Part shown: one piece after another, positions 1-64,000 of the stretch
Layout: each line of letters opens with the position of its first letter
Position numbering within the stretch: position 1 is the stretch's first letter
The notes under the pieces: model-generated
Databases searched by the model: none
Told to the model about the DNA's origin: nothing
What the model saw: the letters and a program-made list of their open reading frames with translations, nothing else
Assembly (NCBI GenBank): GCA_963752285.1
Contig: CAVVXN010000001.1
Span: 352,001-416,000, forward strand
Length of the DNA stretch: 64,000 nucleotides
Source of the DNA: an uncultured Planctomycetota bacterium
GTDB taxonomy: Bacteria; Planctomycetota; PLA2; JAEUHO01
Reading direction: 5' to 3'
Translations under genes and position numbers: made by a program

Positions 1-491
1 TAGGCGAGGTCGACGGTGCCGTCCAGGTCCCGCGGGCGGTCCTTCGCCTCGGCGACGGCCCGCCGGAAGACCGGCTCCGCCACGCGTTCGACCTCCGCGT
101 TCCGAAGAGGGCTGGTGGTCGGGTCGCCCGTGACCATCAAGCCCGCGAGGACGCGCAGGAGCTCGCGGTACGGCGCGAGGACCTCGAAGGCGAGGCGCGT
201 GAGCCAGAGCGTGCGGCTCGTCCACGACCCCCGTGGGAGGGCCGCGCTGCGCTCGGCCCAGGTGTCGAGGAGGTTCCCGTACAGCTCGAGGACGACCGCC
301 TCCTTCCCGTCGAAATAGCGGTAGAGGAGCGCCGGTGTGACACCGGCCTCCCCGGCGATCCTCCGGAGCGAGGCCTCGGCGTAGCCCCTTCGGCGGAACT
401 CGCGAACGGCGACGTCGAAGAGCCGGGCCCTCGTCCGCTCGCCCTTCGAGGGCTTCCTGGGCGGGCCGGCATCCGGGACCGCGGGCGTCAT
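1..491 (-). CDS. TetR/AcrR family transcriptional regulator (3' end runs off the window)
   Basis: Not in the ORF track; translated by hand from ATG at 491: MTPAVPDAGPPRKPSKGERTRARLFDVAVREFRRRGYAEASLREIAGEAGVTPALLYRYFDGKEAVVLELY, a typical TetR N-terminal HTH. Confidence 0.9.
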   Translation of the reverse strand, partial: MTPAVPDAGPPRKPSKGERTRARLFDVAVREFRRRGYAEASLRRIAGEAGVTPALLYRYFDGKEAVVLELYGNLLDTWAERSAALPRGSWTSRTLWLTRLAFEVLAPYRELLRVLAGLMVTGDPTTSPLRNAEVERVAEPVFRRAVAEAKDRPRDLDGTVDLA

Positions 492-499
492 CGCCCACT

Positions 500-528
500 A
501 AACGAAACGCGTTCACTTTTGCTGTCAA
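500..528 (-). promoter_or_regulatory. Candidate tetR promoter (-35 TTGACA) with an adjacent operator-like palindrome
   Basis: TTGACA on the minus strand at 528-523. Imperfect palindrome AAA-N3-AACGCGTT-N3-TTT at 500-519 in an AT-rich patch. No clear -10. Confidence 0.4.
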
Positions 529-837
529 GCGCCGTGCCCGGCCGCGTCCCTCGGGGAACCCGCGACGGCCGCCCGGCGGGTGCCGCGGCGGGGGCGCGGC
601 GGGGGCCACGACACCGAGGAAGAGGATCGAGGTCGCGATCGTGGGCCGTCGGCGGTTCGGCGTGGGGCTCCCGGGTGTCTCCGCGGGGCGTGGAAGGCGA
701 GGAGCCGGCCCTGCCGCCGCGGGGGAAAGGCGAGGGCGCTCCGCGGCGTCTTCGATTCCCCCTCGTTCGGATCTCCGCCCCGAACTCGGGGCTGTGGGAC
801 ACGTCCAAGGGTGCGCCGCCCGGCCGGAGGTCGAAGC

Positions 838-2160
838 ATGTCGATACGTTCTGCTCGATCGATCTGGGTCGTCCCCCTCCTCACGCTCGCCGTCCTCGGC
901 CCCCTCGAAGCCGGTGCGGGCGAGGCGCCCCCGGCCCCGGCCCTCCAGGCGACCACGCTCTTCGGCGGCGGCGGAGGTTCGCCCTTCGAGGCCCGGGGCC
1001 CCGGCGGCGCGCTCCTCGTCGGCGTCCGCACGACGACGATCGTCTGGGCGGGCCACGAGGTCGTCCGCTCGCTAGAGCCCGCGTTCCTCGTGGACGGGAA
1101 GCCCGCGTGGGGACCGGTCTTCGGCCAGCCGAACGGAGCGGTCCGGGAGACGCTCGCCAAGCCGGGCTACGCCGTGGGCGAGATGGTCGTCCGCGTGGGC
1201 CACCGCGTGGACGGCTTCCAGCTCGTCTTCTACCGGATCGAGGGAGACGACCTGATCCCGTACGACGGCTACGGGAGCCCGTGGATCGGCGGCGAGGGCG
1301 GCAGCCCGCGACGCTTCGTGGGCCTCGGCGGTGCGCGGCCGGTCGCCGGGATCTTCGGCCGGTCGGGGGCCGACCTGGACGCCATCGGTCTCCTCCAGCC
1401 TCCGCTCGGGAACGAGCCCGTGTGCCTCACGTTCTCGGGGAGCATCGACGGCTCGGAACGCATCGTGATCGGGGCGAAGGAAGCGCGGTGGCAGAACGTC
1501 TTCTGGGGCACCTCGAGATCGACCGTTTGGCTCGGCGGCGTCGCGTGGACGCCGAGCGAGAGCCCCGTCCTCCCGAACCGCGGGGCGACCGCCTACCTCC
1601 CCGCCGCGGTCGACTTCTCCACGGCGAAGCTGGTCGAGAAGCGCGGACGCGACACCGTCGTCGTCGAGCCGACGGCGAGCGACGTGACCGTGCGGATCGC
1701 CGACAGCCCCAACGGGTCGGGCCTCTACGAGTTCACGATCGCGTTCGAACGCGTCCACGCGTTCGCCCAGCTCTCCCTCCACGCGACGATCGACGGGAGC
1801 GACGAGATCACGATCACGGCAGAGAAGGCGACGTGGCACCACCTCCACTGGGGGGGGCCCGGACCCGAGGTCTTCCTGAACGACGTCGCGTGGGATCCCG
1901 CGCGCACGCCGGAGATCTCGAACGAGGGCCCGACGCGCTACCTGCCGCCGGACGTGGACTTCCGCCAGGCCCACGTCGTCGGGTGCCGGGGCCGGGACCT
2001 CGCGGCCGTGGAGCTGGCGGCCGACCACCTGACCATCCACTTCGTGGACACGCCGATCGGGAGCGACGTGTACGAGGTCGTGATCGCGTTCGGTCCCGTG
2101 CCCGGGGACACCGGATCCGTCCCGGGGGGCGGATCGGGCGGATCCCCCTCCGCCGAGTAG
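838..2160 (+). CDS. Secreted protein: jacalin-like (beta-prism) lectin domain plus two tandem ~105-aa beta-rich repeats
   Basis: GGAGG before ATG 838; signal peptide. Jacalin-like motifs FGGGGGSPF, VDGFQLVF, SPWIGGEGG, GIFGRSGADLDAIG. Internal repeat IDGS..I.I....A.W....WG...VAW.P...YLP..VDF...RGRD occurs twice. Confidence 0.7.
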   Translation: MSIRSARSIWVVPLLTLAVLGPLEAGAGEAPPAPALQATTLFGGGGGSPFEARGPGGALLVGVRTTTIVWAGHEVVRSLEPAFLVDGKPAWGPVFGQPNGAVRETLAKPGYAVGEMVVRVGHRVDGFQLVFYRIEGDDLIPYDGYGSPWIGGEGGSPRRFVGLGGARPVAGIFGRSGADLDAIGLLQPPLGNEPVCLTFSGSIDGSERIVIGAKEARWQNVFWGTSRSTVWLGGVAWTPSESPVLPNRGATAYLPAAVDFSTAKLVEKRGRDTVVVEPTASDVTVRIADSPNGSGLYEFTIAFERVHAFAQLSLHATIDGSDEITITAEKATWHHLHWGGPGPEVFLNDVAWDPARTPEISNEGPTRYLPPDVDFRQAHVVGCRGRDLAAVELAADHLTIHFVDTPIGSDVYEVVIAFGPVPGDTGSVPGGGSGGSPSAE

Positions 2161-2279
2161 CCCGCGTCGGGACCTCGGAGCGGCGAGCCGGGCGAGACCC
2201 GGGTCCCAGCGCGCCTTCGGCGTCCCGAACGACTCGTGACCCGCTTCGGCCGGCGCGGGATCTGGCAGGATGGAGGCTC

Positions 2280-3947
2280 GTGCACCCGGATGGACTCGAC
2301 CCCGAAGGGCTCCTCGACGAACGCGGCCGCGTGGTCGCCTTCGCGCGCTTCCTGCTCCGGGACCAGGACCAGGCGGACGACGTCGCCCAGGACGTGTTCG
2401 TCGCCGCGCTCGCCCACCTGTCGGGTGCGCCGGGTCGTCCACGCGCCTGGCTCTCGACCGTCACCCGGAACGCGGTCCGGAGGCTTTGGCGCGACGCGAC
2501 CCGACGCGAGCGTCGCGAGCGCCGCGCCGCCCGGGCCGAGGACCAGCCGTCCGTGCTCGACGCGGTCGAGCGGCGCGAGGTCCAGGAGCGCGTGCGCCGG
2601 GCCGTCGATCGGTTGCCCGACGCGCTCCGGCGCGCCGTGCTGCTCCGCTACAGCGAAGGCCTTTCCGTGGGCGAGGTCGCCGCGCGCCTCGAGATCCCGC
2701 ACGAGACCGCGCGATCGCGTCTTCGCCTCGCTCGCGCGCGCCTGCGGAGCGATCTGGCCTCGGTGGCCGGCGGCGTCGCACCGCTCCCCGCGATCGGGTC
2801 CCGCTGGTTCCCGCCGGAGCCCGCCGAGGTCCTCGGGTCGGGTGTCGGGAAGGGAACCGCCGTCGCCATGGCCGCCACGATCCCGAAGGCCGCGGTCTGG
2901 GTGGGGCTGCCCCTCCTCCTCGGCGCCTCGTTCTACGCGGGGAACCGGACGGCGCCGCGCGCGGCGACCCGGGCCGACGAGCCGGTCGCCGCTTCCTCGC
3001 CCGGGACTCGCTCGCCCGCGGCGCCGACCCTGGTGGGAAGCGCCGATCTCGAGACCGCGACGCGGGCGCGGGACCTCGCGCGCGCGACGGTCGCGGCCCA
3101 GGCGGAGCAGATCCGACGGCTCACCGCCGAGATCGAGCGACTACGGGGCGCGGCGGAAGCGGTCACCGCGCACGGATCGACCTCCGGCGAGACCCCGGAC
3201 GACGAGGTCCGACGCGCGACACGCGACCGGATCGTCGCCGGCCTGCGCGCGGCGCGGGGCAGTCCGGACCACGAGACCGCGATCCGGGATCTCGCCGAGT
3301 ACCTGGCCCGCTCCGCCGACGCCGACGACGCGGCGGGTCTTCGGTGGGGCGGGGATCTCCTCGACGGCGAGGCGCGACGGGCGCGGGTCACCGCCGCCGA
3401 GGCGGCGCTCCTCCAGGGCGTCTTCGAACGACGCGCACAGGGCGACGCCGCGCGCCCGGCCCTCGCGAAGGGGATCGGGGCGGGCTACGCGGGGGACCCG
3501 CGCCTGGAGACGTTCCTCGCGCGACTCGCGCCGACCGAAACACCGGTTCACGACGCCCTCCTCCGCGTCCTCGACCACGACCCCTCCGAGGTGTTCGCCT
3601 CGTACGTCGTCGGGCTCGTGCGCGACGCGGACGCCCGCGCGGTGCTATGGGCCGCCTTGGACGAGGACCGGATCACCGCCGTCGTGACGGCGCATCGCGG
3701 CGCCGAGCTGGCCCTCGCGATCGACGACCGCGTCCGCGACGGGTCGGCCGCGGCGCGGGAGCGGTCCGATCTCTATCGCGGGCTCACCCTCCTCGCGTTG
3801 CGAGACCCCGACGACGCGCTGCCGCGCCTCCGTGCGTTTGCGGCGACGGAGGCCGCCGCCGATCTCGCGGCGCGCCTGCGCGAGGCGGTGGGGAAGATCG
3901 AGTCGCACGAGGCCGACGCGAAGTCGCTCTCGCAACTCTTCCGGTGA
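2280..3947 (+). CDS. ECF sigma-70 factor with a TM segment and a long C-terminal helical extension
   Basis: GGAGG then GTG 2280. Region 2 (ADDVAQDVFVAAL..PRAWLSTVTRN) and region 4 (LPDALRRAVLLRYSEGLSVGEVAARLEIPHETARSRLRLAR). Hydrophobic AAVWVGLPLLLGASFYAG, then a coiled-coil/helical region. Confidence 0.88.
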   Translation: MHPDGLDPEGLLDERGRVVAFARFLLRDQDQADDVAQDVFVAALAHLSGAPGRPRAWLSTVTRNAVRRLWRDATRRERRERRAARAEDQPSVLDAVERREVQERVRRAVDRLPDALRRAVLLRYSEGLSVGEVAARLEIPHETARSRLRLARARLRSDLASVAGGVAPLPAIGSRWFPPEPAEVLGSGVGKGTAVAMAATIPKAAVWVGLPLLLGASFYAGNRTAPRAATRADEPVAASSPGTRSPAAPTLVGSADLETATRARDLARATVAAQAEQIRRLTAEIERLRGAAEAVTAHGSTSGETPDDEVRRATRDRIVAGLRAARGSPDHETAIRDLAEYLARSADADDAAGLRWGGDLLDGEARRARVTAAEAALLQGVFERRAQGDAARPALAKGIGAGYAGDPRLETFLARLAPTETPVHDALLRVLDHDPSEVFASYVVGLVRDADARAVLWAALDEDRITAVVTAHRGAELALAIDDRVRDGSAAARERSDLYRGLTLLALRDPDDALPRLRAFAATEAAADLAARLREAVGKIESHEADAKSLSQLFR

Positions 3948-3958
3948 GCCGCCGGGGA

Positions 3959-5050
3959 TCAGTCGCCGAGCGGCCGCTCCAGGACCTTCCACGTCGCGTC
4001 GTTCCTCGTGCCTTCGAGGGTGCCGCTCCCGCGGACCCAGAACGCCGGCGTCTGCATCCAGGTGAGCGACTGGACGCCGAAGCGGATCGTGTCCACCTGG
4101 ACGTCGGGGTCCACGTGCATCACGAAGAACTGCGCGCGGTTCAGCCCGAACGCCGACGCGGGGGCTCCCTTCCACGTGACGGCGCCGGAGCCGTCCACGG
4201 GGACCCACCCGACGCCCTCGGCGAAGAACTCGGCCCGCACGTGGAACTGCGAATCCTCCTCCTTCCCCGGGAGCGCCCAGCGGCCGACGAGCACGCGCGC
4301 GGGGATCTTCTCCGCGCGGAGCGCGCTCGCGAAGAGGACGCTCAGCCCGCCGCAGTCCGAGGCGCCCTCGCGACAGACGTCGGTCGCGTGGCGCGCAGGG
4401 AGGCGCGGAGGGTAGCGGTACGTGAACGCGTCGTGGATGCGCGCGAGGACACGGTACGCGAAGTCGAGGTCGCGTTCGCCCGGCCCGCGCAGGAGACCGT
4501 TGGACTTCCGCCACGCCTGGAACTCAGGTGCGTCGAAGTCGTAGCGGCCCGTCGCGGCGAGGGCGAGCGCCCGCTCGGTGTCGGAGAGCGTGGGGACCTC
4601 CGCCGGCGCGCCGGGCTCGAGGCGCACGGCGTAGAGAACCGCGTCGGCCTCGTAGAGGTAGGGGAGCGTCGAGACGCCCTTGTGCGTCCGCACGTGGAGG
4701 CGACGAAGGGGGCGGGCGAGGGGCGAAGCGTCCTTCACCTCCTCCGCCGCGACGGCGCGCGCGTCGGGAGCGCCTTCGCCCACCAGCCGGAACGACGACC
4801 GCTCGACCTTCTGCCACGCGTGGTCGGGCGGCACGGGCGCGACGAGGATCCACTCCTTCCCCCGGAGCTTCGGCGTGTCGATCGTCCCCTCGAGGCGGAG
4901 GTGGACGCGACGCTTCGGCACGACCGCCAGGTGGAACGGCCCCTCGAAGTGCCGGGGTGCGGCGGGTTCCGCGAGGCCCACGGACGCCGACGCGGAGACG
5001 GCGAGCGAGACGAGGAGGACCCACCGGACGGAGCGGAACGCGCGGCCCAC
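3959..5050 (-). CDS. Secreted transglutaminase-like domain protein
   Basis: Signal peptide; Cys-His-Asp triad motifs DCGGLSVLF, FHVRAEF, GWVPVD. Confidence 0.88.
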   Translation of the reverse strand: MGRAFRSVRWVLLVSLAVSASASVGLAEPAAPRHFEGPFHLAVVPKRRVHLRLEGTIDTPKLRGKEWILVAPVPPDHAWQKVERSSFRLVGEGAPDARAVAAEEVKDASPLARPLRRLHVRTHKGVSTLPYLYEADAVLYAVRLEPGAPAEVPTLSDTERALALAATGRYDFDAPEFQAWRKSNGLLRGPGERDLDFAYRVLARIHDAFTYRYPPRLPARHATDVCREGASDCGGLSVLFASALRAEKIPARVLVGRWALPGKEEDSQFHVRAEFFAEGVGWVPVDGSGAVTWKGAPASAFGLNRAQFFVMHVDPDVQVDTIRFGVQSLTWMQTPAFWVRGSGTLEGTRNDATWKVLERPLGD

Positions 5051-5063
5051 GACGTCCCCGCCC

Positions 5064-5669
5064 CTACCTCGGCGCGCCCGGCCAGAGCGGCGCGTGGTCC
5101 GCGTCGGGCGTCCGGTAGCCCGCGGGGTGGAGCGCGCCCGCCGCGCGGTAGACGACGAGGGCGAGGCCGACCGTGACGAGGAAGCTCCCGAGCGCGAGGC
5201 CCGCGAGCGTGAGCCCGTGGCGGCGGTCCCGGATGCCGTGCTTCCGGCACGCGATCAGGTAGAGGACGCCGTAGAACACCGCGAAGGGCGACGTCACGCC
5301 CAGGAGCGCGGCCCAGCGCGTGCGGGTGGCCAGGAACGACAGCTCCTCCTCGGCCGTCGGCTCGCCCTCGTCGGAGGCGCCGTCCTTTGCGTCGGCCTCG
5401 CGCGAGGCGTCCGCCCGCGCGCGCGCCCGCGCGCGGCGCAGCACCTCCTGGGCGGCCTCCACTTCGCCGGACGGGACCTGGAGCCGCGAGGAGAGCGGCG
5501 CGAACCCGGTGATGAAGGGATCCACGCTCTTGGTGGCGCGATCGGGGAGGAAGACCGGGAAGCCGGCCTGCTCGAGCATCCCGCCGAGCATCTCGACCTC
5601 CCACGGCGGCCCCACGTGGACCGTGATCCAGGAAGACGCTCGCTTCGGGTCGACCGCACGCTCGGGCAT
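5064..5669 (-). CDS. DUF2007-like (putative signal transducing) domain plus C-terminal TM helices
   Basis: EVEMLGGMLEQAGFPVFL...RLQVPSGEVEAAQEVL pattern; two hydrophobic segments at the C-terminus. Confidence 0.7.
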   Translation of the reverse strand: MPERAVDPKRASSWITVHVGPPWEVEMLGGMLEQAGFPVFLPDRATKSVDPFITGFAPLSSRLQVPSGEVEAAQEVLRRARARARADASREADAKDGASDEGEPTAEEELSFLATRTRWAALLGVTSPFAVFYGVLYLIACRKHGIRDRRHGLTLAGLALGSFLVTVGLALVVYRAAGALHPAGYRTPDADHAPLWPGAPR

Positions 5670-5819
5670 CCTGGCCCCCTGAGCCGTGCCCCGATCCTAC
5701 TCTTCCCGGACGCCCCTCCGGGTCGTTCCGGACCCATCTCGCGGGCCGAGGACGCTCGAAGGGCCCCGCGGCGGGCCGGAGCGTGCGTTCGAAGTAGGGT
5801 GTCTCGCTTCCGGTCGTCC

Positions 5820-8800
5820 GTGAACGGCAAGTCGTCCCTCCTCCTCGCGCTCCTCCTCGCGGCGCTCGCTCCGCGCGCCGCGGGCGCGCCCCCGCCCGAG
5901 GCCGCACCCGCGGACCTCGTGTCACGGACGAAGGCACGCCTCGAGGCGCTGCTCGACGATCCCGATCGTGGCGTCCGCTACGCCGCGGTCGTGGCGTTCG
6001 GGAAGGCGGGAGGGGACGCGCCGATCCTCGCGCGGCGCCTCGGGGACGACGCCTGGTGCGTACGGCGCGAGGCGGGATGGTGGCTTCGACGCGCGCACCC
6101 GGATGGCTTCGACGCGCTCCACGCAGGCGTCGCCTCGGAGGATCCTCGCGTCCGAGCCACGGCCGCGTGGGCGCTCTCGGGGTTCGGGGGCCGCGCGGTG
6201 CCCGATCTCGCCCGGGCCCTCGAGGATCCGGTGGAGCCGGTGCGCCGCGAGGCCCTCGCGTCGCTGCGCCGCATCGGGTCGCCGGCTGCGGCCGCGGTCC
6301 CCGGGGTTCGTGCGCGCGTCGGCCAGCCGGACGCGTCCCCGGCCGAGCGCTACGAGGCCGCGCTGACGCTGGTCGTGCTCGCGCCCGACGCGTGCGCGGA
6401 CGCCGTGCCCGTGCTCGAGCAGAACGCCGGCGGTTCGAACTCGTGGGAGTGCGTCGCCGCGCTCCTCCGCGCGGGCCCGCCGGGCGAGAAGGTGCTCCAG
6501 GACCGCGCCCGCGCTCTGGCCAGCCCGCTCGCCGTGCTTCGGGACGGCCGGGGCTACTTCGCGCTGGGACCCGACGATGGGAGGGCGGGTACGCCGCCCG
6601 GTCGCGCGGCGGAGGACCGGGAGGACCTCCCGCCGCTCCGCGATCCCGCCTCGCACGTCGCGAGAGCCGGCACGCCCCTGGCGCGCCTCGCCTCGCCGGA
6701 CGCGAGCACCCGCGCCCGCGCGGCGCTCGAGCTCGGCGACGCGGGGGCCTCCGCCTCGACCTTCGCGCCGCTCCTCGACGACCCGGAGCGCGACGTCCGG
6801 ATCGCGGCCGCGTTTGCCCTCGGCCGTGCCACGGACGACGTGGTCACGCCGTTGCTCGGAGCGCTCGGTGACGAGAACCCCCGCGTCCGCTGGACCGCCA
6901 TCGAGAGCCTGGCGGGGCACGGCGCGGCGGCGCCTCGCGTCGCACCGTTCCTCGCCGACGAGAACCTCGTCATCTCCCACGCGGCCTACGAGTCCCTCGC
7001 GCGCGACGGCGCGTCCGCCGCCGTACCCGTCGCGGCCGCGCTCGCCACGGGCTCGTACGCGGCCGTCGAGTGGGCGCCGCGCGTGTTCGCCGTCCTGGGC
7101 CCGGAGGGCGCGGCCGCGACGGAAGGGCTCGCCCATCTCCTCTCGGTTCCCGACGAGAACGTCCGCGAGGCGGCCGCGCGATGCCTCCTTCGCATCGGCG
7201 CTCCGGCCCGCGCCGCGGTGCCCGCGCTCGTCCGAGCGCTCGCCGACGAGAGCCTCCCCGTCGCCTCGTGGGCGTCGATCGCACTGGGACAGACCGGTCT
7301 CGCCGAGGCGACGTTCGAGGCGCTCGCCGACCCGCGAGCGCAGGTCCGGGCCTACGCGGCGTGGGCCGCGGGCTGGGCGCTCGGCGCCGCGCGCGGCGTC
7401 GACCAGGTCCCCTTCGAGGTCGTGCTCCCCGTGCTCTCGACGCCGCGCTCGTCGTCGGCGCCCTCGCGCGCGGAGGTGGAGGCCGCCCTCGCGGAGCTGG
7501 CGGCCCGTGGATCGGAAGACGCACCTCGGGACGCGTCCGCCGCGCTCGCCGGCCAGGAGGTCCTCCTCCGCGCGATCTGGTCCGCCGACGCGGCCGTCGC
7601 GGCACGCGCCGCGAACGCGCTCCCCTACACCGAGCTCGACGAGGCCGAGGCGGAGCGCGTCGTGCAGGTCCTCCTCCCGGAGGGCCAGCGCCAGGACGCG
7701 GGCGTGGACTTCGGGAGTCTCCGGAAGACGCTCGGGAGCGCCGAGCTGCCGTCGCTCCTCTCGTACGTGACGCGCGCGACGCGGACGACGCCGCCCCGGA
7801 TCGACATCTACTCGAACTGCCACCGGATCTCGCGGGCCGACACGCTGCCCGCGCTGTACTACTTCGGTCGCGTGGAGGAGCCGGAGGCGCTTCAGGGGTG
7901 GTCGGATCTCTGGATGCCGGACGCCCACTCCGACCGCCACGCGCGCGTGCGTGCGGCCGACGCGGTCGGCTTCGATCCCGGTCCCGACGAGGCGGACATC
8001 CTCCGCGCCCTGCTCCGCTTCGACCTCGCCGGAGACGGCCCGGTCCTGCTGGGCTCGCTCGAGATCTGGCTGCTGGATCGGTTCCGCCCCGAGCCCGAGG
8101 ACGCCTCGCTCCTCCTCGAGGTCGCGCGTCGCGTCGACGAGTCCGGCGACTGGCACGGCGGGCACGGCGCGTACCTCGCGACGCTCCGCGCGATGGGGTA
8201 CCTCGACGACGCCGAGACGAGGTCCTACCTGGAGGAGGTGGCGGGACGGGACCCGGGAACGGACGCCGGCGGCGGCGAGGAGTCCACCCGCGCGGCCTGG
8301 CGGAGCGAGGCGTGCGACCTGGCGCGCGCGAGCCTCGCGCGGCGCGGCGATCCAGAGGCCCTCGAGACGCTCGTCGCGGGAAGCGGGAAGGGCGTCCGAG
8401 ACCTCGTGCTCCTCCTGGAGGTGGCTCCGGACCGCGCGTACGAGGAGATCCGAAGGCGACTCGAAGACCCCGAGGCGGCGACCGCGTGTCTCGACGACCT
8501 CGGCTCCATCGAGGACGAAGCCGTGATGCTCGGCGCCCACGTCTCCGAGTCCGCCTGGCTCGGGCTCGAGCCTGCGCTCGCCCGGACGCCGCCCCCCGCA
8601 CGCGTCCTCGCGCGGGTCGTGGTCACGGTCCCGCTCGCCCGGACGCGACGCCTCGGCGGGATCCTGTTCTCCGAGCTCGAGACGGCGGGGCCGTCGGCCT
8701 TCTACGGGCCGCTGCCGGCCCCGAGTCCCACGGCCCCGGACGAAGGAGTGGAGGACGGGCTCCTCGACGCGCTCGAAGCCGATCACGCCGTGGCGTTCCT

Positions 8801-9682
8801 CGCGAGCGTCGAGGCGGATCGCCTCCGCGCGCTGCTCCGCACCTGGGCCGCCCACGCGCCGGACGCCGTCCGCGACTGGGCGCGGAACACCCTCCTCCGG
8901 CTCGGCGATCCCGCGCGCGCGGCCGACGTCCTCGCGTGGTGCGAGACGGGGCTCGTCGACGGTCGGACCGATGCGTCCTGGCAGGTCGGCTGGCTCGCGC
9001 GGAGTGACGCGCCGGTCGTGCGGGCGTGGCTCCGCGCCCGAGCGACCTCCTCGGCCGAGGCGAAACGGAGCGCGACGAGGCGCTCTCGACCCTCGCCGCC
9101 GCCGAGGGATGGAAGCGTACGCTGCCCCGGGACGGCGACCTGCCGCCCGGGTGGGCGGACGCCGTGCTCGCCGACCGCATGGACGACGCCCGCGCGACGT
9201 CCCTCGCCTGGCCCGGTTGGCCTCCGGGACAGCGCGGCGACTTCGGAGGCGCCGCCCGGTTCCTGCGCCTGGGAGACCGTGCGCGAGAGGGCGACGCGCG
9301 GGCTCGGGCCGCGTTCTGGTCGGCGATGCGGTGCGGGCGCTACCGCTGGATCCACTACGAGTTCGACCAGGACCTCCACACCCTCGGGCACGACCCGTCC
9401 ACGCTCCCGCACTGGGTGCTCGACCTCGACAGCAACTGCTGCCGCATCAGCGACGGTCTCTCGGATGCCGGCTTCGAGCGCCCCTACCTCGACCCGGTGC
9501 CGTGGGACCGGCCCGTCCCCTACGACGCCGACCACTACGGCGTCGGATGTCCTCCCTCGCGGCACGTCCTCCGCGTGTTCCGCCTCGCCGGGGGCGCCTG
9601 GGTGTGGAGCCCGGTCCTGGACGAGGCGGACGGGACGACGGGGAGCGCCGAGCGCCGGACGTTCGTGCCTCGTCCCGAGTGA
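5820..9682 (+). CDS. Large secreted HEAT-repeat protein with an apparent frameshift near 9060
   Basis: GTG 5820 and a signal peptide. Many HEAT repeats (LLDDPDRGVRYAAVVAFG, LEDPVEPVRREALASL, LGDENPRVRWTAIESL). Protein-like sequence moves from the 4680 frame to the 9026..9682 frame at about 9060. Confidence 0.75.
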
Positions 9683-9730
9683 CGCCCAGCCCGGTGCGTC
9701 GGCGAGCCGCCGTCGCTACCATGCCCGCCC

Positions 9731-11374
9731 ATGGTCGATGCGGTGGGAGAGGGGCCGGGGGGGAACGCCGCGGGCGAGGGGCTCGGGCGCCGGCGCGCCG
9801 AGATGGCCCGGCACGAGGTCGGCTTCGCGTCGGAGCTCCGGGGGTTCCTCCAGCGCCGGCTCCGTCTCGTGGTGGCCTTCCTCGGCGCGGCGAGCGGGGC
9901 TCTCTTCGTCGTGAGCCGGCTCGCCGACGCCGCCACCCACGGCTTCGTCTGGGCGAACCTCCTCCAGCCGGCGTCGCTGGTGCACCTCGGTGCGACGTGC
10001 CTGGCCGTTCCGATCTATCGACGCCTCCGCGGGAACCGGCTCGGCGCGCGGGCGCTCGCGTGGGCCGACGCGGCCATCGCGTCCCTGGTCATCGGCGCGT
10101 GCCTGGCCATCTACGCCCTCTCCTATCGGATCGGCGATCGGCAGCTCGTCCCGATCCTCGCGCTCCTCCTGATCGCGCGCCCGATCGTCCTCCCGAGCCG
10201 GGCGTGGCGGACGGTCGTCCTCTCGGCCCCCGCGCCGATCGGCATCCTCGCGATCCAGCTCGCGCACGGCGTCGTGTACACCGTGGACGGTTCCCCTTGG
10301 CCCGCGCAGGGCTACGTCGGCTACCTGCTGTGGGACCAGGCCACGATGCTGCTGGCCATCGCGCTCGCGGCGGGAGCGTCGCGCGTGCTGTACGAGCTCC
10401 GCGTTCGATCGTACGAGGCCGCCGAGCTCGGGCGCTATCGGATCGGGGGGCGGATCGGCGGCGGCGCGATCGGCGAGGTGTTCCGCGCGGAGCACGCGCT
10501 CATCCGGGCCCCCGTCGCCGTGAAGATCCTCCGTCCCGAGATCGCGGGCGAGAGGAACCTCGAACGGTTCGAGATGGAGGTGCGGCGCACGAGCCTCCTC
10601 ACGCACCCGAACACCGTCCGCATCTTCGACTTCGGCCTGACCGCGGACGGCCGCTTCTACTACGCGATGGAGCTCCTCGATGGTGCGGACCTCGAGCGCC
10701 TGGTCGAGGTCACCGGTCCCCTGCCGGCGTCGCGCGTGATCCACGTGCTGACGCAAGCGTGCGGTGCGCTCGGTGAAGCGCACGCGACGGGGCTCGTGCA
10801 CTGCGACGTGAAGCCCGCGAACCTCCTGCTCTGCCGCCGCGGCGGTCGCTACGACGTGTTGAAGGTCCTCGACTTCGGCCTGGCCCGGAACGTCCGTGGC
10901 CGCGAAGACCCGGACGACGACGACGGCGCGGTCTTCGGGACGCCGATGACGATGGCGCCCGAGGTGATCCGCGGCGAGGCGGTCGGTCCCGCCGCCGACC
11001 TGTACGCGCTCGGCGCCGTCGGGTACTACCTGGCGACGGGTACGCACCCGTTCTCCGGGCAAAGCGTGGGCGAGGTCCTGTCCCAGCACGTTCGAACGGA
11101 GCCGGAGTCGCCCACGTCCCGGCGCGCCGGCGTCCCCGCCGACCTCGCGTCCTGCCTCCTGAGCTGCCTCGCGAAGGACCCGGCGGACCGACCGGCGGGC
11201 GCCGGGCCCCTCGCCCGGATGCTCGGCGCGTGCGCCGACGCGGGGGGATGGACGGACGACGACGCGGCGTCCTGGTGGCGGGCGAACGCCTCACGCATCG
11301 AGGGCGTGGTCCCCTCGCTGTCGACGGGGGCCGTGGCGCCCGCGGCGGCTCCGAGCCGTGGGGCCGGACGGTAG
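9731..11374 (+). CDS. Membrane-anchored Hanks-type Ser/Thr protein kinase
   Basis: N-terminal multi-TM region; GGGAIGEVF, VAVK, HCDVKPAN, DFG, GTPMTMAPE, DLYALG motifs. Confidence 0.93.
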   Translation: MVDAVGEGPGGNAAGEGLGRRRAEMARHEVGFASELRGFLQRRLRLVVAFLGAASGALFVVSRLADAATHGFVWANLLQPASLVHLGATCLAVPIYRRLRGNRLGARALAWADAAIASLVIGACLAIYALSYRIGDRQLVPILALLLIARPIVLPSRAWRTVVLSAPAPIGILAIQLAHGVVYTVDGSPWPAQGYVGYLLWDQATMLLAIALAAGASRVLYELRVRSYEAAELGRYRIGGRIGGGAIGEVFRAEHALIRAPVAVKILRPEIAGERNLERFEMEVRRTSLLTHPNTVRIFDFGLTADGRFYYAMELLDGADLERLVEVTGPLPASRVIHVLTQACGALGEAHATGLVHCDVKPANLLLCRRGGRYDVLKVLDFGLARNVRGREDPDDDDGAVFGTPMTMAPEVIRGEAVGPAADLYALGAVGYYLATGTHPFSGQSVGEVLSQHVRTEPESPTSRRAGVPADLASCLLSCLAKDPADRPAGAGPLARMLGACADAGGWTDDDAASWWRANASRIEGVVPSLSTGAVAPAAAPSRGAGR

Positions 11375-11386
11375 GATCCCCCGGCG

Positions 11387-12049
11387 ATGCGCGTCGAGAC
11401 GACCTCCACCGTTCGGAGCCCGACCCGCGCGGACCCCGTCCACGTCGCTCTTCTGGTGTCCGCGCTCGTCGTCTTCGTGTGGTCCGGGCTCTTCCCCAAG
11501 AGCCGGTTCACGTGGATCTCCGAGACGTTTCCGGCCGTGATCGGGGGGGCGATCCTCGTGTTCACGTACCGGCGCTTCCGGTTCACGACGACGACGTACG
11601 TGCTCGTGTGGGTCTTCGCGCTGATCCTCGTGTGCGGCGGGCACTGGACGTACGCCGAGGTCCCGTTCGGGAGCTGGGCGCGCGACGCCTTCCACCTCTC
11701 CCGGAACCACTTCGACCGGGTGGGCCACTTCTTCCAGGGCGTCGTGCCCGCGGTACTCGTCCGCGAGCTCCTCGTCCGCACGACGCCGCTTCGCTCGCCA
11801 CGGTGGACGTCCTTCCTCGGCGTCGCCGTGGCCCTCGCGATCAGCGCCGCGTACGAGATCTTCGAGTGGCGCTACGCCGTCCAGTTCGGAGGCGAGGCGG
11901 CGACCGACTTCCTCGGGAGCCAGGGCGACCCGTGGGACGCGCAGGCCGACATGACGATGGCGCTCCTCGGCGCCGTGACGAGCCTGCTCCTGCTCGCGCG
12001 GTTCGGTCGGCCGCTCGTCCCGGCCGCCGGGGGGCCTCGGGAGCCGTAG
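11387..12049 (+). CDS. yjdF: DUF2238/YjdF family inner membrane protein
   Basis: TYAEVPFG, RNHFDRVGHF, YEIFEW, FLGSQGDPWDAQADM motifs. Confidence 0.88.
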   Translation: MRVETTSTVRSPTRADPVHVALLVSALVVFVWSGLFPKSRFTWISETFPAVIGGAILVFTYRRFRFTTTTYVLVWVFALILVCGGHWTYAEVPFGSWARDAFHLSRNHFDRVGHFFQGVVPAVLVRELLVRTTPLRSPRWTSFLGVAVALAISAAYEIFEWRYAVQFGGEAATDFLGSQGDPWDAQADMTMALLGAVTSLLLLARFGRPLVPAAGGPREP

Positions 12050-12068
12050 CGCCGGCGGGACCGGGAGG

Positions 12069-12419
12069 CTACGACGCGGGGCGCTCGATCTGGCGGAGGA
12101 TCCAGCGCGGGGCCGCGCCGCGGCGGCCGCCGCGTTCGCCCGAGAGCGTCACGATCGCGCCGCACGCGGTCCGCGCGCGCGTCACGTGGCGACGCACGTA
12201 CGTCTCGTCGCTTCCCGAGTGGCACGGTCCCACCTCGCGGTCCGCGGGTCCGAGCACCTCGACGACGTCGTACGTGCGACCGCGCCAAAGAAAGCGCCTG
12301 GGAATCCCCGGCTCGCCGCGCGCCATCGCGGCGGCGTCGAAGCGCCCCGTCTCGACCTCGACGGGCTCGAGGACCGTCTCGACGTGCAGGGGACGCGGCG
12401 CTACGGGCACGCCGGACAT
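12069..12419 (-). CDS. Small DUF6504-like protein
   Basis: C-terminal part of ORF 12069..13457 from ATG 12419: FDAAAMARGEPGIPRRFLWRGRTYDV...ETYVRRH...RWIL. Confidence 0.65.
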   Translation of the reverse strand: MSGVPVAPRPLHVETVLEPVEVETGRFDAAAMARGEPGIPRRFLWRGRTYDVVEVLGPADREVGPCHSGSDETYVRRHVTRARTACGAIVTLSGERGGRRGAAPRWILRQIERPAS

Positions 12420-12550
12420 CCTATCCGTCAGCGAACGGCAGGGCCCGCGAGGCCCGCCACCCGGCGGTTCCGCCTCTCGTACGTCCCATGGGCCTCCTGG
12501 AGGGGTGGCTCGGCCGCGCCGGGGGCCGGGTTCGGTTCCCCTGCGGGCCG

Positions 12551-13549
12551 TCACCGGAGGGGGGCGCGGAGGCCGATCGCCGAGAGGAGGATCCCCGCGG
12601 GAAGCGTCAGGAGCCGCCCGCCGCCGCGCCGCCGTGACCACCAGCAGCGGACCGCGAGCTGGCGCACGTACACGCGCAGCCACGGCCGGCGGGGGTGGCG
12701 CTCCACGTCGAGACGAAACCCGCCGTCCGGGCCGACCTCGACGCGGTGGAGCTCGAACGGACCGCGTGTGAGCGCGAGACCGTGCACGTCGCCGCCGTGC
12801 GCGTTCACGACGTACCGCACGCCGTTCACCTCGCGGTCGTAGGCCTCGTGGAGGTGCCCGCACACCACGAGGAGCGGCGGGCGGCGCTCGAGCGTCGCGA
12901 CCAGCCCGGCGAGGTCCGTGTCCGGCGGCGCGTCCGGGAGGTCCACGCGGCGCGGGGGCCGGTGGCAGACGGCGATCCACGGACCCGGCGTGGCGGCGAG
13001 CGTCTCCTCGAGCCACACCGACCACGCCTCGTACGCGCGCGGCACGGCGTCGTCGATGCCCACCACGGCGAGCACCCCGAGCCGCACGACCCAGCTCGGC
13101 GGCCCGAACCGGGCCGAAAACAGCTCGTAGCCCGCGGCGGGGTCGCGCACCCGGCGGGGGAAGAGGTCGTGGTTGCCCGGCACGACGCGGATCGGGGTCT
13201 CGATCCCGGCGTGCGCGAACGCGTCGAGGAGCGTGCCGTAGTAGGGCGCCTCGCCGTGGGCCACGAAGTCGCCGCTCGAGACCAGGAGGTCGGCGGGGCG
13301 GGCGGCGAGCGCCGCCGCGAGGGGGCGGACCACGTCGGCCACGCCGCGCTGCACGTCGCCGAGGAACGCGATCCGCACCAGGCCGCTGGGCCCGGGGCCG
13401 GCGGGCTCGGCCGAGAAGCACGGCGGCGCGGCGACGCGGCCGACGCGGACCGCCCACCAGGCGCCGGCCTCCACGACGAGGCCCCCGCCCAGCCAGAGCA
13501 AGGCGACGAGGAGGAGAAGCTCGGGCAAGAGCGTGATCTGCGCCGGCAC
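12551..13549 (-). CDS. Membrane-anchored calcineurin-like metallophosphoesterase
   Basis: GTG 13549; N-terminal TM; motifs GDVQ, SGDFV, PGNHD, CHRPP, GHLH. Confidence 0.85.
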   Translation of the reverse strand: MPAQITLLPELLLLVALLWLGGGLVVEAGAWWAVRVGRVAAPPCFSAEPAGPGPSGLVRIAFLGDVQRGVADVVRPLAAALAARPADLLVSSGDFVAHGEAPYYGTLLDAFAHAGIETPIRVVPGNHDLFPRRVRDPAAGYELFSARFGPPSWVVRLGVLAVVGIDDAVPRAYEAWSVWLEETLAATPGPWIAVCHRPPRRVDLPDAPPDTDLAGLVATLERRPPLLVVCGHLHEAYDREVNGVRYVVNAHGGDVHGLALTRGPFELHRVEVGPDGGFRLDVERHPRRPWLRVYVRQLAVRCWWSRRRGGGRLLTLPAGILLSAIGLRAPLR

Positions 13550-13672
13550 GGGCGGGAGTGTACGGGCGGTGACCCGACCTCGGCCGGCGCGGTCCGGCGC
13601 GACGATCCGGCCTCCCGGCCGACGCCCCGACGAAGGGGGCGCCGGGGGGCGCCGCGGGTAGGGTTTCCCCCC

Positions 13673-14434
13673 GTGCCCGACGGCCTGCCCCCGCCGCCCG
13701 ACCTTTCGCTCGTCGTCCCGGTCCACGACGAGGAGGGGAACCTCCACGCCCTCTGGGACGAGATCCGCGGGCTCCTCGACGGGCTCGGGGAGACCGTCGA
13801 GGTGATCTTCGTGAACGACGGGTCCTCGGACGGGAGCGGGCGCATGCTCGACGAGATCCGGGCCACGGACCCGCGCGTCCGGGTTCTCGACCACGACCGG
13901 AACCACGGGCTCACCGCCGCGCTCGACTGCGGGTTTCGCCACGCGCGGGGCGCGGTGATCGGCATGCTCGACGCCGATCTCCAGAACCCGCCCGGGGAGA
14001 TCGCGCGCCTGCTCCCCGCCCTCGCCGAGGCCGACATGGTGATCGGTTGGCGGAAGGATCGGGACGACCCCTTCGTGAAGCGGGTCTCCTCGAAGATCGC
14101 GAACGCCTATCGGAACCGCCGCACGAGAGAGCACGTGCACGACACGGGCTGCGGTCTCAAGGTGTTCCGTCGCGAGGTCCTCGACCGGGTGAAGCTCTAC
14201 GACGGGCTCCACCGCTTCCTCCCCACGCTGGCGCGGATGGAGGGTTTCCGGGTGGCCGAGGTGGTGGTGAAACACCGACCGCGCGCGAGCGGCCGGAGCC
14301 ACTACGGCATCTGGAACCGGCTCGGGAAGGGCCTCGCCGACGTCCGCGCGATCCGCTGGATGTGGCGGAACCACCTCACGTGGAAGGCCGTCGAGCGCCC
14401 GCCGATCCCGCGCGGGCCGGAGAGGGCGCCTTGA
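13673..14434 (+). CDS. Glycosyltransferase family 2, ArnC/polyprenyl-phosphate sugar transferase-like
   Basis: LSLVVPVHDE, VNDGSSDGS, NHGLTAAL, LDADLQNPP, DTGCGLK, HRFLP motifs. Confidence 0.92.
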   Translation: MPDGLPPPPDLSLVVPVHDEEGNLHALWDEIRGLLDGLGETVEVIFVNDGSSDGSGRMLDEIRATDPRVRVLDHDRNHGLTAALDCGFRHARGAVIGMLDADLQNPPGEIARLLPALAEADMVIGWRKDRDDPFVKRVSSKIANAYRNRRTREHVHDTGCGLKVFRREVLDRVKLYDGLHRFLPTLARMEGFRVAEVVVKHRPRASGRSHYGIWNRLGKGLADVRAIRWMWRNHLTWKAVERPPIPRGPERAP

Positions 14435-15081
14435 TCCACGTCCTCCTCGCCTTCCAGGTGTGGGACGCGTTCGGCTGGGTGGGGCAGGTGCTCTTCACGC
14501 TGCGCGTCGTCCACCAGTGGTACCAGTCGGAGCGCGCGGGCCAGAGCCACGTGACCGCCGCGTTCTGGTGGTACTCGCTCGCCGGGACGGTCGCGAGCCT
14601 GGTCTACGTCGTGTACCGCCAGGATCCCGTGTTCATCTCGGGGTTCCTCGTGAACGGGTTCCTCTACGCGCGGAACCTGTCGCTCTCCCGGCCGTCGCGC
14701 GAGGGCCGGCGCCGCGGGAGCCCCGTCGCTCCGCTGCTGCTCGGCCTCGTCGTGTTCGGCGCGGTGACGGTGTGGTCGGTCGCGCAAAACGACCGCATCG
14801 TCTCGTACGACCATCCTCTCGCGTGGCTCGTGGTGGGTTTCACCGGCCAGGTGCTCTGGACGAGCCGCTTCCTCGTGCAGTGGTACGTGAGCGAGCGGCT
14901 GGGGCGGAGCGTGCTCCCGCCGGTGTTCTTCTGGATCAGCCTCGCCGGCGCGCCGTTCCTCTTCGCGTGGGCGGTCTACCGGGTGGACTGGGTGATGATG
15001 GCGGCCTACGCCCTGAACCCGCTCCCGTACGTCCGAAACCTCGTGCTCCTCCGGCGCGAGCGCGAGGCCACGACGGCGTGA
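14431..15081 (+). CDS. Membrane protein with two LAB_N (lipid A biosynthesis N-terminal) domains
   Basis: TTG overlaps the GT2 stop. Two copies of GQ.LF..R...QWY.SER.G.S..p..FW..SLAG. Confidence 0.88.
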   Translation: MIHVLLAFQVWDAFGWVGQVLFTLRVVHQWYQSERAGQSHVTAAFWWYSLAGTVASLVYVVYRQDPVFISGFLVNGFLYARNLSLSRPSREGRRRGSPVAPLLLGLVVFGAVTVWSVAQNDRIVSYDHPLAWLVVGFTGQVLWTSRFLVQWYVSERLGRSVLPPVFFWISLAGAPFLFAWAVYRVDWVMMAAYALNPLPYVRNLVLLRREREATTA

Positions 15082-16733
15082 GCCCGCGCGCGGCCCCGCG
15101 CGTCGCCCTCCTCGCCACGGCGCTCGCCGACCCGCTCGCGCCGGCCGCGCGGAGGCCCGCCGGCCGTGCGGTGTTCGCGCTCCTCCTCGTGTTCGCCGCG
15201 TTCTGGGACCTCGGCGGCCGGAGCCTCCACGACCTCGACCTCCCGCGCTTCGCCGTGATCGCCGAGGAGACGGTCGCGACCGGCTCCTGGCTCGTGCCGC
15301 CGCAGTACGGCGAGGCGTACGCGAACAAGCCGCCGCTCTACCCCTGGCTCGTCGCGGTCCCGACCGCGATCGCGGGCGAGGCGACGCCGCTCGGGACCCG
15401 TTGGCCGTGTGCGCTCGGGTTCCTCCTCCTCGCCTTCGCGACCGCCGCGTGGGCGCGCCACCGGACCGGTTCGGCCGCGGCGGGACGCGTCGCGGCGCTG
15501 CTCGTCGCGACCACGTACGTCGTCGTGCTGCTCCGTCGCGAGAGCCGGCCCGACATGCTCGCGACGGGACTCTCGGTCGCGGGTGCGTTCCTCGTGGACC
15601 GCGCGGCGTCCGGCCGGGGACGTCCGCGGGACGCCCTCGGGGCGGGGCTCGTGCTCGGCCTCGCGGTGCTCGCGAAGGGCCCCGCGACGCTCCTCCTCCC
15701 CTTCGCGGCGTGGCTTCTCCCCTCCGAGGGCCGTTCGACCCGCGCGCGGTTCCTGGCGGCGCGCCCGCTCGTCGTCCTCTCCCTGCTCCTCCTCGTCGTC
15801 CTCGCGTGGCTCGTGCCGGCCGCGATCGTCTCGGGGCCGGCGTGGACGCGGGCGCTCGTCGTGGACCAGGTGGCGAGCCGCCTCGCGGGCACCGCGAACA
15901 AGGTCGAGCCGGCGACGTACTACCTGGTTCGGTTCCTCGACGCCGGGCTCCCCTGGACCTGGCTCTACCTCGCCGCGTTCGCGCTGCCGTTCACCCGGGC
16001 CGGCCGCCGCGCGCTCGCGCCCGTGCTCTCGCTGGTCGGCGCGGCCGCCGTGACGCTCGCCGTCTTCTCGCTCGTCCCCACGAAGCAGGTGCGCTACGTC
16101 GCGGCCGTGTTCGCGCCGCTCGCCGTGGTCGGCGGGCATCTCGTCGCGCGTCACCTCCTCGGTCCCGCACGGCCCGGGTGGACCCGCTTTCGCGCCCACC
16201 TGCGCGTCGCGTCGGTGCCGGTGGCCGCGGGCCTCGTCGCGGCCGGCGCGTTCGTCCGCGGTGCGCCCCCTTTGCTGCTCCTCCCGGTCGCGCTGGTCCT
16301 CGCGGTCTCGTTCGGACTCGCGCCGTCCCCCGTCGATCCCCGCGGTGCCCGTCGCGCGTCCGTGGGGTCGCTGCTCGTGCTCGGGGTCGTCCTCCTCTCG
16401 GCCGCCGGGATCCTCCGCGACCGCTTCCGCGTGCGGGAAGGCGATCGCTTCCAGAACGACCTCGAGGTGCTCGGCCTCACGGACCGGCCGTTCGTGGTGG
16501 TGTCGCCCCTCGTGCCCGACCGCGTCTGGCCCGCGGTGCGCGGCGCGAGGATCGCGTCCGGTCCCGAGGCCGTGCCCCCTTCGCGCGACCGGCCCCGACT
16601 CGACGTGCTCTGCCTCGGCGAGGACCGCGCCGCCGTGGAGCACGCGCGCGGCGACGACGCGCGGCTCCTCGGCCGATGGCCCGAGGCGGCGCGCGGCGAG
16701 GGCGTCGTCCTGCTCCGGTTCGGGGGCGGGTAG
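15078..16733 (+). CDS. ArnT/PMT-like (GT-C) lipid-linked sugar transferase
   Basis: GTG overlaps the upstream stop; multi-TM; RFAVIAEE, NKPPLYPW, PDML, LAVLAKGP, KQVRY motifs. Confidence 0.85.
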   Translation: MSPRAAPRVALLATALADPLAPAARRPAGRAVFALLLVFAAFWDLGGRSLHDLDLPRFAVIAEETVATGSWLVPPQYGEAYANKPPLYPWLVAVPTAIAGEATPLGTRWPCALGFLLLAFATAAWARHRTGSAAAGRVAALLVATTYVVVLLRRESRPDMLATGLSVAGAFLVDRAASGRGRPRDALGAGLVLGLAVLAKGPATLLLPFAAWLLPSEGRSTRARFLAARPLVVLSLLLLVVLAWLVPAAIVSGPAWTRALVVDQVASRLAGTANKVEPATYYLVRFLDAGLPWTWLYLAAFALPFTRAGRRALAPVLSLVGAAAVTLAVFSLVPTKQVRYVAAVFAPLAVVGGHLVARHLLGPARPGWTRFRAHLRVASVPVAAGLVAAGAFVRGAPPLLLLPVALVLAVSFGLAPSPVDPRGARRASVGSLLVLGVVLLSAAGILRDRFRVREGDRFQNDLEVLGLTDRPFVVVSPLVPDRVWPAVRGARIASGPEAVPPSRDRPRLDVLCLGEDRAAVEHARGDDARLLGRWPEAARGEGVVLLRFGGG

Positions 16734-16781
16734 CCCGCGCGGTCGCGCGGGGTAGACTCCGCGACCCACGGAGGTTTTCGC

Positions 16782-17744
16782 GTGCACGTCCTCGTGACCG
16801 GCGCCGCCGGTTTCATCGGCTCGACGCTCGCCGACCGTCTGCTCGAGCTCGGGCACGACGTGACGGCGGTGGACTCGTTCCACCCGTACTACGAGCGCGC
16901 GATCAAGGAGCGGAACGCCGCGGGCATGAAGGCGCACGCGCACTGCCGCTTCCTCGAGATCGACCTCGCGTCCGCCGACCTCTCCGGGGCGCTCGACGGC
17001 GTGGAGGCGGTCGTGCACCTCGCCGCGCAGGCCGGCGTGCGCGGGTCGTGGGGCACGTCGTTCTCGACGTACCTCGACGCGAACGTCCTCGCCACGCAGC
17101 GCCTGCTCGAGGCCTCGCGGGGCCGCCGACTCGCGGTCTGGGTCTACGGCTCGAGCGCGAGCGTCTACGGCGACGGCGCGACGGACGCCGTGGACGAGTC
17201 GCGCCTCCCCGCGCCGCACAGCCCGTACGGCGTGACGAAGCTCGCCGGTGAGCATCTCGCGCATCTCTACCGCGCGGTGCACGGCGTCCCGACGACGAGC
17301 CTCCGGTACTTCTCGGTGTACGGGCCGCGCGAGCGTCCGGACAAGGCGATCCAGCGGTTCCTCGTCGCGGCACGCGACGGGGGCGAGATCCGGGTCTTCG
17401 GCGACGGGAGCCAGCGCCGCGACTTCACGTTCGTGGGCGACGCGGTCGCGGCCACCCTGGAGGCGCTTCGCCGCGCGCCGGTCGGAGAGACCCTGAACGT
17501 CGCGCGCGGCTCCACCGTGCCCCTCTCCGACGTCCTCGAGATCGTCCGTCGCGTCACGGGGGCGACGCCGAGGGTCGAGCGGCAGGGGACCGAGGCGGGG
17601 GACGTCCGCGTGACCTCGGCGGTGATCGACCGCGCCCGCCGGGTCCTCGGGTACGAACCCGAGGTGGACCTCGAGGCGGGAATCCGCCGACAGTGGCGCC
17701 ACGTCCTCGACGCGGCCGGGGAGCTCCCGACCGGACGGCGTTGA
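16782..17744 (+). CDS. NAD-dependent nucleotide-sugar epimerase (UDP-glucuronate 4-epimerase-like)
   Basis: GAAGFIG, HLAAQAGVR, SSASVYG, YGVTK, VYGPRERPD, RDFT motifs. Confidence 0.92.
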   Translation: MHVLVTGAAGFIGSTLADRLLELGHDVTAVDSFHPYYERAIKERNAAGMKAHAHCRFLEIDLASADLSGALDGVEAVVHLAAQAGVRGSWGTSFSTYLDANVLATQRLLEASRGRRLAVWVYGSSASVYGDGATDAVDESRLPAPHSPYGVTKLAGEHLAHLYRAVHGVPTTSLRYFSVYGPRERPDKAIQRFLVAARDGGEIRVFGDGSQRRDFTFVGDAVAATLEALRRAPVGETLNVARGSTVPLSDVLEIVRRVTGATPRVERQGTEAGDVRVTSAVIDRARRVLGYEPEVDLEAGIRRQWRHVLDAAGELPTGRR

Positions 17745-17899
17745 CGATCCCCGGGATCGGGCACGCCCGTTGCCACGGGGAGGGCGACGGCTACCGGTGG
17801 GGAGGGTCCCCGCGGGGCCGCGGGCGGGGTCCGCGTCGCCAGCCGGCGCGCTCCCGGGCTAGGATGGCGGTCGTTGGGTGAGGGCGGAACGGAGGCCCG

Positions 17900-20407
17900 A
17901 TGTCGCGTTGGCTCCAGCGGGGCTGGTTCCCCCGCTACCAGTCGGCGCTCCTGTGCGCGGCGTTCCTGATCGGGTCCGCCTGCGGGGGAGGCGGAGGCGG
18001 CTTCGCGTCGAAGCCCGTGATCCCCCCGCCCCCGGGCCTCACGGGCCGCGTCCTCGAGTCGGGCGAGTTCCTCGGACGCCTCGCCGAGGCCGAGCCCAAC
18101 GACGCCGCCAGCCAGCCGCACCGCCTCCCGCCCCTGCCGCCGCGCGCCTCCCTGGAGGTGGCCGGCGCCGTCGGCGCCTCGGCGTCGGAACTCGGTCCCG
18201 CCGACCCGACCGACGCGTTCGCGCTCCAGACGATGGACGACCAGGACGTGACCGCCGTGCTCTCGTGGATCGACACCACGGGCACGGTCGAGGTCGGCGT
18301 GACGGTGTTCGAGCCGGACGACACGACGGTCGTCACGCAGGCGCCGCCCGACGGCTCGCCGCGGACCGTCGTGTTCCGCGCGACCGCGGGCCAGGCGTAC
18401 CGTCTCGTCGTGACGGCGAGCGTCGGCGTCACCACGTACGTCCTCGGGATCTCGGCGGCCGACCCCGCCGCCTTGCTCGAGGCGCCGCCCGCGGCGAAGT
18501 CGTCGCCGCGCGTCAAGCCGTCGGCCCTGCTCGCCGAGTCCTGCGCCGCGAGCCACGTACTCGTCGGTCTCCGCGCGGGCGCGGCCGTCGAGGCGGTCGC
18601 GGGACGGTTCGGCCTCGCGCGCGGCCGGCGGCTCGGGCCGGGGGGATGGGTGCTCGAGCTGCCCGAACCCGTGCGCGGGAAGGTCCTCGATCGCATCCGG
18701 ACGTGGTGCGACCGCCTCTCCCAGGACGGGGACGTCCTCTGGGCGGAGCCCGACTGGTTCGTCCGGCCGCTCGGGACCGCGAACGACCCGGATCTCCCGC
18801 GGCAGTGGAACCTGGCGGCGATCGGGGCCCTCCAGGCGTGGAACGTGACCCGAGGCGCCCCGTCGGTCGTCGTCGGGGTGGTGGACAGCGGCGTCGTGCC
18901 GCACCCCGACCTCGAGGGCCAGCTCGCGAAGGGCTACGACTTCATCTCCGACCGGACCATCGCCGGCGACGGCGACGGACGGGACAGCGACCCGACCGAC
19001 GAAGGGGCCCAGGAACGTCCCTCCGGGCGGAGCGAGTGGCACGGCACCCACGTCGCCGCGATCATCGCCGCGCGCGCGGACGACGGCTACGGGATCGCCG
19101 GCGTCGCGCCCGGTTGTCGCGTGATGCCGCTCCGCGCGCTCGGTCGCGCGGGCGGTCTGGTGAGCGACGTCGCCGACGCGATCCTGTTCGCCGCCGGGCT
19201 GCTCACGACGGAAGACGGGCGGACACTCGCCTCGCCCCTCCGCGTGGTGAACCTCTCGTTCGGGCTGGACGTGGACAGCAGCGTCCTCCGGATCGCGTGC
19301 GAACGCGCGGCGACCGCGGGCGTCTTGCTCGTGGGCGCCTCGGGCAACACGGGGGGCGGGGTCCTCTACCCGGCGGCGTACCCGAGCGTCCTCGCGGTGG
19401 CGGCGGTGGACGCGCGGCTCGACACCCTCGGCTATTCGAACTTCGGGCCGGAGGTCGAGCTCTCGGCCCCGGGCGGCGACCGGGGCGCCGACGCCCAACT
19501 CGACGGCTGGCCCGACGGCGTGCTCTCCGCGGTGCTCGACGACACGGTGAGCCCCCCGGTGCCGTCGCACGCGTACCTGGAGGGCACGAGCCAGGCCGCG
19601 CCGCACGTGGCGGGCGTCGCCGCGCTGCTCCTCTCCGTCGATCCCGGCCTCACGGTCAGCGATCTCAGGACCTTCCTCCTGGGTTCGGCGCTCGACCGGG
19701 GAACGCCTGGGCTCGACGTGGCGTACGGCTGGGGCGTCGTCCAGGCCCACGCGGCGCTGCGGCTCCTCCTGGCCGCCCGGGGGACGCCGCTCTCGACCCC
19801 GCCCGCCTTGTGGGTCGCGTCCCACGGCGTGGGGTTCGAGGGGTTCGACACCACCTTCACGGTGCCGGTCGGGAACGCCGCGGGCGGACGGCTCCTGCTC
19901 GGCGATCCCGCCGCGTACACCGACGACGGCGCGGCTTGGCTCTCCGCCAGCGCGGTCCCGGACGTTCCCGGGATCATCGGTTCGAACGTGAAGGGCATCG
20001 CGATCAACGTGGACCGCGGCATCCTCCGCACGCCCGGTCGCTACGCGGGGGTGGTGACCGTCCGGGACGACGTCGGCACGCCGATCGACCGGATCCAGGT
20101 GGTCGCGTACGTCCAGGGGCGGCGTCTCGCGGGCCGTGACCTCCCGGTGCTCGCCGTGGACTCCTCGACCGGCGTCGCCGGCGTCGGCGACCTGTCCACC
20201 GCGGCGTTCGGGTACCGCTGGTGGCTCCCGGCCCTGCCTCCGGGCTCCTGGAAGGTGAAGGCCGGCCTGGACGGCGACCACGACGGCTTCTTCTGCGAGC
20301 CGACCGACCTGTGCGGCTGGTACGGGGGGACCTCCGAGGCGGACGCCACCGTGGTGGACCTCTCGAAGGACGAGACCGTCGAGGGTCTGGACGTGACCGT
20401 CCACTGA
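17900..20407 (+). CDS. S8 subtilisin-like serine protease, lipoprotein, with accessory beta domains
   Basis: Lipobox-like GSAC followed by GGGGG; catalytic motifs VVDSG, HGTHVA, GTSQAAPHVAG; N-terminal EAEPND/PPC-like region. Confidence 0.93.
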   Translation: MSRWLQRGWFPRYQSALLCAAFLIGSACGGGGGGFASKPVIPPPPGLTGRVLESGEFLGRLAEAEPNDAASQPHRLPPLPPRASLEVAGAVGASASELGPADPTDAFALQTMDDQDVTAVLSWIDTTGTVEVGVTVFEPDDTTVVTQAPPDGSPRTVVFRATAGQAYRLVVTASVGVTTYVLGISAADPAALLEAPPAAKSSPRVKPSALLAESCAASHVLVGLRAGAAVEAVAGRFGLARGRRLGPGGWVLELPEPVRGKVLDRIRTWCDRLSQDGDVLWAEPDWFVRPLGTANDPDLPRQWNLAAIGALQAWNVTRGAPSVVVGVVDSGVVPHPDLEGQLAKGYDFISDRTIAGDGDGRDSDPTDEGAQERPSGRSEWHGTHVAAIIAARADDGYGIAGVAPGCRVMPLRALGRAGGLVSDVADAILFAAGLLTTEDGRTLASPLRVVNLSFGLDVDSSVLRIACERAATAGVLLVGASGNTGGGVLYPAAYPSVLAVAAVDARLDTLGYSNFGPEVELSAPGGDRGADAQLDGWPDGVLSAVLDDTVSPPVPSHAYLEGTSQAAPHVAGVAALLLSVDPGLTVSDLRTFLLGSALDRGTPGLDVAYGWGVVQAHAALRLLLAARGTPLSTPPALWVASHGVGFEGFDTTFTVPVGNAAGGRLLLGDPAAYTDDGAAWLSASAVPDVPGIIGSNVKGIAINVDRGILRTPGRYAGVVTVRDDVGTPIDRIQVVAYVQGRRLAGRDLPVLAVDSSTGVAGVGDLSTAAFGYRWWLPALPPGSWKVKAGLDGDHDGFFCEPTDLCGWYGGTSEADATVVDLSKDETVEGLDVTVH

Positions 20408-20510
20408 CCGGGCGGGCGCGAGGACCCGGGCGCCCCGGAGCCGGTCCCCGATCAAGTCGGGGCGGGCGAAAGGTCGATCAGGCGAGGGGCGGCCCCTCGT
20501 TCGCCCTGGA

Positions 20511-21350
20511 GTGTGCCCGGTGGTCAGCCCCGAGTCACGCAAGGCCGAGCGGATCGCCTGCGAGATCCCCGTGCGCCTCCAGATCGGGGGGATGTGGCAC
20601 GAAGTGGTCGTCGTGGACGCCAGTCGTACGGGCGTCCGGCTCCGGATGACCCTCGAGGACCTCGACGTCCCGGAGGGCGCGGGTCTCGGCGCCGTGGCCG
20701 CCTACCTGGAGCGCGCCCTCCCGCGCCGTGCGCCGGCCCAGTTCCATCCCGAACGGCTCGGTGGACTCGTCGAGCGGAACCTGACGATCGTCCGGATCGC
20801 GATCACGGAGGGCGCGCTGGCCCACGTCGAGGTCGGGTGCCGACTCGACCGTCCGCTGAACGACATCGAGGTGGCGGCGCTCGGCCTGCCCCTGCCGCCC
20901 GAGGGGCAGGAGTCGGGCTCCGCGGTGCGGCGCCGCGTGCGAACCGGCTCCCTCCACGCGGACGCGCACAGCACGGGCGCCAACCACGCGCGCCCCCTCA
21001 AGCGCTTCCGGGTGGTGGTGACGGGTCGCGAGGCCTCGCGTCAGGATCCACTCGTCAGCACGACCGACGAGGTGAGCGACGTCGGCGTCGTCCTGCGCCT
21101 CCGCGACCCGCTCGTCTTCGACTGCGAGGCGGGGTCCGGCGACGTGCGCGAGCTGGCCGCCGCGTTCACGAGGCAGTACGGACCGATGGTGGACCTCGCG
21201 ATCCACGAAGGGTCCGTCTCGGTGTTCCGCGGGCCCGCGAAGCTCGTGCGCATCGAGACGGTCGCGGTCGGCTCCGACGTGCTCGAGGTCGGCTTCGCGT
21301 TCGGCCGCGCCCTGGAGCCCGCCGAGCGCCGCGCGCTCCGGCTCGCCTGA
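20511..21350 (+). CDS. Tandem PilZ-like domain protein
   Basis: RKAER (RxxxR) and DASRTG (DxSxxG) in domain 1; a degenerate second domain (EVSDVG...VGFAF). Start is uncertain (20511 or 20520). Confidence 0.7.
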   Translation: MCPVVSPESRKAERIACEIPVRLQIGGMWHEVVVVDASRTGVRLRMTLEDLDVPEGAGLGAVAAYLERALPRRAPAQFHPERLGGLVERNLTIVRIAITEGALAHVEVGCRLDRPLNDIEVAALGLPLPPEGQESGSAVRRRVRTGSLHADAHSTGANHARPLKRFRVVVTGREASRQDPLVSTTDEVSDVGVVLRLRDPLVFDCEAGSGDVRELAAAFTRQYGPMVDLAIHEGSVSVFRGPAKLVRIETVAVGSDVLEVGFAFGRALEPAERRALRLA

Positions 21351-21363
21351 CGCGCCCGGCGCG

Positions 21364-22584
21364 TCAGGCCGACGTCGCCTTGCCCGCCGCGTCGGGCGCG
21401 GGCTGGCCCGGGGTCCCGAGTCCGCGTGCGACGACGAACGTGAGCGCGATGAGGACCGCGGCGATGCCGTAGGGGAGGCGGACGTCCGTGCCGAGGAGCG
21501 CGGTGCCCACGGCCGGGCCCGCGATGCGTGCGAGGCTCCGCATCGACTCGCCGACGCCCAGCACCTCGCCCTGCACGTTCGAGGCCGCGCGCTGCGACAG
21601 CAGGCTCGTGAGCGACGGGGTCATCATCGCGAAGCCGAACACGGCGAGCGGGATCACCGCGCCGAGCAGGATCACGCTCGACGCGTACGGGATGACCACG
21701 AGGCCGACCACGAGCACGACCGCGCCGATCTGCGTGAACCGCACCTCGCCCACGCGGGGCAGGTACTTCCGCACGAACCAGCCCTGGGCCACGGCGAGCC
21801 ACAGCCCGACGTAGGAGAACAGCCAGCCGTTCCGGGCGGGGTTCCACCCGGCGAACCGGTCCTTGGCGAGGAGCGCGAGCGTGCTCTCGAGCATCGCGAA
21901 GGCGCTCGTCACCACGAACACGAGGAACAGGATCCGGGCGACGCCGGGGATTCTGCGCGCCCGGGCGAATCCGGTGAGGCCGAGCGCCCCTCGCGCGGGC
22001 GCGGGCTCGTGGTGGACCGGCTCGGGCAGGCGGAAGAACGCGAAGGCGAAGGCGACCGCCGAGAACGACGCCGCGATCAGGCCGGGCGCCAGCGGCCCGA
22101 GGGCCTGGTGGCCGATCCCGCCGATCGCCGGGCCGACCGTCAGCCCGATCCCGAATGCCGCGCCGATGAGCGCCATGCCGCGCCCGCGCTCGTGGTGTTC
22201 CGTCACGTCGGCGATGTACGCGAGCGCGGTGGTCACCGTGCCGCCGAACACGCCGGCGCCGATCCGCGAGACGAAGAGCAGGAGGATCGGGTACGACGAG
22301 ACGTCCGCGAGCGCGAACAGGACGTACGAGGCGAACGACCCACAGAGGCCGACGAGCAGGATCGGTCGGCGCCCGACGCGGTCGGAGAGGCGGCCCCAGA
22401 AGGGCGCGAAGACGAACTGCATGGCCGAGAACGACGAGAACAGCAGTCCTACGACCCAGTCCGCGGCGCCGTACCGCTCCGCGTAGAGGGGGAGCAGCGG
22501 CAGCACGAGTCCGAAGCCCAGGAGGTCGATGACGACGGTCAGGAAGACCGCGGCGAGCGGAGATCGCTTCGAAGAACGTTCCAT
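21364..22584 (-). CDS. MFS transporter, TetA/DHA1-like
   Basis: IDLLGFGLVLPLLP; motif A GRLSDRVGRRP; GAAFGIGLTVGPAIGG. Confidence 0.93.
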   Translation of the reverse strand: MERSSKRSPLAAVFLTVVIDLLGFGLVLPLLPLYAERYGAADWVVGLLFSSFSAMQFVFAPFWGRLSDRVGRRPILLVGLCGSFASYVLFALADVSSYPILLLFVSRIGAGVFGGTVTTALAYIADVTEHHERGRGMALIGAAFGIGLTVGPAIGGIGHQALGPLAPGLIAASFSAVAFAFAFFRLPEPVHHEPAPARGALGLTGFARARRIPGVARILFLVFVVTSAFAMLESTLALLAKDRFAGWNPARNGWLFSYVGLWLAVAQGWFVRKYLPRVGEVRFTQIGAVVLVVGLVVIPYASSVILLGAVIPLAVFGFAMMTPSLTSLLSQRAASNVQGEVLGVGESMRSLARIAGPAVGTALLGTDVRLPYGIAAVLIALTFVVARGLGTPGQPAPDAAGKATSA

Positions 22585-22639
22585 GAGGTCCTACCGGGTG
22601 AGCGTAGGATTCTACGGAGTCATCAGCCGCGAGCAGCGA

Positions 22640-23197
22640 ATGCGGATCTACACGCGTCAGGGCGACGACGGATCGACCGGGCTCTACGGAGGGGGCCGGG
22701 TCAGCAAGGCGAGTCCGCGGGTCGAGGCCTACGGCCTCGTGGACGAGACGAGTGCGGTGCTCGGATGGGCGCGGGCCGCGCACCTGCCGTCGGAGCTCGA
22801 CGAGGTCCTCGCGCGCCTCCAGGACGACTGCTTCCGTCTCGGCGCCTGGCTCGCGAGCGTGCCGGGAAAGGACCCCGGCGTCCCCGCGATCGGCGACGAC
22901 GACGTGCGCGCCGTCGAGCGGTGGATCGACGGCTTCGAGGCCACGCTCGCGCCCCTCAAGACCTTCGTCGTGGCCGGCGGCTCGGAGGGCGCCGCGCGGC
23001 TCCACGTGGCGCGGACGGTGGCCCGTCGCGCGGAACGCGGCCTGGTGGACCTCGCACGCGAGGAGTCCGTGGGGCCCCGGGTAATGGCGTGGTGGAACCG
23101 CGTGTCGGACCTCCTCTTCGTGATGGCGCGCGCGGCGAACGCGAGGGCGGGCGTCGCCGACGTGCCGTGGGCGCCGCGCAGGTCGGACCCGCGATGA
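22640..23197 (+). CDS. pduO: ATP:cob(I)alamin adenosyltransferase, PduO type
   Basis: MRIYTRQGDDGSTGL, AYGLVDE, ARTVARRAER, NRVSDLLF. Confidence 0.92.
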   Translation: MRIYTRQGDDGSTGLYGGGRVSKASPRVEAYGLVDETSAVLGWARAAHLPSELDEVLARLQDDCFRLGAWLASVPGKDPGVPAIGDDDVRAVERWIDGFEATLAPLKTFVVAGGSEGAARLHVARTVARRAERGLVDLAREESVGPRVMAWWNRVSDLLFVMARAANARAGVADVPWAPRRSDPR

Positions 23198-24216
23198 GCC
23201 TCTCCGCGTGGCTCGACGCGCGCGGCGCGAGGCGCGGCCCGGGCGGACGCGTGCGCCACCTGGCGGACCCCGGCCGGGAGACGCGTGCGGCGCTCGAGGG
23301 CGCGGCCCTCCTCGTGCGGGAGGGCTGGCGGGTCGTTCGCGTCGCGGGGAACGACGCGGCGGGCTACCTCCACCGCATGACGAGCCAGGACGTCGTCGGC
23401 CTGGCCCCAGGTCGCGCCGCCTGGGCGCTCGTCCTCACGTCGAAGGGGAAGATCCTCGGGGACCCGTGGATCTGGCACGTCGCGGACGGTTGGCTCCTCG
23501 ACCTCGACCCCCGCGCCGGCGACGCGACCCTCTCGACCCTCGAGCGCTACGTGATCGCGGACGACGTGTCGTTCTCCGACGAGACGGACGCGAGCGCGCG
23601 TCTCCTCCTCCTGGGTCGCGAGACCTCGCGCGCGCTCGCGGCGGCGGGCCTCCCGCGTCCCGATCCCGGCCACGTGGCGGACGCGACGCTCGATGGCGTG
23701 GCGATGCGGCTTCTCGGGCGCGCTTTCGGCTCGACGTTCGCGGTCGAGGTGCTGGCGCCGGCCGAGGCCGGCGAGGCGCTCGCCGAGGCGCTCCTTCGCG
23801 GGACGGGCGCGTCGCTCGTCGGCGAGGACGCCCTCGACGCGCTCCGCGCGCGCGAGCGCGTGCCCGCGTTCGGGGCGGAGCTCGGTCCCGAGACGATGCC
23901 CCTCGAGGCCCGGCTCGACGACCTCGCGATCTCGTGGAAGAAGGGCTGCTACCCCGGTCAGGAGCCCGTCGCGATGGCGAAGTACCGCGGGCGGCCGCCG
24001 CACCTCCTCGCGCGCGTCCGGCTCGTGGGCGCGGACGGGGGGCCCGGCCGCCGCCTGCTCAAGGACGGCCGCGACGCGGGTCGCGTCACGACGGTCTCGG
24101 CCGTGAACGAGGCCGAGGGCGTCCTGGCGCTCGCGCTCGTCCGCACGGCGTTCGCCGACGAGGAGACCACGTTCGAGGTGGAGGGCGGCGGGACCGCGCG
24201 GACGCTCCCGGGGTGA
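23194..24216 (+). CDS. ygfZ: YgfZ/GcvT-like folate-binding protein
   Basis: ATGA overlap with pduO; KGCYPGQE signature. Confidence 0.85.
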   Translation: MSLSAWLDARGARRGPGGRVRHLADPGRETRAALEGAALLVREGWRVVRVAGNDAAGYLHRMTSQDVVGLAPGRAAWALVLTSKGKILGDPWIWHVADGWLLDLDPRAGDATLSTLERYVIADDVSFSDETDASARLLLLGRETSRALAAAGLPRPDPGHVADATLDGVAMRLLGRAFGSTFAVEVLAPAEAGEALAEALLRGTGASLVGEDALDALRARERVPAFGAELGPETMPLEARLDDLAISWKKGCYPGQEPVAMAKYRGRPPHLLARVRLVGADGGPGRRLLKDGRDAGRVTTVSAVNEAEGVLALALVRTAFADEETTFEVEGGGTARTLPG

Positions 24217-24259
24217 CGGTCCCGCCCCGCGCGGTCCACGGTCGCGCTACCCTCCGGGC

Positions 24260-25033
24260 ATGACCGACACGTCCCCCCTACGGGACCGCACCGCGATCGT
24301 GACGGGCGCCTCGCGCGGCATCGGCGCCGCGATCGCCCGGCGACTCGCCGAGGAGGGCGCGCTCGTGCTCCTCGTCGCGCGGGGCGAGGACGAGCTCGAA
24401 GGGGTCGCCGCGTCGATCCGCGCCACCGGAGGGCACGCCGAAGCGCGGGCGGTGGACGTCACCGACAGGGCGGCCTCCACGGCGGCCGTCGAGGCGTGGC
24501 GGTCGGCGCACGGGCCGGTCCACATCCTCGTGAACAACGCCGGCGGCAACGTCCGGAAGCCCGCCGAGGCGTACGAGCTCTCCGAGTGGGACGCCCTCGT
24601 CTCGCTCTCGCTGGGCTCGCCCTTCCACTGGTCGCGTCTCGTGTTCCCCGGGATGCGCGAGGCGAGGTTCGGACGCATCGTGAACGTCGCCAGCGTGGCC
24701 GGGCTGGTCGCGCTGCCGACGGGGGCGCCCTACGCCGCGGCGAAGGCCGGGCTCGTGCAGCTCACGAAGAACCTGGCGCGGGAATGGGGGCCCCACGGCA
24801 TCACCGTGAACGCGGTCGCGCCGTGGTACGTGCGGACGCCCCTGACCGAAGGCGTGCTCTCCGACGAGGCGTACCTCGGCGCGGTACTCGCCCAGACGCC
24901 GGTGGGTCGCATCGGTCGGCCCGAGGAGGTCGCCCGCGCCGTCGCGTTCCTCGCGGGTCCCGACGCCGCCTGGATCAACGGGGTGACCCTCCCCCTCGAC
25001 GGCGGGTTCACGGCCGCCGGGTTCTTTCCCTGA
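24260..25033 (+). CDS. Short-chain dehydrogenase/reductase
   Basis: TGASRGIG, NNAG, YAAAK. Confidence 0.95.
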   Translation: MTDTSPLRDRTAIVTGASRGIGAAIARRLAEEGALVLLVARGEDELEGVAASIRATGGHAEARAVDVTDRAASTAAVEAWRSAHGPVHILVNNAGGNVRKPAEAYELSEWDALVSLSLGSPFHWSRLVFPGMREARFGRIVNVASVAGLVALPTGAPYAAAKAGLVQLTKNLAREWGPHGITVNAVAPWYVRTPLTEGVLSDEAYLGAVLAQTPVGRIGRPEEVARAVAFLAGPDAAWINGVTLPLDGGFTAAGFFP

Positions 25034-25127
25034 TCCCCGATCCCGGCGCGGCACGGGGAGGATGGACCGCGCGCGGCCGGTTCGGCGGCGCGAGGTGTAC
25101 CCTCGTCGTGACCCGAGGAGCCTTCCC

Positions 25128-26300
25128 ATGCGAACCCCGGCCCGACTCGCGCTGCTCGTGTCGCTGGCCGTGCTCCTCTCGCGACCGGCGCCGGCCGCGG
25201 AGGACATGACGCGCCTCGAGAAGCAGGCGGCGAAGGAGGCGGAGAAGATCGCCGCCACGTGGGTCGACCTCGCGAGGGACCTCGCGAAGCGGGGCATGAG
25301 GTCGGCCGCCGCCGACGCGCTGGGCCGCGCCGAAGCCCTCCTCCCGGAGGCGGAGGGGCTGAAGGACGTTCGCGCCGAGGTCGACGCGCTCGAGGGCGAC
25401 AAGGACCTCGACCCGGACGCCGAGAAGCTCGTCGCCAAGGCGAAGGCCGCCGCGGCGAAAGGCTGCGAGCGGATGTCGAAGGTCTTCGCGCGGGAGACCG
25501 AGGATCCGCGCTACACGCGCTACCTGATCGAAGCGTTCCTCCTCGAGCCCACGAAGCCGAGACAGGCGAAGGTCGCGGACCTCGCGAAGAAGGCGCCGCT
25601 CCTCCTGCAGGTCCCCGGGCACCCGATGGCGGCGTACGTGTCGTTTCCGAGCGCGTGGAAGCCGGGGAAGGAGTGGCCGGTCCTCGTCTCGGTCGAGGGC
25701 GCGGGCTCGAACTTCAAGGGGAACGCCGAGGAGTTCCGGAACGCGCGGGGCTCGCGGCCCTTCATCACCGTGTCGCCCCACGCCCTCTCGTGCACGAACG
25801 AGGTGAAGCTCGATCGCTACCCGGCCTACTCGAAGGAGCTGGTGGAGAAGTGGAACGGCCGCCGGATCGAGTTCGACGTGCCGGGTCTCCTCGGGATCCT
25901 CGACTTCCTCCACGAGGGATTCGGCGCGTCCGAGAAGGTCGCCATCACCGGCTTCTCGGGCGGCGGGTTCCTGTGCTACGCGATGGTCCTCGAGCACCCG
26001 GAGCGGATCCTCTGCGCGGCGCCGGCGTGCCCGAACTTCCAGCCCGGGCTCGCGGAGGGGGCGAAGACGCCCGACGACGGGGGGCCGCCCATCCACATCA
26101 TGACGGGCGAGAAGGACCCGAACCGCCTCCTCACCCACGGCACCACCCCGCCGGGGATCGAGGAGCAGACCGACTGGGCGGTGAAGGCCCTCGCGGACCA
26201 CGGGTTCACGAAGGTGACGCGCGTGATGCTGCCGGGGGTTGCCCACCAGGCCCTTCCCGCCCAAGTCTGGACCTTCCTCGACTCGGTCACCGGCGACTGA
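25128..26300 (+). CDS. Secreted alpha/beta-hydrolase-fold protein
   Basis: GAGGAG before ATG 25128; signal peptide; nucleophile elbow GFSGGG; GEKD and C-terminal VAH. Confidence 0.75.
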   Translation: MRTPARLALLVSLAVLLSRPAPAAEDMTRLEKQAAKEAEKIAATWVDLARDLAKRGMRSAAADALGRAEALLPEAEGLKDVRAEVDALEGDKDLDPDAEKLVAKAKAAAAKGCERMSKVFARETEDPRYTRYLIEAFLLEPTKPRQAKVADLAKKAPLLLQVPGHPMAAYVSFPSAWKPGKEWPVLVSVEGAGSNFKGNAEEFRNARGSRPFITVSPHALSCTNEVKLDRYPAYSKELVEKWNGRRIEFDVPGLLGILDFLHEGFGASEKVAITGFSGGGFLCYAMVLEHPERILCAAPACPNFQPGLAEGAKTPDDGGPPIHIMTGEKDPNRLLTHGTTPPGIEEQTDWAVKALADHGFTKVTRVMLPGVAHQALPAQVWTFLDSVTGD

Positions 26301-26395
26301 GAGCGTCGCATCCCGACCCTTCCTCCTCCTTGCGTACATTCGTACGCGGCGTCGTCGTCATGGCCGGCCTGCGAGGCTCTCAGTCGCCGGTGACC
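26285..26395. repeat. Palindromic element, copy A
   Basis: Perfect 20-bp outer stem (26285-26304 / 26376-26395) enclosing the 49-nt core 26317-26365 shared with copies B and C. Confidence 0.85.
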
Positions 26396-26413
26396 CCGCG
26401 TGCGGTGGGGGGC

Positions 26414-26665
26414 GGCGCGCTCGCTCGCCCTCGGCGGCGTGCGGAGCACGCCGCCGAGGGCGTCGCCTCGCGGGGGGGCGCGCTCGCTCGCCCTTGGCGG
26501 CGTGCGGAGCACGCCGCCGAGGGCGTCGCCTCGCGGGGTGGGGGCGCGCTCGCTCGCCCTTGGCGGCGTGCGGAGCACGCCGCCGGGGGCGTCGCCTCGC
26601 GGGGGGGGGCGCGCTCGCTTGGGCTTGGCGGCGTGCGACGCACGCCGCCGGGGGCGTCGCATTGC
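26414..26665. repeat. Tandem array of 4 hairpin units, ~63-66 bp each
   Basis: Unit GGCGCGCTCGCTCGCCCTYGGCGGCGTGC-GGA-GCACGCCGCCGRGGGCGTCGCCTCGCG; units start near 26414, 26477, 26543 and 26608; the last is degenerate. Confidence 0.88.
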
Positions 26666-26723
26666 GGGGGGGGTCGCATTGCGGGGGGGCGGCGGTTTGC
26701 GGGGGGATTGGCGGGACGGGGGG

Positions 26724-28397
26724 TCAGGCGAAGCGGCGGTGCGTGCCCTTCGTCTCGGCCGTGCGGCCCTCGGCCTCGCGCTCCGCGGCCAGGCGCTCGC
26801 GGTAGGTGGCGTAGTTGCCTTCCCAGAAGCGGGCCGTGCCGTCCTCGGAGAGGGCGAGGATGTGCGTCGCGATCCGGTCGAGGAAGAACCGGTCGTGGGA
26901 GACGACGACGGCCGAGCCGGGGAATAGGACGAGCGCGTCCTCGAGGACGCGCATCGTCGAGAGGTCGAGGTCGTTCGTCGGCTCGTCCACGAGGAGGAGG
27001 TTTCCCCCTCGGCGGAGCATCTTCGCGAGCTGCACGCGGTTCCTCTGCCCGCCCGACAGCGTGCCGACCTTCTGCTGCTGGTCGGCGCCCCGGAAGCCGA
27101 AGTGGGCGACGTACGCGCGGCTGTTCACCGCGCGCGTGCCGAGCCGGAGCTCGTCTTGGCCGTCCGAGATCTCGGCCCAAACGGACTTCCCGGCGTCGAG
27201 GTCCGCGCGGTCCTGGTCCACGGAGCACGTCTCGACCGTCGGACCGAGCACGACCCGGCCGGCGTCGGGCTCGAGTCGCGACGCGATCAGACGGAGCAGG
27301 GTCGTCTTCCCCGTCCCGTTCGGTCCGATCACGCCCAACACGCCACCGGGCGGGAGCTCGAACGAGAGGTTCTCGAGCACGGCGCGGTCCCCGAACCGCT
27401 TCGAGAGGCCCTCCACGCAGAGCACCTGGTCGCCGAGCTTCTCGCCGGGCGGGATCGTGATCGTGACCCCGTCGTCCTGCGTTCGCTGCTGCTGATCGTC
27501 CCAGAGTCGCTCGAATCCCTTGATTCGGGCCTTGCTCTTCGCCGTCCGCGCGCGCGGGCTCTGCCGGATCCACTCGAGCTCCCGCTCGAGCAGCTTCGCG
27601 CGCGCGGCGGACTGCCGTTCCTCGACCGCCTGGCGCGCCGCCTTCTGCTCGAGGTAGGCGGAGTAGTTGCCCTGGTACGGCGTGCCGCGCCCGCGCTCCA
27701 TCTCGAGCATCCACTGCGCGACGTTGTCGAGGAAGTACCGGTCGTGGGTGATCGCGACGACGGTTCCTTCGTACTCGGCGAGGTGGCGCTCGAGCCACTG
27801 CACGGCGTCCGCGTCGAGGTGGTTCGTGGGCTCGTCCAACAGGAGGACGTTCGGGTGTTCGAGCAGGATCCGGCAGAGCGCGACGCGACGGCGCTCGCCC
27901 CCCGAGAGCCTCGCGACGTCGGCGTCGGGCACAGCGAGCCCGAGGGCGTGGCTGGCCTGGTCGAGCCGGCGGTCGAGGTCCCAGGCGCCGCGCGCCTCGA
28001 TCTCGGTTTGCACCGTCTCGAGCTCCTCGAGCGCCCGCTGCATCTCGTCGGGGCCGAGGTCGGTCGCGAGCCGATCGTTCAGGCGGTCGAACCGGTCGAG
28101 CAGCGCGCGGACCTCGCCCACCGCCGCCTCGAGGTTGTCGCGCACCGTGCCGGGCGCGAGCGCGGGCTCCTGGGCGAGGTACCCGACGCGCACGCCGTCC
28201 GCGACGTACCGCGTGCCCTCGTGGTCGGCGTCGGCGCCGGCCATGATGCGGAGCAGCGTGCTCTTGCCCGAGCCGTTCGCGCCGATCACGCCGATGCGGG
28301 CGCCCTTCAAGAAGGCCAGGGTGATGCCCTCGAGGACGGTCCGGCCGTCGAAGACGCGACCGACGCGCTGGAGCTGGATGACGTAGTCCGAGTTCAT
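26724..28397 (-). CDS. ettA: ABC-F ATPase, energy-dependent translational throttle EttA
   Basis: ATG 28397; two ABC domains (GANGSGKST / GPNGTGKTT, LSGGE / LSGGQ, DEPTN twice); linker ELEWIRQSPRAR. Confidence 0.92.
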   Translation of the reverse strand: MNSDYVIQLQRVGRVFDGRTVLEGITLAFLKGARIGVIGANGSGKSTLLRIMAGADADHEGTRYVADGVRVGYLAQEPALAPGTVRDNLEAAVGEVRALLDRFDRLNDRLATDLGPDEMQRALEELETVQTEIEARGAWDLDRRLDQASHALGLAVPDADVARLSGGERRRVALCRILLEHPNVLLLDEPTNHLDADAVQWLERHLAEYEGTVVAITHDRYFLDNVAQWMLEMERGRGTPYQGNYSAYLEQKAARQAVEERQSAARAKLLERELEWIRQSPRARTAKSKARIKGFERLWDDQQQRTQDDGVTITIPPGEKLGDQVLCVEGLSKRFGDRAVLENLSFELPPGGVLGVIGPNGTGKTTLLRLIASRLEPDAGRVVLGPTVETCSVDQDRADLDAGKSVWAEISDGQDELRLGTRAVNSRAYVAHFGFRGADQQQKVGTLSGGQRNRVQLAKMLRRGGNLLLVDEPTNDLDLSTMRVLEDALVLFPGSAVVVSHDRFFLDRIATHILALSEDGTARFWEGNYATYRERLAAEREAEGRTAETKGTHRRFA

Positions 28398-28479
28398 CCG
28401 CCTGTTGTAATCGGCGGGAGGCGGGCGTGCCGGGGGGATCGGACCGGAGAGTCCGCGGGCGGATAGAATCGGGTGCCCC

Positions 28480-28686
28480 ATGGGCACCCCGAGCAAGCGC
28501 ACGATCCTCTCGCGTCTGGTGGACGTCCTCTGCGGGCTGTCCGCCTACGTCGGAGCCCGGTTCATCTGGGCGAACCAGGACGTGTTCTCGAACCTTCCGT
28601 ACGAGCTGCTCACCTTCGCGGCGATCTACCTGCTCCTCCAGGCGATCGTGCGGGGTCGGCGCCTGGCCCGCGAGGGGCGGAAGTAG
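28480..28686 (+). CDS. Small (68 aa) membrane protein with two hydrophobic segments
   Basis: Protein-like composition, two hydrophobic stretches, TAGAAT box upstream, closely followed by the next gene. Confidence 0.65.
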   Translation: MGTPSKRTILSRLVDVLCGLSAYVGARFIWANQDVFSNLPYELLTFAAIYLLLQAIVRGRRLAREGRK

Positions 28687-28691
28687 GCCGC

Positions 28692-29831
28692 GTGTCCCTC
28701 CTTCGCGCGCTCGCCATCGCCGCCCTCCTCTCGGCGCCCTTCGCCGCGGGGTCCGGGTGCGGCGGCTCCGCGGGCTCGAGCCCCGGCGTGTACGTCGTGT
28801 CCGCGAAGGACCTCGGCGCGCTCGAGACGAATCCCGAGATCCGCGGTCGGGACGGCGGCTACGGGGGCGTGTTCGACGGCCGCTCCGTCTGGATCTACGG
28901 GGACACCGTCCTCCGCGACCCCGCCGCGGACGGGCGCTCCTGGCGGCACAACTCGTGGTCGTACACGTACGACCTCGACAGCTCCGACGGTGTCACGGGG
29001 TTCGAGGAGCCGGTCGACGCCGCGGGCGCCCCGGTGGAGCTCTTCCCCCAGACCGATGACGAGCGCGCCTTCAACGACGTGCACTTCGTCGATCCCTGCA
29101 CGGTCGATCCGTGCGGCGCGCGGCTCGCCGTGTGGCCGGGCCCGATGGTCGTCGATCCCGGCCGGTCTCGCGCGCTCCTCTTCTACCACCTCGTGTACGC
29201 GGAGCCCGGCCCCTTCAACTTCACGTTCCTCGGCTGCTCCATCGCGACCTGGGACGACGCCGGCCAGGCGCCCGTCCGGCCCGTCGTCGCGCCGGGGACC
29301 GCGCACCCGACCCTCCTCTTCGCGAACGGGGAGCCCGACTTCGGGGCCGCGGCGCTTTGCGTGGGCGACACGCTCTACGCCTACGCCTGCCGCTCGGACG
29401 ACTGGGACAAGCCGTGCATCCTCGCTCGCGTACCCCTCGCGGACGCCCTCGACCGGAGCCGGTGGAGGTACTACGTCGGTGGGGGGCGCTGGTCGGACGA
29501 GCTGTCGCTCGCACGCCCCGTGATCGAGGCGTGCGACATCTTCTCCGTGGCCTGGAACCAGGCGCTGGGCTGCTATCTCGCCGTCTACAGCCAGACGCTC
29601 GACACGAAGACGATGATCCGGACCGCGCCCGCCCCCGAGGGCCCGTGGTCGGCGCCGGTCCTGGCCTTCTACACGATCCCGCCCACCGACGACGGCTGGA
29701 CGTACGACGCGCTCGCGCACCCCGAGCTCGAGCGCGACGGAGGCCGCGTGCAGATCGTGTCGTACTCCCGCGTGATCGGGTTCCTCGCCGCGGAGGTCCG
29801 CCTCGTGGAGGTCGTGCTCGCCCGCCGCTGA
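28692..29831 (+). CDS. Exported DUF4185-like beta-propeller protein, possible glycoside hydrolase
   Basis: GTG 28692; signal peptide with Cys; SVWIYGDT, LARVP, WRYY, SVAWN, APAPEGPWS, YDALAHP motifs. Confidence 0.7.
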   Translation: MSLLRALAIAALLSAPFAAGSGCGGSAGSSPGVYVVSAKDLGALETNPEIRGRDGGYGGVFDGRSVWIYGDTVLRDPAADGRSWRHNSWSYTYDLDSSDGVTGFEEPVDAAGAPVELFPQTDDERAFNDVHFVDPCTVDPCGARLAVWPGPMVVDPGRSRALLFYHLVYAEPGPFNFTFLGCSIATWDDAGQAPVRPVVAPGTAHPTLLFANGEPDFGAAALCVGDTLYAYACRSDDWDKPCILARVPLADALDRSRWRYYVGGGRWSDELSLARPVIEACDIFSVAWNQALGCYLAVYSQTLDTKTMIRTAPAPEGPWSAPVLAFYTIPPTDDGWTYDALAHPELERDGGRVQIVSYSRVIGFLAAEVRLVEVVLARR

Positions 29832-29867
29832 ACACCGGCCGACCCGCGGGCCGCGTCCCGCGCCGCG

Positions 29868-32800
29868 TCACGGGCCGTGGTGGGGGCGGATCTTCTCCAG
29901 CGCCGCGGCGGCGCGCTTCCGCACGTTTTCGTCCGGGTCCTTCTTGAGCGCCTTGAGCGCGTGCTCGGCGGACTTCGCGTCCGGCCCGATCAGCTCGAGC
30001 GCATAGGCCGCCGCGGACCGCGCGAACGCGCTGTCGTCCTTCAAGAGCCGGATGAGCGCGTGCACCGCGGGCTTCCCGATGCCCGCGAGCGCGCGCGAGT
30101 ACTCGTACATCTTCTCGTCCTGCTGCGCCGCGAGCCCGTCGCAGAGGTCCGGGACGAGCTTCGCCGCCACGGCGCCCATCCGGCCGATTGCGTCGAGCGC
30201 CGACGAACGGACCCGGTCCGCAGGGTCGCGCGTCATCCGCTGGAGCACATCGAGAGCGCCCTTCCCCACCGCGGCCATCGCGGCGATGCCCGCTTCGCGG
30301 ACGGCGTCGTCGGGGTCGTCCATGGCGGCCGTGAACGTCGCGCTGGCCGGCTCGGCGGCCGGGCCGAGCGACGCGAGGGTCTCGAGCGCCTCACGGCGGC
30401 GCGCCGCCCCCGGCAGGCTCTTGTCGTCCCCGAGGCGGGCGAGGGCCCGGACGGCCTCGGGCTCGTCCGCGGCGAGCCGCGCCAACGCCTCGAGCGACGC
30501 GCGACGGACGTCGGCGTCCGTGCTGTCCGAGATCTGGACGAGCGCGTCGATGCCGTCCGGTCCAGGCGCCCCGATCCTCCCGATCGCCCGGGCCGCGAGG
30601 GCCCGGACCCGCGCGTCCTTCGCTTGGCGACCGACCCGGATCACGTCGGGCGCCGCGTCGCGCGCCTCGGACCCGAGGCCGGCGATCACGCGGAGCGCGC
30701 CCGCCCACGCCGCCTCGCGACCGCTCCGAAGCGCGCCGACCACCGCGTCGAGCGCGGGCCGCCCCCCGGCGACGAGGCCCGCGACGGCACCGTCCACGAC
30801 GCGCGGGTCGGGGGCCTCGAGCGCGGGGACGAGCGCGGGGACCGCCTCGCCCGGCGCGAGGGACATCCCCGTCCAGGCCGCCTCCGCCGCCGCCCGGATC
30901 GTCGCGCTCTCGTCCGCGCGACAGGCCGAGATCGCCGCGAGCCCGCCCGGGGCGTCCTTTCCCAACGCGCCCAGCGCTCCGAGCGCCTCGGCGCGCTCGC
31001 GCGGGGCTCCGTGAAGCGCGCACTCGGAGACGAACGGCGCGTCCTCCATGGCGCCCGTGCCCAGGCGGACGACGATGCGGAGCGCCACCAGGCGCATCCG
31101 CGGCTCCGCGCTCTGGAGCGCGGTCCCCAGGATCTCGAGCACCGACGCCGGATCGCGTTTCGTCGTGGCGAGCCCCCGGGCGGCCTCGACCCGGACGCGC
31201 GGCGCGCGGTCCACGAGCGCCTTCTGGAGCGCGTCGAGGACCTCGTCGGAAGGTCGGGGGCGGTCCGCCAGGGCCGCGGCGGCCGTGGCGCGGACCGTTT
31301 CGTCGCTCTCGTCGAGCCCGCGGAGCAACGCACGCTCCACGTCGGGCGCGTCGGGGGCGACGTGCGAGAGGGCGGCCGCGGCGCCCACCCGCACCGGCGG
31401 CGCGGGATCGGCGAGGAGCGCGCGGAGGCGGTCGGCCGAGGTCGCGGCGTCCGTCCCGACGCTGGAGATCGCCTCGAGGGCGGCGGCGCGGAGCCGGACG
31501 TCCTCCGTGTCGAGCGTCCGGACGAGATCGTCGAGGGCCGGTCGCGCTCCCGCCTGGAGCCCCGCGAGCGCGCGGGCGGCCGCCAGGCGCACCGCGGGGG
31601 ACGCGTCGGCGAGCATTCCCGCCAGCCGCTTCACGTCCCGGGCGTCCGGCTCGAGGGCGGCGACCGCGCGCGCGAGGGCGGCGCGCACCTGCGGGTCCGG
31701 GTCGGACGCGAGACGCGCCCACTCGGCGCGCGCGGGGGCGAGACGGTAGAGCGCGACGGCGTCGAGGATCCGCGCCTTCTCGGCGGCCGGGCGGGAGGTG
31801 TCCTGGAGCGCCGTCACGAGGTCCGAGCGGTCGGCCGGCAGCGTCGGGAAGTGGGACGGCGTCTCGAGGAGGAGCACGCACATGGCCGTCGTGTACACGC
31901 GACCCGCGTCGGCGCTCCACGCGCTGTCCGTGTCCCACGAGCCTTTGTACGCGCACGCGTCGCCGTCGTGGCGCTGCGCGCCCACGACGGCCTGCTCGAG
32001 CGCGCGCCGCCACGCGGGCCAGCCGGGGTCGTCTCGCGCGGAGAGCGCGAGCGCGCCGTAGTGCCAGTAGTAGAGGTCCGTGTAGCCGCCGGGCGTGTCC
32101 CAGCGGGGCGGGAGAACGCGGAGCAGTCCCGCCGCCTTCTCGTTCGTGGCGGCGTCCCGACGCGGGTCGTCGCCCGGGATCTGGTCCCTCAGGAAGAGGC
32201 CGATCGCGGTACAGGTCTCCGTCTCGTCGCAGGGGAAGCGGTCGATCTCCTCCTGCAGGCGCGCGCTGAGGCCGCCGCGCTGGATGTACCCCGTCCGCCC
32301 GACCTCGTCGGTCATCTGGTCGATCCACGTTCGGATGCCGGTGAAGGCCTCCGCGGGGATCGGGAACGGCGGCGCGAGGTCGGCGGCCATCGCCGCGCGG
32401 TTCACGCGGCGGGCGGCGAGGAGCGCGAGGGCGAGGCACCCGGTCTCCGACGTGTCGTTGTCGCCGGGGCGGACGCCGTAGCGCCACGCGAGCCCCGGGT
32501 TCTGCGCCGCGAGCGCGAAGTCGATGGCACGGCCCGCGGCGCGCCGCCACCGCACGTCGCCCGTGGCGCCGTACGCGTCCACGAGCGCCTGCGTCGCGAA
32601 CGCGTGGCCGTAGAGGAAGTGCAGCGTCGTCCGGGGGCCGACGCAGCCGCCGGCGTCCTGGGCATCGACGAGCGCCGCGAGACCCCGGGCGATCACGTCC
32701 TCGTACGGGTCGCCGGCGCGCGGCGCGTACCCCGCGGTCGCGAACGCGAGGAGCGCGAGCCCGGAGACGCCGACGTCGTAGCCGGGGTAGCCGCCGCCCT

Positions 32801-33143
32801 GGAGGTCCTTCCGGCCCTCCTTTCCGTCGCACCAGCCGAGGTCGGCCGCCTTCCAGAGCCCGGAGGGCGACTGGTGCGCGGCGAGCCAGCGGAGCCCCTG
32901 GGCCACGGCGTCGGCGCGCGCCTTCTCCCTCTCTGGCTGGCGGTCGGGCCGGGCGTCCTCGCGGATCCCGAACGGGAAGAGCGAGACGGGCGGTGCCGCG
33001 GCCTCCGCGGGGGACGACGCCGCCGCGGGCGCGGGCGGTGTCGCGGGGTCGTCCGCGTGGACCCAGCCCGCGCCGAGGACCCCGATCGCGAGCGCCCTCG
33101 CGACGAGGACACGCGTCCGGCCGAGGGCCCCCCCGCTTCGCAT
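29868..33143 (-). CDS. Secreted prenyltransferase/squalene-oxidase-repeat domain fused to a long HEAT-repeat solenoid
   Basis: GLRWLAAHQSPSGLW, GLALLAF, YGHAFAT, WRYG..PGDNDTS, DLYYWHYG, GRVYTTA, then many HEAT repeats. Confidence 0.85.
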   Translation of the reverse strand: MRSGGALGRTRVLVARALAIGVLGAGWVHADDPATPPAPAAASSPAEAAAPPVSLFPFGIREDARPDRQPEREKARADAVAQGLRWLAAHQSPSGLWKAADLGWCDGKEGRKDLQGGGYPGYDVGVSGLALLAFATAGYAPRAGDPYEDVIARGLAALVDAQDAGGCVGPRTTLHFLYGHAFATQALVDAYGATGDVRWRRAAGRAIDFALAAQNPGLAWRYGVRPGDNDTSETGCLALALLAARRVNRAAMAADLAPPFPIPAEAFTGIRTWIDQMTDEVGRTGYIQRGGLSARLQEEIDRFPCDETETCTAIGLFLRDQIPGDDPRRDAATNEKAAGLLRVLPPRWDTPGGYTDLYYWHYGALALSARDDPGWPAWRRALEQAVVGAQRHDGDACAYKGSWDTDSAWSADAGRVYTTAMCVLLLETPSHFPTLPADRSDLVTALQDTSRPAAEKARILDAVALYRLAPARAEWARLASDPDPQVRAALARAVAALEPDARDVKRLAGMLADASPAVRLAAARALAGLQAGARPALDDLVRTLDTEDVRLRAAALEAISSVGTDAATSADRLRALLADPAPPVRVGAAAALSHVAPDAPDVERALLRGLDESDETVRATAAAALADRPRPSDEVLDALQKALVDRAPRVRVEAARGLATTKRDPASVLEILGTALQSAEPRMRLVALRIVVRLGTGAMEDAPFVSECALHGAPRERAEALGALGALGKDAPGGLAAISACRADESATIRAAAEAAWTGMSLAPGEAVPALVPALEAPDPRVVDGAVAGLVAGGRPALDAVVGALRSGREAAWAGALRVIAGLGSEARDAAPDVIRVGRQAKDARVRALAARAIGRIGAPGPDGIDALVQISDSTDADVRRASLEALARLAADEPEAVRALARLGDDKSLPGAARRREALETLASLGPAAEPASATFTAAMDDPDDAVREAGIAAMAAVGKGALDVLQRMTRDPADRVRSSALDAIGRMGAVAAKLVPDLCDGLAAQQDEKMYEYSRALAGIGKPAVHALIRLLKDDSAFARSAAAYALELIGPDAKSAEHALKALKKDPDENVRKRAAAALEKIRPHHGP

Positions 33144-33247
33144 CTCGCGGATTCTCTCGTTGGCCCGCGCGCGAGACAAGGCCGGTCCCCCGGTCCCCCG
33201 GTCGCTGGCCGGTATCCTCCTCGTGGGCGTTGGACCCGGGAGGCCCC

Positions 33248-33754
33248 GTGATCACGAAGGAACAGCTGCTCCAGTCCATGCGCCACGAGGTGAAGGTCAT
33301 CAAGCACCTCGCCACGAAGGTGCCCCCCGACCGGCTCGACTTCCGTCCCACGCCCGGGCAGCGCTCCACGCTCGAGCTCCTCCGGTACATGACGACGATG
33401 GCGATCGTGCCCGGGTTGGCCGCGGTGAAGGGCGACTGGGACCACGCCGAGGCGTTGGAGTCCGAGAGCGAGAACGTGACCCTGGAGACGTTCCCCGACG
33501 CGATGGACCGGCAGATGACCGCGCTCGCGGCGCTCCTGGAGAGGGTGGACCCGGACACGTCCACCACCACGCCCGCCACCCTGCCCTGGGGCACGCCCAC
33601 CGCACTCGGTCCCGCCCTCGTGGACATGGTGCTGAAACCGCTCGTCGCCTACCGCATGCAGCTCTTCCTCTACGCGAAGCAGTCCGGCGCCCCTTCGCTC
33701 GGCGCCGCGAACTGCTGGGTCGGCGTGGACCCGCGTCGCTCGCCCGTGTCCTGA
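33248..33754 (+). CDS. DinB/YfiT-superfamily protein
   Basis: GGAGG then GTG 33248; LDFRPTPGQRSTLELLRY and AYRMQLFLYAK patterns. Confidence 0.7.
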   Translation: MITKEQLLQSMRHEVKVIKHLATKVPPDRLDFRPTPGQRSTLELLRYMTTMAIVPGLAAVKGDWDHAEALESESENVTLETFPDAMDRQMTALAALLERVDPDTSTTTPATLPWGTPTALGPALVDMVLKPLVAYRMQLFLYAKQSGAPSLGAANCWVGVDPRRSPVS

Positions 33755-33766
33755 GGGATCGCTTCG

Positions 33767-34192
33767 ATGCCGACGCTCTTCACCCGCATCATCCAAGGCG
33801 AGATTCCCGGGCGCTTCGTCTGGAAGGACCCGCGCGCGGTGGCCTTCCTCTCGATCCACCCGCTGCGGCCGGGCCACACGCTCGTCGTGCCGCGGGACGA
33901 GATCGACCACTGGCTCGACCTGCCGCCCGAGCTCACCGGCCACCTCGTGCGCGTCGCGCAGACGATCGGTCGGGCCGTCGAGCGCGCGTTCTCGCCGAAG
34001 AAGGTCGGGCTGATGATCGCGGGGCTCGAGGTCCCGCACGTGCACCTGCACGTGGTACCGATCGACCGCGTGGTGGACCTCGACTTCGCGAACCAGGACG
34101 TGAACGCGCGCCCCGAGGACCTGGACGCGGCGGCGAACCGGCTCCGCGACACGCTCCGCGAGCTCGGGCACGGGGAGTACGCGCCGGCGTGA
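33767..34192 (+). CDS. HIT family hydrolase
   Basis: FTRIIQGEIP, GHTLVVP, VPHVHLHVVP. Confidence 0.95.
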   Translation: MPTLFTRIIQGEIPGRFVWKDPRAVAFLSIHPLRPGHTLVVPRDEIDHWLDLPPELTGHLVRVAQTIGRAVERAFSPKKVGLMIAGLEVPHVHLHVVPIDRVVDLDFANQDVNARPEDLDAAANRLRDTLRELGHGEYAPA

Positions 34193-34201
34193 GGGGCGCC
34201 C

Positions 34202-35272
34202 TCAGGCTTCCTCGTCGTTCACGATCACGACCTTCAGGACGTCGTCCGAGGCCTTGCCCGCGAGCTCGAACGCGTGCGCGGCCTCGGCCAGCGGGATCTC
34301 GTGCGAGACGAGCCGCGTCACCTCGATCTCGCGGTCGAACACGATCTCCGCCGCCTCCTCCGCTTCGTCCGCCGACGCCGAGTACGAGCCGACGACGTGC
34401 TTCTCGTCGAGACAGAGGCCGCCTACGTCCACCGCGACCTCGTCGCCGCGCTTCGTCTGGGCGAAGAGGAGGATCGTGGCGCCCGGGCGCGTCGCGCGGA
34501 TCGCGTCGCGGACGGGGCCCGCGCCCTCCGCGGCCACGATCGCGCGGTCGGCCCCCCGTCCGTCGGTCAGGGCGCGGCAGGCCGACTGGATCTCGGAGGG
34601 GCGGACCGTGCGCTGGGCGCCGAGCTCCGCGGCCAGCGCGAGGCGCCCCGGCAGCGGGTCCGCCGCGATCACGGAGGCGCCCTCGCGGATCGCGAGCTGC
34701 TGGAGGAGGAGCCCGACGCTCCCGACCCCCGCCACGAGCACGACGTGCTCCTCGTCCAGGTCGAGCTTGCGGATGCCCTTCAGGCACACGTTGACCGGCT
34801 CGACGAAGGTCGCCTCCACGAACGAGACGTCGTCGGGGATCTCCACCAGCCCCTCGCCCTCGACCACCCAGGGCAGGACGCGCACGAACTCGGCGAAGCC
34901 GCCGCCGGACGGCTCGAAGCCCGCCGTCACGCCGGTCTGCTTGTACTGGGGGCACTGCGCGTAGAGCCCGCGCTGGCTGTACCAGGACGTGCGGTCCGCG
35001 ACGTGGTGATAGACGACGACGCGGTCTCCTTCGGACCAGCCGTGAACGCCCGAGCCGACCTCGACGATCGTCCCGGCCGTCTCGTGCCCGAAGACGCGCG
35101 GCGCGTCGAGGGTCCCCTCCGCGACCTTCCGCACGTCCGTCGAGCAGATGCCGCACGCGCCGACCTGGACGAGCACCTCGCCGGGCCCGATCTCGGGGAC
35201 CGGGATCGTCTCGACCCTCAGGTCGCCCGGGCCGCGGTACACGGCGGCGCGCATGGTCTCGGGAACGGACAT
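34202..35272 (-). CDS. Zn-dependent medium-chain (sorbitol/threonine-like) dehydrogenase
   Basis: GICSTD, GHE, FVEP, GVGSVG. Confidence 0.9.
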   Translation of the reverse strand: MSVPETMRAAVYRGPGDLRVETIPVPEIGPGEVLVQVGACGICSTDVRKVAEGTLDAPRVFGHETAGTIVEVGSGVHGWSEGDRVVVYHHVADRTSWYSQRGLYAQCPQYKQTGVTAGFEPSGGGFAEFVRVLPWVVEGEGLVEIPDDVSFVEATFVEPVNVCLKGIRKLDLDEEHVVLVAGVGSVGLLLQQLAIREGASVIAADPLPGRLALAAELGAQRTVRPSEIQSACRALTDGRGADRAIVAAEGAGPVRDAIRATRPGATILLFAQTKRGDEVAVDVGGLCLDEKHVVGSYSASADEAEEAAEIVFDREIEVTRLVSHEIPLAEAAHAFELAGKASDDVLKVVIVNDEEA

Positions 35273-35394
35273 CGGGCGGAGGATCGTACCCGCGGTGCGC
35301 GGTGATGGACACCGGCGGCGAGAGCGTCGGTCCCGGGGCGTTCGGGGTCGGTAGACTCGCGCGCGTTCGGGCGGCCCCGGAGGAGGGCGCGAGG

Positions 35395-36453
35395 ATGAGC
35401 GGCAACGACACCATGCGCGCCGTGGTCGTGCGGGAGCACGGCGGGCTCGACCGTCTCCGCTTCGAGGACCGTCCCGTCCCCGAGCCGGGGCCGGGGGAGA
35501 TCCGGGTCCGGGTCCGGACGGCGGGCCTCAACCACCTGGACCTGTGGGTCCGGCGGGGCGTGCCCGGCCACACGTTCCCGCTGCCCCTCGTGCCGGGGTG
35601 CGACGGCGCGGGCGAGGTGGATCGGCTCGGCGCGGGCGTGGACGGCCCCGCGCCCGGGACGCGCGTCGTGATCGCGCCGGGATACGTCGAGCGTCCCGAC
35701 GAGACGACGGCCCGCGGCCTCCAGAACCTCTCGCCCGGATACGGGATCTTCGGGGAGATGCGCGACGGCACCTGTGCGCCGTACGTCGTCGCCCCGCGGG
35801 AGAACGTCCTGCCCCTTCCGGCCTCGGTCTCGTACGAGGTCGCGGCGGCGTTCCCCCTCGTCTACCTGACGGCCTTCACGATGGTGGTGCGCCGCGCGCG
35901 CCTGGAGGCCGGCGAGTCGATCCTCGTCCACGCGGCGGGGAGCGGCGTCTCGACGGCCGCGGTCCAGATCGCCCGCCTCCTGGGCGCCGGGCTCGTCCTC
36001 ACGACGACCTCCTCGCCCGCGAAGGCGGTGGCCGCCCGCACGTTCGGGGCGGACGACGTGTTCGACTACTCCGACCTCGACTGGTCGCGCGAGGTCCGGC
36101 GCCGGACAGGCGGACGCGGGGTGGACGTGGTGATCGACCACCTGGGCCAGACCACGTTCCAGGGCTCCCTCCGCTCCCTCGTGAAGGGGGGACGCTTCGT
36201 GACGTGCGGCGCGACGTCGGGTCCGGTGGCCGAGATCCCTCTGAACCTCGTGTTCTTCAAGTCGCTCTCCGTTCTCGGGAGCACCATGGGAAGCCTCGCG
36301 GACGTGTACCGATGTCTCGACCTCGTCGCCGCCGGACGCCTTCGTCCGGTCGTCTCGGACGTGTTGCCCCTCTCGGAGGTGGGCGAGGCGCATCGCCGGC
36401 TCGAGGCGCGCGAGGTCTTCGGCAAGCTCGTCCTCCAGGTCGGGGAGCCGTGA
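35395..36453 (+). CDS. MDR-family oxidoreductase (quinone/enoyl reductase-like)
   Basis: ATG 35395; GLNHLDLW, PGCDGAG, HAAGSGVS, CGATSG, GSTMGS. Confidence 0.9.
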   Translation: MSGNDTMRAVVVREHGGLDRLRFEDRPVPEPGPGEIRVRVRTAGLNHLDLWVRRGVPGHTFPLPLVPGCDGAGEVDRLGAGVDGPAPGTRVVIAPGYVERPDETTARGLQNLSPGYGIFGEMRDGTCAPYVVAPRENVLPLPASVSYEVAAAFPLVYLTAFTMVVRRARLEAGESILVHAAGSGVSTAAVQIARLLGAGLVLTTTSSPAKAVAARTFGADDVFDYSDLDWSREVRRRTGGRGVDVVIDHLGQTTFQGSLRSLVKGGRFVTCGATSGPVAEIPLNLVFFKSLSVLGSTMGSLADVYRCLDLVAAGRLRPVVSDVLPLSEVGEAHRRLEAREVFGKLVLQVGEP

Positions 36454-37229
36454 TCGTGGGCTTCGAGACGATCCGGCTCGCGGTCGGTGACGACGGCGTC
36501 GCGACGCTCACCATCGACCGCCCCGAGGTGCACAACGCCATCGACCGCCGGATGGTCGGCGAGATGCACGAGGCGCTCGGCGCGCTCGAGCCGAGGGACG
36601 ACCTCCGCGCGCTCGTCCTCGCCTCGACCGGCGGCAAGGCCTTCGTCTCGGGCGCCGACATCGCCGAGCTCCGCGACCGGCGTCGCGCGGACGCGCTCGA
36701 GGGCATCAACGCGCGGCTCTTCGCGCGGGTCGAGGCGTTCCCGCGGCCCACGGTGGCGGCCGTCGTCGGGTGGTGTCTCGGCGGCGGGCTCGAGCTCGCC
36801 CTCGCCTGCGACTTCCGCGTGGCCGGACACACGTCGCGCTTCGGCCAGCCCGAGGTGGGGCTCGGGATCATGGCGGCTGCCGGCGGCACGCGGCGGCTCC
36901 CCCGACTGGTGGGTCTCTCGACCGCGCGGCGTCTGCTCTTCGGTGGCGAGATCGTGGGGGCCGACGAGGCCCTGCGCCTCGGCCTCGTGGACCGGGTGGT
37001 GCCCGACGAGGGGGTCCCCGCCGCCGCCGCCGCGCTCCTCGCCCCGATCCTCGCCCAGGCGCCGGAGGCCGTACGCCGGACCAAGGAAGCCCTGACGGCC
37101 TGGCTCCACGGCGCGGGGGAAGAGGCCCTTCAGCGCCTCGACGACGAGATCCAGGCGGACCTCTTCGAGCACCCGGACAAGCGCGCCCGGATGGACGCGT
37201 TCCTCGCCCGGAAGAAACGGCCCCGCTGA
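36450..37229 (+). CDS. Enoyl-CoA hydratase/isomerase
   Basis: GTG overlaps the upstream stop; FVSGADI, GGGLELALACD, GQPEVGLG. Confidence 0.93.
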   Translation: MIVGFETIRLAVGDDGVATLTIDRPEVHNAIDRRMVGEMHEALGALEPRDDLRALVLASTGGKAFVSGADIAELRDRRRADALEGINARLFARVEAFPRPTVAAVVGWCLGGGLELALACDFRVAGHTSRFGQPEVGLGIMAAAGGTRRLPRLVGLSTARRLLFGGEIVGADEALRLGLVDRVVPDEGVPAAAAALLAPILAQAPEAVRRTKEALTAWLHGAGEEALQRLDDEIQADLFEHPDKRARMDAFLARKKRPR

Positions 37230-37353
37230 GGGCCGAGTCCGCGCCCTCCCCCGCCTCCCGCGCCCGCCGACCACCTGGAGAGTGCGATTGTGGAGAACGG
37301 GGCTATGCTCCGGTCACGGGGCGTCCCCCGGCGGCCCCCCGGTGGAGTACGGC

Positions 37354-37779
37354 ATGCGCACGCCCCTCGTCGCCTCGCTTGCGCTCGCCGCCGGCCTCTT
37401 CGCGGGCTGCTGCCAGGGACCCGGGTACACCCGCGCCGCCGGGACGATCGCCGGGACCGCCACGGGCGCTTTCCTCGGCGCCGCGGCCTCGCCGTGCGAC
37501 CGCGGGGGGGGTGCCCTCGTCGGGGGGACCCTCGGCCTCGTCGCGGGGACCCTGGCCGGCGACGCCATCGCCCAGGACCAGGAATGCCCGGGCTGCCTGC
37601 CGCCCGTCCACCACCGGAGGTGCAGCGACTGCCAGCCCCGCCCGCTCCCCCGGCGCACGGTGATCCGGCGACGCGTGTACATCGTCGAGGACGGCGTCGA
37701 GCGGCCCGCCGACGAGGTGATCGAGGAGGTCGAGGTCCCCCCGCCGCCCCCGTACGGGTACGGCCACCCCGGCCGCTGA
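37354..37779 (+). CDS. Glycine-zipper lipoprotein
   Basis: Lipobox FAGC; GTIAGTATGAFLGAA...GALVGGTLGLVAG; Pro/Cys-rich tail. Confidence 0.7.
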   Translation: MRTPLVASLALAAGLFAGCCQGPGYTRAAGTIAGTATGAFLGAAASPCDRGGGALVGGTLGLVAGTLAGDAIAQDQECPGCLPPVHHRRCSDCQPRPLPRRTVIRRRVYIVEDGVERPADEVIEEVEVPPPPPYGYGHPGR

Positions 37780-37856
37780 GCCGCCACCGCCCCTTCGTCG
37801 GGTCGCCCGGACGCGCCGTCCTGATAGCCTCCCCGCCCTTGCGGGAGGGCGTCGAG

Positions 37857-38737
<881 letters not shown>

Positions 38738-38738
<1 letters not shown>

Positions 38739-39583
38739 TGGGAGGGCCGGTCACCGACGTCCACGTGCACGTCCAGCCGCAGGGGATGATCCGGCCGGCC
38801 GTGGCGAAGGCCTTCCTCCGGGGTCGGAAGGACCCCCTGGCCGACGCGTGCCACGAGGACCCCGCGGCGCTGCTGGCGTACATGGACCTCGCGGGCGTGG
38901 ACCGGATGGTGCTCATCAACTACGAGAGCCCCGACGTGATGGGGTTCACGAAGGAGACGAACGACTGGGTCGTCCGGTACTGCCGCGCGGCGCCCGACCG
39001 GCTCCTCCCGTGCGTGGGCGTGAACCCGCGCTTCGAGAAGGACGTCGGGGGCGAGGCCCGGCGACTCGTGGAAGCGGGCGCCCGGATGTTCAAGGTGCAC
39101 GGGCCGCACATGCTGCTCCGACCGAACGCCTACCTCGACGAGTGGCCGTCGCTCGGGGACCTGTACGCGGCGGCCCAGGAGTCGGGGCGGCCCGTGATGT
39201 TCCACACCGGGACGAGCATCTTCCCCGGCGCGCGGATCAAGTACGGCGATCCCGTGCAGGTGGACGACGTGGGGACGGACTTCCCCGACCTCGAGGTAAT
39301 CGTGGCGCACGGGGGACGCCCGTTCTGGACGGAGGCGTCGTGGTTCCTCCTCCGGCGCTTCGAGCGCTTCTGGCTCGACGTGTCCGGGATCCCGCCGTCT
39401 CGCCTCCTCGAGTGGTTCCCCCGGCTCGAGGAGATCGGCGACCGCGTGCTGTTCGGCACGGACTGGCCGAGTCCCGGCGTCCCGCCGGTCGCGGACAACC
39501 TGGCGAGGATCCGCGCGCTCCCGCTCGCGCCGGCGACGATCGAGAAGATCGTCTCGGAGAACGCCCAACGCCTGCTCCCCTAG
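38738..39583 (+). CDS. Amidohydrolase_2 family protein
   Basis: DVHVH, FHTG, AHGG, LFGTDWP. Confidence 0.9.
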
Positions 39584-39584
39584 A

Positions 39585-39616
39585 CATACGGAGCCAGAGC
39601 AATTTGTCCGAATCAG
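39585..39616 (+). repeat. Left arm of a perfect 32-bp inverted repeat flanking trxC
   Basis: CATACGGAGCCAGAGCAATTTGTCCGAATCAG; its exact reverse complement is at 40369-40400. Confidence 0.92.
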
Positions 39617-39810
39617 CGGGGGTGACGCGCGCCGACCGACCGGCCTCCGCGCGGCCGAGCCGACCGCCCGTTCCGGTTCCTCGGCCGCCGTCTGCGCGAA
39701 CGACGCAGGCCTCCCCGCGCGGCCCGGGCCGCTCGGGACGCGATCGCTTCCGGGTTCTTCGCGTTTCCGCGCGCGGTCGTACGATGCCGCGGGGGCGGAG
39801 GAGGCCGGCG

Positions 39811-40281
39811 ATGGGCGCGGTGCGGACGGACGAGCACGGGGTCGTGGTCCTCTGTCCCGGCTGCGCGCGGAAGAACCGGGTCGCCTACGAGAACTTGGGA
39901 GCGAAGGGGCGCTGCGGCGCGTGCGGCGCGGAGCTCCCCGCCCTGGGCCAGCCGGTCGAGGTCACGAGCGACGCCGCGTTCGCTCGGCTCCTGTCGGAGT
40001 CTCCGGTCCCGGTGCTCGTGGACTTCTGGGCCGGCTGGTGCGGGCCCTGCCTGATGGTTGCCCCGGAGCTGGAGGCCGTGGCGCGGCGCGCGGCGGGAGG
40101 GCTGGTCGTGGCCAAGGTCGAGACCGAGGACCTCCCCGGCCTCTCACAGGCGCTCCGCGTCACCTCGATCCCCACGTTGGTGCTCTTCCGGGACGGCCAC
40201 GAGCTCGGGCGCCTCGCGGGTGCGCGTCCGGCCGAGGCCATCACGCTCTTCGTCGACCAGACGCTCGTCCGCGCGGCGTAG
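39811..40281 (+). CDS. trxC: Thioredoxin 2 type (N-terminal Zn finger plus WCGPC)
   Basis: GGAGGAGG before ATG 39811; CPGC...CGAC and DFWAGWCGPC. Confidence 0.9.
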   Translation: MGAVRTDEHGVVVLCPGCARKNRVAYENLGAKGRCGACGAELPALGQPVEVTSDAAFARLLSESPVPVLVDFWAGWCGPCLMVAPELEAVARRAAGGLVVAKVETEDLPGLSQALRVTSIPTLVLFRDGHELGRLAGARPAEAITLFVDQTLVRAA

Positions 40282-40368
40282 CGACCCAGAGCGAGACCCT
40301 CGCGGGCGCGGGCCGTCCCTCCCGCCGGGATCCGCGTCGCGGTGCGGCCGGGGACCCCGCACCGCCGC

Positions 40369-40400
40369 CTGATTCGGACAAATTGCTCTGGCTCCGTATG
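40369..40400 (-). repeat. Right arm of the 32-bp inverted repeat flanking trxC
   Basis: CTGATTCGGACAAATTGCTCTGGCTCCGTATG. Confidence 0.92.
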
Positions 40401-40424
40401 GTGGGGGGGCGATGGTTCCGGGGG

Positions 40425-40997
40425 TCAGCGTCGCGGCGGGGTCGGGGACCCCGCGCCGCCGCCGGCCTCGGCCGGGCCGCTCTCCGGGCTCCTTGCGCGG
40501 AACGTGCCGCGTTCGTAGTCCTTCTCCACCCCGGGGAACCGCAGCACCTTGTCGTGCATCACGCAATAGACGCCCGGCGGGAGGATCTGCACCGCCAGCA
40601 GCGCCTCCGTAATGTTCTGCACGGCGTCCGTGGTCCTGAGGACGTAGGGTCGCATCGCCCCCGTCAGCACGATCGGCACCGGGGGCGTCCCGAGGATCTC
40701 GACGATCCGCTCCCCGGTGACGTTCAGCCGGTCCGTGCCGTGCACGATCACCACGCCGTCGTGCGTCTGCGCCATCGCCTCCGCGGTCTTCGCGATCCGC
40801 GTGTGGTCCTCGGCCGACATCTGCAGGCTGTCCTTGTTCATCAGCGGCACGCGCGAGACCTCCACGCCTTCCAAGAGGAGGCGGGCGAGCAGCACGTCGA
40901 GGACGCTGTACGCGTTGTGGAGGACGCCCTGCAGCTCGTCGTACGTCTTCTCGACGGTGCCGCCGGTCGAGATCAGGGCGATGAGGCGCTTCGACAT
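40425..40997 (-). CDS. Short asparaginase-domain protein (N-terminal catalytic domain only)
   Basis: STGGTVEK, KDS, HGTD, LTGAMRP; 190 aa. Confidence 0.88.
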   Translation of the reverse strand: MSKRLIALISTGGTVEKTYDELQGVLHNAYSVLDVLLARLLLEGVEVSRVPLMNKDSLQMSAEDHTRIAKTAEAMAQTHDGVVIVHGTDRLNVTGERIVEILGTPPVPIVLTGAMRPYVLRTTDAVQNITEALLAVQILPPGVYCVMHDKVLRFPGVEKDYERGTFRARSPESGPAEAGGGAGSPTPPRR

Positions 40998-41045
40998 GGC
41001 GCGGCAGCATACCCGCGGCCCGTCGGGCGTCCGCCCCCGCCACGC

Positions 41046-43055
41046 TCAGAACGAGAAGCCGAAGCCGAAGTGGACCTGCCAGGGCCGCGTGGCCGCCCAC
41101 CAGCGTCCGGGGTTCCAGGCGACGTCCATCCGCACGGGGCCGACCGGCGTGTAGTAGCGGAGGCCGAGGCCCACGCCGTAGCCCCAGGCCCCGTCGAGCG
41201 AGAACGCGCGCTCGGCCACCAGGCCCGTGTCCACGAACGCCGCGCCGTGCAGGCTCTCGACGAGCTGCCGGCGGAGCTCGGCGTGCGCCTCGAAGGCCGT
41301 GCGCCCGCCGAGCCCGCCCCGGTACGCGTCCACCGGGGTGAGCTGATCCTGGCCGAAGGACCGCACGCTCTCGGAACCGCCCAGGAAGTAGCGCTCCTCG
41401 AGGGGCAGGGTCACGCGATCGCCGAGGATCGGCTTGGCCTTCCCGCGGACGTCGAACGCGAGCACGGTCAGCTTGCCGAGGGGCACGTACGCGGAGACCT
41501 GGGCGTCCACCTCGACGTAGGCGAGGTTCGCGCCGAGCTCCGGCCGGCTCGCGAAGACCCCCGCGTCGAGGAGCCAGCCCTTCGTGGGGAGGAAGAGGTG
41601 GTCGCGCCGGTCCCACCGCGCGCGGAGGAACACGCCGGCCGAGCGACTGAAGCCCTCGACGTCGCCCCGCTCGACGGGCGGGATGCTCGAATCCACCTGG
41701 AACGCGTGCTTTTCCTCGTAGCGATAGCCGAGCCGGAGCTTCCACTTGTCGGGGAGGGTCTGTTCCGCGTACGCCTCGCCGTGGAAGCCCCAGAACGAGT
41801 AGAAGGGCTCGATCCGGCGCAGCACCCCGATCGAGGCGCTCGCGACGCGGTTCTCGCCGAGGATCCACGGGTCCTCTACGGTCACGTCGGCGCCGAGGTG
41901 GCGCACGGCGGCGAGGCCACGGAGCTCGAGGAACCGGCCCCGTCCCGTGAAGTTGAAGTCCTTGTACGCCACGACCGCGCGCGCGAGCTCCCAGCTGCCG
42001 TAGCCCGCGCCGAGGTCCACGCGGCGCGAGGGCGCCTCCTCCAGCTTCACGACGACGTCGTCCACGCCCGGGCGCACGGTCTCGAGCGTCTGGTCGATCG
42101 TCCGGAACGCGCCCACCGCGTACACGTTCGTGAGGCCCTTCTGGAGGAGGCTCCGTCTCAGGAGGGCGCCCTCCGCCACGGGGATGCGCCGCCGGAGGAA
42201 GCCCGGGTTCGTCCGACGCAGCCCTTCGAAGCGGACGGTCCCGAGTTGGACGCGCTCCCCCCGACGCACGTGGACCGTGATCCGGGCCTCGCCCTTCTTC
42301 TCGTCGATCTCGACGGAGGGTGTCGCCTCGGCGTGCGCGAACCCGCGCTCCTCGAGCGCGTCGCGCACGTCGCCCGCGATCTCCGCAGCGAGACCCCCGC
42401 GATAGGGCTTCCCGACCCACGACGCGCGGTCCACGAGCGAGGCCTCGTCGCCCGCCACGCGGAGGTCCGCCACGACGAACCGTCGGTCCTCGACGACCGG
42501 GACGACCACGTCGACGGTCGTGTGTGCGGGGTCCCACTCGGCGCGCGCGGGACCCACCTTCGCGTGGAGGTAGCCGTGCGCTCGGTACCAGGTCTCGACC
42601 CTCGCGGCGCCGGCGCTCTCACGGGCCTCGTTCCAGATCCTCGCCCCCCGGCCGAAGGTGCCCTTCTCGGGCAGGAAGTCGTCTACGAACGTCGCGGTCG
42701 GGGCGTGCGTGGCCCCCGGGAAGCGGACGTCCCGGATGATCCCGAAGTGTCCCTCCTCCACGCGGAAGACGATCGTGGTGCCCTCGTCGGCGAGATCGAC
42801 CTTTCCGTCCGGGAAGCCCTCGCGCACGAGGTAGCGCTCCATCGCGTACGCGGCGTCGTACGCGTCGGCCTCGGGGTGGGTGCCGCGGACCATCGACTCG
42901 AGCTCGCTCCGCGCGGCGCGGACCAGGTCGTCGCGCCGGGTACGCACGTTTCCCTCCACACGGAAGTCGCCGACGGGCAGCGGCGGCTCCCACGGCAGCC
43001 GTGCGTGGCAGGCCGAGAGCACGAGCAGGCTGAGGAGCGCAAACAGCCCTCTCAT
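41046..43055 (-). CDS. Omp85-family (TamA/TamL-like) outer membrane protein with POTRA domains, predicted lipoprotein
   Basis: ATG 43055 overlaps the tamB stop; LLVLSAC lipobox; POTRA-like repeats; FLGGSESVRSF; GLGLRYYTPVGPVRMD; terminal HFGFGFSF. Confidence 0.9.
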   Translation of the reverse strand: MRGLFALLSLLVLSACHARLPWEPPLPVGDFRVEGNVRTRRDDLVRAARSELESMVRGTHPEADAYDAAYAMERYLVREGFPDGKVDLADEGTTIVFRVEEGHFGIIRDVRFPGATHAPTATFVDDFLPEKGTFGRGARIWNEARESAGAARVETWYRAHGYLHAKVGPARAEWDPAHTTVDVVVPVVEDRRFVVADLRVAGDEASLVDRASWVGKPYRGGLAAEIAGDVRDALEERGFAHAEATPSVEIDEKKGEARITVHVRRGERVQLGTVRFEGLRRTNPGFLRRRIPVAEGALLRRSLLQKGLTNVYAVGAFRTIDQTLETVRPGVDDVVVKLEEAPSRRVDLGAGYGSWELARAVVAYKDFNFTGRGRFLELRGLAAVRHLGADVTVEDPWILGENRVASASIGVLRRIEPFYSFWGFHGEAYAEQTLPDKWKLRLGYRYEEKHAFQVDSSIPPVERGDVEGFSRSAGVFLRARWDRRDHLFLPTKGWLLDAGVFASRPELGANLAYVEVDAQVSAYVPLGKLTVLAFDVRGKAKPILGDRVTLPLEERYFLGGSESVRSFGQDQLTPVDAYRGGLGGRTAFEAHAELRRQLVESLHGAAFVDTGLVAERAFSLDGAWGYGVGLGLRYYTPVGPVRMDVAWNPGRWWAATRPWQVHFGFGFSF

Positions 43056-46000
43056 CGCAGGCGGATCCGCCAGACGAAGGTGGTGTCGGTCTCGTCGTAC
43101 TTGTCCCGCTCGATCCGTACGTACGCGTGCTCCGAGAGCTGGCCCTCGGCCTCGATGGTCTGGTTTCCGCGGCGCGTGCGCTCGCGGCCCACGGTGAGGC
43201 GGAACCGGTCGAAGAAGGGGCGTCCCCCCTCCGGGTCCGAGGTGCCGCGCGCGACGGAGAGGAGGTTCTCGCCGAAGAACGAGAACGCCTTTTGAAGCGT
43301 GATCCCCTCGACGCCGCCCGGCCCCGCGCCGCCCGGCGTGGCGCCGGTGGCGAGGAGGAGCATCGCGTCCGCGTCGGACAGCCGCGGCCGGGAGAAGACG
43401 TGGAGCTCCACGTCGGGCAGCGTCCCGGTGACGCGGACGCCGAGCTCGTAGCCGCTCGCGCGCGAGAGCGCCGTCGCCCGGATCTCGGGGCGATCCGGCT
43501 CGCCTGCGAGGAACTCGATCCGCGCGCCCTGGACGTCGAGCGTCGCCGCGGGCAGGTAGATCAGCCCCGTGTCCGACGTCAGGTGGCCGACGGGCACGGG
43601 CTCGCGGCCGGTCCCGCCCAGCGTCGCGTCCACGCTCGCGTCCGCGCGGATCAGGTTGTTCCGGATGCGGATCGACTGGTCGCCCGTCACGCGCACGTCC
43701 AGGTGCGCGCTCGCGAGCGGCTCGACGTCGAGCGTGAAGAGCCGGAACTCCGCCTCGTCCGTGGACGGCGCGTCGCCGGCGACGTTCATGGCCGCGACGT
43801 AGAGCAGGTCCACGATCCGGGCGTCGCCCGCGATCGTCGGGGTCCGGAGCGTGCCGCCGACCCGGAGGTCGAGGTCCGCGCGGAGACGCATGGCGTCGCT
43901 CCGCGCGAGGAGGAGGCGCTTCCCCCGGACCACGAGACGGAGCGGGACCCCGTCCGCGCCCGGGAGGCCCGCGGAGCCCGTCACCGCGAAGGGCGCGTAG
44001 CCGAGCTGGCCCTGGAGTCGGCCGATCTCGATGCGATCCCCGGTGACGTGGATCTCCGCCTCGACGTCCGTCACCACGGGGAAGTCCCGGATGCGGACCC
44101 GCCCCTTCGTGACGTGGACCTCTCCCCGCCAGGACGGGGCGCCGACCGTCCCGCCGAGCGTGACGACGCCGCGGACGTCGCCGTCCACCTCCTCGATCGT
44201 CGGTACGAGCGCCCTGAGCGGCGCCCACGACGCGACCCGCGCCGAGAGCGTCCCCTCGACCGACGCGCCCAGGAACCCCTCCAGGTCGGCCGGGTCCGTC
44301 CAGTCGATCCCGCCGTCGACCGTGGCGTGGCCCTCCACGTGGACCGCGCCCCGCTCGGGCATCCTGCTCGTGAGCGTGACGCGGTCCTTCGTCGCCTCGA
44401 GGCGGACCTCGACCTCCGCTCCGGGCTCGCCCTCCGGCACGCCGGCGAGCGCGACCGAGGTGAGCGCCGCGTGGAGTCCCTCCGCGTCGCCCGTCACGTG
44501 CACGTGCGCGATCCGGGCGGATACGCCGGCCGGCAGCGGCACCTCGCCCTCGATGTCGAGGTGGGGCAGGACGCGGTCCACGCGCGCGAGGCCCGACGTC
44601 GTGAGGCGCCAGGGGAGCCGCGCCGTGCCCACGAGGGCGAGCCCGCGCGCGCCCGTCGCCCGGAAGCGCGAGAGCTCGATCCCGCCGTCCTCGCCCTGGC
44701 GCAGGCCGATCTCGACGTCGCCCTCGAGGCCGAGGCCGGCGAGGCCCGCGAGCGTGCCCTCGACCGAGAAGGACGTGTCGCGTACCGACACCCGGCCGCG
44801 CCAGGTCCCGGCGATCGCCGGTACGAGCCGGGACACGTCGAGTCCCTCCACCGTCAGGTCGGCCGACGGGGCGCCGCCGAGGTACGCGATCCGTCCCTCT
44901 ACGTGGGCGCCCTCGACGACGGCGTCGAGGCCGATCACGCGAACGCCCTCCCGGTCCCACGTCAGCTCGGCCGGATGCCCGATGGCCAGGCTCAGGTCGC
45001 CGCGCCCCACGCGGAGCGACCCGAGCGTCGCCCGGCCCTTCGTGACGTCCGCGCTTCCCTGGGCGTGCACCACGAGCCCGAGGCCCTCCGCCGCGAACGC
45101 GCCGAACCGGATCCCCGTCTCGGTCCTCGCGAGCACCAGGGGCTCGAGCAGGCGGACGGCGCCGAAGTCGCCCGAGATGGCGAGGCGGCCCACGGTGGCG
45201 GTCGTAGCGTCCGGGTCGAGGGCGAGCGCGGTCCGCACGTGGACCGACCCGTTCACGGTGACGTCGAGCGGGTCCAGTCGGACCCCGCTCCCGCCCCAGC
45301 GCACCTCGACGGGCGCGTCGAGGGTCAGGTGGTCGGCCACGCGCTCGGCGGTGAGCGCAAGCACGGTCCCGCGGCCCTCCTGGGGGACCGCGCTCGCGTC
45401 GAGCCTCACGTGCGCGTCCGCTACCGCGAGGGCGAGGCCGCGCGCCGTGTACGCGCCACCGTCCCATTGGAGCGTCACGGGCGCTTCGAGGCGGACGGGA
45501 ATCCCCTCCACGTCCGCGGCGAGGGACGAGAGGTCCACGCGGCCACGGTCCACGTCGAGGCGACCGGAGAGGACGCCGTGGCCCCACCCGCCCCGGGCCT
45601 CCAGGGAGGAGACCTCGATCGCGCCGCCCTCGTACGCGACGTGGCCGTGGACCGCGCCCACCGTGCTCGCGCCGAGTGCGAGGTCGGTTCCCGAGAGGTC
45701 TGCGGCGAGGGTGAGCCGCCCCCCCTCGACCGTGATCGACCCGTCGGCCGCGAGGGCTCCGCGAAGGCCCGTCTCCTCGAGGCCGAACGCCGCGGCGAGG
45801 CGCCCGACGTCGGCCGCGCGCCCGTTGAGCGTGGACGCCTCGACCGCGAACGGGGAGAAGGAGAGACGCCCCGAGCCCTCGATCGCGGCGGCCGGCGCCG
45901 AGAGGGTGACGGCCCGGACCTCGAGCGCCGGCCAGCCGAACGTTGCGTCGAGCAGGAGGCGGTCCACGGCCACGTCCGCGAGCGTCGCGTGCTTCCCCTC

Positions 46001-47407
46001 GACCTCGGCGTGAACCGCGGCGGCGCCGACCTCGCCGCGGGCGGTCAGGTGCACGTCCGCGCCGCCGTCGAGCACGTCGGTCCAGCGCGAGAGGTCCTCC
46101 GAGCGCGCGTCGAGGTCGAGGTCGATGCGGGTCCGGCGCCAGGCCCCGGGGTCGTCGGGGAGCGTCACGTCCCCTCTCCCCCGAAGCGTCGTCCCGCGCG
46201 CCGTCACCTCGACGTGCTCCAGGCGGTAGCCGCGCCGACCGAGGCCGCTCGCCGCGACGAAGACCCCGATCGGCTCGTCGAGTCCGGGCACGACGGTTCG
46301 CAGGTCGTCGATCCGGGCGGTGAGCGTCGCCACGTTCGTGAGCAGGAACGGGGACGCGGGATCGACGACCGCGTCCCGGGCCTGCGCCTCGGCGCCCTCG
46401 GCCTCGAGCCGGGCGCTTTCGACCCGGATCCGCCCCTCGCGGTCCGTCCGGCCCTTCACCTCCACGTACGAGATCGAGCGGGAGGCCCACGTGAGCCGGC
46501 TCGCCTGGACGTGGGCCCTCACGACCGGGCCCGCGAGGTCCTCGATCGTGCCCTCCACGCCGAGGCGCCCGGCCGTCGGCAGGCCCGGCTCGGGGACGAG
46601 GCCGCGCACCCACGACGGGATCCGCCCGAGGTCCAGCCCTTCCGCCGCCACGTCTACGCCCGCGCCGGTCGCGTCGAGCCGGACGTCGCCCGCGGGCGTC
46701 GTTACGCGCAGAGAGAGGCGCCCCGAGAGCCGCCAGTCGAGGGCGGGGAGGCCGAACCCGTCGAGCGAGGTGCTCGAGGTCCACGCGAGGTGGGTCGGGT
46801 CGGTGAGCTCGGCGCGGCCGGCGATCTCTCCCTCGAGCGTGTCGCCGTCGAGGCGCACGTCGTCCAGGCGCGCGCGCCACGTACGCGGCGCCACCGTCGC
46901 CACGCGAAGCCCGGCCTCGATCACGCGCCCGCGAGAGGTCGCGCGGAGCCGCGCGTCGGCCTCGACGCGGGGAAGCGCATCGTAAACCGGCGCCAGGACG
47001 AACGAGGGCAGCCTCGCCGGCGCGCCGCCCGAACGGTCGAGGTCGAGCGTCGCCCAGAGCGCGCGCACGTGGATCGCGTGGACGGCCGCGAGGCCCCGCC
47101 CGCCCACGAGACCGAGGAGGTCGTAGTCGGCCGTGACCGCGTCCGCGCCCGCGCCCACGAGCGGTCCGGTCGCCGGAGGCTCGATCATCTCGACGTCCTC
47201 GAGCGAGAGGTCCGAGATCCACGACCCGCCGACGCCCCCGACCGTCCACCGACCGCCGAGTGCGGACGACAGCTCGCGCGCGAGGTACCGGCGCACGAGG
47301 CCGCCGAAGATCGGGCCGCGGAGCAGGTAGAGCAGGGCGACCAGGAGGAGCATCGCGCCGAGCGAGACGCCGAGGACCCGCACGATCCGGTGCCGACGCC
47401 TTGCCAT
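43052..47407 (-). CDS. tamB: Translocation and assembly module TamB/AsmA-like protein
   Basis: GGAGG before ATG 47407; N-terminal TM anchor; long amphipathic beta repeats; DUF490-like C-terminus (IRIRNNL, FSRPRLSDADAMLLLATG). Confidence 0.85.
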   Translation of the reverse strand: MARRRHRIVRVLGVSLGAMLLLVALLYLLRGPIFGGLVRRYLARELSSALGGRWTVGGVGGSWISDLSLEDVEMIEPPATGPLVGAGADAVTADYDLLGLVGGRGLAAVHAIHVRALWATLDLDRSGGAPARLPSFVLAPVYDALPRVEADARLRATSRGRVIEAGLRVATVAPRTWRARLDDVRLDGDTLEGEIAGRAELTDPTHLAWTSSTSLDGFGLPALDWRLSGRLSLRVTTPAGDVRLDATGAGVDVAAEGLDLGRIPSWVRGLVPEPGLPTAGRLGVEGTIEDLAGPVVRAHVQASRLTWASRSISYVEVKGRTDREGRIRVESARLEAEGAEAQARDAVVDPASPFLLTNVATLTARIDDLRTVVPGLDEPIGVFVAASGLGRRGYRLEHVEVTARGTTLRGRGDVTLPDDPGAWRRTRIDLDLDARSEDLSRWTDVLDGGADVHLTARGEVGAAAVHAEVEGKHATLADVAVDRLLLDATFGWPALEVRAVTLSAPAAAIEGSGRLSFSPFAVEASTLNGRAADVGRLAAAFGLEETGLRGALAADGSITVEGGRLTLAADLSGTDLALGASTVGAVHGHVAYEGGAIEVSSLEARGGWGHGVLSGRLDVDRGRVDLSSLAADVEGIPVRLEAPVTLQWDGGAYTARGLALAVADAHVRLDASAVPQEGRGTVLALTAERVADHLTLDAPVEVRWGGSGVRLDPLDVTVNGSVHVRTALALDPDATTATVGRLAISGDFGAVRLLEPLVLARTETGIRFGAFAAEGLGLVVHAQGSADVTKGRATLGSLRVGRGDLSLAIGHPAELTWDREGVRVIGLDAVVEGAHVEGRIAYLGGAPSADLTVEGLDVSRLVPAIAGTWRGRVSVRDTSFSVEGTLAGLAGLGLEGDVEIGLRQGEDGGIELSRFRATGARGLALVGTARLPWRLTTSGLARVDRVLPHLDIEGEVPLPAGVSARIAHVHVTGDAEGLHAALTSVALAGVPEGEPGAEVEVRLEATKDRVTLTSRMPERGAVHVEGHATVDGGIDWTDPADLEGFLGASVEGTLSARVASWAPLRALVPTIEEVDGDVRGVVTLGGTVGAPSWRGEVHVTKGRVRIRDFPVVTDVEAEIHVTGDRIEIGRLQGQLGYAPFAVTGSAGLPGADGVPLRLVVRGKRLLLARSDAMRLRADLDLRVGGTLRTPTIAGDARIVDLLYVAAMNVAGDAPSTDEAEFRLFTLDVEPLASAHLDVRVTGDQSIRIRNNLIRADASVDATLGGTGREPVPVGHLTSDTGLIYLPAATLDVQGARIEFLAGEPDRPEIRATALSRASGYELGVRVTGTLPDVELHVFSRPRLSDADAMLLLATGATPGGAGPGGVEGITLQKAFSFFGENLLSVARGTSDPEGGRPFFDRFRLTVGRERTRRGNQTIEAEGQLSEHAYVRIERDKYDETDTTFVWRIRLR

Positions 47408-47618
47408 GCCCTCCCGCCGATCGTCCCCGACGCCCGTTCTCGCGCCCCCTGGCAAGACGCCGTCGCCGCGCGCGCTCGCCCGGCGACAAGAGGGCCCGAG
47501 CATACGCGAGCCCGGAAACGACTCCGTTCGGTCCCCCGGCCCGTGACGGGTCGAACGACCTTCGCGCGCCCGTCGTACCCTGGCGGCTCGACGCCGGGTC
47601 GCGGGGAGGGACGTCCGC

Positions 47619-48368
47619 ATGAGGGCTTCGGTCCAGATCCTCACGACCGTCCTGCTCGTCGCGGCGGGCCTCTTGGTCTACGACGCGCTCGGTCCCCGGC
47701 GGGACGTCGTGCCCGCGGGCGGAGCGTCGCCCGTGCGGTCGGACGTCGAGCGCTCCGCGCCGGACGGCGCGGCCGCCGACGCGGCGCCCGCGCCGTTTCC
47801 CCTCTTGGTGGGCACCGGCGACGAGGTGTGGCGCGCCGACGTCGAGCGCCGGCTCGCGGCGTTGGAGTCGAGGACCACGGCGGGCACGGCGGCTGCAGAG
47901 GATGCGACGCCGCCCGCGCCCGGGACCGTCGGCGACGCCGTGGACGAAACGGCACAGGCCACGGGCTCCGACGCCCCGTCGGGCGGGACGAGGGCGAGTC
48001 CCGCGCGCCCGGCCGTCTCGCCGGAGCAGGTCCGGCGCTTCCGCACCCTGCTCGAGGCCGTCGAGCGCCAGCGACGACTCGAACGCGCGGTCAAGGAGAT
48101 CGGGGCGTTCCTCGACCAGACCGGCGCGAAGCTCACGGACGGCGAGCGGCGCGCGGTCATCGCGACCGCGGTGCGCTACCAAGCGCGGTGGCGGGACGAG
48201 CAGGGCCAGCTGAAGGGCGAGGGGCACACCGACGCGGAGCGGAAGGCGGCATCCGCCTCGCTCTTGGCCGAATTCGAGGGCGCTCTCCGCGACGAGGTGC
48301 CCGCGGCCGAGGCCGACCTGATCGTCCAGGCCGTGCAGCGCGTGTCGGCCGGCAACAAGAGCCGCTGA
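47619..48368 (+). CDS. Hypothetical membrane-anchored helical protein
   Basis: GGAGG SD; N-terminal TM, Ala/Pro linker, coiled-coil C-terminus. Confidence 0.7.
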   Translation: MRASVQILTTVLLVAAGLLVYDALGPRRDVVPAGGASPVRSDVERSAPDGAAADAAPAPFPLLVGTGDEVWRADVERRLAALESRTTAGTAAAEDATPPAPGTVGDAVDETAQATGSDAPSGGTRASPARPAVSPEQVRRFRTLLEAVERQRRLERAVKEIGAFLDQTGAKLTDGERRAVIATAVRYQARWRDEQGQLKGEGHTDAERKAASASLLAEFEGALRDEVPAAEADLIVQAVQRVSAGNKSR

Positions 48369-48378
48369 CCGACCGAGG

Positions 48379-49785
48379 TCAGGGCTTCTCGATGCGGTAG
48401 ATGCCGGTGAAGGTGGAGACGAACATCGTGCCGTCCGCCGCGAAGTCGAGGTCGAGGGGCTTGTTGTCGAACATCGACGGGTGGAAGCTCGCGAAGTCCT
48501 GGACCTCGTCCACGTCGAGGTAGGCCACGCCCGAGAGCAGGAAGCGGCGGATCGCCTCGTCGTCGTACGAGGAGAGGAACAGGTTGTTCGCATACGTCGC
48601 GCCCCAGCCGGCGCCCGTGTGCCAGGCGATCGAGGTCGGCGCGATCACGTTCACCCACGTCTCTACGGCGATGCCCACGTCGCCGGGGGGGAGGCCCACG
48701 GGATACCCGCCCCACCCGAAGTTCTTGCCCTTGTTCAGGAAGTCGAGGTGGTCGTTCGCGTCGGGTCCGTTGTCGGCGCCCCAGAGGTCGCCCGTGGTCG
48801 GCTGGATCGCCGTGCCGTAGGTGTTGCGAAGGCCGAGGCACCACGTCGGGTCTCCCGCCCACGGGTTGTCCGCGGGCACGAGCCCGTCCTCCGTGTACCG
48901 GAGGATCCGCCCCGCCAGGCCGCCGACCTCCTGGCTCCTCGCCTCGTCGTCCACGTCGCCGACGCTGATGAAGAGGTGGGGGGGCGAGGCGAGGTCGAAC
49001 CGGATGTCGCCGCCGTTGCCGAGCTGGCCGATGGGCAGCGGGTCCACGATCGTGGTCTCGTTCGTCCCCTGCCACGTTCCGGGCGAGGTCTCGACCGAGG
49101 TCCACCGCACCACGGTCTGGTGGTCCGGGTCCATGCCCGTGCCCGGGACGCACGCCATCGCGTACACCCAGCCGTTCGACGCGAACTCGGGGTGGATCGC
49201 CAGGCCGAGGAGCCCCCGGTAGTTCCCCGTGAGCACGTCGAGGTGCGCGAACGGCGTGGCCTGGAGGGTGCCGTCGGCGCGGATCACGCGCACGTCGCCC
49301 GTCTCGAGCTCGTCGAAGAGGATGCGGCCGTCCGGCGCGAGCGCGAACCGGTTGGGGATCGCGAGACCGTCGAGGACCACCCGCGCCGTGAAGCCCGGCG
49401 CCAGCGTGGCGAGCACACCGACCCCGATCGAGAGGTCGGCCGTCGTCGAGCCGCCCGCGTTGCTCGCGGTCACGTGGTAGGTCGTGAGCGGCGCGAGCGT
49501 CTTCCCGGTCGCCCCCGCGATCTCGCCGGTCGCGGGGTCGAGCGCGAGCCCGGTCGGCAGCGCCGGCGAGACGGAGAACCCCGTGGGGTCGCCACCGGAC
49601 CACGTCGGTGTCTGCGACGCGAGGTTGCCGTCGGTGGGGACCCAGAGCAGCGTCGCCGGGTACGCGAGGCGCGTCGGCGCGGGAGGTCCCCCGCCGGGGC
49701 CCGGCCCGCCGCCGGAGCTTCCGCCGCACGCGGCGAGGAGACAGAGGAAGGGGAGGAGGTGTCGGGCGAGGAACGCGGTCTGCAT
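48379..49785 (-). CDS. Lipoprotein: putative Ig (He_PIG-like) domain plus glucose/sorbosone dehydrogenase-like (GSDH) propeller
   Basis: LAAC-GG lipobox; LPTGLALDPATGEIAG; GLLGLAIHPEF, GRILR, DNPW, GLRN, NFGW. Confidence 0.85.
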   Translation of the reverse strand: MQTAFLARHLLPFLCLLAACGGSSGGGPGPGGGPPAPTRLAYPATLLWVPTDGNLASQTPTWSGGDPTGFSVSPALPTGLALDPATGEIAGATGKTLAPLTTYHVTASNAGGSTTADLSIGVGVLATLAPGFTARVVLDGLAIPNRFALAPDGRILFDELETGDVRVIRADGTLQATPFAHLDVLTGNYRGLLGLAIHPEFASNGWVYAMACVPGTGMDPDHQTVVRWTSVETSPGTWQGTNETTIVDPLPIGQLGNGGDIRFDLASPPHLFISVGDVDDEARSQEVGGLAGRILRYTEDGLVPADNPWAGDPTWCLGLRNTYGTAIQPTTGDLWGADNGPDANDHLDFLNKGKNFGWGGYPVGLPPGDVGIAVETWVNVIAPTSIAWHTGAGWGATYANNLFLSSYDDEAIRRFLLSGVAYLDVDEVQDFASFHPSMFDNKPLDLDFAADGTMFVSTFTGIYRIEKP

Positions 49786-49799
49786 GGAGGATCCGGGTC

Positions 49800-51122
49800 T
49801 CAGAGGAATCCGAGCGTCGTGGAGGTCGGCTGCGGCTCGGGAAACACCGGGCCCGGGTCGACGCCGAGGTGCGTCGAGAGGACCTCCCGGTACACGTCGC
49901 GGAAGTCCACCTCGTAGCCCAGGAACTCCTGGAGCAGGTCGGACTGGGTGATGTCGTTGCCGTAGCGGCCGCCCTTCACGCCGCCGCCGAGCACGAGGAA
50001 CGTGAGCCCGTGCCCGTGGTCGCTGCCGCCGGAGGCGTTCTGGTAGTTCCGCCGTCCGAACTCCGACATGACCACGACGACCGCGCGGTCCCAGACGCCC
50101 ATGTCCTTCAGGTCCTCCGAGAACGCGCCGAGCGCGGCGTCGAGGCGCGAGAGGAGCGTCGCCTGGGTTCCCGTGTCGGCGCCTTGGAGCGCGTGGGTGT
50201 CGAAGCCGCCGAAGCCCGTGAAGAAGAGCTTCGTGTCGAACCCGTACTGGACGAGCGTGGCGACGTCGCGCAGGTACCGCGCGATCGGCTGCGGGTTCAC
50301 GCCGCCGTAGTCGACGTTGCTCTGATACGACGAGACCGCGGCCTGGATCTGGTCCGCGAGGTCCAGCCCCTGCGCCATCGCGTCCGCGATGTCTTCCTCG
50401 AGGCCGCCGGTGGGTGCCGAGACGAGCGCCGCCTTCACCGTGTCGAGGCGGTGGATCTGGCCGTTCGGGTACGCCCCGTCCGTCTCGTAGCGGAAGGTCG
50501 CGAGCGAGTCGGCCTGGAGCGGCGTCGTGGAGCCGCCGAGGAAGTCGAGCGGCCGCCCGACGCCGATGCTCACGGCGCCGAGCGAGGTGGGGGCGTAGCG
50601 CTCGGCGAACCGCGCGATCCAGCCGCTCTCGTCGAGGCCGAGCGGCGCGAAGCCGTCGCGGACGCCGTACGAGTAGATGTCCTGGCTCGTGAAGTGCGAG
50701 AGGTTGGCCTCCGGGTAGCCCACCTTCGTCACGAACAGGAGGTCGCCCGCGTTCCACATCGCCTGGAGGTTCACGAGGGACGGGTGGAGACCGTACTGGG
50801 TCGTCGGAGCGGGTCCGCCGGTCAGCGGGAGCTCGACGCCCGGCGGGATCGCGATCGACCCGACCTGGCCCACGTTCCGCCGGTCGTAGTACGCCTGGAC
50901 CCCGATCGGGATCACGGCGTTCAGCGTGTCGTGACCGCCGTAGCAGTTCACGACGACGAAGAAGTCGTTTCCGGTCGGCGCGCCGTACGCGGTGCCGAGC
51001 AGGCCCTTCCCGAGCGGCCCGAGACACGCGAGGCCCATGCCGGCCGTCGCGTACCGGAGGATGTCGCGTCGCGTCGCGCCGCGCCGGAGGAGGGACTCGT
51101 TCTCACGGTTCTTCTGGCTCAT
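49800..51122 (-). CDS. DUF1501 family protein, Tat-exported (copy 2)
   Basis: TRRDIL Tat motif; GGHD, SHF, GGFDTH, SEFGR, GSDHG. Confidence 0.92.
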   Translation of the reverse strand: MSQKNRENESLLRRGATRRDILRYATAGMGLACLGPLGKGLLGTAYGAPTGNDFFVVVNCYGGHDTLNAVIPIGVQAYYDRRNVGQVGSIAIPPGVELPLTGGPAPTTQYGLHPSLVNLQAMWNAGDLLFVTKVGYPEANLSHFTSQDIYSYGVRDGFAPLGLDESGWIARFAERYAPTSLGAVSIGVGRPLDFLGGSTTPLQADSLATFRYETDGAYPNGQIHRLDTVKAALVSAPTGGLEEDIADAMAQGLDLADQIQAAVSSYQSNVDYGGVNPQPIARYLRDVATLVQYGFDTKLFFTGFGGFDTHALQGADTGTQATLLSRLDAALGAFSEDLKDMGVWDRAVVVVMSEFGRRNYQNASGGSDHGHGLTFLVLGGGVKGGRYGNDITQSDLLQEFLGYEVDFRDVYREVLSTHLGVDPGPVFPEPQPTSTTLGFL

Positions 51123-51132
51123 CGTCCGCCTC

Positions 51133-52944
51133 CTATCGGAGCTCGAAGCCCGGGTTCTGCCCGAGGACGTAGAGGAGACCCCGGACGCGGTCGTCCACGT
51201 GGGTGGGGTTCGTCGGGTCGAACGGGCTCGGCACGATCGTGCCGTCGGCGAGGCGGTCGGTGTCGAGGTACTCCACGTAGAGGTCGTGTTGCTCGGGCGT
51301 CGGGGTGACGCCGAGCCGCTGCGCCAGGGCGTCCACGACCTCGGCGGAGGTCGGGGTCCCGGGCGGGAGCAGCGTGGCGACGTCGATGCCGAGCGTCTGC
51401 TGGAGGCTCCGGTTCACGATGCAGGTGCGCAGGAGGTTCGCGCGGTCCACCATGCCCTGCGCCGAGAGCCACTGGGGGCCTCCCGGCCAGCCGTTCACGT
51501 TGGGTGGCCGCGTCGGGACCTGGCCGAGACGGTCGAGTCGGTACTCGAGCTGGTCGAGGGGCATCACGAGGCCGGTCGAGTTGATGAACCCGACGGCCAT
51601 CTCGGTCGGGCCCTTCACGAGCCCCGCCTTCCCCTCGGGCGAGTAGAAGGCCTCGGAGAGGAAGAGGGCACGGAGCGCGGGGGCGAGCTCCCAGCCGCCG
51701 TCCTTCAGCACCTTCGCGAGCTGGTCCACGAGCTCGGGCGCCGGGGCGTCCATGCAGAAGTAGCGCAGCAGCGACAGCGCGATCCACCCGGCGACGTCGC
51801 GCTGGGAGAGGGTCAGGTCCACCACCGCCGCGTAGTCGTCCGTCGTGTTCTGACCGGGAATCGTCACCCCGAAGACGGTCTTGTCGCCGGGATCGTGACG
51901 GCTCGTGTCGAACGCCACGTCGAGCAGGCCCGTGTTCGCGTCTACGACGACCGTGCGGTAGCCCGTGAACGCCTTCGACGTCTGCACGATGTCGTCCTGG
52001 GTGTACCCGTTGTCCACGCCCAGCGCGAACAGCTCGTAGAACTCGCGGCCGTAGTTCTCGTTGGGCGCGCGCTTCGTGTTCTCGAGCCCGTTGAGCCACA
52101 TCAGCATCGCCCGGTCCCGGGAGACGGCGATCAGCAGGTCGCGGAGGTTTCCCGCGCCCGAGCCCCGGAGCAGGTCCACATGGTCCTTCATCCACCATGT
52201 GCTGCCGTTGGCGAGTACGTCCGAGGACGTGGCGAAGTGGTCGTGCCAGAAGAACCCGAGCACCTCCTGGAAGGTGTCCGGGTTCGTGAGCATGAGGTAG
52301 AGCCACCACTGGGAGAGCTGCCGGAGCGTCGGGAACTTGCCCTCCTCCCCGGGCGGGTCGGTGGGCCTGGCGAGGAGCGCGGCCGCCTGCTGCTCCTGTG
52401 GCGTGCTGCCGACGGCGGGGAAGGCGAGCATCGCGTCCACGTACGCGGGGAGGCCCGCGCCGACGAGCGCGTCGTAGCTCGCCTGCCGGACGCCCCAGTG
52501 CGTACGGCGGAGGAAGTGCCGGAGGTCGGCGTCCGTCAGGCCCTCCGCGGGCGCGAGCGACTTCGCGACGGGGTATCGCACCTCGACCCGCACGACCGCC
52601 TGCGCCTGCCCGGACGCGTTCGCGCCCGTGACCACGTAGTCCTTCGGGGGCGCGGCCGACGTCGGGGCGCCAAAGAGCGTGCCCGACGTCGGATCGACGA
52701 CGAGACCGGTCGGGAGTGGGGGCGCGACCGAGTACGAGGTCGGCGCGCCGCCCGTGAAGCTCGGCGTGTCGGCCGTCACGACGTCGCCGATCCGGTAGCG
52801 CACGTCGGGCTCGGCGTACGCCAGGCTCGCGGGCGGCGTTCCCGGGACCGAGGTCGTGCCGCCGCCTCCGCCTCCGCAGGCGGCGAGCAGGAGCAACGGG
52901 AAGAGGGCGGCGCGGCCTCGCGGCACGGGCGGTCGAACGGGCAT
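51133..52944 (-). CDS. DUF1800 family lipoprotein with a putative Ig domain (copy 2)
   Basis: GGAGG before ATG 52944; LAAC-GGGG; LPTGLVVDPTSGTLFG; FWHDHFATS, PNENYGRE.ELF.LG, PPNVNGW. Confidence 0.9.
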   Translation of the reverse strand: MPVRPPVPRGRAALFPLLLLAACGGGGGGTTSVPGTPPASLAYAEPDVRYRIGDVVTADTPSFTGGAPTSYSVAPPLPTGLVVDPTSGTLFGAPTSAAPPKDYVVTGANASGQAQAVVRVEVRYPVAKSLAPAEGLTDADLRHFLRRTHWGVRQASYDALVGAGLPAYVDAMLAFPAVGSTPQEQQAAALLARPTDPPGEEGKFPTLRQLSQWWLYLMLTNPDTFQEVLGFFWHDHFATSSDVLANGSTWWMKDHVDLLRGSGAGNLRDLLIAVSRDRAMLMWLNGLENTKRAPNENYGREFYELFALGVDNGYTQDDIVQTSKAFTGYRTVVVDANTGLLDVAFDTSRHDPGDKTVFGVTIPGQNTTDDYAAVVDLTLSQRDVAGWIALSLLRYFCMDAPAPELVDQLAKVLKDGGWELAPALRALFLSEAFYSPEGKAGLVKGPTEMAVGFINSTGLVMPLDQLEYRLDRLGQVPTRPPNVNGWPGGPQWLSAQGMVDRANLLRTCIVNRSLQQTLGIDVATLLPPGTPTSAEVVDALAQRLGVTPTPEQHDLYVEYLDTDRLADGTIVPSPFDPTNPTHVDDRVRGLLYVLGQNPGFELR

Positions 52945-53180
52945 TTCGTCCCTCCGCGGTACGCCCCGGTCGGTTCCGGGGCGTTCGTTGGTACCCGCGG
53001 GAGGGAGATGGGTTTCGACCGGACCTCGCCCGCGGCCCCCAGATCCTCCGTGTGCCGTCCGAGCCGCCGGGCCCGGTCGCGTCGCCCTTGCCCGGGCGCC
53101 ACTCTGCCACGCGACGAGGGACCCGGTCCGGGAACTGGGCCCAAGGTCCCGCCTCGCCGGCGCGGTCCCGCCGGCGGGCA

Positions 53181-54491
53181 TCAGCCCACCACGTGGACCG
53201 GCGTCACGACGGGCTGGGGCTCGGGGAAGACGGGCGCGGGATCTACGCCCAGGTGCTCGCCGAGCAGCGAGCGGTACACGTCGCGGAAGTCCACGGCGTA
53301 GTCCAGGTACTCGAGGTCGAGGTCCGCGTCCGTGAGCTCGGGCCCGTACGCGCCGCCGCGGACGGCGCCGCCGGCGAGCAGGAACACGTTGCCGTGGCCG
53401 TGGTCGGTGCCGCCGGACGCGTTGATGTACGTGCGCCGGCCGAACTCCGAGATCACCACGATCGCCGTACGGTCCCACACGCCCATGGCGCGGAGGTCCG
53501 TGGCCAGGCCGCCGATGCCGCCGTCGAGCCACGAGAAGAGGTTCGCCTGCGTCCCCGTCGTCGTGCCCTGGTTGCCGTGCGTGTCGAAGCCGCCGTATCC
53601 CGTGTAGAAGATCCGCGTCTCGAACCCGAAGTTCACGAGCGTCGCGATGTCGCGGAGGTTCCGCTGGATCGTGCGGAGCGTGCCGGTCCCGCCCGTGTAG
53701 TCGGCCGTGCTCCCGAGCGCCGCGTACGCGTCCACGGCCGCGGCGACCTGGTCCGCGAGCGCGTAGCCCTGCGCCAGCGCGTCCGCCGCGTCGCCCGCCG
53801 GGCCCGTCCGCGGGTACCGGTCGAGCATGCTCCGGAGCATCTCGACGCGGCGGACGTGGTCGTTTCGGTACGCGCCGTCCGTCTTGTAGGCGAAGCTCGA
53901 CAGACGGTCCACGAGGAACGAGTCGGTGTGGCCGCCGACGAAGTCGCGGCGCCGGCCCACGCCCACGCTGGCCGCGCCCATGGGCGTCGGCGCGTACAGG
54001 TCGGCGAAGCGAGCCACCCACCCGCTCGGCGAGAGCCCGAGCGGCGCGAAGGAGCCGCGCACGCCGTACGAGTAGATGTCCTCGCTCGTGAAGTGGGAGA
54101 GGTTCGCGTTGGGGTAGCCCACCTTCTCCACGAAGGCCGCCTCGCCCTGGTCCCAGAGCGCGGCGAGGTTCGAGAAGGACGGGTGGAGGCGGTACGTCGT
54201 GGTGGGCGCCGGCCCGCCGCCGAGCGCCAGCGCGTCCGTCTCGGCGATCGCGAGCGTCTCGCGGCGGTCGTAGTACCGCGTGAGCGAGGTCGGGATCACC
54301 ATGTTGAGCCCGTCGTTCCCCCCGAGCAGGTTCACGACGATCAGGATCGGGTCGGCGCTGGGCGCGCCCGTCGCTTCGGGCATCCACCGCGCTCCGAGGG
54401 GCCCGAGGGCCGCCAGGCCGAGGCCGGCGCCGGCGAAGGCGAGGACGTCGCGACGGCTGAGATCGCCGCGCTTTCCGTGCGAGGTGGTCAT
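53181..54491 (-). CDS. DUF1501 family protein, Tat-exported (copy 1)
   Basis: SRRDVL Tat motif; GGNDGLN, SHF, GGFDTH, SEFGR, GTDHG. Confidence 0.92.
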   Translation of the reverse strand: MTTSHGKRGDLSRRDVLAFAGAGLGLAALGPLGARWMPEATGAPSADPILIVVNLLGGNDGLNMVIPTSLTRYYDRRETLAIAETDALALGGGPAPTTTYRLHPSFSNLAALWDQGEAAFVEKVGYPNANLSHFTSEDIYSYGVRGSFAPLGLSPSGWVARFADLYAPTPMGAASVGVGRRRDFVGGHTDSFLVDRLSSFAYKTDGAYRNDHVRRVEMLRSMLDRYPRTGPAGDAADALAQGYALADQVAAAVDAYAALGSTADYTGGTGTLRTIQRNLRDIATLVNFGFETRIFYTGYGGFDTHGNQGTTTGTQANLFSWLDGGIGGLATDLRAMGVWDRTAIVVISEFGRRTYINASGGTDHGHGNVFLLAGGAVRGGAYGPELTDADLDLEYLDYAVDFRDVYRSLLGEHLGVDPAPVFPEPQPVVTPVHVVG

Positions 54492-54524
54492 CTGGGAGCT
54501 TCCCTTCTTCGGTCGAACCCGCGT

Positions 54525-56105
54525 TCAGCGGAGCATGTAGGTGGGGTGCTGGGCGAGCATGTAGAGGAGACCCCGGACCCGCTCGTCCACGTGCTGGGGG
54601 TTCGTGGCGTCGAACGGGTCGTCCGTGTCGGTGCCGTCGGACTCGCGGTGGGTGTCGAGGTACCGGACGAGGTCGGCCCGGTCGGCGGAGGTCAACGTGA
54701 CCTGGAGGACCCGCGCGAGGCGGTCCACGACCTCGCCGGCCGTGGGCGTGCCCGGCGGCAGGAGCGTCGCCACGTCGTAGCCCGCGGCGGCCTGGTCCTG
54801 GCGGTCCACGATCACGTCCCGCACGAAGTTGGCGCGGTTGACCATGCCCTGGGCCGAGAGCCACAGCGCGCCGTTCGGCCAGCCGTTGACGTTCGGGGGC
54901 TGGGTCGGCACCTGGGCCATCCCCTCGAGCTCCGACCGGAAAGCACTCGCCTGCCATGCGCCGGTCGTGTGGTCCACGAGCGGGAGGTTCGTCGCACGGT
55001 TCCACCCCATGACGAACTCGACGGGGCTCTTCACGCGGCCCTGGCGGGCGCGCGGCGAGGAGAAGGCCTCCGAGAGGAACATCGCGCGGAGGGCCGGCGC
55101 GAGCTCGTAGCCGTTCGTCCGGAGGATCTGGGCGAGCTGGGACACGACGTCGTCGGGCGGATTCTCGTAGCAGAACCACGACAGCAAGGACCGCGCGAAC
55201 CATTCCGCGGCGGGGCGCTGGGCAAAGGTGAGATCGACCATGGCCTGGTAGTCGTCGGTCAGGTTCTGCCCCGGGATCGTCACGCCGAACACGGTCTTGT
55301 CGCCCGGGTCGTGGCGATTCGGGTCGAAGACGACGCCGCTCAGGCCCGTGTCCGGGTCGAGCGTGACCTGCTTGTAGCCCGTGAAGGCGCGTGCGGCCTG
55401 GACGATGTCGTCCTGCGTGTAGCCGTTGTCCACGCCGAGGCAGAACAGCTCGAGGAACTCGCGGCCGTAGTTCTCGTTGGGCGCGCGACTCGTGCTCGAG
55501 ATGCCGTCCAGCCAGCGGAGCATCGCCCAGTCCCGCGACACGTCCAGGACCAGCTGCTTCAGGTTGCCCGCACCCTCGGCGCGCAGGAGGTCCAGGTGGG
55601 TCTTCATCCACCAGAGGTTGCCGCCCTCCAGGACGTCGGACGACGTGGCGAAGTGGTCGTGCCAGAAGAAGGCGAGGACCTCCTGGAAGGGGTTCTCGTC
55701 GTGCGCCATCAGGTAGAGGGCCCACTGCGAGAGGTCCTGGGTGCTCGGGAACTGGCCCTCCTCGCCGGGCGGGTCCTCCGCGTGGACGAGGAGCTGGCCG
55801 GCGTCCTGCTCCCACGCCGTGCTCCCGGGCGCGGGGAGCTGGAGCATGGCGTCCACGTACGCCGGGAGCCCCATCGACTGGAGTCGCGACCAGGACGAGT
55901 CGGTGTACGCCCACTCCGCTACGACGAGGAAGTGCTCGAGCTCGGCCTCCGTCCACGAGGACTTCGGCGCCATCGAGCCGTACGCGAGCGGCGGCTCCGC
56001 CGCGACGGACGACCCGCCGCCTCCGCCGCACGCCGCGAGCGGCGCGCTCGAGATCAGCAGGAGCGCGAGGATCCCTCCCCTCGACGTCGGTCGCAGTCGC
56101 GGCAT
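54525..56105 (-). CDS. DUF1800 family lipoprotein (copy 1)
   Basis: GGAGG before ATG 56105; LAAC-GGGG; FWHDHFATS, PNENYGREFLELF, PPNVNGW. Confidence 0.9.
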   Translation of the reverse strand: MPRLRPTSRGGILALLLISSAPLAACGGGGGSSVAAEPPLAYGSMAPKSSWTEAELEHFLVVAEWAYTDSSWSRLQSMGLPAYVDAMLQLPAPGSTAWEQDAGQLLVHAEDPPGEEGQFPSTQDLSQWALYLMAHDENPFQEVLAFFWHDHFATSSDVLEGGNLWWMKTHLDLLRAEGAGNLKQLVLDVSRDWAMLRWLDGISSTSRAPNENYGREFLELFCLGVDNGYTQDDIVQAARAFTGYKQVTLDPDTGLSGVVFDPNRHDPGDKTVFGVTIPGQNLTDDYQAMVDLTFAQRPAAEWFARSLLSWFCYENPPDDVVSQLAQILRTNGYELAPALRAMFLSEAFSSPRARQGRVKSPVEFVMGWNRATNLPLVDHTTGAWQASAFRSELEGMAQVPTQPPNVNGWPNGALWLSAQGMVNRANFVRDVIVDRQDQAAAGYDVATLLPPGTPTAGEVVDRLARVLQVTLTSADRADLVRYLDTHRESDGTDTDDPFDATNPQHVDERVRGLLYMLAQHPTYMLR

Positions 56106-56420
56106 GGCGGCCTCCCTCGGCCCCCCTCCGGGAGCCGCGCCTCTGGCCTCCACCCGTCCCGAATCGAGTCCCTCCCGCGGGGGGATTCGAGCCCGCATCC
56201 GGGGGAACGACCAGCGACCACCTCGCGCGTCTGAACACGTTGGCGATCCGTGGGACGCGTGCGCGGCGCAGAACGCGGCGCGGACGGACCGCGCGACGCC
56301 TGTTTGCGCGCGGTGCCGCGCGACGCCCGTTCGCGACGTGCGGACGCGCGGGCCGGTTCGGCCGCGCCGAGGGACACGAACCCGTCCGTCCCGCCGTCCG
56401 GGGACGGCGAGGCGGGTCCG

Positions 56421-57608
56421 TCAGACCACGCGCTCGACCAGCGCGGCGAGCCCGAGCCCGCCGCTGATGCAGAGCGTCGCGACGCCGAGGCGGTCGCCCC
56501 GCTCCTCCATCGCGTGGAGGAGCGTGACGAGGATCCGGCATCCGGTCGCGCCGATGGGGTGGCCGAGGGCGATCGCGCCGCCCTTCACGTTCAGGCGCTC
56601 CTCGTCGATCCCGAGCTCTCGGTTGCACGCCAGCACCTGCGCGGCGAACGCCTCGTTGAGCTCCCAGAGGTCCACGTCCTCCTTCGCGACGCCCGTCTGC
56701 TCGAGCAGCGCCCGCACGGCCGGCACCGGGCCGAGGCCCATCACCTGGGGATCGACCCCGGCCTCGGTGAACGCGCGCAGCCGCGCCATCGGCCTCACAC
56801 CGAGGCGCGCGACCGCGTCGCGGCTCAGGACGACCACCGCCGCGGCGCCGTCCGTGATGCCGCTCGAGTTGCCCGCATGGACGGTCCCGTTCTCGCGGAA
56901 GACCGGGGGCAGCTTGGCCAGGGACGCCATCGTGATGCCGTCGCGCGCGTGCTCGTCCTGGTCGAAGAGGGTCTCGTTTCCCTTGCGGTCGCGGATCGGG
57001 ATCGGCGCCTTCTCGGCGTCGAAGCCGCCGCGCTTCCGCGCGGCCTCGCACCGCTGCTGGCTTCGCGCGGCGTACGCGTCCTGCTCTTCGCGCGGGATCT
57101 GGTAGCGATCGACCAGGTTCTCGGCGGTCGCGCCCATCACCTGCTCGGCGAGCGGGCAGAAGAACCCGTCCTTGTACATGCCGTCCACGATCGCGGCGTC
57201 GCCGAGCCGGTACCCCCACCGCGCGCGCGGCAGGAGGTAGGGCGTGTTCGACATGCTCTCCATGCCGCCGGCGAGGACGACCTCGGCCTGCCCCAGCCGG
57301 ATCGCGTCGGCGCCGAGGAGGACCGACTTGAGGCCGCTCCCGCACGCCATGTTGACGCTGAACGCCGGCCGTTCCACGGGCACCCCGGCGCGGACCGAGA
57401 CCTGGCGGGCCGTCCCGGGTCCCTGTCCGCCCTGCCGGCCGTGACCGAATATGGTCTGGTCCACGTCGGCCGGGGCGATGCCCGCTCGCTCGAGCGCGGC
57501 CTTGGCGGCGTGGATGCCGAGGTCGGGCGCCGAGAGATGGGAGAGGGAGCCGCCGTAGCGGCCGATGGGCGTCCGGACGGCGCCCGCCAGGAATACGTCC
57601 TCGATCAT
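56421..57608 (-). CDS. Acetyl-CoA C-acyltransferase (thiolase)
   Basis: RTPIG, NMACGSG, NEAFA, GHPIGATG, LCISGG. Confidence 0.95.
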   Translation of the reverse strand: MIEDVFLAGAVRTPIGRYGGSLSHLSAPDLGIHAAKAALERAGIAPADVDQTIFGHGRQGGQGPGTARQVSVRAGVPVERPAFSVNMACGSGLKSVLLGADAIRLGQAEVVLAGGMESMSNTPYLLPRARWGYRLGDAAIVDGMYKDGFFCPLAEQVMGATAENLVDRYQIPREEQDAYAARSQQRCEAARKRGGFDAEKAPIPIRDRKGNETLFDQDEHARDGITMASLAKLPPVFRENGTVHAGNSSGITDGAAAVVVLSRDAVARLGVRPMARLRAFTEAGVDPQVMGLGPVPAVRALLEQTGVAKEDVDLWELNEAFAAQVLACNRELGIDEERLNVKGGAIALGHPIGATGCRILVTLLHAMEERGDRLGVATLCISGGLGLAALVERVV

Positions 57609-57734
57609 CCGCGCGATCTCCACGGCCTCGCCGGGGCGATGCTACCGGTTCCCGTGTGGGAGACCCCCCCCGTCCGGGGAGCGCTTGGCGTCCGCGGCCG
57701 CTCCGGTACCTTTCCTCCTCTCAGAGGAGGCGCG

Positions 57735-58949
57735 ATGGCCGCCAGGAAGTCCACCGGGGGCAAGAAGGCGTCCGGCGCCAAGAAGAAGCCCGCCGCCCAG
57801 CCCGCGGCGCCGAAGGCGGCCGCGAAGAAGGCGACGCGGAAGAAGGCGCCGGCGGCCGCGCCGGCGAAGCGGAAGGCCGCCCCGCGCGCGAAGAAGCCCG
57901 CCCCGGAGGCGACGGCGCCCGCCGAGAAGCGGCTCGTCGAGGAGGTCGCCGCCGCCGCGCCGGACGAGCCGGTCGCGGCGCGCGACGACGCGGCGGCGCC
58001 GGCCAAGGGCGCCGAGGCGGCCGAGGGCGCCGAGGGCGCCGGTACGGTCCAGGAGGTCGCCGCGCCGCCCCGTCGCGCGCGACGCGTGCCTCCGATGCCG
58101 CCCCGGCGGGCCGACGGGACCATCACGGTCGCGCTCTCCCCGGACGCGGACGACGCGTTCATGTTCTACGCGCTCGCTGCCGGCAAGGTGGACACGCAGG
58201 ACCGTCGCTACGAGCTCGTGCGCGAGGAGATCCAGGTCCTGAACGAGCGCGCGCGGGAGGGCGTCCACGACGTCACCGCGATCTCCTTCGGCGCGTTCCC
58301 CCACCTCGAGGACCGGTATCTCCTCCTCACCTGCGGCGCGTCGTTCGGGGACGGTCGCGGGCCCGTGCTCGTCGCGAAGACCCCGATCCGCACGAACGAG
58401 GTGAACGGGCTGACCGTCGCGGTGCCGGGTCTCCTGACGACCGCGGCCCTCGCCCTGCGCCTCTGGTTGCCGCACGCCAACCTGAACCTCGTCGAGGTCC
58501 CGTTCGACGACGTGGTGGACGCCGTGCGCTCGGGGCGGACCCGCGCGGGCGTGCTGATCCACGAGCGGCAGCTCACGTGGCGCGAGGACAACCTCGTGCG
58601 CATCGTCGACTTCGCCCAGTGGTGGGGCGAGAAGACGGAGGGCCTGCCGCTGCCGCTCGGCGCGAACGCGATCCGGCGCGACATCCCCGAGGAGGAGCGC
58701 ACCGAGATCGCGCTCGACATCAAGCGCTCGATCGCCTACGGCCTCGGCCACCGCGAGGAGGCACTGGACCACGCGATGCACTACGCGAAGGGCATCGACA
58801 AGAAGCTCGTGGACGAGTACGTCGGGATGTACGTGAACGAGCTCGCGCTCGACTACGCGGAGCGCGGCCGCCAGGCCGTCCGCCACTTCTTCGAAGAGGC
58901 GAAGCGGTTTCGACTCGTTCCTCCCGACCTCGAACCCGACTTCGCATAG
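57735..58949 (+). CDS. mqnD: MqnD-family futalosine-pathway protein with a Lys/Ala-rich N-terminal extension
   Basis: GAGGAGG before ATG 57735; SPDADDAFMFYAL, GASFGDGRGP, PGLLTTA, LIHE, LPLPLG, MYVN. Confidence 0.82.
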   Translation: MAARKSTGGKKASGAKKKPAAQPAAPKAAAKKATRKKAPAAAPAKRKAAPRAKKPAPEATAPAEKRLVEEVAAAAPDEPVAARDDAAAPAKGAEAAEGAEGAGTVQEVAAPPRRARRVPPMPPRRADGTITVALSPDADDAFMFYALAAGKVDTQDRRYELVREEIQVLNERAREGVHDVTAISFGAFPHLEDRYLLLTCGASFGDGRGPVLVAKTPIRTNEVNGLTVAVPGLLTTAALALRLWLPHANLNLVEVPFDDVVDAVRSGRTRAGVLIHERQLTWREDNLVRIVDFAQWWGEKTEGLPLPLGANAIRRDIPEEERTEIALDIKRSIAYGLGHREEALDHAMHYAKGIDKKLVDEYVGMYVNELALDYAERGRQAVRHFFEEAKRFRLVPPDLEPDFA

Positions 58950-59054
58950 CCCGGCGCGCTGAGAGCCACGTTCGCGGCCCTTCCTCCTCCTTGCGTGCCT
59001 TCGCACGCGGCGTCGTCGTCATGGCCACTCCTTGTGGCTCTCAGCGCGCCGGGC
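58949..59054. repeat. Palindromic element, copy B
   Basis: Perfect 21-bp outer stem (58949-58969 / 59034-59054); 49-nt core at 58978-59026. Confidence 0.88.
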
Positions 59055-59260
59055 CCGGTGGGGACGCGTGGGCGTTCGGGCTCGCGGGCCCGCCTTCGGC
59101 GGGGCCGCATCGCGCCGACCGCGATACGTACGGGGGGCCGCATCGCGCGGGCCGTCGTTGGCTGGCGGATGCGGGATTCGGGACGTACGACGTACGCCCT
59201 ACTCCCGACCGGCGGCGGAGGGCGCATGCGGCGAAGCCGCGAGCCCGTCCCGGTACCGCC

Positions 59261-59515
59261 GCGATGCGGCGCCGCCGCAGGCGGCCCCGCGAGCCCCGCC
59301 GCGCCCCGCCGCGCCGCGCCCGCGCGATGCGGCGCCGCCGCAGGCGGCCCCGCGAGCCCCGCCGCGCCGCGCCCCCGCCACGCCCGCGCGATGCGGCGCC
59401 GCCGCAGGCGGCCCCGCGAGCCCCGCCGCGCCCCGCCCCCGCCACGCCCGCGCGATGCGGCGCCGCCGCAGGCGGCCCCGCGAGCCCCGCCGCGCCCCGC
59501 CCCCGCCACGCCCGC
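59261..59515. repeat. Tandem array of 4 units, 63-64 bp each, each with a TGCGGC-GCC-GCCGCA hairpin
   Basis: GCGATGCGGCGCCGCCGCAGGCGGCCCCGCGAGCCCCGCCGCGCC starts at 59261, 59324, 59388 and 59452. Confidence 0.9.
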
Positions 59516-59520
59516 AACCG

Positions 59521-59624
59521 CCCGGCGCGCGGAGAGGTCAAAGGAGTGGCCATGACGACGACGCCGCGTGCGAATGCACGCAAGGAGGAGGAAGGGCCGC
59601 GAACTGACCTCTCCGCGCGCCGGG
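59521..59624. repeat. Palindromic element, copy C (inverted relative to A and B)
   Basis: Perfect 20-bp outer stem (59521-59540 / 59605-59624); the enclosed 64 nt is the reverse complement of the copy B interior at 63/64 positions. Confidence 0.88.
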
Positions 59625-59677
59625 ATGTGACCGGCGGGGAGGGAGGGGCGATGTAGGGCGGGACCCGGACGGAGTCC

Positions 59678-60610
59678 GTGATGCGCGCCCCTCTCTTCTG
59701 GCTCTCCACCACCCTGATCGCGGGACCGGCTCTGTGGGTCGGGATCCCGCTCCTCGCGCCGGCTCGGGCCGATCGGTCCGGGTCGGCTTCGACCCGCGCG
59801 CCCGTCCGTCCGGTCCCGCCTTCGTCTCCCGGCCTCGAGCCCCTCGCCGACGTCGCGCCCGGGCTCTCGTTCGATCTTCGGGCGCTCTCGCTCGGTCGGG
59901 TCGAGGCCGGGACCCGGCGGTCCTTCGAGGTCCCCTGGCGGCGCACCGGACCGGGGGCGCTCGGGGTGCTCGCGGTCCGGGCCGGCTGCGGGTGCCTCGA
60001 GGTGGGCGCCCTGCCCCGCGTGATCGGTGCGGGAGCGTCCGGCATGCTCACGGCCGCGCTCCGCGCGCCGGCGCGCCCGGGCCCGTTCCGCGTGGGCGTC
60101 CACGTCGTGACCGACGTCCCGCCCCCGGGTCGCGCGGTCTTCCGGGCGGAGGTGGAGGGCTACGTCGAGCGCCCGCTCGCCGCCCGGCCCACGGTCGTGG
60201 ACCTCGGGCCCCGCCGGCCCGGGGTCCGGGCACGCGCCGACGTCCTCCTCGTGGCGACCCGGGCCGCCGCCGGGACCGCGCCCGCCGTCGCCCTGGAGGG
60301 GATCGCGGGCACGGCGACCCTCTCCGAACCCGTGGTCCGCGCGGGCTCGGGCTGGCGCCTCCGCATCGAGGTGGTCGTCCCCGAGCGACCGGGCGCGTTC
60401 TGGGGTTCGGTCCGCGTGGACGGCGCCGTGTCGTTCCGGGTCCCGGTGCGCGGCGACGTCGTGGACGGTCCCGTCGCCGGAGGTCCCGCCGGGGGTCTCG
60501 CCGCGGACCCCGCCGCGGATCCCGGCGCGGAGGAGCGGCCCGGGAGCGGCGTCGCCCCGTCGGGACCGGCCGCCGGCGGTCCCGCGCCTCGGGACCGCGC
60601 GGTCAGATGA
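59678..60610 (+). CDS. Exported DUF1573-like Ig-fold protein
   Basis: N-terminal hydrophobic segment; AGCGC motif; two beta-rich domains. Confidence 0.6.
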
Positions 60611-61796
60611 CGCCGAGTCGCTTCCCGACCCGGGTGAACGCGCCGATCGCGCGGTCCACGTCCTCGGGGGCGTGGGCGGCCGACAGCTGCACGCGGATCC
60701 GCGCCTTCCCCTTGGGTACGACGGGGTAGGAGAACCCGATGACGTAGATCCCCTCCTTCAAGAGGTCGTCCGCCATCTGCATGCTGAGGCGTGCGTCGCC
60801 GAGCATGATCGGGACGATCGGGTGCACGCCGGGACGGATCGCGAAGCCGGCGGCCGCCATGCCGTCGCGGAACCGGGTCGTGTTCTGTTCGAGGCGGTCC
60901 CTGAGCTCCGTGGTCTTGGACAGGAGCTCGAGGCACGCGATGGACGCGGCCACGAGCGTCGGTGCGACGCTGTTCGAGAAGAGGTAGGGTCGCGACCGCT
61001 GGCGGAGCAGGTCCACGACCTCCTTCTTCGCGGCCGTGAACCCGCCGCTCGCGCCCCCGAGGGCCTTCCCGAGGGTGGAGGTGACCACGTCGATCCGGCC
61101 CCCGACCCCGCAGTGCTCCCAGGAGCCGCGTCCCGTCCGGCCGAGGAACCCGGTGGCGTGGCAGTCGTCGATCATCACCATCGCCTCGTATCGCTCCGCG
61201 AGGTCGCAGATCTCGCCGAGGGGCGCGATGTCGCCGTCCATCGAGAACACGCCGTCGGTCGCGATCATGATGCGCCGGGCGCCGCCCGCCCGTGCCTCCT
61301 CGAGACGCTGGGCGAGGTCCGCCATGTCGAGGTGGGCGTACCGGTAGCGGCGGGCCTTGCAGAGTCGGATGCCGTCGATGATCGAGGCGTGGTTCAGCTC
61401 GTCGCTCACGATCGCGTCGTCCGCGCCGAGCAGCACCTCGAAGAGCCCGCCGTTCGCGTCGAAGCACGCCGCGTAGAGGATCGAGTCCTCGAGGCCGAGG
61501 AACGCCGCGATTCGCTGCTCGAGCTCCTTGTGGATGTCCTGCGTCCCGCAGATGAACCGCACGGAAGCCAGACCGAACCCGCGCTCGTCGAGCGCGCGCC
61601 GCGCGGCCGCGATCAGCGTGGGATGGTTCGCGAGGCCGAGGTAGTTGTTCGCGCAGAAGTTCACGACCTCCTGGCCGCCGCGAACCGTGATGTGCGCGTC
61701 CTGGGGGCTCGTGATGATGCGTTCGTGTTTCGCGAGGCCGGCGGACTCGATCTCTTCGAGCTCGGACTGGAGAGACGGCTTGACGCTCGTGTACAT
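60603..61796 (-). CDS. kbl: Glycine C-acetyltransferase (2-amino-3-ketobutyrate CoA ligase)
   Basis: [52 protein letters not shown]. Confidence 0.96.
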
Positions 61797-61868
61797 GGGT
61801 CCTCCTCGAGGTCCGGCGCGTGGCGGGCCCGTCGTGCGAAGGGCCCGCCGTCGCGTCGCCTCCCGTGT

Positions 61869-62531
61869 CTACCACGCCGGGGCCGAAGGGGGCGTGTCGG
61901 GCGCGGCTGGTCGCGACGGGGGCGGAGACGGCGTCCGCGCCCGGCCGATGCGGAGCGTGCGCCCCCACCACGGTCGCGCGTAGCTGGCGAGCCGGCGGTA
62001 CAGCCGCCCGGTCGCGTCGCTCGTGCCGGCGAGCCGGCCCGGCGACTCGAGGGGTTCCGTCGAGAGCGTGGCCACCCAGTCGCCGAGGTCGCGTGGCTCG
62101 AGCGCGCGTTCCAGCGCGCCGAGCACGATCGGCGCCGTTGCCGCGACGGCTCGAGCGACCGCTTGCTCTTCCGCGCCGGTCCGCTCCGCGATCCACCGTA
62201 CCGCGCGGGGGCCGGCGTCGCCGAGCAGCCCGCCGAGACGTGGTGACACGGGGTCGCGCGCCAGACGACCGGCGATGCCCAGCTCGGGGGCGGCCACGTC
62301 CATGGGACGTCCGTACTTCTTCACGACCTCGAACGCGGCGCGGGCGTTCAGCGGACGCCGTCGCGTGCGGAGCGCGAGCCCGCTCGGCACGAGACCGGAC
62401 GTCGTCGCGTAGGCCTCCGCGGCCGCCCGGCGGGAGAGGTCGAGCTCGCGACACAGGCCGCGGACGGTCGCTGCCGCCGCGCGGACGAGGACGCGCTCCA
62501 CGCGACGGTGCGCCAACGTCGGCTCCAACAT
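61869..62531 (-). CDS. Hypothetical helical protein, weakly DUF937-like
   Basis: ATG 62531; LGGLLGD...IAERTG...AVAATAPIVLGAL pattern. Confidence 0.55.
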   Translation of the reverse strand: MLEPTLAHRRVERVLVRAAAATVRGLCRELDLSRRAAAEAYATTSGLVPSGLALRTRRRPLNARAAFEVVKKYGRPMDVAAPELGIAGRLARDPVSPRLGGLLGDAGPRAVRWIAERTGAEEQAVARAVAATAPIVLGALERALEPRDLGDWVATLSTEPLESPGRLAGTSDATGRLYRRLASYARPWWGRTLRIGRARTPSPPPSRPAAPDTPPSAPAW

Positions 62532-62591
62532 GGCGCACAGACTGCATCCGGCGCCGGACGTGGGCAAGTGGTGGGTGGTACCCTCTTCGAG

Positions 62592-63950
62592 ATGCACGGC
62601 GCGCGACGGATCCTCCTGGTCGTCCTCGTGCTCGTGGGCCCGGGGTTTGCGACGCGCGCGCTCGCGGACGGTTGGGACGACGCCCGGAACGCCTTCCACG
62701 AGAGCATGCGGTCGCCGGAGTGGAAGAAGCGCCGGGACGCCCTCCTGCTCCTCTCGGACTACGACGGCCAGGAGGCCGTCGAGGAGATCCTCCCCGCGGC
62801 CGCCCGCGACCCGAGCCCCGCCGTGGCGGGGGCCGCGATCGAGGTGCTCCGCCTGTACGCGTCGAGCTCGGCGCGCGACGCGCTCGTCGAGGTCGCGCGG
62901 GACGGAAAGGGACGCGAGCGCCTGCTGGCCCTCGTGGCGCTCGAGACGGGGAAGGGGCCGGAGGTCACGCGTCTCCTCCTCGAGGTCGCGGCCGGCAAGG
63001 ACGCCGAGGCCGCCGCCCAGGCGGCGCTGGACCTCGGTCGCTCGCCCGAGCCGCACCCCGGCGCGGCGCCCGTGCTGATCGACCTCCTCGCGCACAAGGA
63101 CTGGCAGGTGCGCGCCGCGGCAGCGCGCTCGCTCGCCCGGCGCCCGGACGAGAGCGCCGTCCCGGCGCTCGTGCGCGCGCTCGACGTCGCGAAGGGCCGG
63201 GACCGCGCCGACGTGATCGTGGCGCTCGAGACGACCACGAAGCAGGCGTACGGGAACGACGCGGCCGCGTGGAAGCGTCTCGCCGGCGGACAGGATCCCG
63301 CGACGATCAAGGCGCATCCCGAGCTCCCCCCGTCGGCGTTCGGAATCCCGATCTACGGCCAGCGCGTGGTCGTCGTGCTCGACGACAGTCTCCGGATGGG
63401 CGACCCCCACCCGTTCGACGCGGACCGTCTGCGCGCGCTCTCCGACCCGCCCGACGGCGCGGCGATCCCATGGTTTCGCGTGAAGACGAACGGCCAGTTC
63501 GCGATCAGCCACGTGCGCCACCTCGTCCACGGCATGCCGCGCGGCTCGAAGATCGGCCTGATCACGGTCAACGCCCAGGTCACGGACGCGCTCTCGGGTT
63601 TCGTGAACGCGGGCGCCTCGGCCTCGCGCCGCGCCGACGAGGTCCTCGACGGGCTCGTCCCCGACGACGGCCTGGACACGCTGGGCGCGCTCGACCGCGC
63701 GCTCGACTTCGCCGGCGACAAGGACGCGACGGCGTGGAACCGGGGGCCCGACGAGATCCTCTTCGTCACGGTGAACATGCCGCTGACGGGCGACGTGCGC
63801 GAGGCGGACGTAGTCGCCGCCGCGATCGGGCTGCGGGCGCGGCTCCGGATGGTCACGATCGACACCGTCGGCATCCACTTCCACCCGTACGACATGTGTC
63901 GGGCGCTGGCCGAGCGCACCGGCGGTACCTACGTCGACCTCGTGAAGTGA
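62592..63950 (+). CDS. Secreted HEAT-repeat plus VWA-like domain protein
   Basis: Signal peptide; HEAT repeats (LLAHKDWQVRAAAARSL); FGIPIYGQRVVVVLDDSLRM, EILFVT, IDTVG, LAERTGGTY. Confidence 0.82.
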   Translation: MHGARRILLVVLVLVGPGFATRALADGWDDARNAFHESMRSPEWKKRRDALLLLSDYDGQEAVEEILPAAARDPSPAVAGAAIEVLRLYASSSARDALVEVARDGKGRERLLALVALETGKGPEVTRLLLEVAAGKDAEAAAQAALDLGRSPEPHPGAAPVLIDLLAHKDWQVRAAAARSLARRPDESAVPALVRALDVAKGRDRADVIVALETTTKQAYGNDAAAWKRLAGGQDPATIKAHPELPPSAFGIPIYGQRVVVVLDDSLRMGDPHPFDADRLRALSDPPDGAAIPWFRVKTNGQFAISHVRHLVHGMPRGSKIGLITVNAQVTDALSGFVNAGASASRRADEVLDGLVPDDGLDTLGALDRALDFAGDKDATAWNRGPDEILFVTVNMPLTGDVREADVVAAAIGLRARLRMVTIDTVGIHFHPYDMCRALAERTGGTYVDLVK

Positions 63951-64000
63951 CGGGGGGCGGCCGCCGGGCCCCGCGGTGCCCCGCCGGCGGGCCGTTGCGG

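Follow-up and report, generated by a model that had tools for sequence, protein, structure and literature searches.

What are the three copies of a structured element of about 105 nt that a first-pass annotation had recognised in a window of 64,000 nt (C1:352001–416000) from the 4.64-Mb genome of an uncultured planctomycete (G000), and how did they come to lie where they do? The core pattern was found without a mismatch at window positions 26317–26365 (+), 58978–59026 (+), and 59548–59596 (−) and in none of 100 dinucleotide-preserving shuffles (0 matches expected by chance, 3 seen), so the copies are real. They are members of an apparently mobile family of hairpin-forming DNA repeats of about 110 bases, which directly follow the stop codons of ordinary genes. 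The features of the three copies (A, B, and C) and of the arrays beside them are collected in Table 1.

Table 1. Features of the three element copies and of the adjoining arrays (window positions).
Feature	Position	Strand	Basis
Copy A ("head")	26285–26397	+	Covariance model, 89.3 bits
Tandem array after copy A, 65-nt unit × 4.2	26407–26677	+	TRF, genome C1:378407–378677
Copy B	58946–59059	+	Covariance model, 101.7 bits
Copy B outer stem P1, 5′ arm	58949–58970	+	Partner 59033–59054; minimum-free-energy and centroid structures
Copy B helix P2 (GGCC)	58976–58979	+	Partner 59023–59026; predicted fold
Copy B triplet-repeat helix, 5′ strand CTTCCTCCTCCTT	58980–58992	+	Family covariation
Copy B inner hairpin P3 (GCGTGC-CTTC-GCACGC)	58993–59008	+	Sequence, predicted fold, and covariation
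Copy B triplet-repeat helix, 3′ strand GGCGTCGTCGTCAT	59009–59022	+	Family covariation
Copy B outer stem P1, 3′ arm	59033–59054	+	Predicted fold
Copy B short 3′ region, single hairpin unit (59080–59113)	59060–59198	+	
Tail module, far end of copy C array	59199–59262	−	Direct reading of sequences
Tandem array after copy C, 64-nt unit × 4.0	59260–59515	−	TRF
Copy C, inverted relative to B	59515–59628	−	Covariance model, 111.2 bits

Read directly, the inner hairpin covaries as had been reported (GCGTAC/GTACGC in A, GCGTGC/GCACGC in B and C). The outer stems of 20–22 bp, described as perfectly paired, are so in B and C, and in A each arm has one unpaired position. Copies B and C differ at five positions in the 5′ arm and five in the 3′ arm, with all five pairs still Watson–Crick, which bears out the compensation claimed for them. 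The outer stem of copy A extends over the final codons of the preceding gene, whose TGA stop (26298–26300) is inside the 5′ arm, and that of copy B begins at the G of the TAG stop (58947–58949) of a menaquinone-biosynthesis (VitK2_biosynth) gene. No co-oriented gene end adjoins copy C, the 5′ side of which points toward the start of a DUF1573 ORF (59678–60610, +).

The original picture was incomplete in that the genome holds 26 copies and that an array or array remnant lies 3′ of each window copy. Every 65-nt unit after copy A consists of a GC-rich hairpin and a G run, and the unit after copy C of the hairpin GCTCGCGGGGCCGCC-TGCG-GCGGCGCCGCATCGC and a G-rich spacer. The 3′ region of copy B meets the tail of the copy C array near 59199–59201 (CTA), and the same tail module ends an array at C3:114947, as both sequences show when read directly. 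With a single exception, the copies in this genome each stand at the head of a tandem repeat array, whose units usually combine a hairpin with a G-rich stretch. Where the GCTYGCGG hairpin unit forms a multi-unit array (18 cases), a same-strand element precedes it every time.

The 26 copies, the window's three included, were obtained with nhmmer, and a pattern search allowing up to 8 substitutions gave 25. Covariance model R1 detected the element, at 1–106 matches per carrier genome, in 24 of the 29 genomes from the planctomycete family to which G000 belongs, representing 14 of 16 genera; 119 genomes sampled from elsewhere in the phylum gave none. In a scan of public genomes, 12 of 80 pattern loci were true elements, 11 of them in MAGs with titles beginning "Planctomycet" and one in a MAG titled Alphaproteobacteria, which has four copies on four contigs. 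When 40 relatives of the latter were searched as well, 6 of the 41 genomes of this second lineage carried 1–4 copies, the carriers being small genomes (1.3–1.7 Mb). The unit measures 105–117 nt, copies within a genome are more alike than copies from other genomes, and the family has no match in Rfam.

The claim that this is a selected folded element is well supported. Folded as RNA, either strand of each window copy reaches −69 to −79 kcal/mol (z −9.3 to −10.5), and none of 200 shuffles folds as well. The core is rod-shaped, leading from the outer stem P1 through helix P2 and a triplet-repeat helix to hairpin P3. In an alignment of 114 distinct element sequences, 90.5% of cells are paired (74.0% in shuffles) and 33 of 38 pairs have changes on both sides. 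Covariation scores 0.381, whereas shuffles give 0.123 (0 of 500 reaching the observed value) and the score is at most 0.096 when the pairing partners are slid. These figures are inflated to some degree, since copies within a genome share ancestry and the alignment was made to fit the model. P2 covaries within the family (e.g., GGGCCC, AGGCCG/CGGCCT, ACCCCC/GGGGGT), and the outer stems vary from copy to copy with pairing retained. Such variable yet paired stems, unlike the fixed terminal repeat that a transposase binds, speak against a mobile repeat.

What looks like an internal loop is itself a helix, in which every third position is a C–G pair flipping to G–C, between invariant tandem mismatches (T·C/C·T on the gene-sense strand, G·A/A·G on the other). 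Its pairs are, by sequence, CG 51/GC 50/other 10, CG 85/GC 26/other 2, and CG 111, and, by genome majority, CG 8/GC 12/other 4, CG 9/GC 13/other 2, and CG in 24 of 24; the mismatch columns are invariant in at least 108 of the 114 sequences. Two results support the tandem G·A register proposed earlier: the C–G pairs between the mismatches covary with G–C, and for the purine-rich strand ViennaRNA returns this very helix under RNA parameters, though not under DNA parameters.

It seems highly improbable that this purine-rich strand is the functional product, whether as a small antisense RNA carrying GGA-rich motifs or as a short ORF (candidate start AAGGAG, five bases, ATG, reading MTTT...). The strand does fold best and form the tandem G·A helix, and most copies have a Shine–Dalgarno-like GGAGG or GGAAG followed by ATG (101 of 114 sequences have T at column 130). 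However, 7 of the 26 copies in G000 have AGG instead of ATG, no stop codon is conserved, and the P3 loops are 4, 5, 6, and 8 nt long, differences that are not multiples of three, so the frame across P3 is lost while the sequence after P3 is kept.

Stop codons coincide with the element or lie no more than about 35 nt away, its orientation is mostly that of the upstream gene, and its description as a repeat dispersed at gene 3′ ends is supported. At 21 of 24 independent loci in G000, a long same-strand ORF ends −30 to +14 nt from the element start, the stops being TAG (8), TAA (3), and TGA (10, seven of them within the element's own CTGAG). Among stops outside the element arm, 11 of 14 are TAG or TAA, compared with 26.6% genome-wide (567/2129; p = 7.5e-5). 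Across the family a gene end is present at 71 of 111 loci (TAG 44, TGA 22, TAA 5), against 25 of 111 in a mirrored control, and where only one side has a gene end, it is the 5′ side at 38 loci and the 3′ side at 10. In the second lineage, an upstream ORF ends 15–60 nt before the element at 10 of 12 loci examined, with seven TAG stops, and these genes presumably include those for EF-G, L33, and SSB. Judging from C-termini, we take the preceding genes to be often highly expressed housekeeping genes (rpsI, EF-G, L33, SSB, tRNA synthetase, porins).

This tight placement and co-orientation, the housekeeping character of the upstream genes, and the very stable folds (z about −9 to −10.5) all favour a host cis-acting structured RNA of 3′ untranslated regions, selected for a role as a terminator-like signal, mRNA 3′-end stabiliser, RNase III site, or protein-binding site, with duplication or mobility secondary. 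So does the conservation of the core in two distant lineages, which, at 1–4 copies in genomes of 1.3–1.7 Mb without Y1, fits host function at least as well as selfish spread. We nevertheless consider such an RNA rather unlikely. No T run follows P3 or P1; on the gene-sense strand the conserved helix consists of weak pyrimidine mismatches and is absent from the minimum-free-energy fold; the opposite strand folds better by 5–6 kcal/mol; and G·U pairs are not in excess over A·C pairs (128 vs. 149, with 68 of the 128 at a single pair). The likeness among copies of one genome also argues against it, as do the insertion sites.

Comparison of orthologous loci, as had been suggested, showed that related genomes differ in which sites are occupied. 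At the 3′ end of rpsI, two genomes of 25, G000 and G019, have the element, which the congeneric G001 lacks; relatives have ordinary terminator-like hairpins there, ending in GGCGTCGTCGT, a resemblance to the element's 3′ strand that counts in favour of a host RNA. For 24 flank proteins of G001 with a homologue in G000, one had an element within 1.5 kb, in opposite orientation. Since insertion sites are not common to related genomes, the element is or was mobile, which fits the earlier idea of mobilisation in trans. In G001 it has a fixed left and a fixed right arm; of 27 copies there, 7 are flanked immediately by TAG at each end and about 11 others at a single end, and internally deleted, core-less derivatives retain the same ends. 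A TA duplication was confined to some copies of this one genome; G000 showed no target duplication and no TA on the 3′ side of the hairpin, and beyond the array the first TA belongs to a TAG at only about 10 of 24 loci, no clear enrichment. These 3′-side TA findings in G000 count against the mobile-repeat reading.

The first-pass annotation had linked the element to HUH (RAYT) transposases. In that case the element, non-autonomous and either REPIN/REP-like or of IS200/IS605 type, would travel as folded single-stranded DNA, and a Y1 HUH enzyme (RAYT or TnpA) would join it in a strand-specific manner to the 3′ side of a short target (TAG). Agreeing with this are the left boundary, which adjoins the 3′ side of TAG/TAA in several genera with or without a left arm, the orientation fixed relative to the TAG-carrying strand, the absence of target duplication in G000, a conserved folded core whose non-canonical pairs would suit a site recognised in single-stranded form, and the TAG that also follows the right end in G001, as if two cleavage sites were alike. 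Even so, we judge it quite improbable, and the proposed link was not supported. The sole Y1 gene (PF01797) of G000 is flanked by inverted copies not of the element but of a different 22-nt repeat, whose 17 copies in that genome come no closer than 5.9 kb to an element. Nor do Y1 genes track the element across the 29 family genomes: PF01797 was not found in the carriers G001 (44 element copies, 80% complete), G008, G005, and G013 and is present in G011 and G020, both without the element; among five second-lineage carriers searched, none had it. The unit is also not a REP of 20–40 nt, and the base preceding TAG is not fixed as G.

The statement that the window holds no transposase stands for the three families tested (PF01797, PF13358, and PF05598), whose matches in G000, taken as a set, are at C1:103535, C2:581834, and C2:31032, all outside the window. 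IS630-type DDE_3 genes occur in only 7 of 29 genomes, the two loci examined had no matching inverted ends, and a DUF772 remnant led nowhere. Among these leads (Y1, DDE_3, and DUF772), neither an autonomous parent element nor a transposase with matching ends was found, which weighs against a mobile repeat.

We regard a mobile hairpin repeat akin to MITEs and REPs, non-coding and non-autonomous, as the probable explanation, with moderate confidence. Such a repeat would be moved in trans by a separate enzyme and would land on TA dinucleotides; since TA is rare outside stops at 73% G+C, surviving insertions would be those behind TAG/TAA or at the very end of a gene, the latter where the element's own CTGAG supplies TGA. 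With a symmetric target (TA or CTAG), orientation should be random, and the observed bias, which counts against this reading, calls for selection or a strand-specific mechanism in addition. Gene-oriented copies would be co-transcribed and give the mRNA a 3′-terminal hairpin of about −70 kcal/mol, which the host may tolerate or may use to block exonucleases or as a site for RNase III; this would account for the orientation bias. The invariant triplet helix could be a protein-recognition module for the mobilising enzyme or a host factor, and replication slippage may have expanded the 3′ flank in G000 into the hairpin and G-rich arrays.

Several known systems resemble this repeat in part. Palindrome-associated elements derived from IS200/IS605 transpose as single strands by "peel and paste", insert strand-specifically 3′ of a short target, have neither terminal inverted repeats nor duplications, and use two subterminal hairpins with non-canonical pairs as recognition sites. 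The insertion 3′ of a short target and the folded hairpin with non-canonical pairs are similar here, whereas our hairpin is single and far larger, and TnpA was not found in several carrier genomes. REP units, in the accounts drawn on here (PMC3116915, PMC3733652), are 20–40 nt long, bear a GTAG or CGTC tag, and flank a RAYT gene. Like REPs and REPINs as described there, the element is a palindromic intergenic repeat in which compensatory changes retain pairing, occurs in inverted doublets (copies B and C) and clusters, and is of a kind thought to be mobilised in trans; it differs in its 105–117-nt unit and in that the Y1 gene has its own repeat and does not co-occur with it.

Among TA-ended bacterial MITEs, the portions of Delihas's review used here (PMC2229807) list Correia/NEMIS of Neisseria (about 107 and 155 bp), ERIC/IRU (127 bp), and RUP of S. 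pneumoniae (107 bp), for which IS630-Spn1 is the proposed mover. According to the same portions, transcripts of such repeats form stem-loops that are long and stable, in many cases no mobilising enzyme is known, and RNase III processing has been proposed for NEMIS (PMC2229807). The element shares with these repeats a size of about 100–200 bp, a non-coding nature, gene adjacency, and TA at the termini or target. It departs from them in a TA duplication limited to some copies of G001, the lack of an IS with matching ends among the leads examined, and its strongly biased orientation relative to the upstream gene. MITEs, as portrayed in that source, have fixed terminal repeats and a freer interior, whereas here the stems vary and the interior, a triplet-repeat helix with invariant tandem mismatches, is fixed. 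The element is probably a familiar kind of selfish repeat, with an unusual, deeply conserved helix of three-base repeats as its core.

The core that the first-pass annotation had picked out matched three times in the window and in none of 100 shuffled sequences, and the matches mark copies A, B and C of a hairpin-forming repeat found after stop codons. Direct reading also bore out the relation seen between B and C, whose outer arms differ at five positions each with all five pairs still complementary. The window spans C1:352001–416000 of a genome of 4.64 Mb in 5 contigs (72–73% G+C), in which 25 copies of the core were found at up to 8 substitutions, and a profile search raised this to 26, the additional one being diverged. 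The unit is 105–117 nt long, and every copy in the genome forms a long hairpin, with energies of −55.8 to −86.6 kcal/mol. Folded as RNA, A, B and C gave −69 to −79 kcal/mol on either strand (z −9.3 to −10.5; equalled by 0 of 200 shuffles), and with DNA parameters, again on either strand, −39 to −43 kcal/mol (z −7.1 to −9.3). Changes in the loop length of the inner hairpin (P3) break the reading frame through the element, and we find it scarcely credible that it yields a peptide or an antisense RNA. In one place three elements stand in direct tandem at a period of 183 nt, with an identical spacer after each; tandem elements also occur in the congeneric relative (G001) and in two other genomes (G009 and G013), with periods of about 164–243 nt.

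Positions of the element copies, arrays and related loci (window coordinates unless a contig is named)
Feature	Position	Strand	Remarks
Copy A	26285–26397	+	core match 26317–26365
Copy B	58946–59059	+	core match 58978–59026; one array unit only
Copy C	59515–59628	−	core match 59548–59596
Array of copy A	26407–26677		different 65-nt unit × 4.2
Array of copy C	59260–59515		64-nt unit × 4.0
Junction of B and C	near 59199–59201		copies lie tail to tail
Y1 (PF01797) gene	C1:103535–103858		the only one in this genome
Y1 locus (L001)	C1:102035–105358		outside the window
Triple tandem (L051)	C5:1771533–1772011		elements in direct tandem
Tandem in G001	G001 C7:187532–188106
Porin-like loci (L040, L041)	C3:155540 and C3:157858		paralogous genes ending ..FQWQLAL*, each followed by an element

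For the consensus structure, a hand-refined covariance model (R2) was used to realign 118 matches from 24 genomes, 114 of them distinct. The element consists of a long outer stem (P1), which varies from copy to copy, a short helix (P2), a central stretch and P3. In the 114 distinct sequences, standard pairs filled 90.5% of the cells, compared with 74.0% in shuffles, and changes on both sides were present at 33 of the 38 pairs. The covariation score was 0.381, a value that 0 of 500 shuffles reached and that compares with 0.123 in shuffles, and sliding the partners by 1–3 columns gave at most 0.096; these statistics come from an alignment fitted to the model, in which the copies within a genome share descent. 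The tally of wobble pairs was 128 G·U or U·G, 68 of them at one pair, against 149 A·C or C·A. P2 covaries, appearing as GGCC, GGGCCC, AGGCCG/CGGCCT and ACCCCC/GGGGGT.

The central stretch resembles a 13 × 14 internal loop, with C-T-T-C-S-T-C-S-T-C-C-T on the 5′ strand and G-K-C-G-T-C-S-T-C-S-T-C-A-T on the 3′ strand; S positions that face each other covary. Column pair 45–125 is CG in 51 sequences, GC in 50 and other in 10 (by genome majority, CG in 8, GC in 12 and unpaired in 4), and pair 48–122 is CG in 85, GC in 26 and other in 2 (CG in 9 genomes, GC in 13 and unpaired in 2); pair 51–119 is CG in 111 and pair 42–129 is TA in 112. The columns between the S pairs are invariant in at least 108 of the 114 sequences and oppose each other as T·C and C·T on the gene-sense strand. 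On the opposite strand they read as tandem G·A/A·G mismatches closed by C-G pairs, precisely the register proposed from the window. RNA parameters predict this triplet-repeat helix on the purine-rich strand, which folds 5–6 kcal/mol better than the pyrimidine-rich strand, in whose minimum-free-energy fold the helix is absent. Arm-to-arm repair of a DNA palindrome could by itself preserve the complementarity of the stems, but it would erase the mismatches, and their invariance argues for selection on them. A putative role for the conserved helix is to be read by a protein.

The position of the element was counted at 24 independent loci of the genome, the two inner copies of the triple tandem being set aside. 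At 21 of them, a long same-strand ORF has its stop between −30 and +14 nt from the element start; of the remainder, one is doubtful and two, copy C and the diverged copy, have no such ORF. The genes upstream are mutually unrelated. Pfam recognized a menaquinone-biosynthesis domain before B and, weakly, a hydrolase before A, and from their C-termini we take others to be rpsI, acyl-CoA dehydrogenases, glutamate dehydrogenase, a class II tRNA synthetase, GspF, porins and a multihaem cytochrome. The stop codon is TAG at 8 of the 21 loci, TAA at 3 and TGA at 10, with 7 of the latter lying within the conserved CTGAG of the element, as in copy A; at least 7 genes in this genome have their stop codon provided by the element. 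Among the 14 stops outside the CTGAG arm, 11 are TAG or TAA, compared with 26.6% genome-wide (544 TAG and 23 TAA in 2129 confident ORFs; p = 7.5e-5).

Across the family, a same-strand gene end was located from −120 to +25 nt of the 5′ end of the element at 71 of 111 loci, against 25 of 111 in the mirrored count, with offsets clustering at about 0, +14 and −30 to −35. The stops at these ends were TAG (44), TGA (22) and TAA (5). Where a gene ends on one side only, it is the 5′ side at 38 loci and the 3′ side at 10. The orientation bias is real. As to the replication strand, most of the 26 copies lie where GC skew is under 0.01, and the strand of the element is the G-rich one in 16 of them. The element might survive only at TA-containing stops or at the extreme ends of genes, where its own CTGAG would then supply the stop, and sense-oriented copies are probably co-transcribed, giving a very stable 3′ hairpin.

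Some gene ends deserve separate mention. At one of the two porin-like loci the stop is 21 nt upstream of the element, and at the other the 5′ arm of the element itself makes up the final three codons and the TGA, which would fit a short deletion that joined gene to element and left the C-terminus unchanged. The idea that an outer stem is an inverted copy of the last codons of the gene found no support at the gene upstream of A, whose orthologues end in unrelated tails of differing length, so that VTGD* may be either native or derived from the element. At the 3′ ends of rpsI in relatives (L143–L146, L149 and L150), terminator-like hairpins end in GGGGCGTCGTCGT(T/G)T or GGGCGTCTTCGTTTCCACACGAC, and these tails resemble the 3′ strand of the element (GGCGTCGTCGTCAT) and the right arm of its form in G001; a terminator tail motif may be common to this lineage.

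Orthologous sites, a comparison already suggested in the first-pass annotation, proved to be both filled and empty among relatives. Of the 29 family genomes, 25 yielded the S9 gene (rpsI), which is followed by the element in two of different genera, the present genome and G019, and not in the congeneric G001. In G001, 33 proteins flank 28 elements; 24 of these have a homologue in our genome, and only one of the 24 has an element within 1.5 kb there, in the opposite orientation. The spacers have diverged too far for empty-site junctions to be aligned exactly. In four DNA runs, represented by short contigs only, contigs of 582 and 178 nt span the gene-to-element junction at B, and no joint skips the element; this bears on neither excision nor expression.

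Copies within a genome are more alike than those of different genomes. The G001 form is longer, with a fixed left arm of 33 nt and a right arm of about 80 nt ending ..CAGGACAC, and its ends share only GTGT../..ACAC. By our own count, 7 of 27 G001 copies have TAG immediately beyond both ends and about 11 further ones have it beyond a single end, with single-base TAG variants in most others; in our genome, TA is found on the left side only, at 11 of 21 loci, and the base before TAG is a, c or g, with G not fixed. Site turnover, the ends of the G001 form and the counts of gene ends and orientation together indicate that the element is mobile, or once was, and that a TA-containing stop codon forms its left boundary. 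We think it probable that it belongs to the non-autonomous mobile hairpin repeats of the MITE or REP-like kind, presumably mobilized in trans, its TA-stop survival, protein-read helix and co-transcribed 3′ hairpin being part of that reading. Location, fold, covariation, spread and turnover of sites are direct findings here; a TA target, movement in trans, a protein reader and a role as RNA are inferred.

Other G001 copies (L161, L162, L164 and L165) keep both arms and the flanking TAG and have no hairpin core, the palindrome having likely suffered a deletion between its arms. The orphan left ends of G001 were followed as a path to an autonomous copy and abandoned, as the six loci are internally deleted or interrupted copies and not carriers of a transposase.

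About 380 genomes were sampled for the distribution of the element. BLAST with the core found it in 14 of the 28 other family genomes and gave no hit in 11 sister-family genomes or 21 other genomes of the phylum. With a covariance model built from 46 sequences (R1), it was detected in 24 of the 29 family genomes and 14 of the 16 genera, at 1 to 106 matches apiece for these genomes; elsewhere in the phylum, none of 119 sampled genomes had a match. Public genomes were also scanned with a loose pattern, which is not a census, and the model was applied to 80 loci (L174–L253) of at least 117 stretches; among these 80, 12 were true elements and 68 chance matches, mostly inside genes. Eleven of the 12 come from records whose titles read Planctomycetota, Planctomycetia or Planctomycetales, and the twelfth from one that bears the title of an Alphaproteobacteria MAG, with 56–59% G+C. 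In this last genome (G156; 1.6 Mb) there are 4 copies, each on its own contig, and among it and 40 relatives, 6 of the 41 genomes have 1–4 copies. In this second lineage, an upstream ORF ends 15–60 nt before the element at 10 of the 12 loci examined, 7 of the stops being TAG, and no two upstream proteins are homologous; from their sequences, we take them to include EF-G, L33 and SSB.

A core of about 45 nt is nearly unchanged throughout a planctomycete family and recurs in a lineage titled Alphaproteobacteria. This conservation across lineages, together with small genomes that hold few copies, would suit an element that is primarily a host 3′-UTR RNA signal, the main rival explanation and one to be taken seriously, though we judge it unlikely given the lack of orthologous sites and the weak folding of the core on the sense strand. 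The suggestion that the family is undescribed held against Rfam, which gave no match in the window at the gathering score, noise only for 58900–59700 at E up to 10 (best 17.2 bits, cut-off 50), and tRNA as the only match at 11 second-lineage loci. A literature search covering sources other than subscription journals found no description of this family. Among described repeats, Bru-RS1/2 of Brucella, of about 103–105 bp, would be a candidate relative.

If the element is a mobile repeat, an enzyme should move it, and the first-pass annotation had looked to a RAYT gene flanked by its copies. The single Y1 gene of our genome is an ORF of 364 aa between inverted copies of TCGACTCCCGACCCAGATTTTCG, a different repeat of 22–23 nt that forms a separate family of 17 copies, and the nearest element is 5,903 nt away. 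Some TCGACTCCCGACCCAGATTTTCG copies are in tandem, and the locus has the look of a tyrosine transposase, either RAYT or TIR-associated, accompanied by repeats of its own. A Y1 or RAYT transposase would account for the left TAG/TAA and the orientation bias, which agree with the strand-specific insertion 3′ of a short target, free of duplication and of terminal inverted repeats, known for the IS200/IS605 type. The distribution of PF01797, however, does not fit a resident Y1 TnpA acting in trans: it occurs in 17 of the 29 family genomes without tracking the element, was not found in G001 (44 copies), G008 (43), G005 (19) and G013 (8) or in any of the 5 second-lineage carrier genomes searched, and is present in G011 and G020, both without copies. 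Many of the genomes are incomplete MAGs, so these absences are weak evidence; even so, we hold movement by such an enzyme to be very improbable.

An IS630-type parent was rejected, as PF13358 (DDE_3) is present in 7 of the 29 genomes and the loci L171 and L167 have no element-like inverted ends, and so was an IS1182/IS5-type parent (PF05598 in 2 of 5 genomes, the hit in our genome being a degraded remnant). A contig of G014 (C742, L291) has an IS with a DUF772 transposase ORF of 504 aa and inverted ends of 21 nt, each finishing in CTAG; these are unrelated in sequence to the ends of the element, and this IS was also discarded as a parent. No link of the element to any known transposase emerged. 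The first-pass annotation was sound in its observation and, in its interpretation, as to the fold, the gene-end repeat and the G-A register, while the tie to HUH/RAYT enzymes did not stand. A bolder and rather doubtful proposal is that the triplet helix is the recognition module of a new strand-specific insertion system, which would place hairpins directly 3′ of TAG/TAA, always oriented the same way, by an enzyme neither Y1 HUH nor IS630-type and would operate in two or more distant lineages; insertion itself would generate the outer stems, one arm being a copy of the end of the target gene, and the stems would not descend from a master copy. If true, this would be a class of mobile element that targets stop codons.

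In our genome the element heads a composite, and a same-strand tandem array of 190–780 bp follows all copies save the diverged one. The usual array unit is a hairpin GCTYGCGG..CCGCRTCGC with a G-rich spacer. All 18 multi-unit arrays of this type are preceded by the element, and the 19 unit-like matches without it are all single. Units are near-identical inside an array and differ between arrays, as expected for growth in place by slippage. The first TA beyond the array is TAG at about 10 of 24 loci, and a shared end motif was not seen there. The units, of 46–65 nt, have a GC-rich hairpin, a TTYG-type loop and a G-run spacer, with the G-rich strand always that of the upstream gene. From one array to another the stem shows covariation (GGGCCCGCC/GGCGGGGCC, GGGGCCGCC/GGCGGCGCC, GGCTTCGGCC/GGCCTTGCC) with a G·G mismatch retained, and the spacers could form G-quadruplexes. 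Elements and their arrays occupy many intergenic regions and are likely to break assemblies, and the long spurious ORFs through the G-rich arrays are likely to mislead gene callers. Mechanical ORF lists (window 56250–58949 and the array loci) include very long frames that cross elements or arrays or reach far upstream of genes; in an ORF of 899 aa, the menaquinone domain matches residues 625–885 only, and callers may over-extend genes.

Small hairpin repeats of bacteria have long been known, and how most of them move and why they prefer gene ends is unsettled. Two described kinds come closest to the element, the REP/REPIN elements (PMC3733652; PMC3116915) and the TA-ended MITEs. It has the marks of neither an intrinsic (Rho-independent) terminator, there being no T run after P3 or P1 in A, B or C, nor an integron attC site, as RYYYAAC ... 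GTTRRRY was not seen by direct reading at the ends of these copies and the upstream genes are housekeeping ones. REP units are palindromes of 20–40 nt with GTAG or CGTC at one end (PMC3733652), whereas the element is of 105–117 nt and has no fixed G before TAG. TA-ended MITEs include Correia/NEMIS, RUP and ERIC (PMC2229807). Such MITEs and REP/REPIN have in common with the element their size, hairpin fold, position at gene ends and mobilization in trans or by an unassigned enzyme.

Like a MITE, the element is non-coding, shorter than 200 bp and folded end to end into a long stem-loop, but it does not have fixed terminal inverted repeats shared with a parent IS, as its stems are variable and the DDE_3 loci have no matching ends. 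The TAG at the right end in G001 is compatible with either an IS200/IS605-type or a MITE reading. The helix of C-G pairs and tandem mismatches, supported by covariation, offers an unusually clean handle on hairpin repeats. Its reader might be a transposase or a host protein that binds RNA or DNA, and finding it would explain both the spread of the element and its position at stop codons. Unlike Correia, RUP and ERIC, and unlike REP/REPIN, the element has variable ends around an invariant interior, a tandem-mismatch triplet helix as its core and a strongly biased orientation, and in our genome it heads minisatellite arrays.
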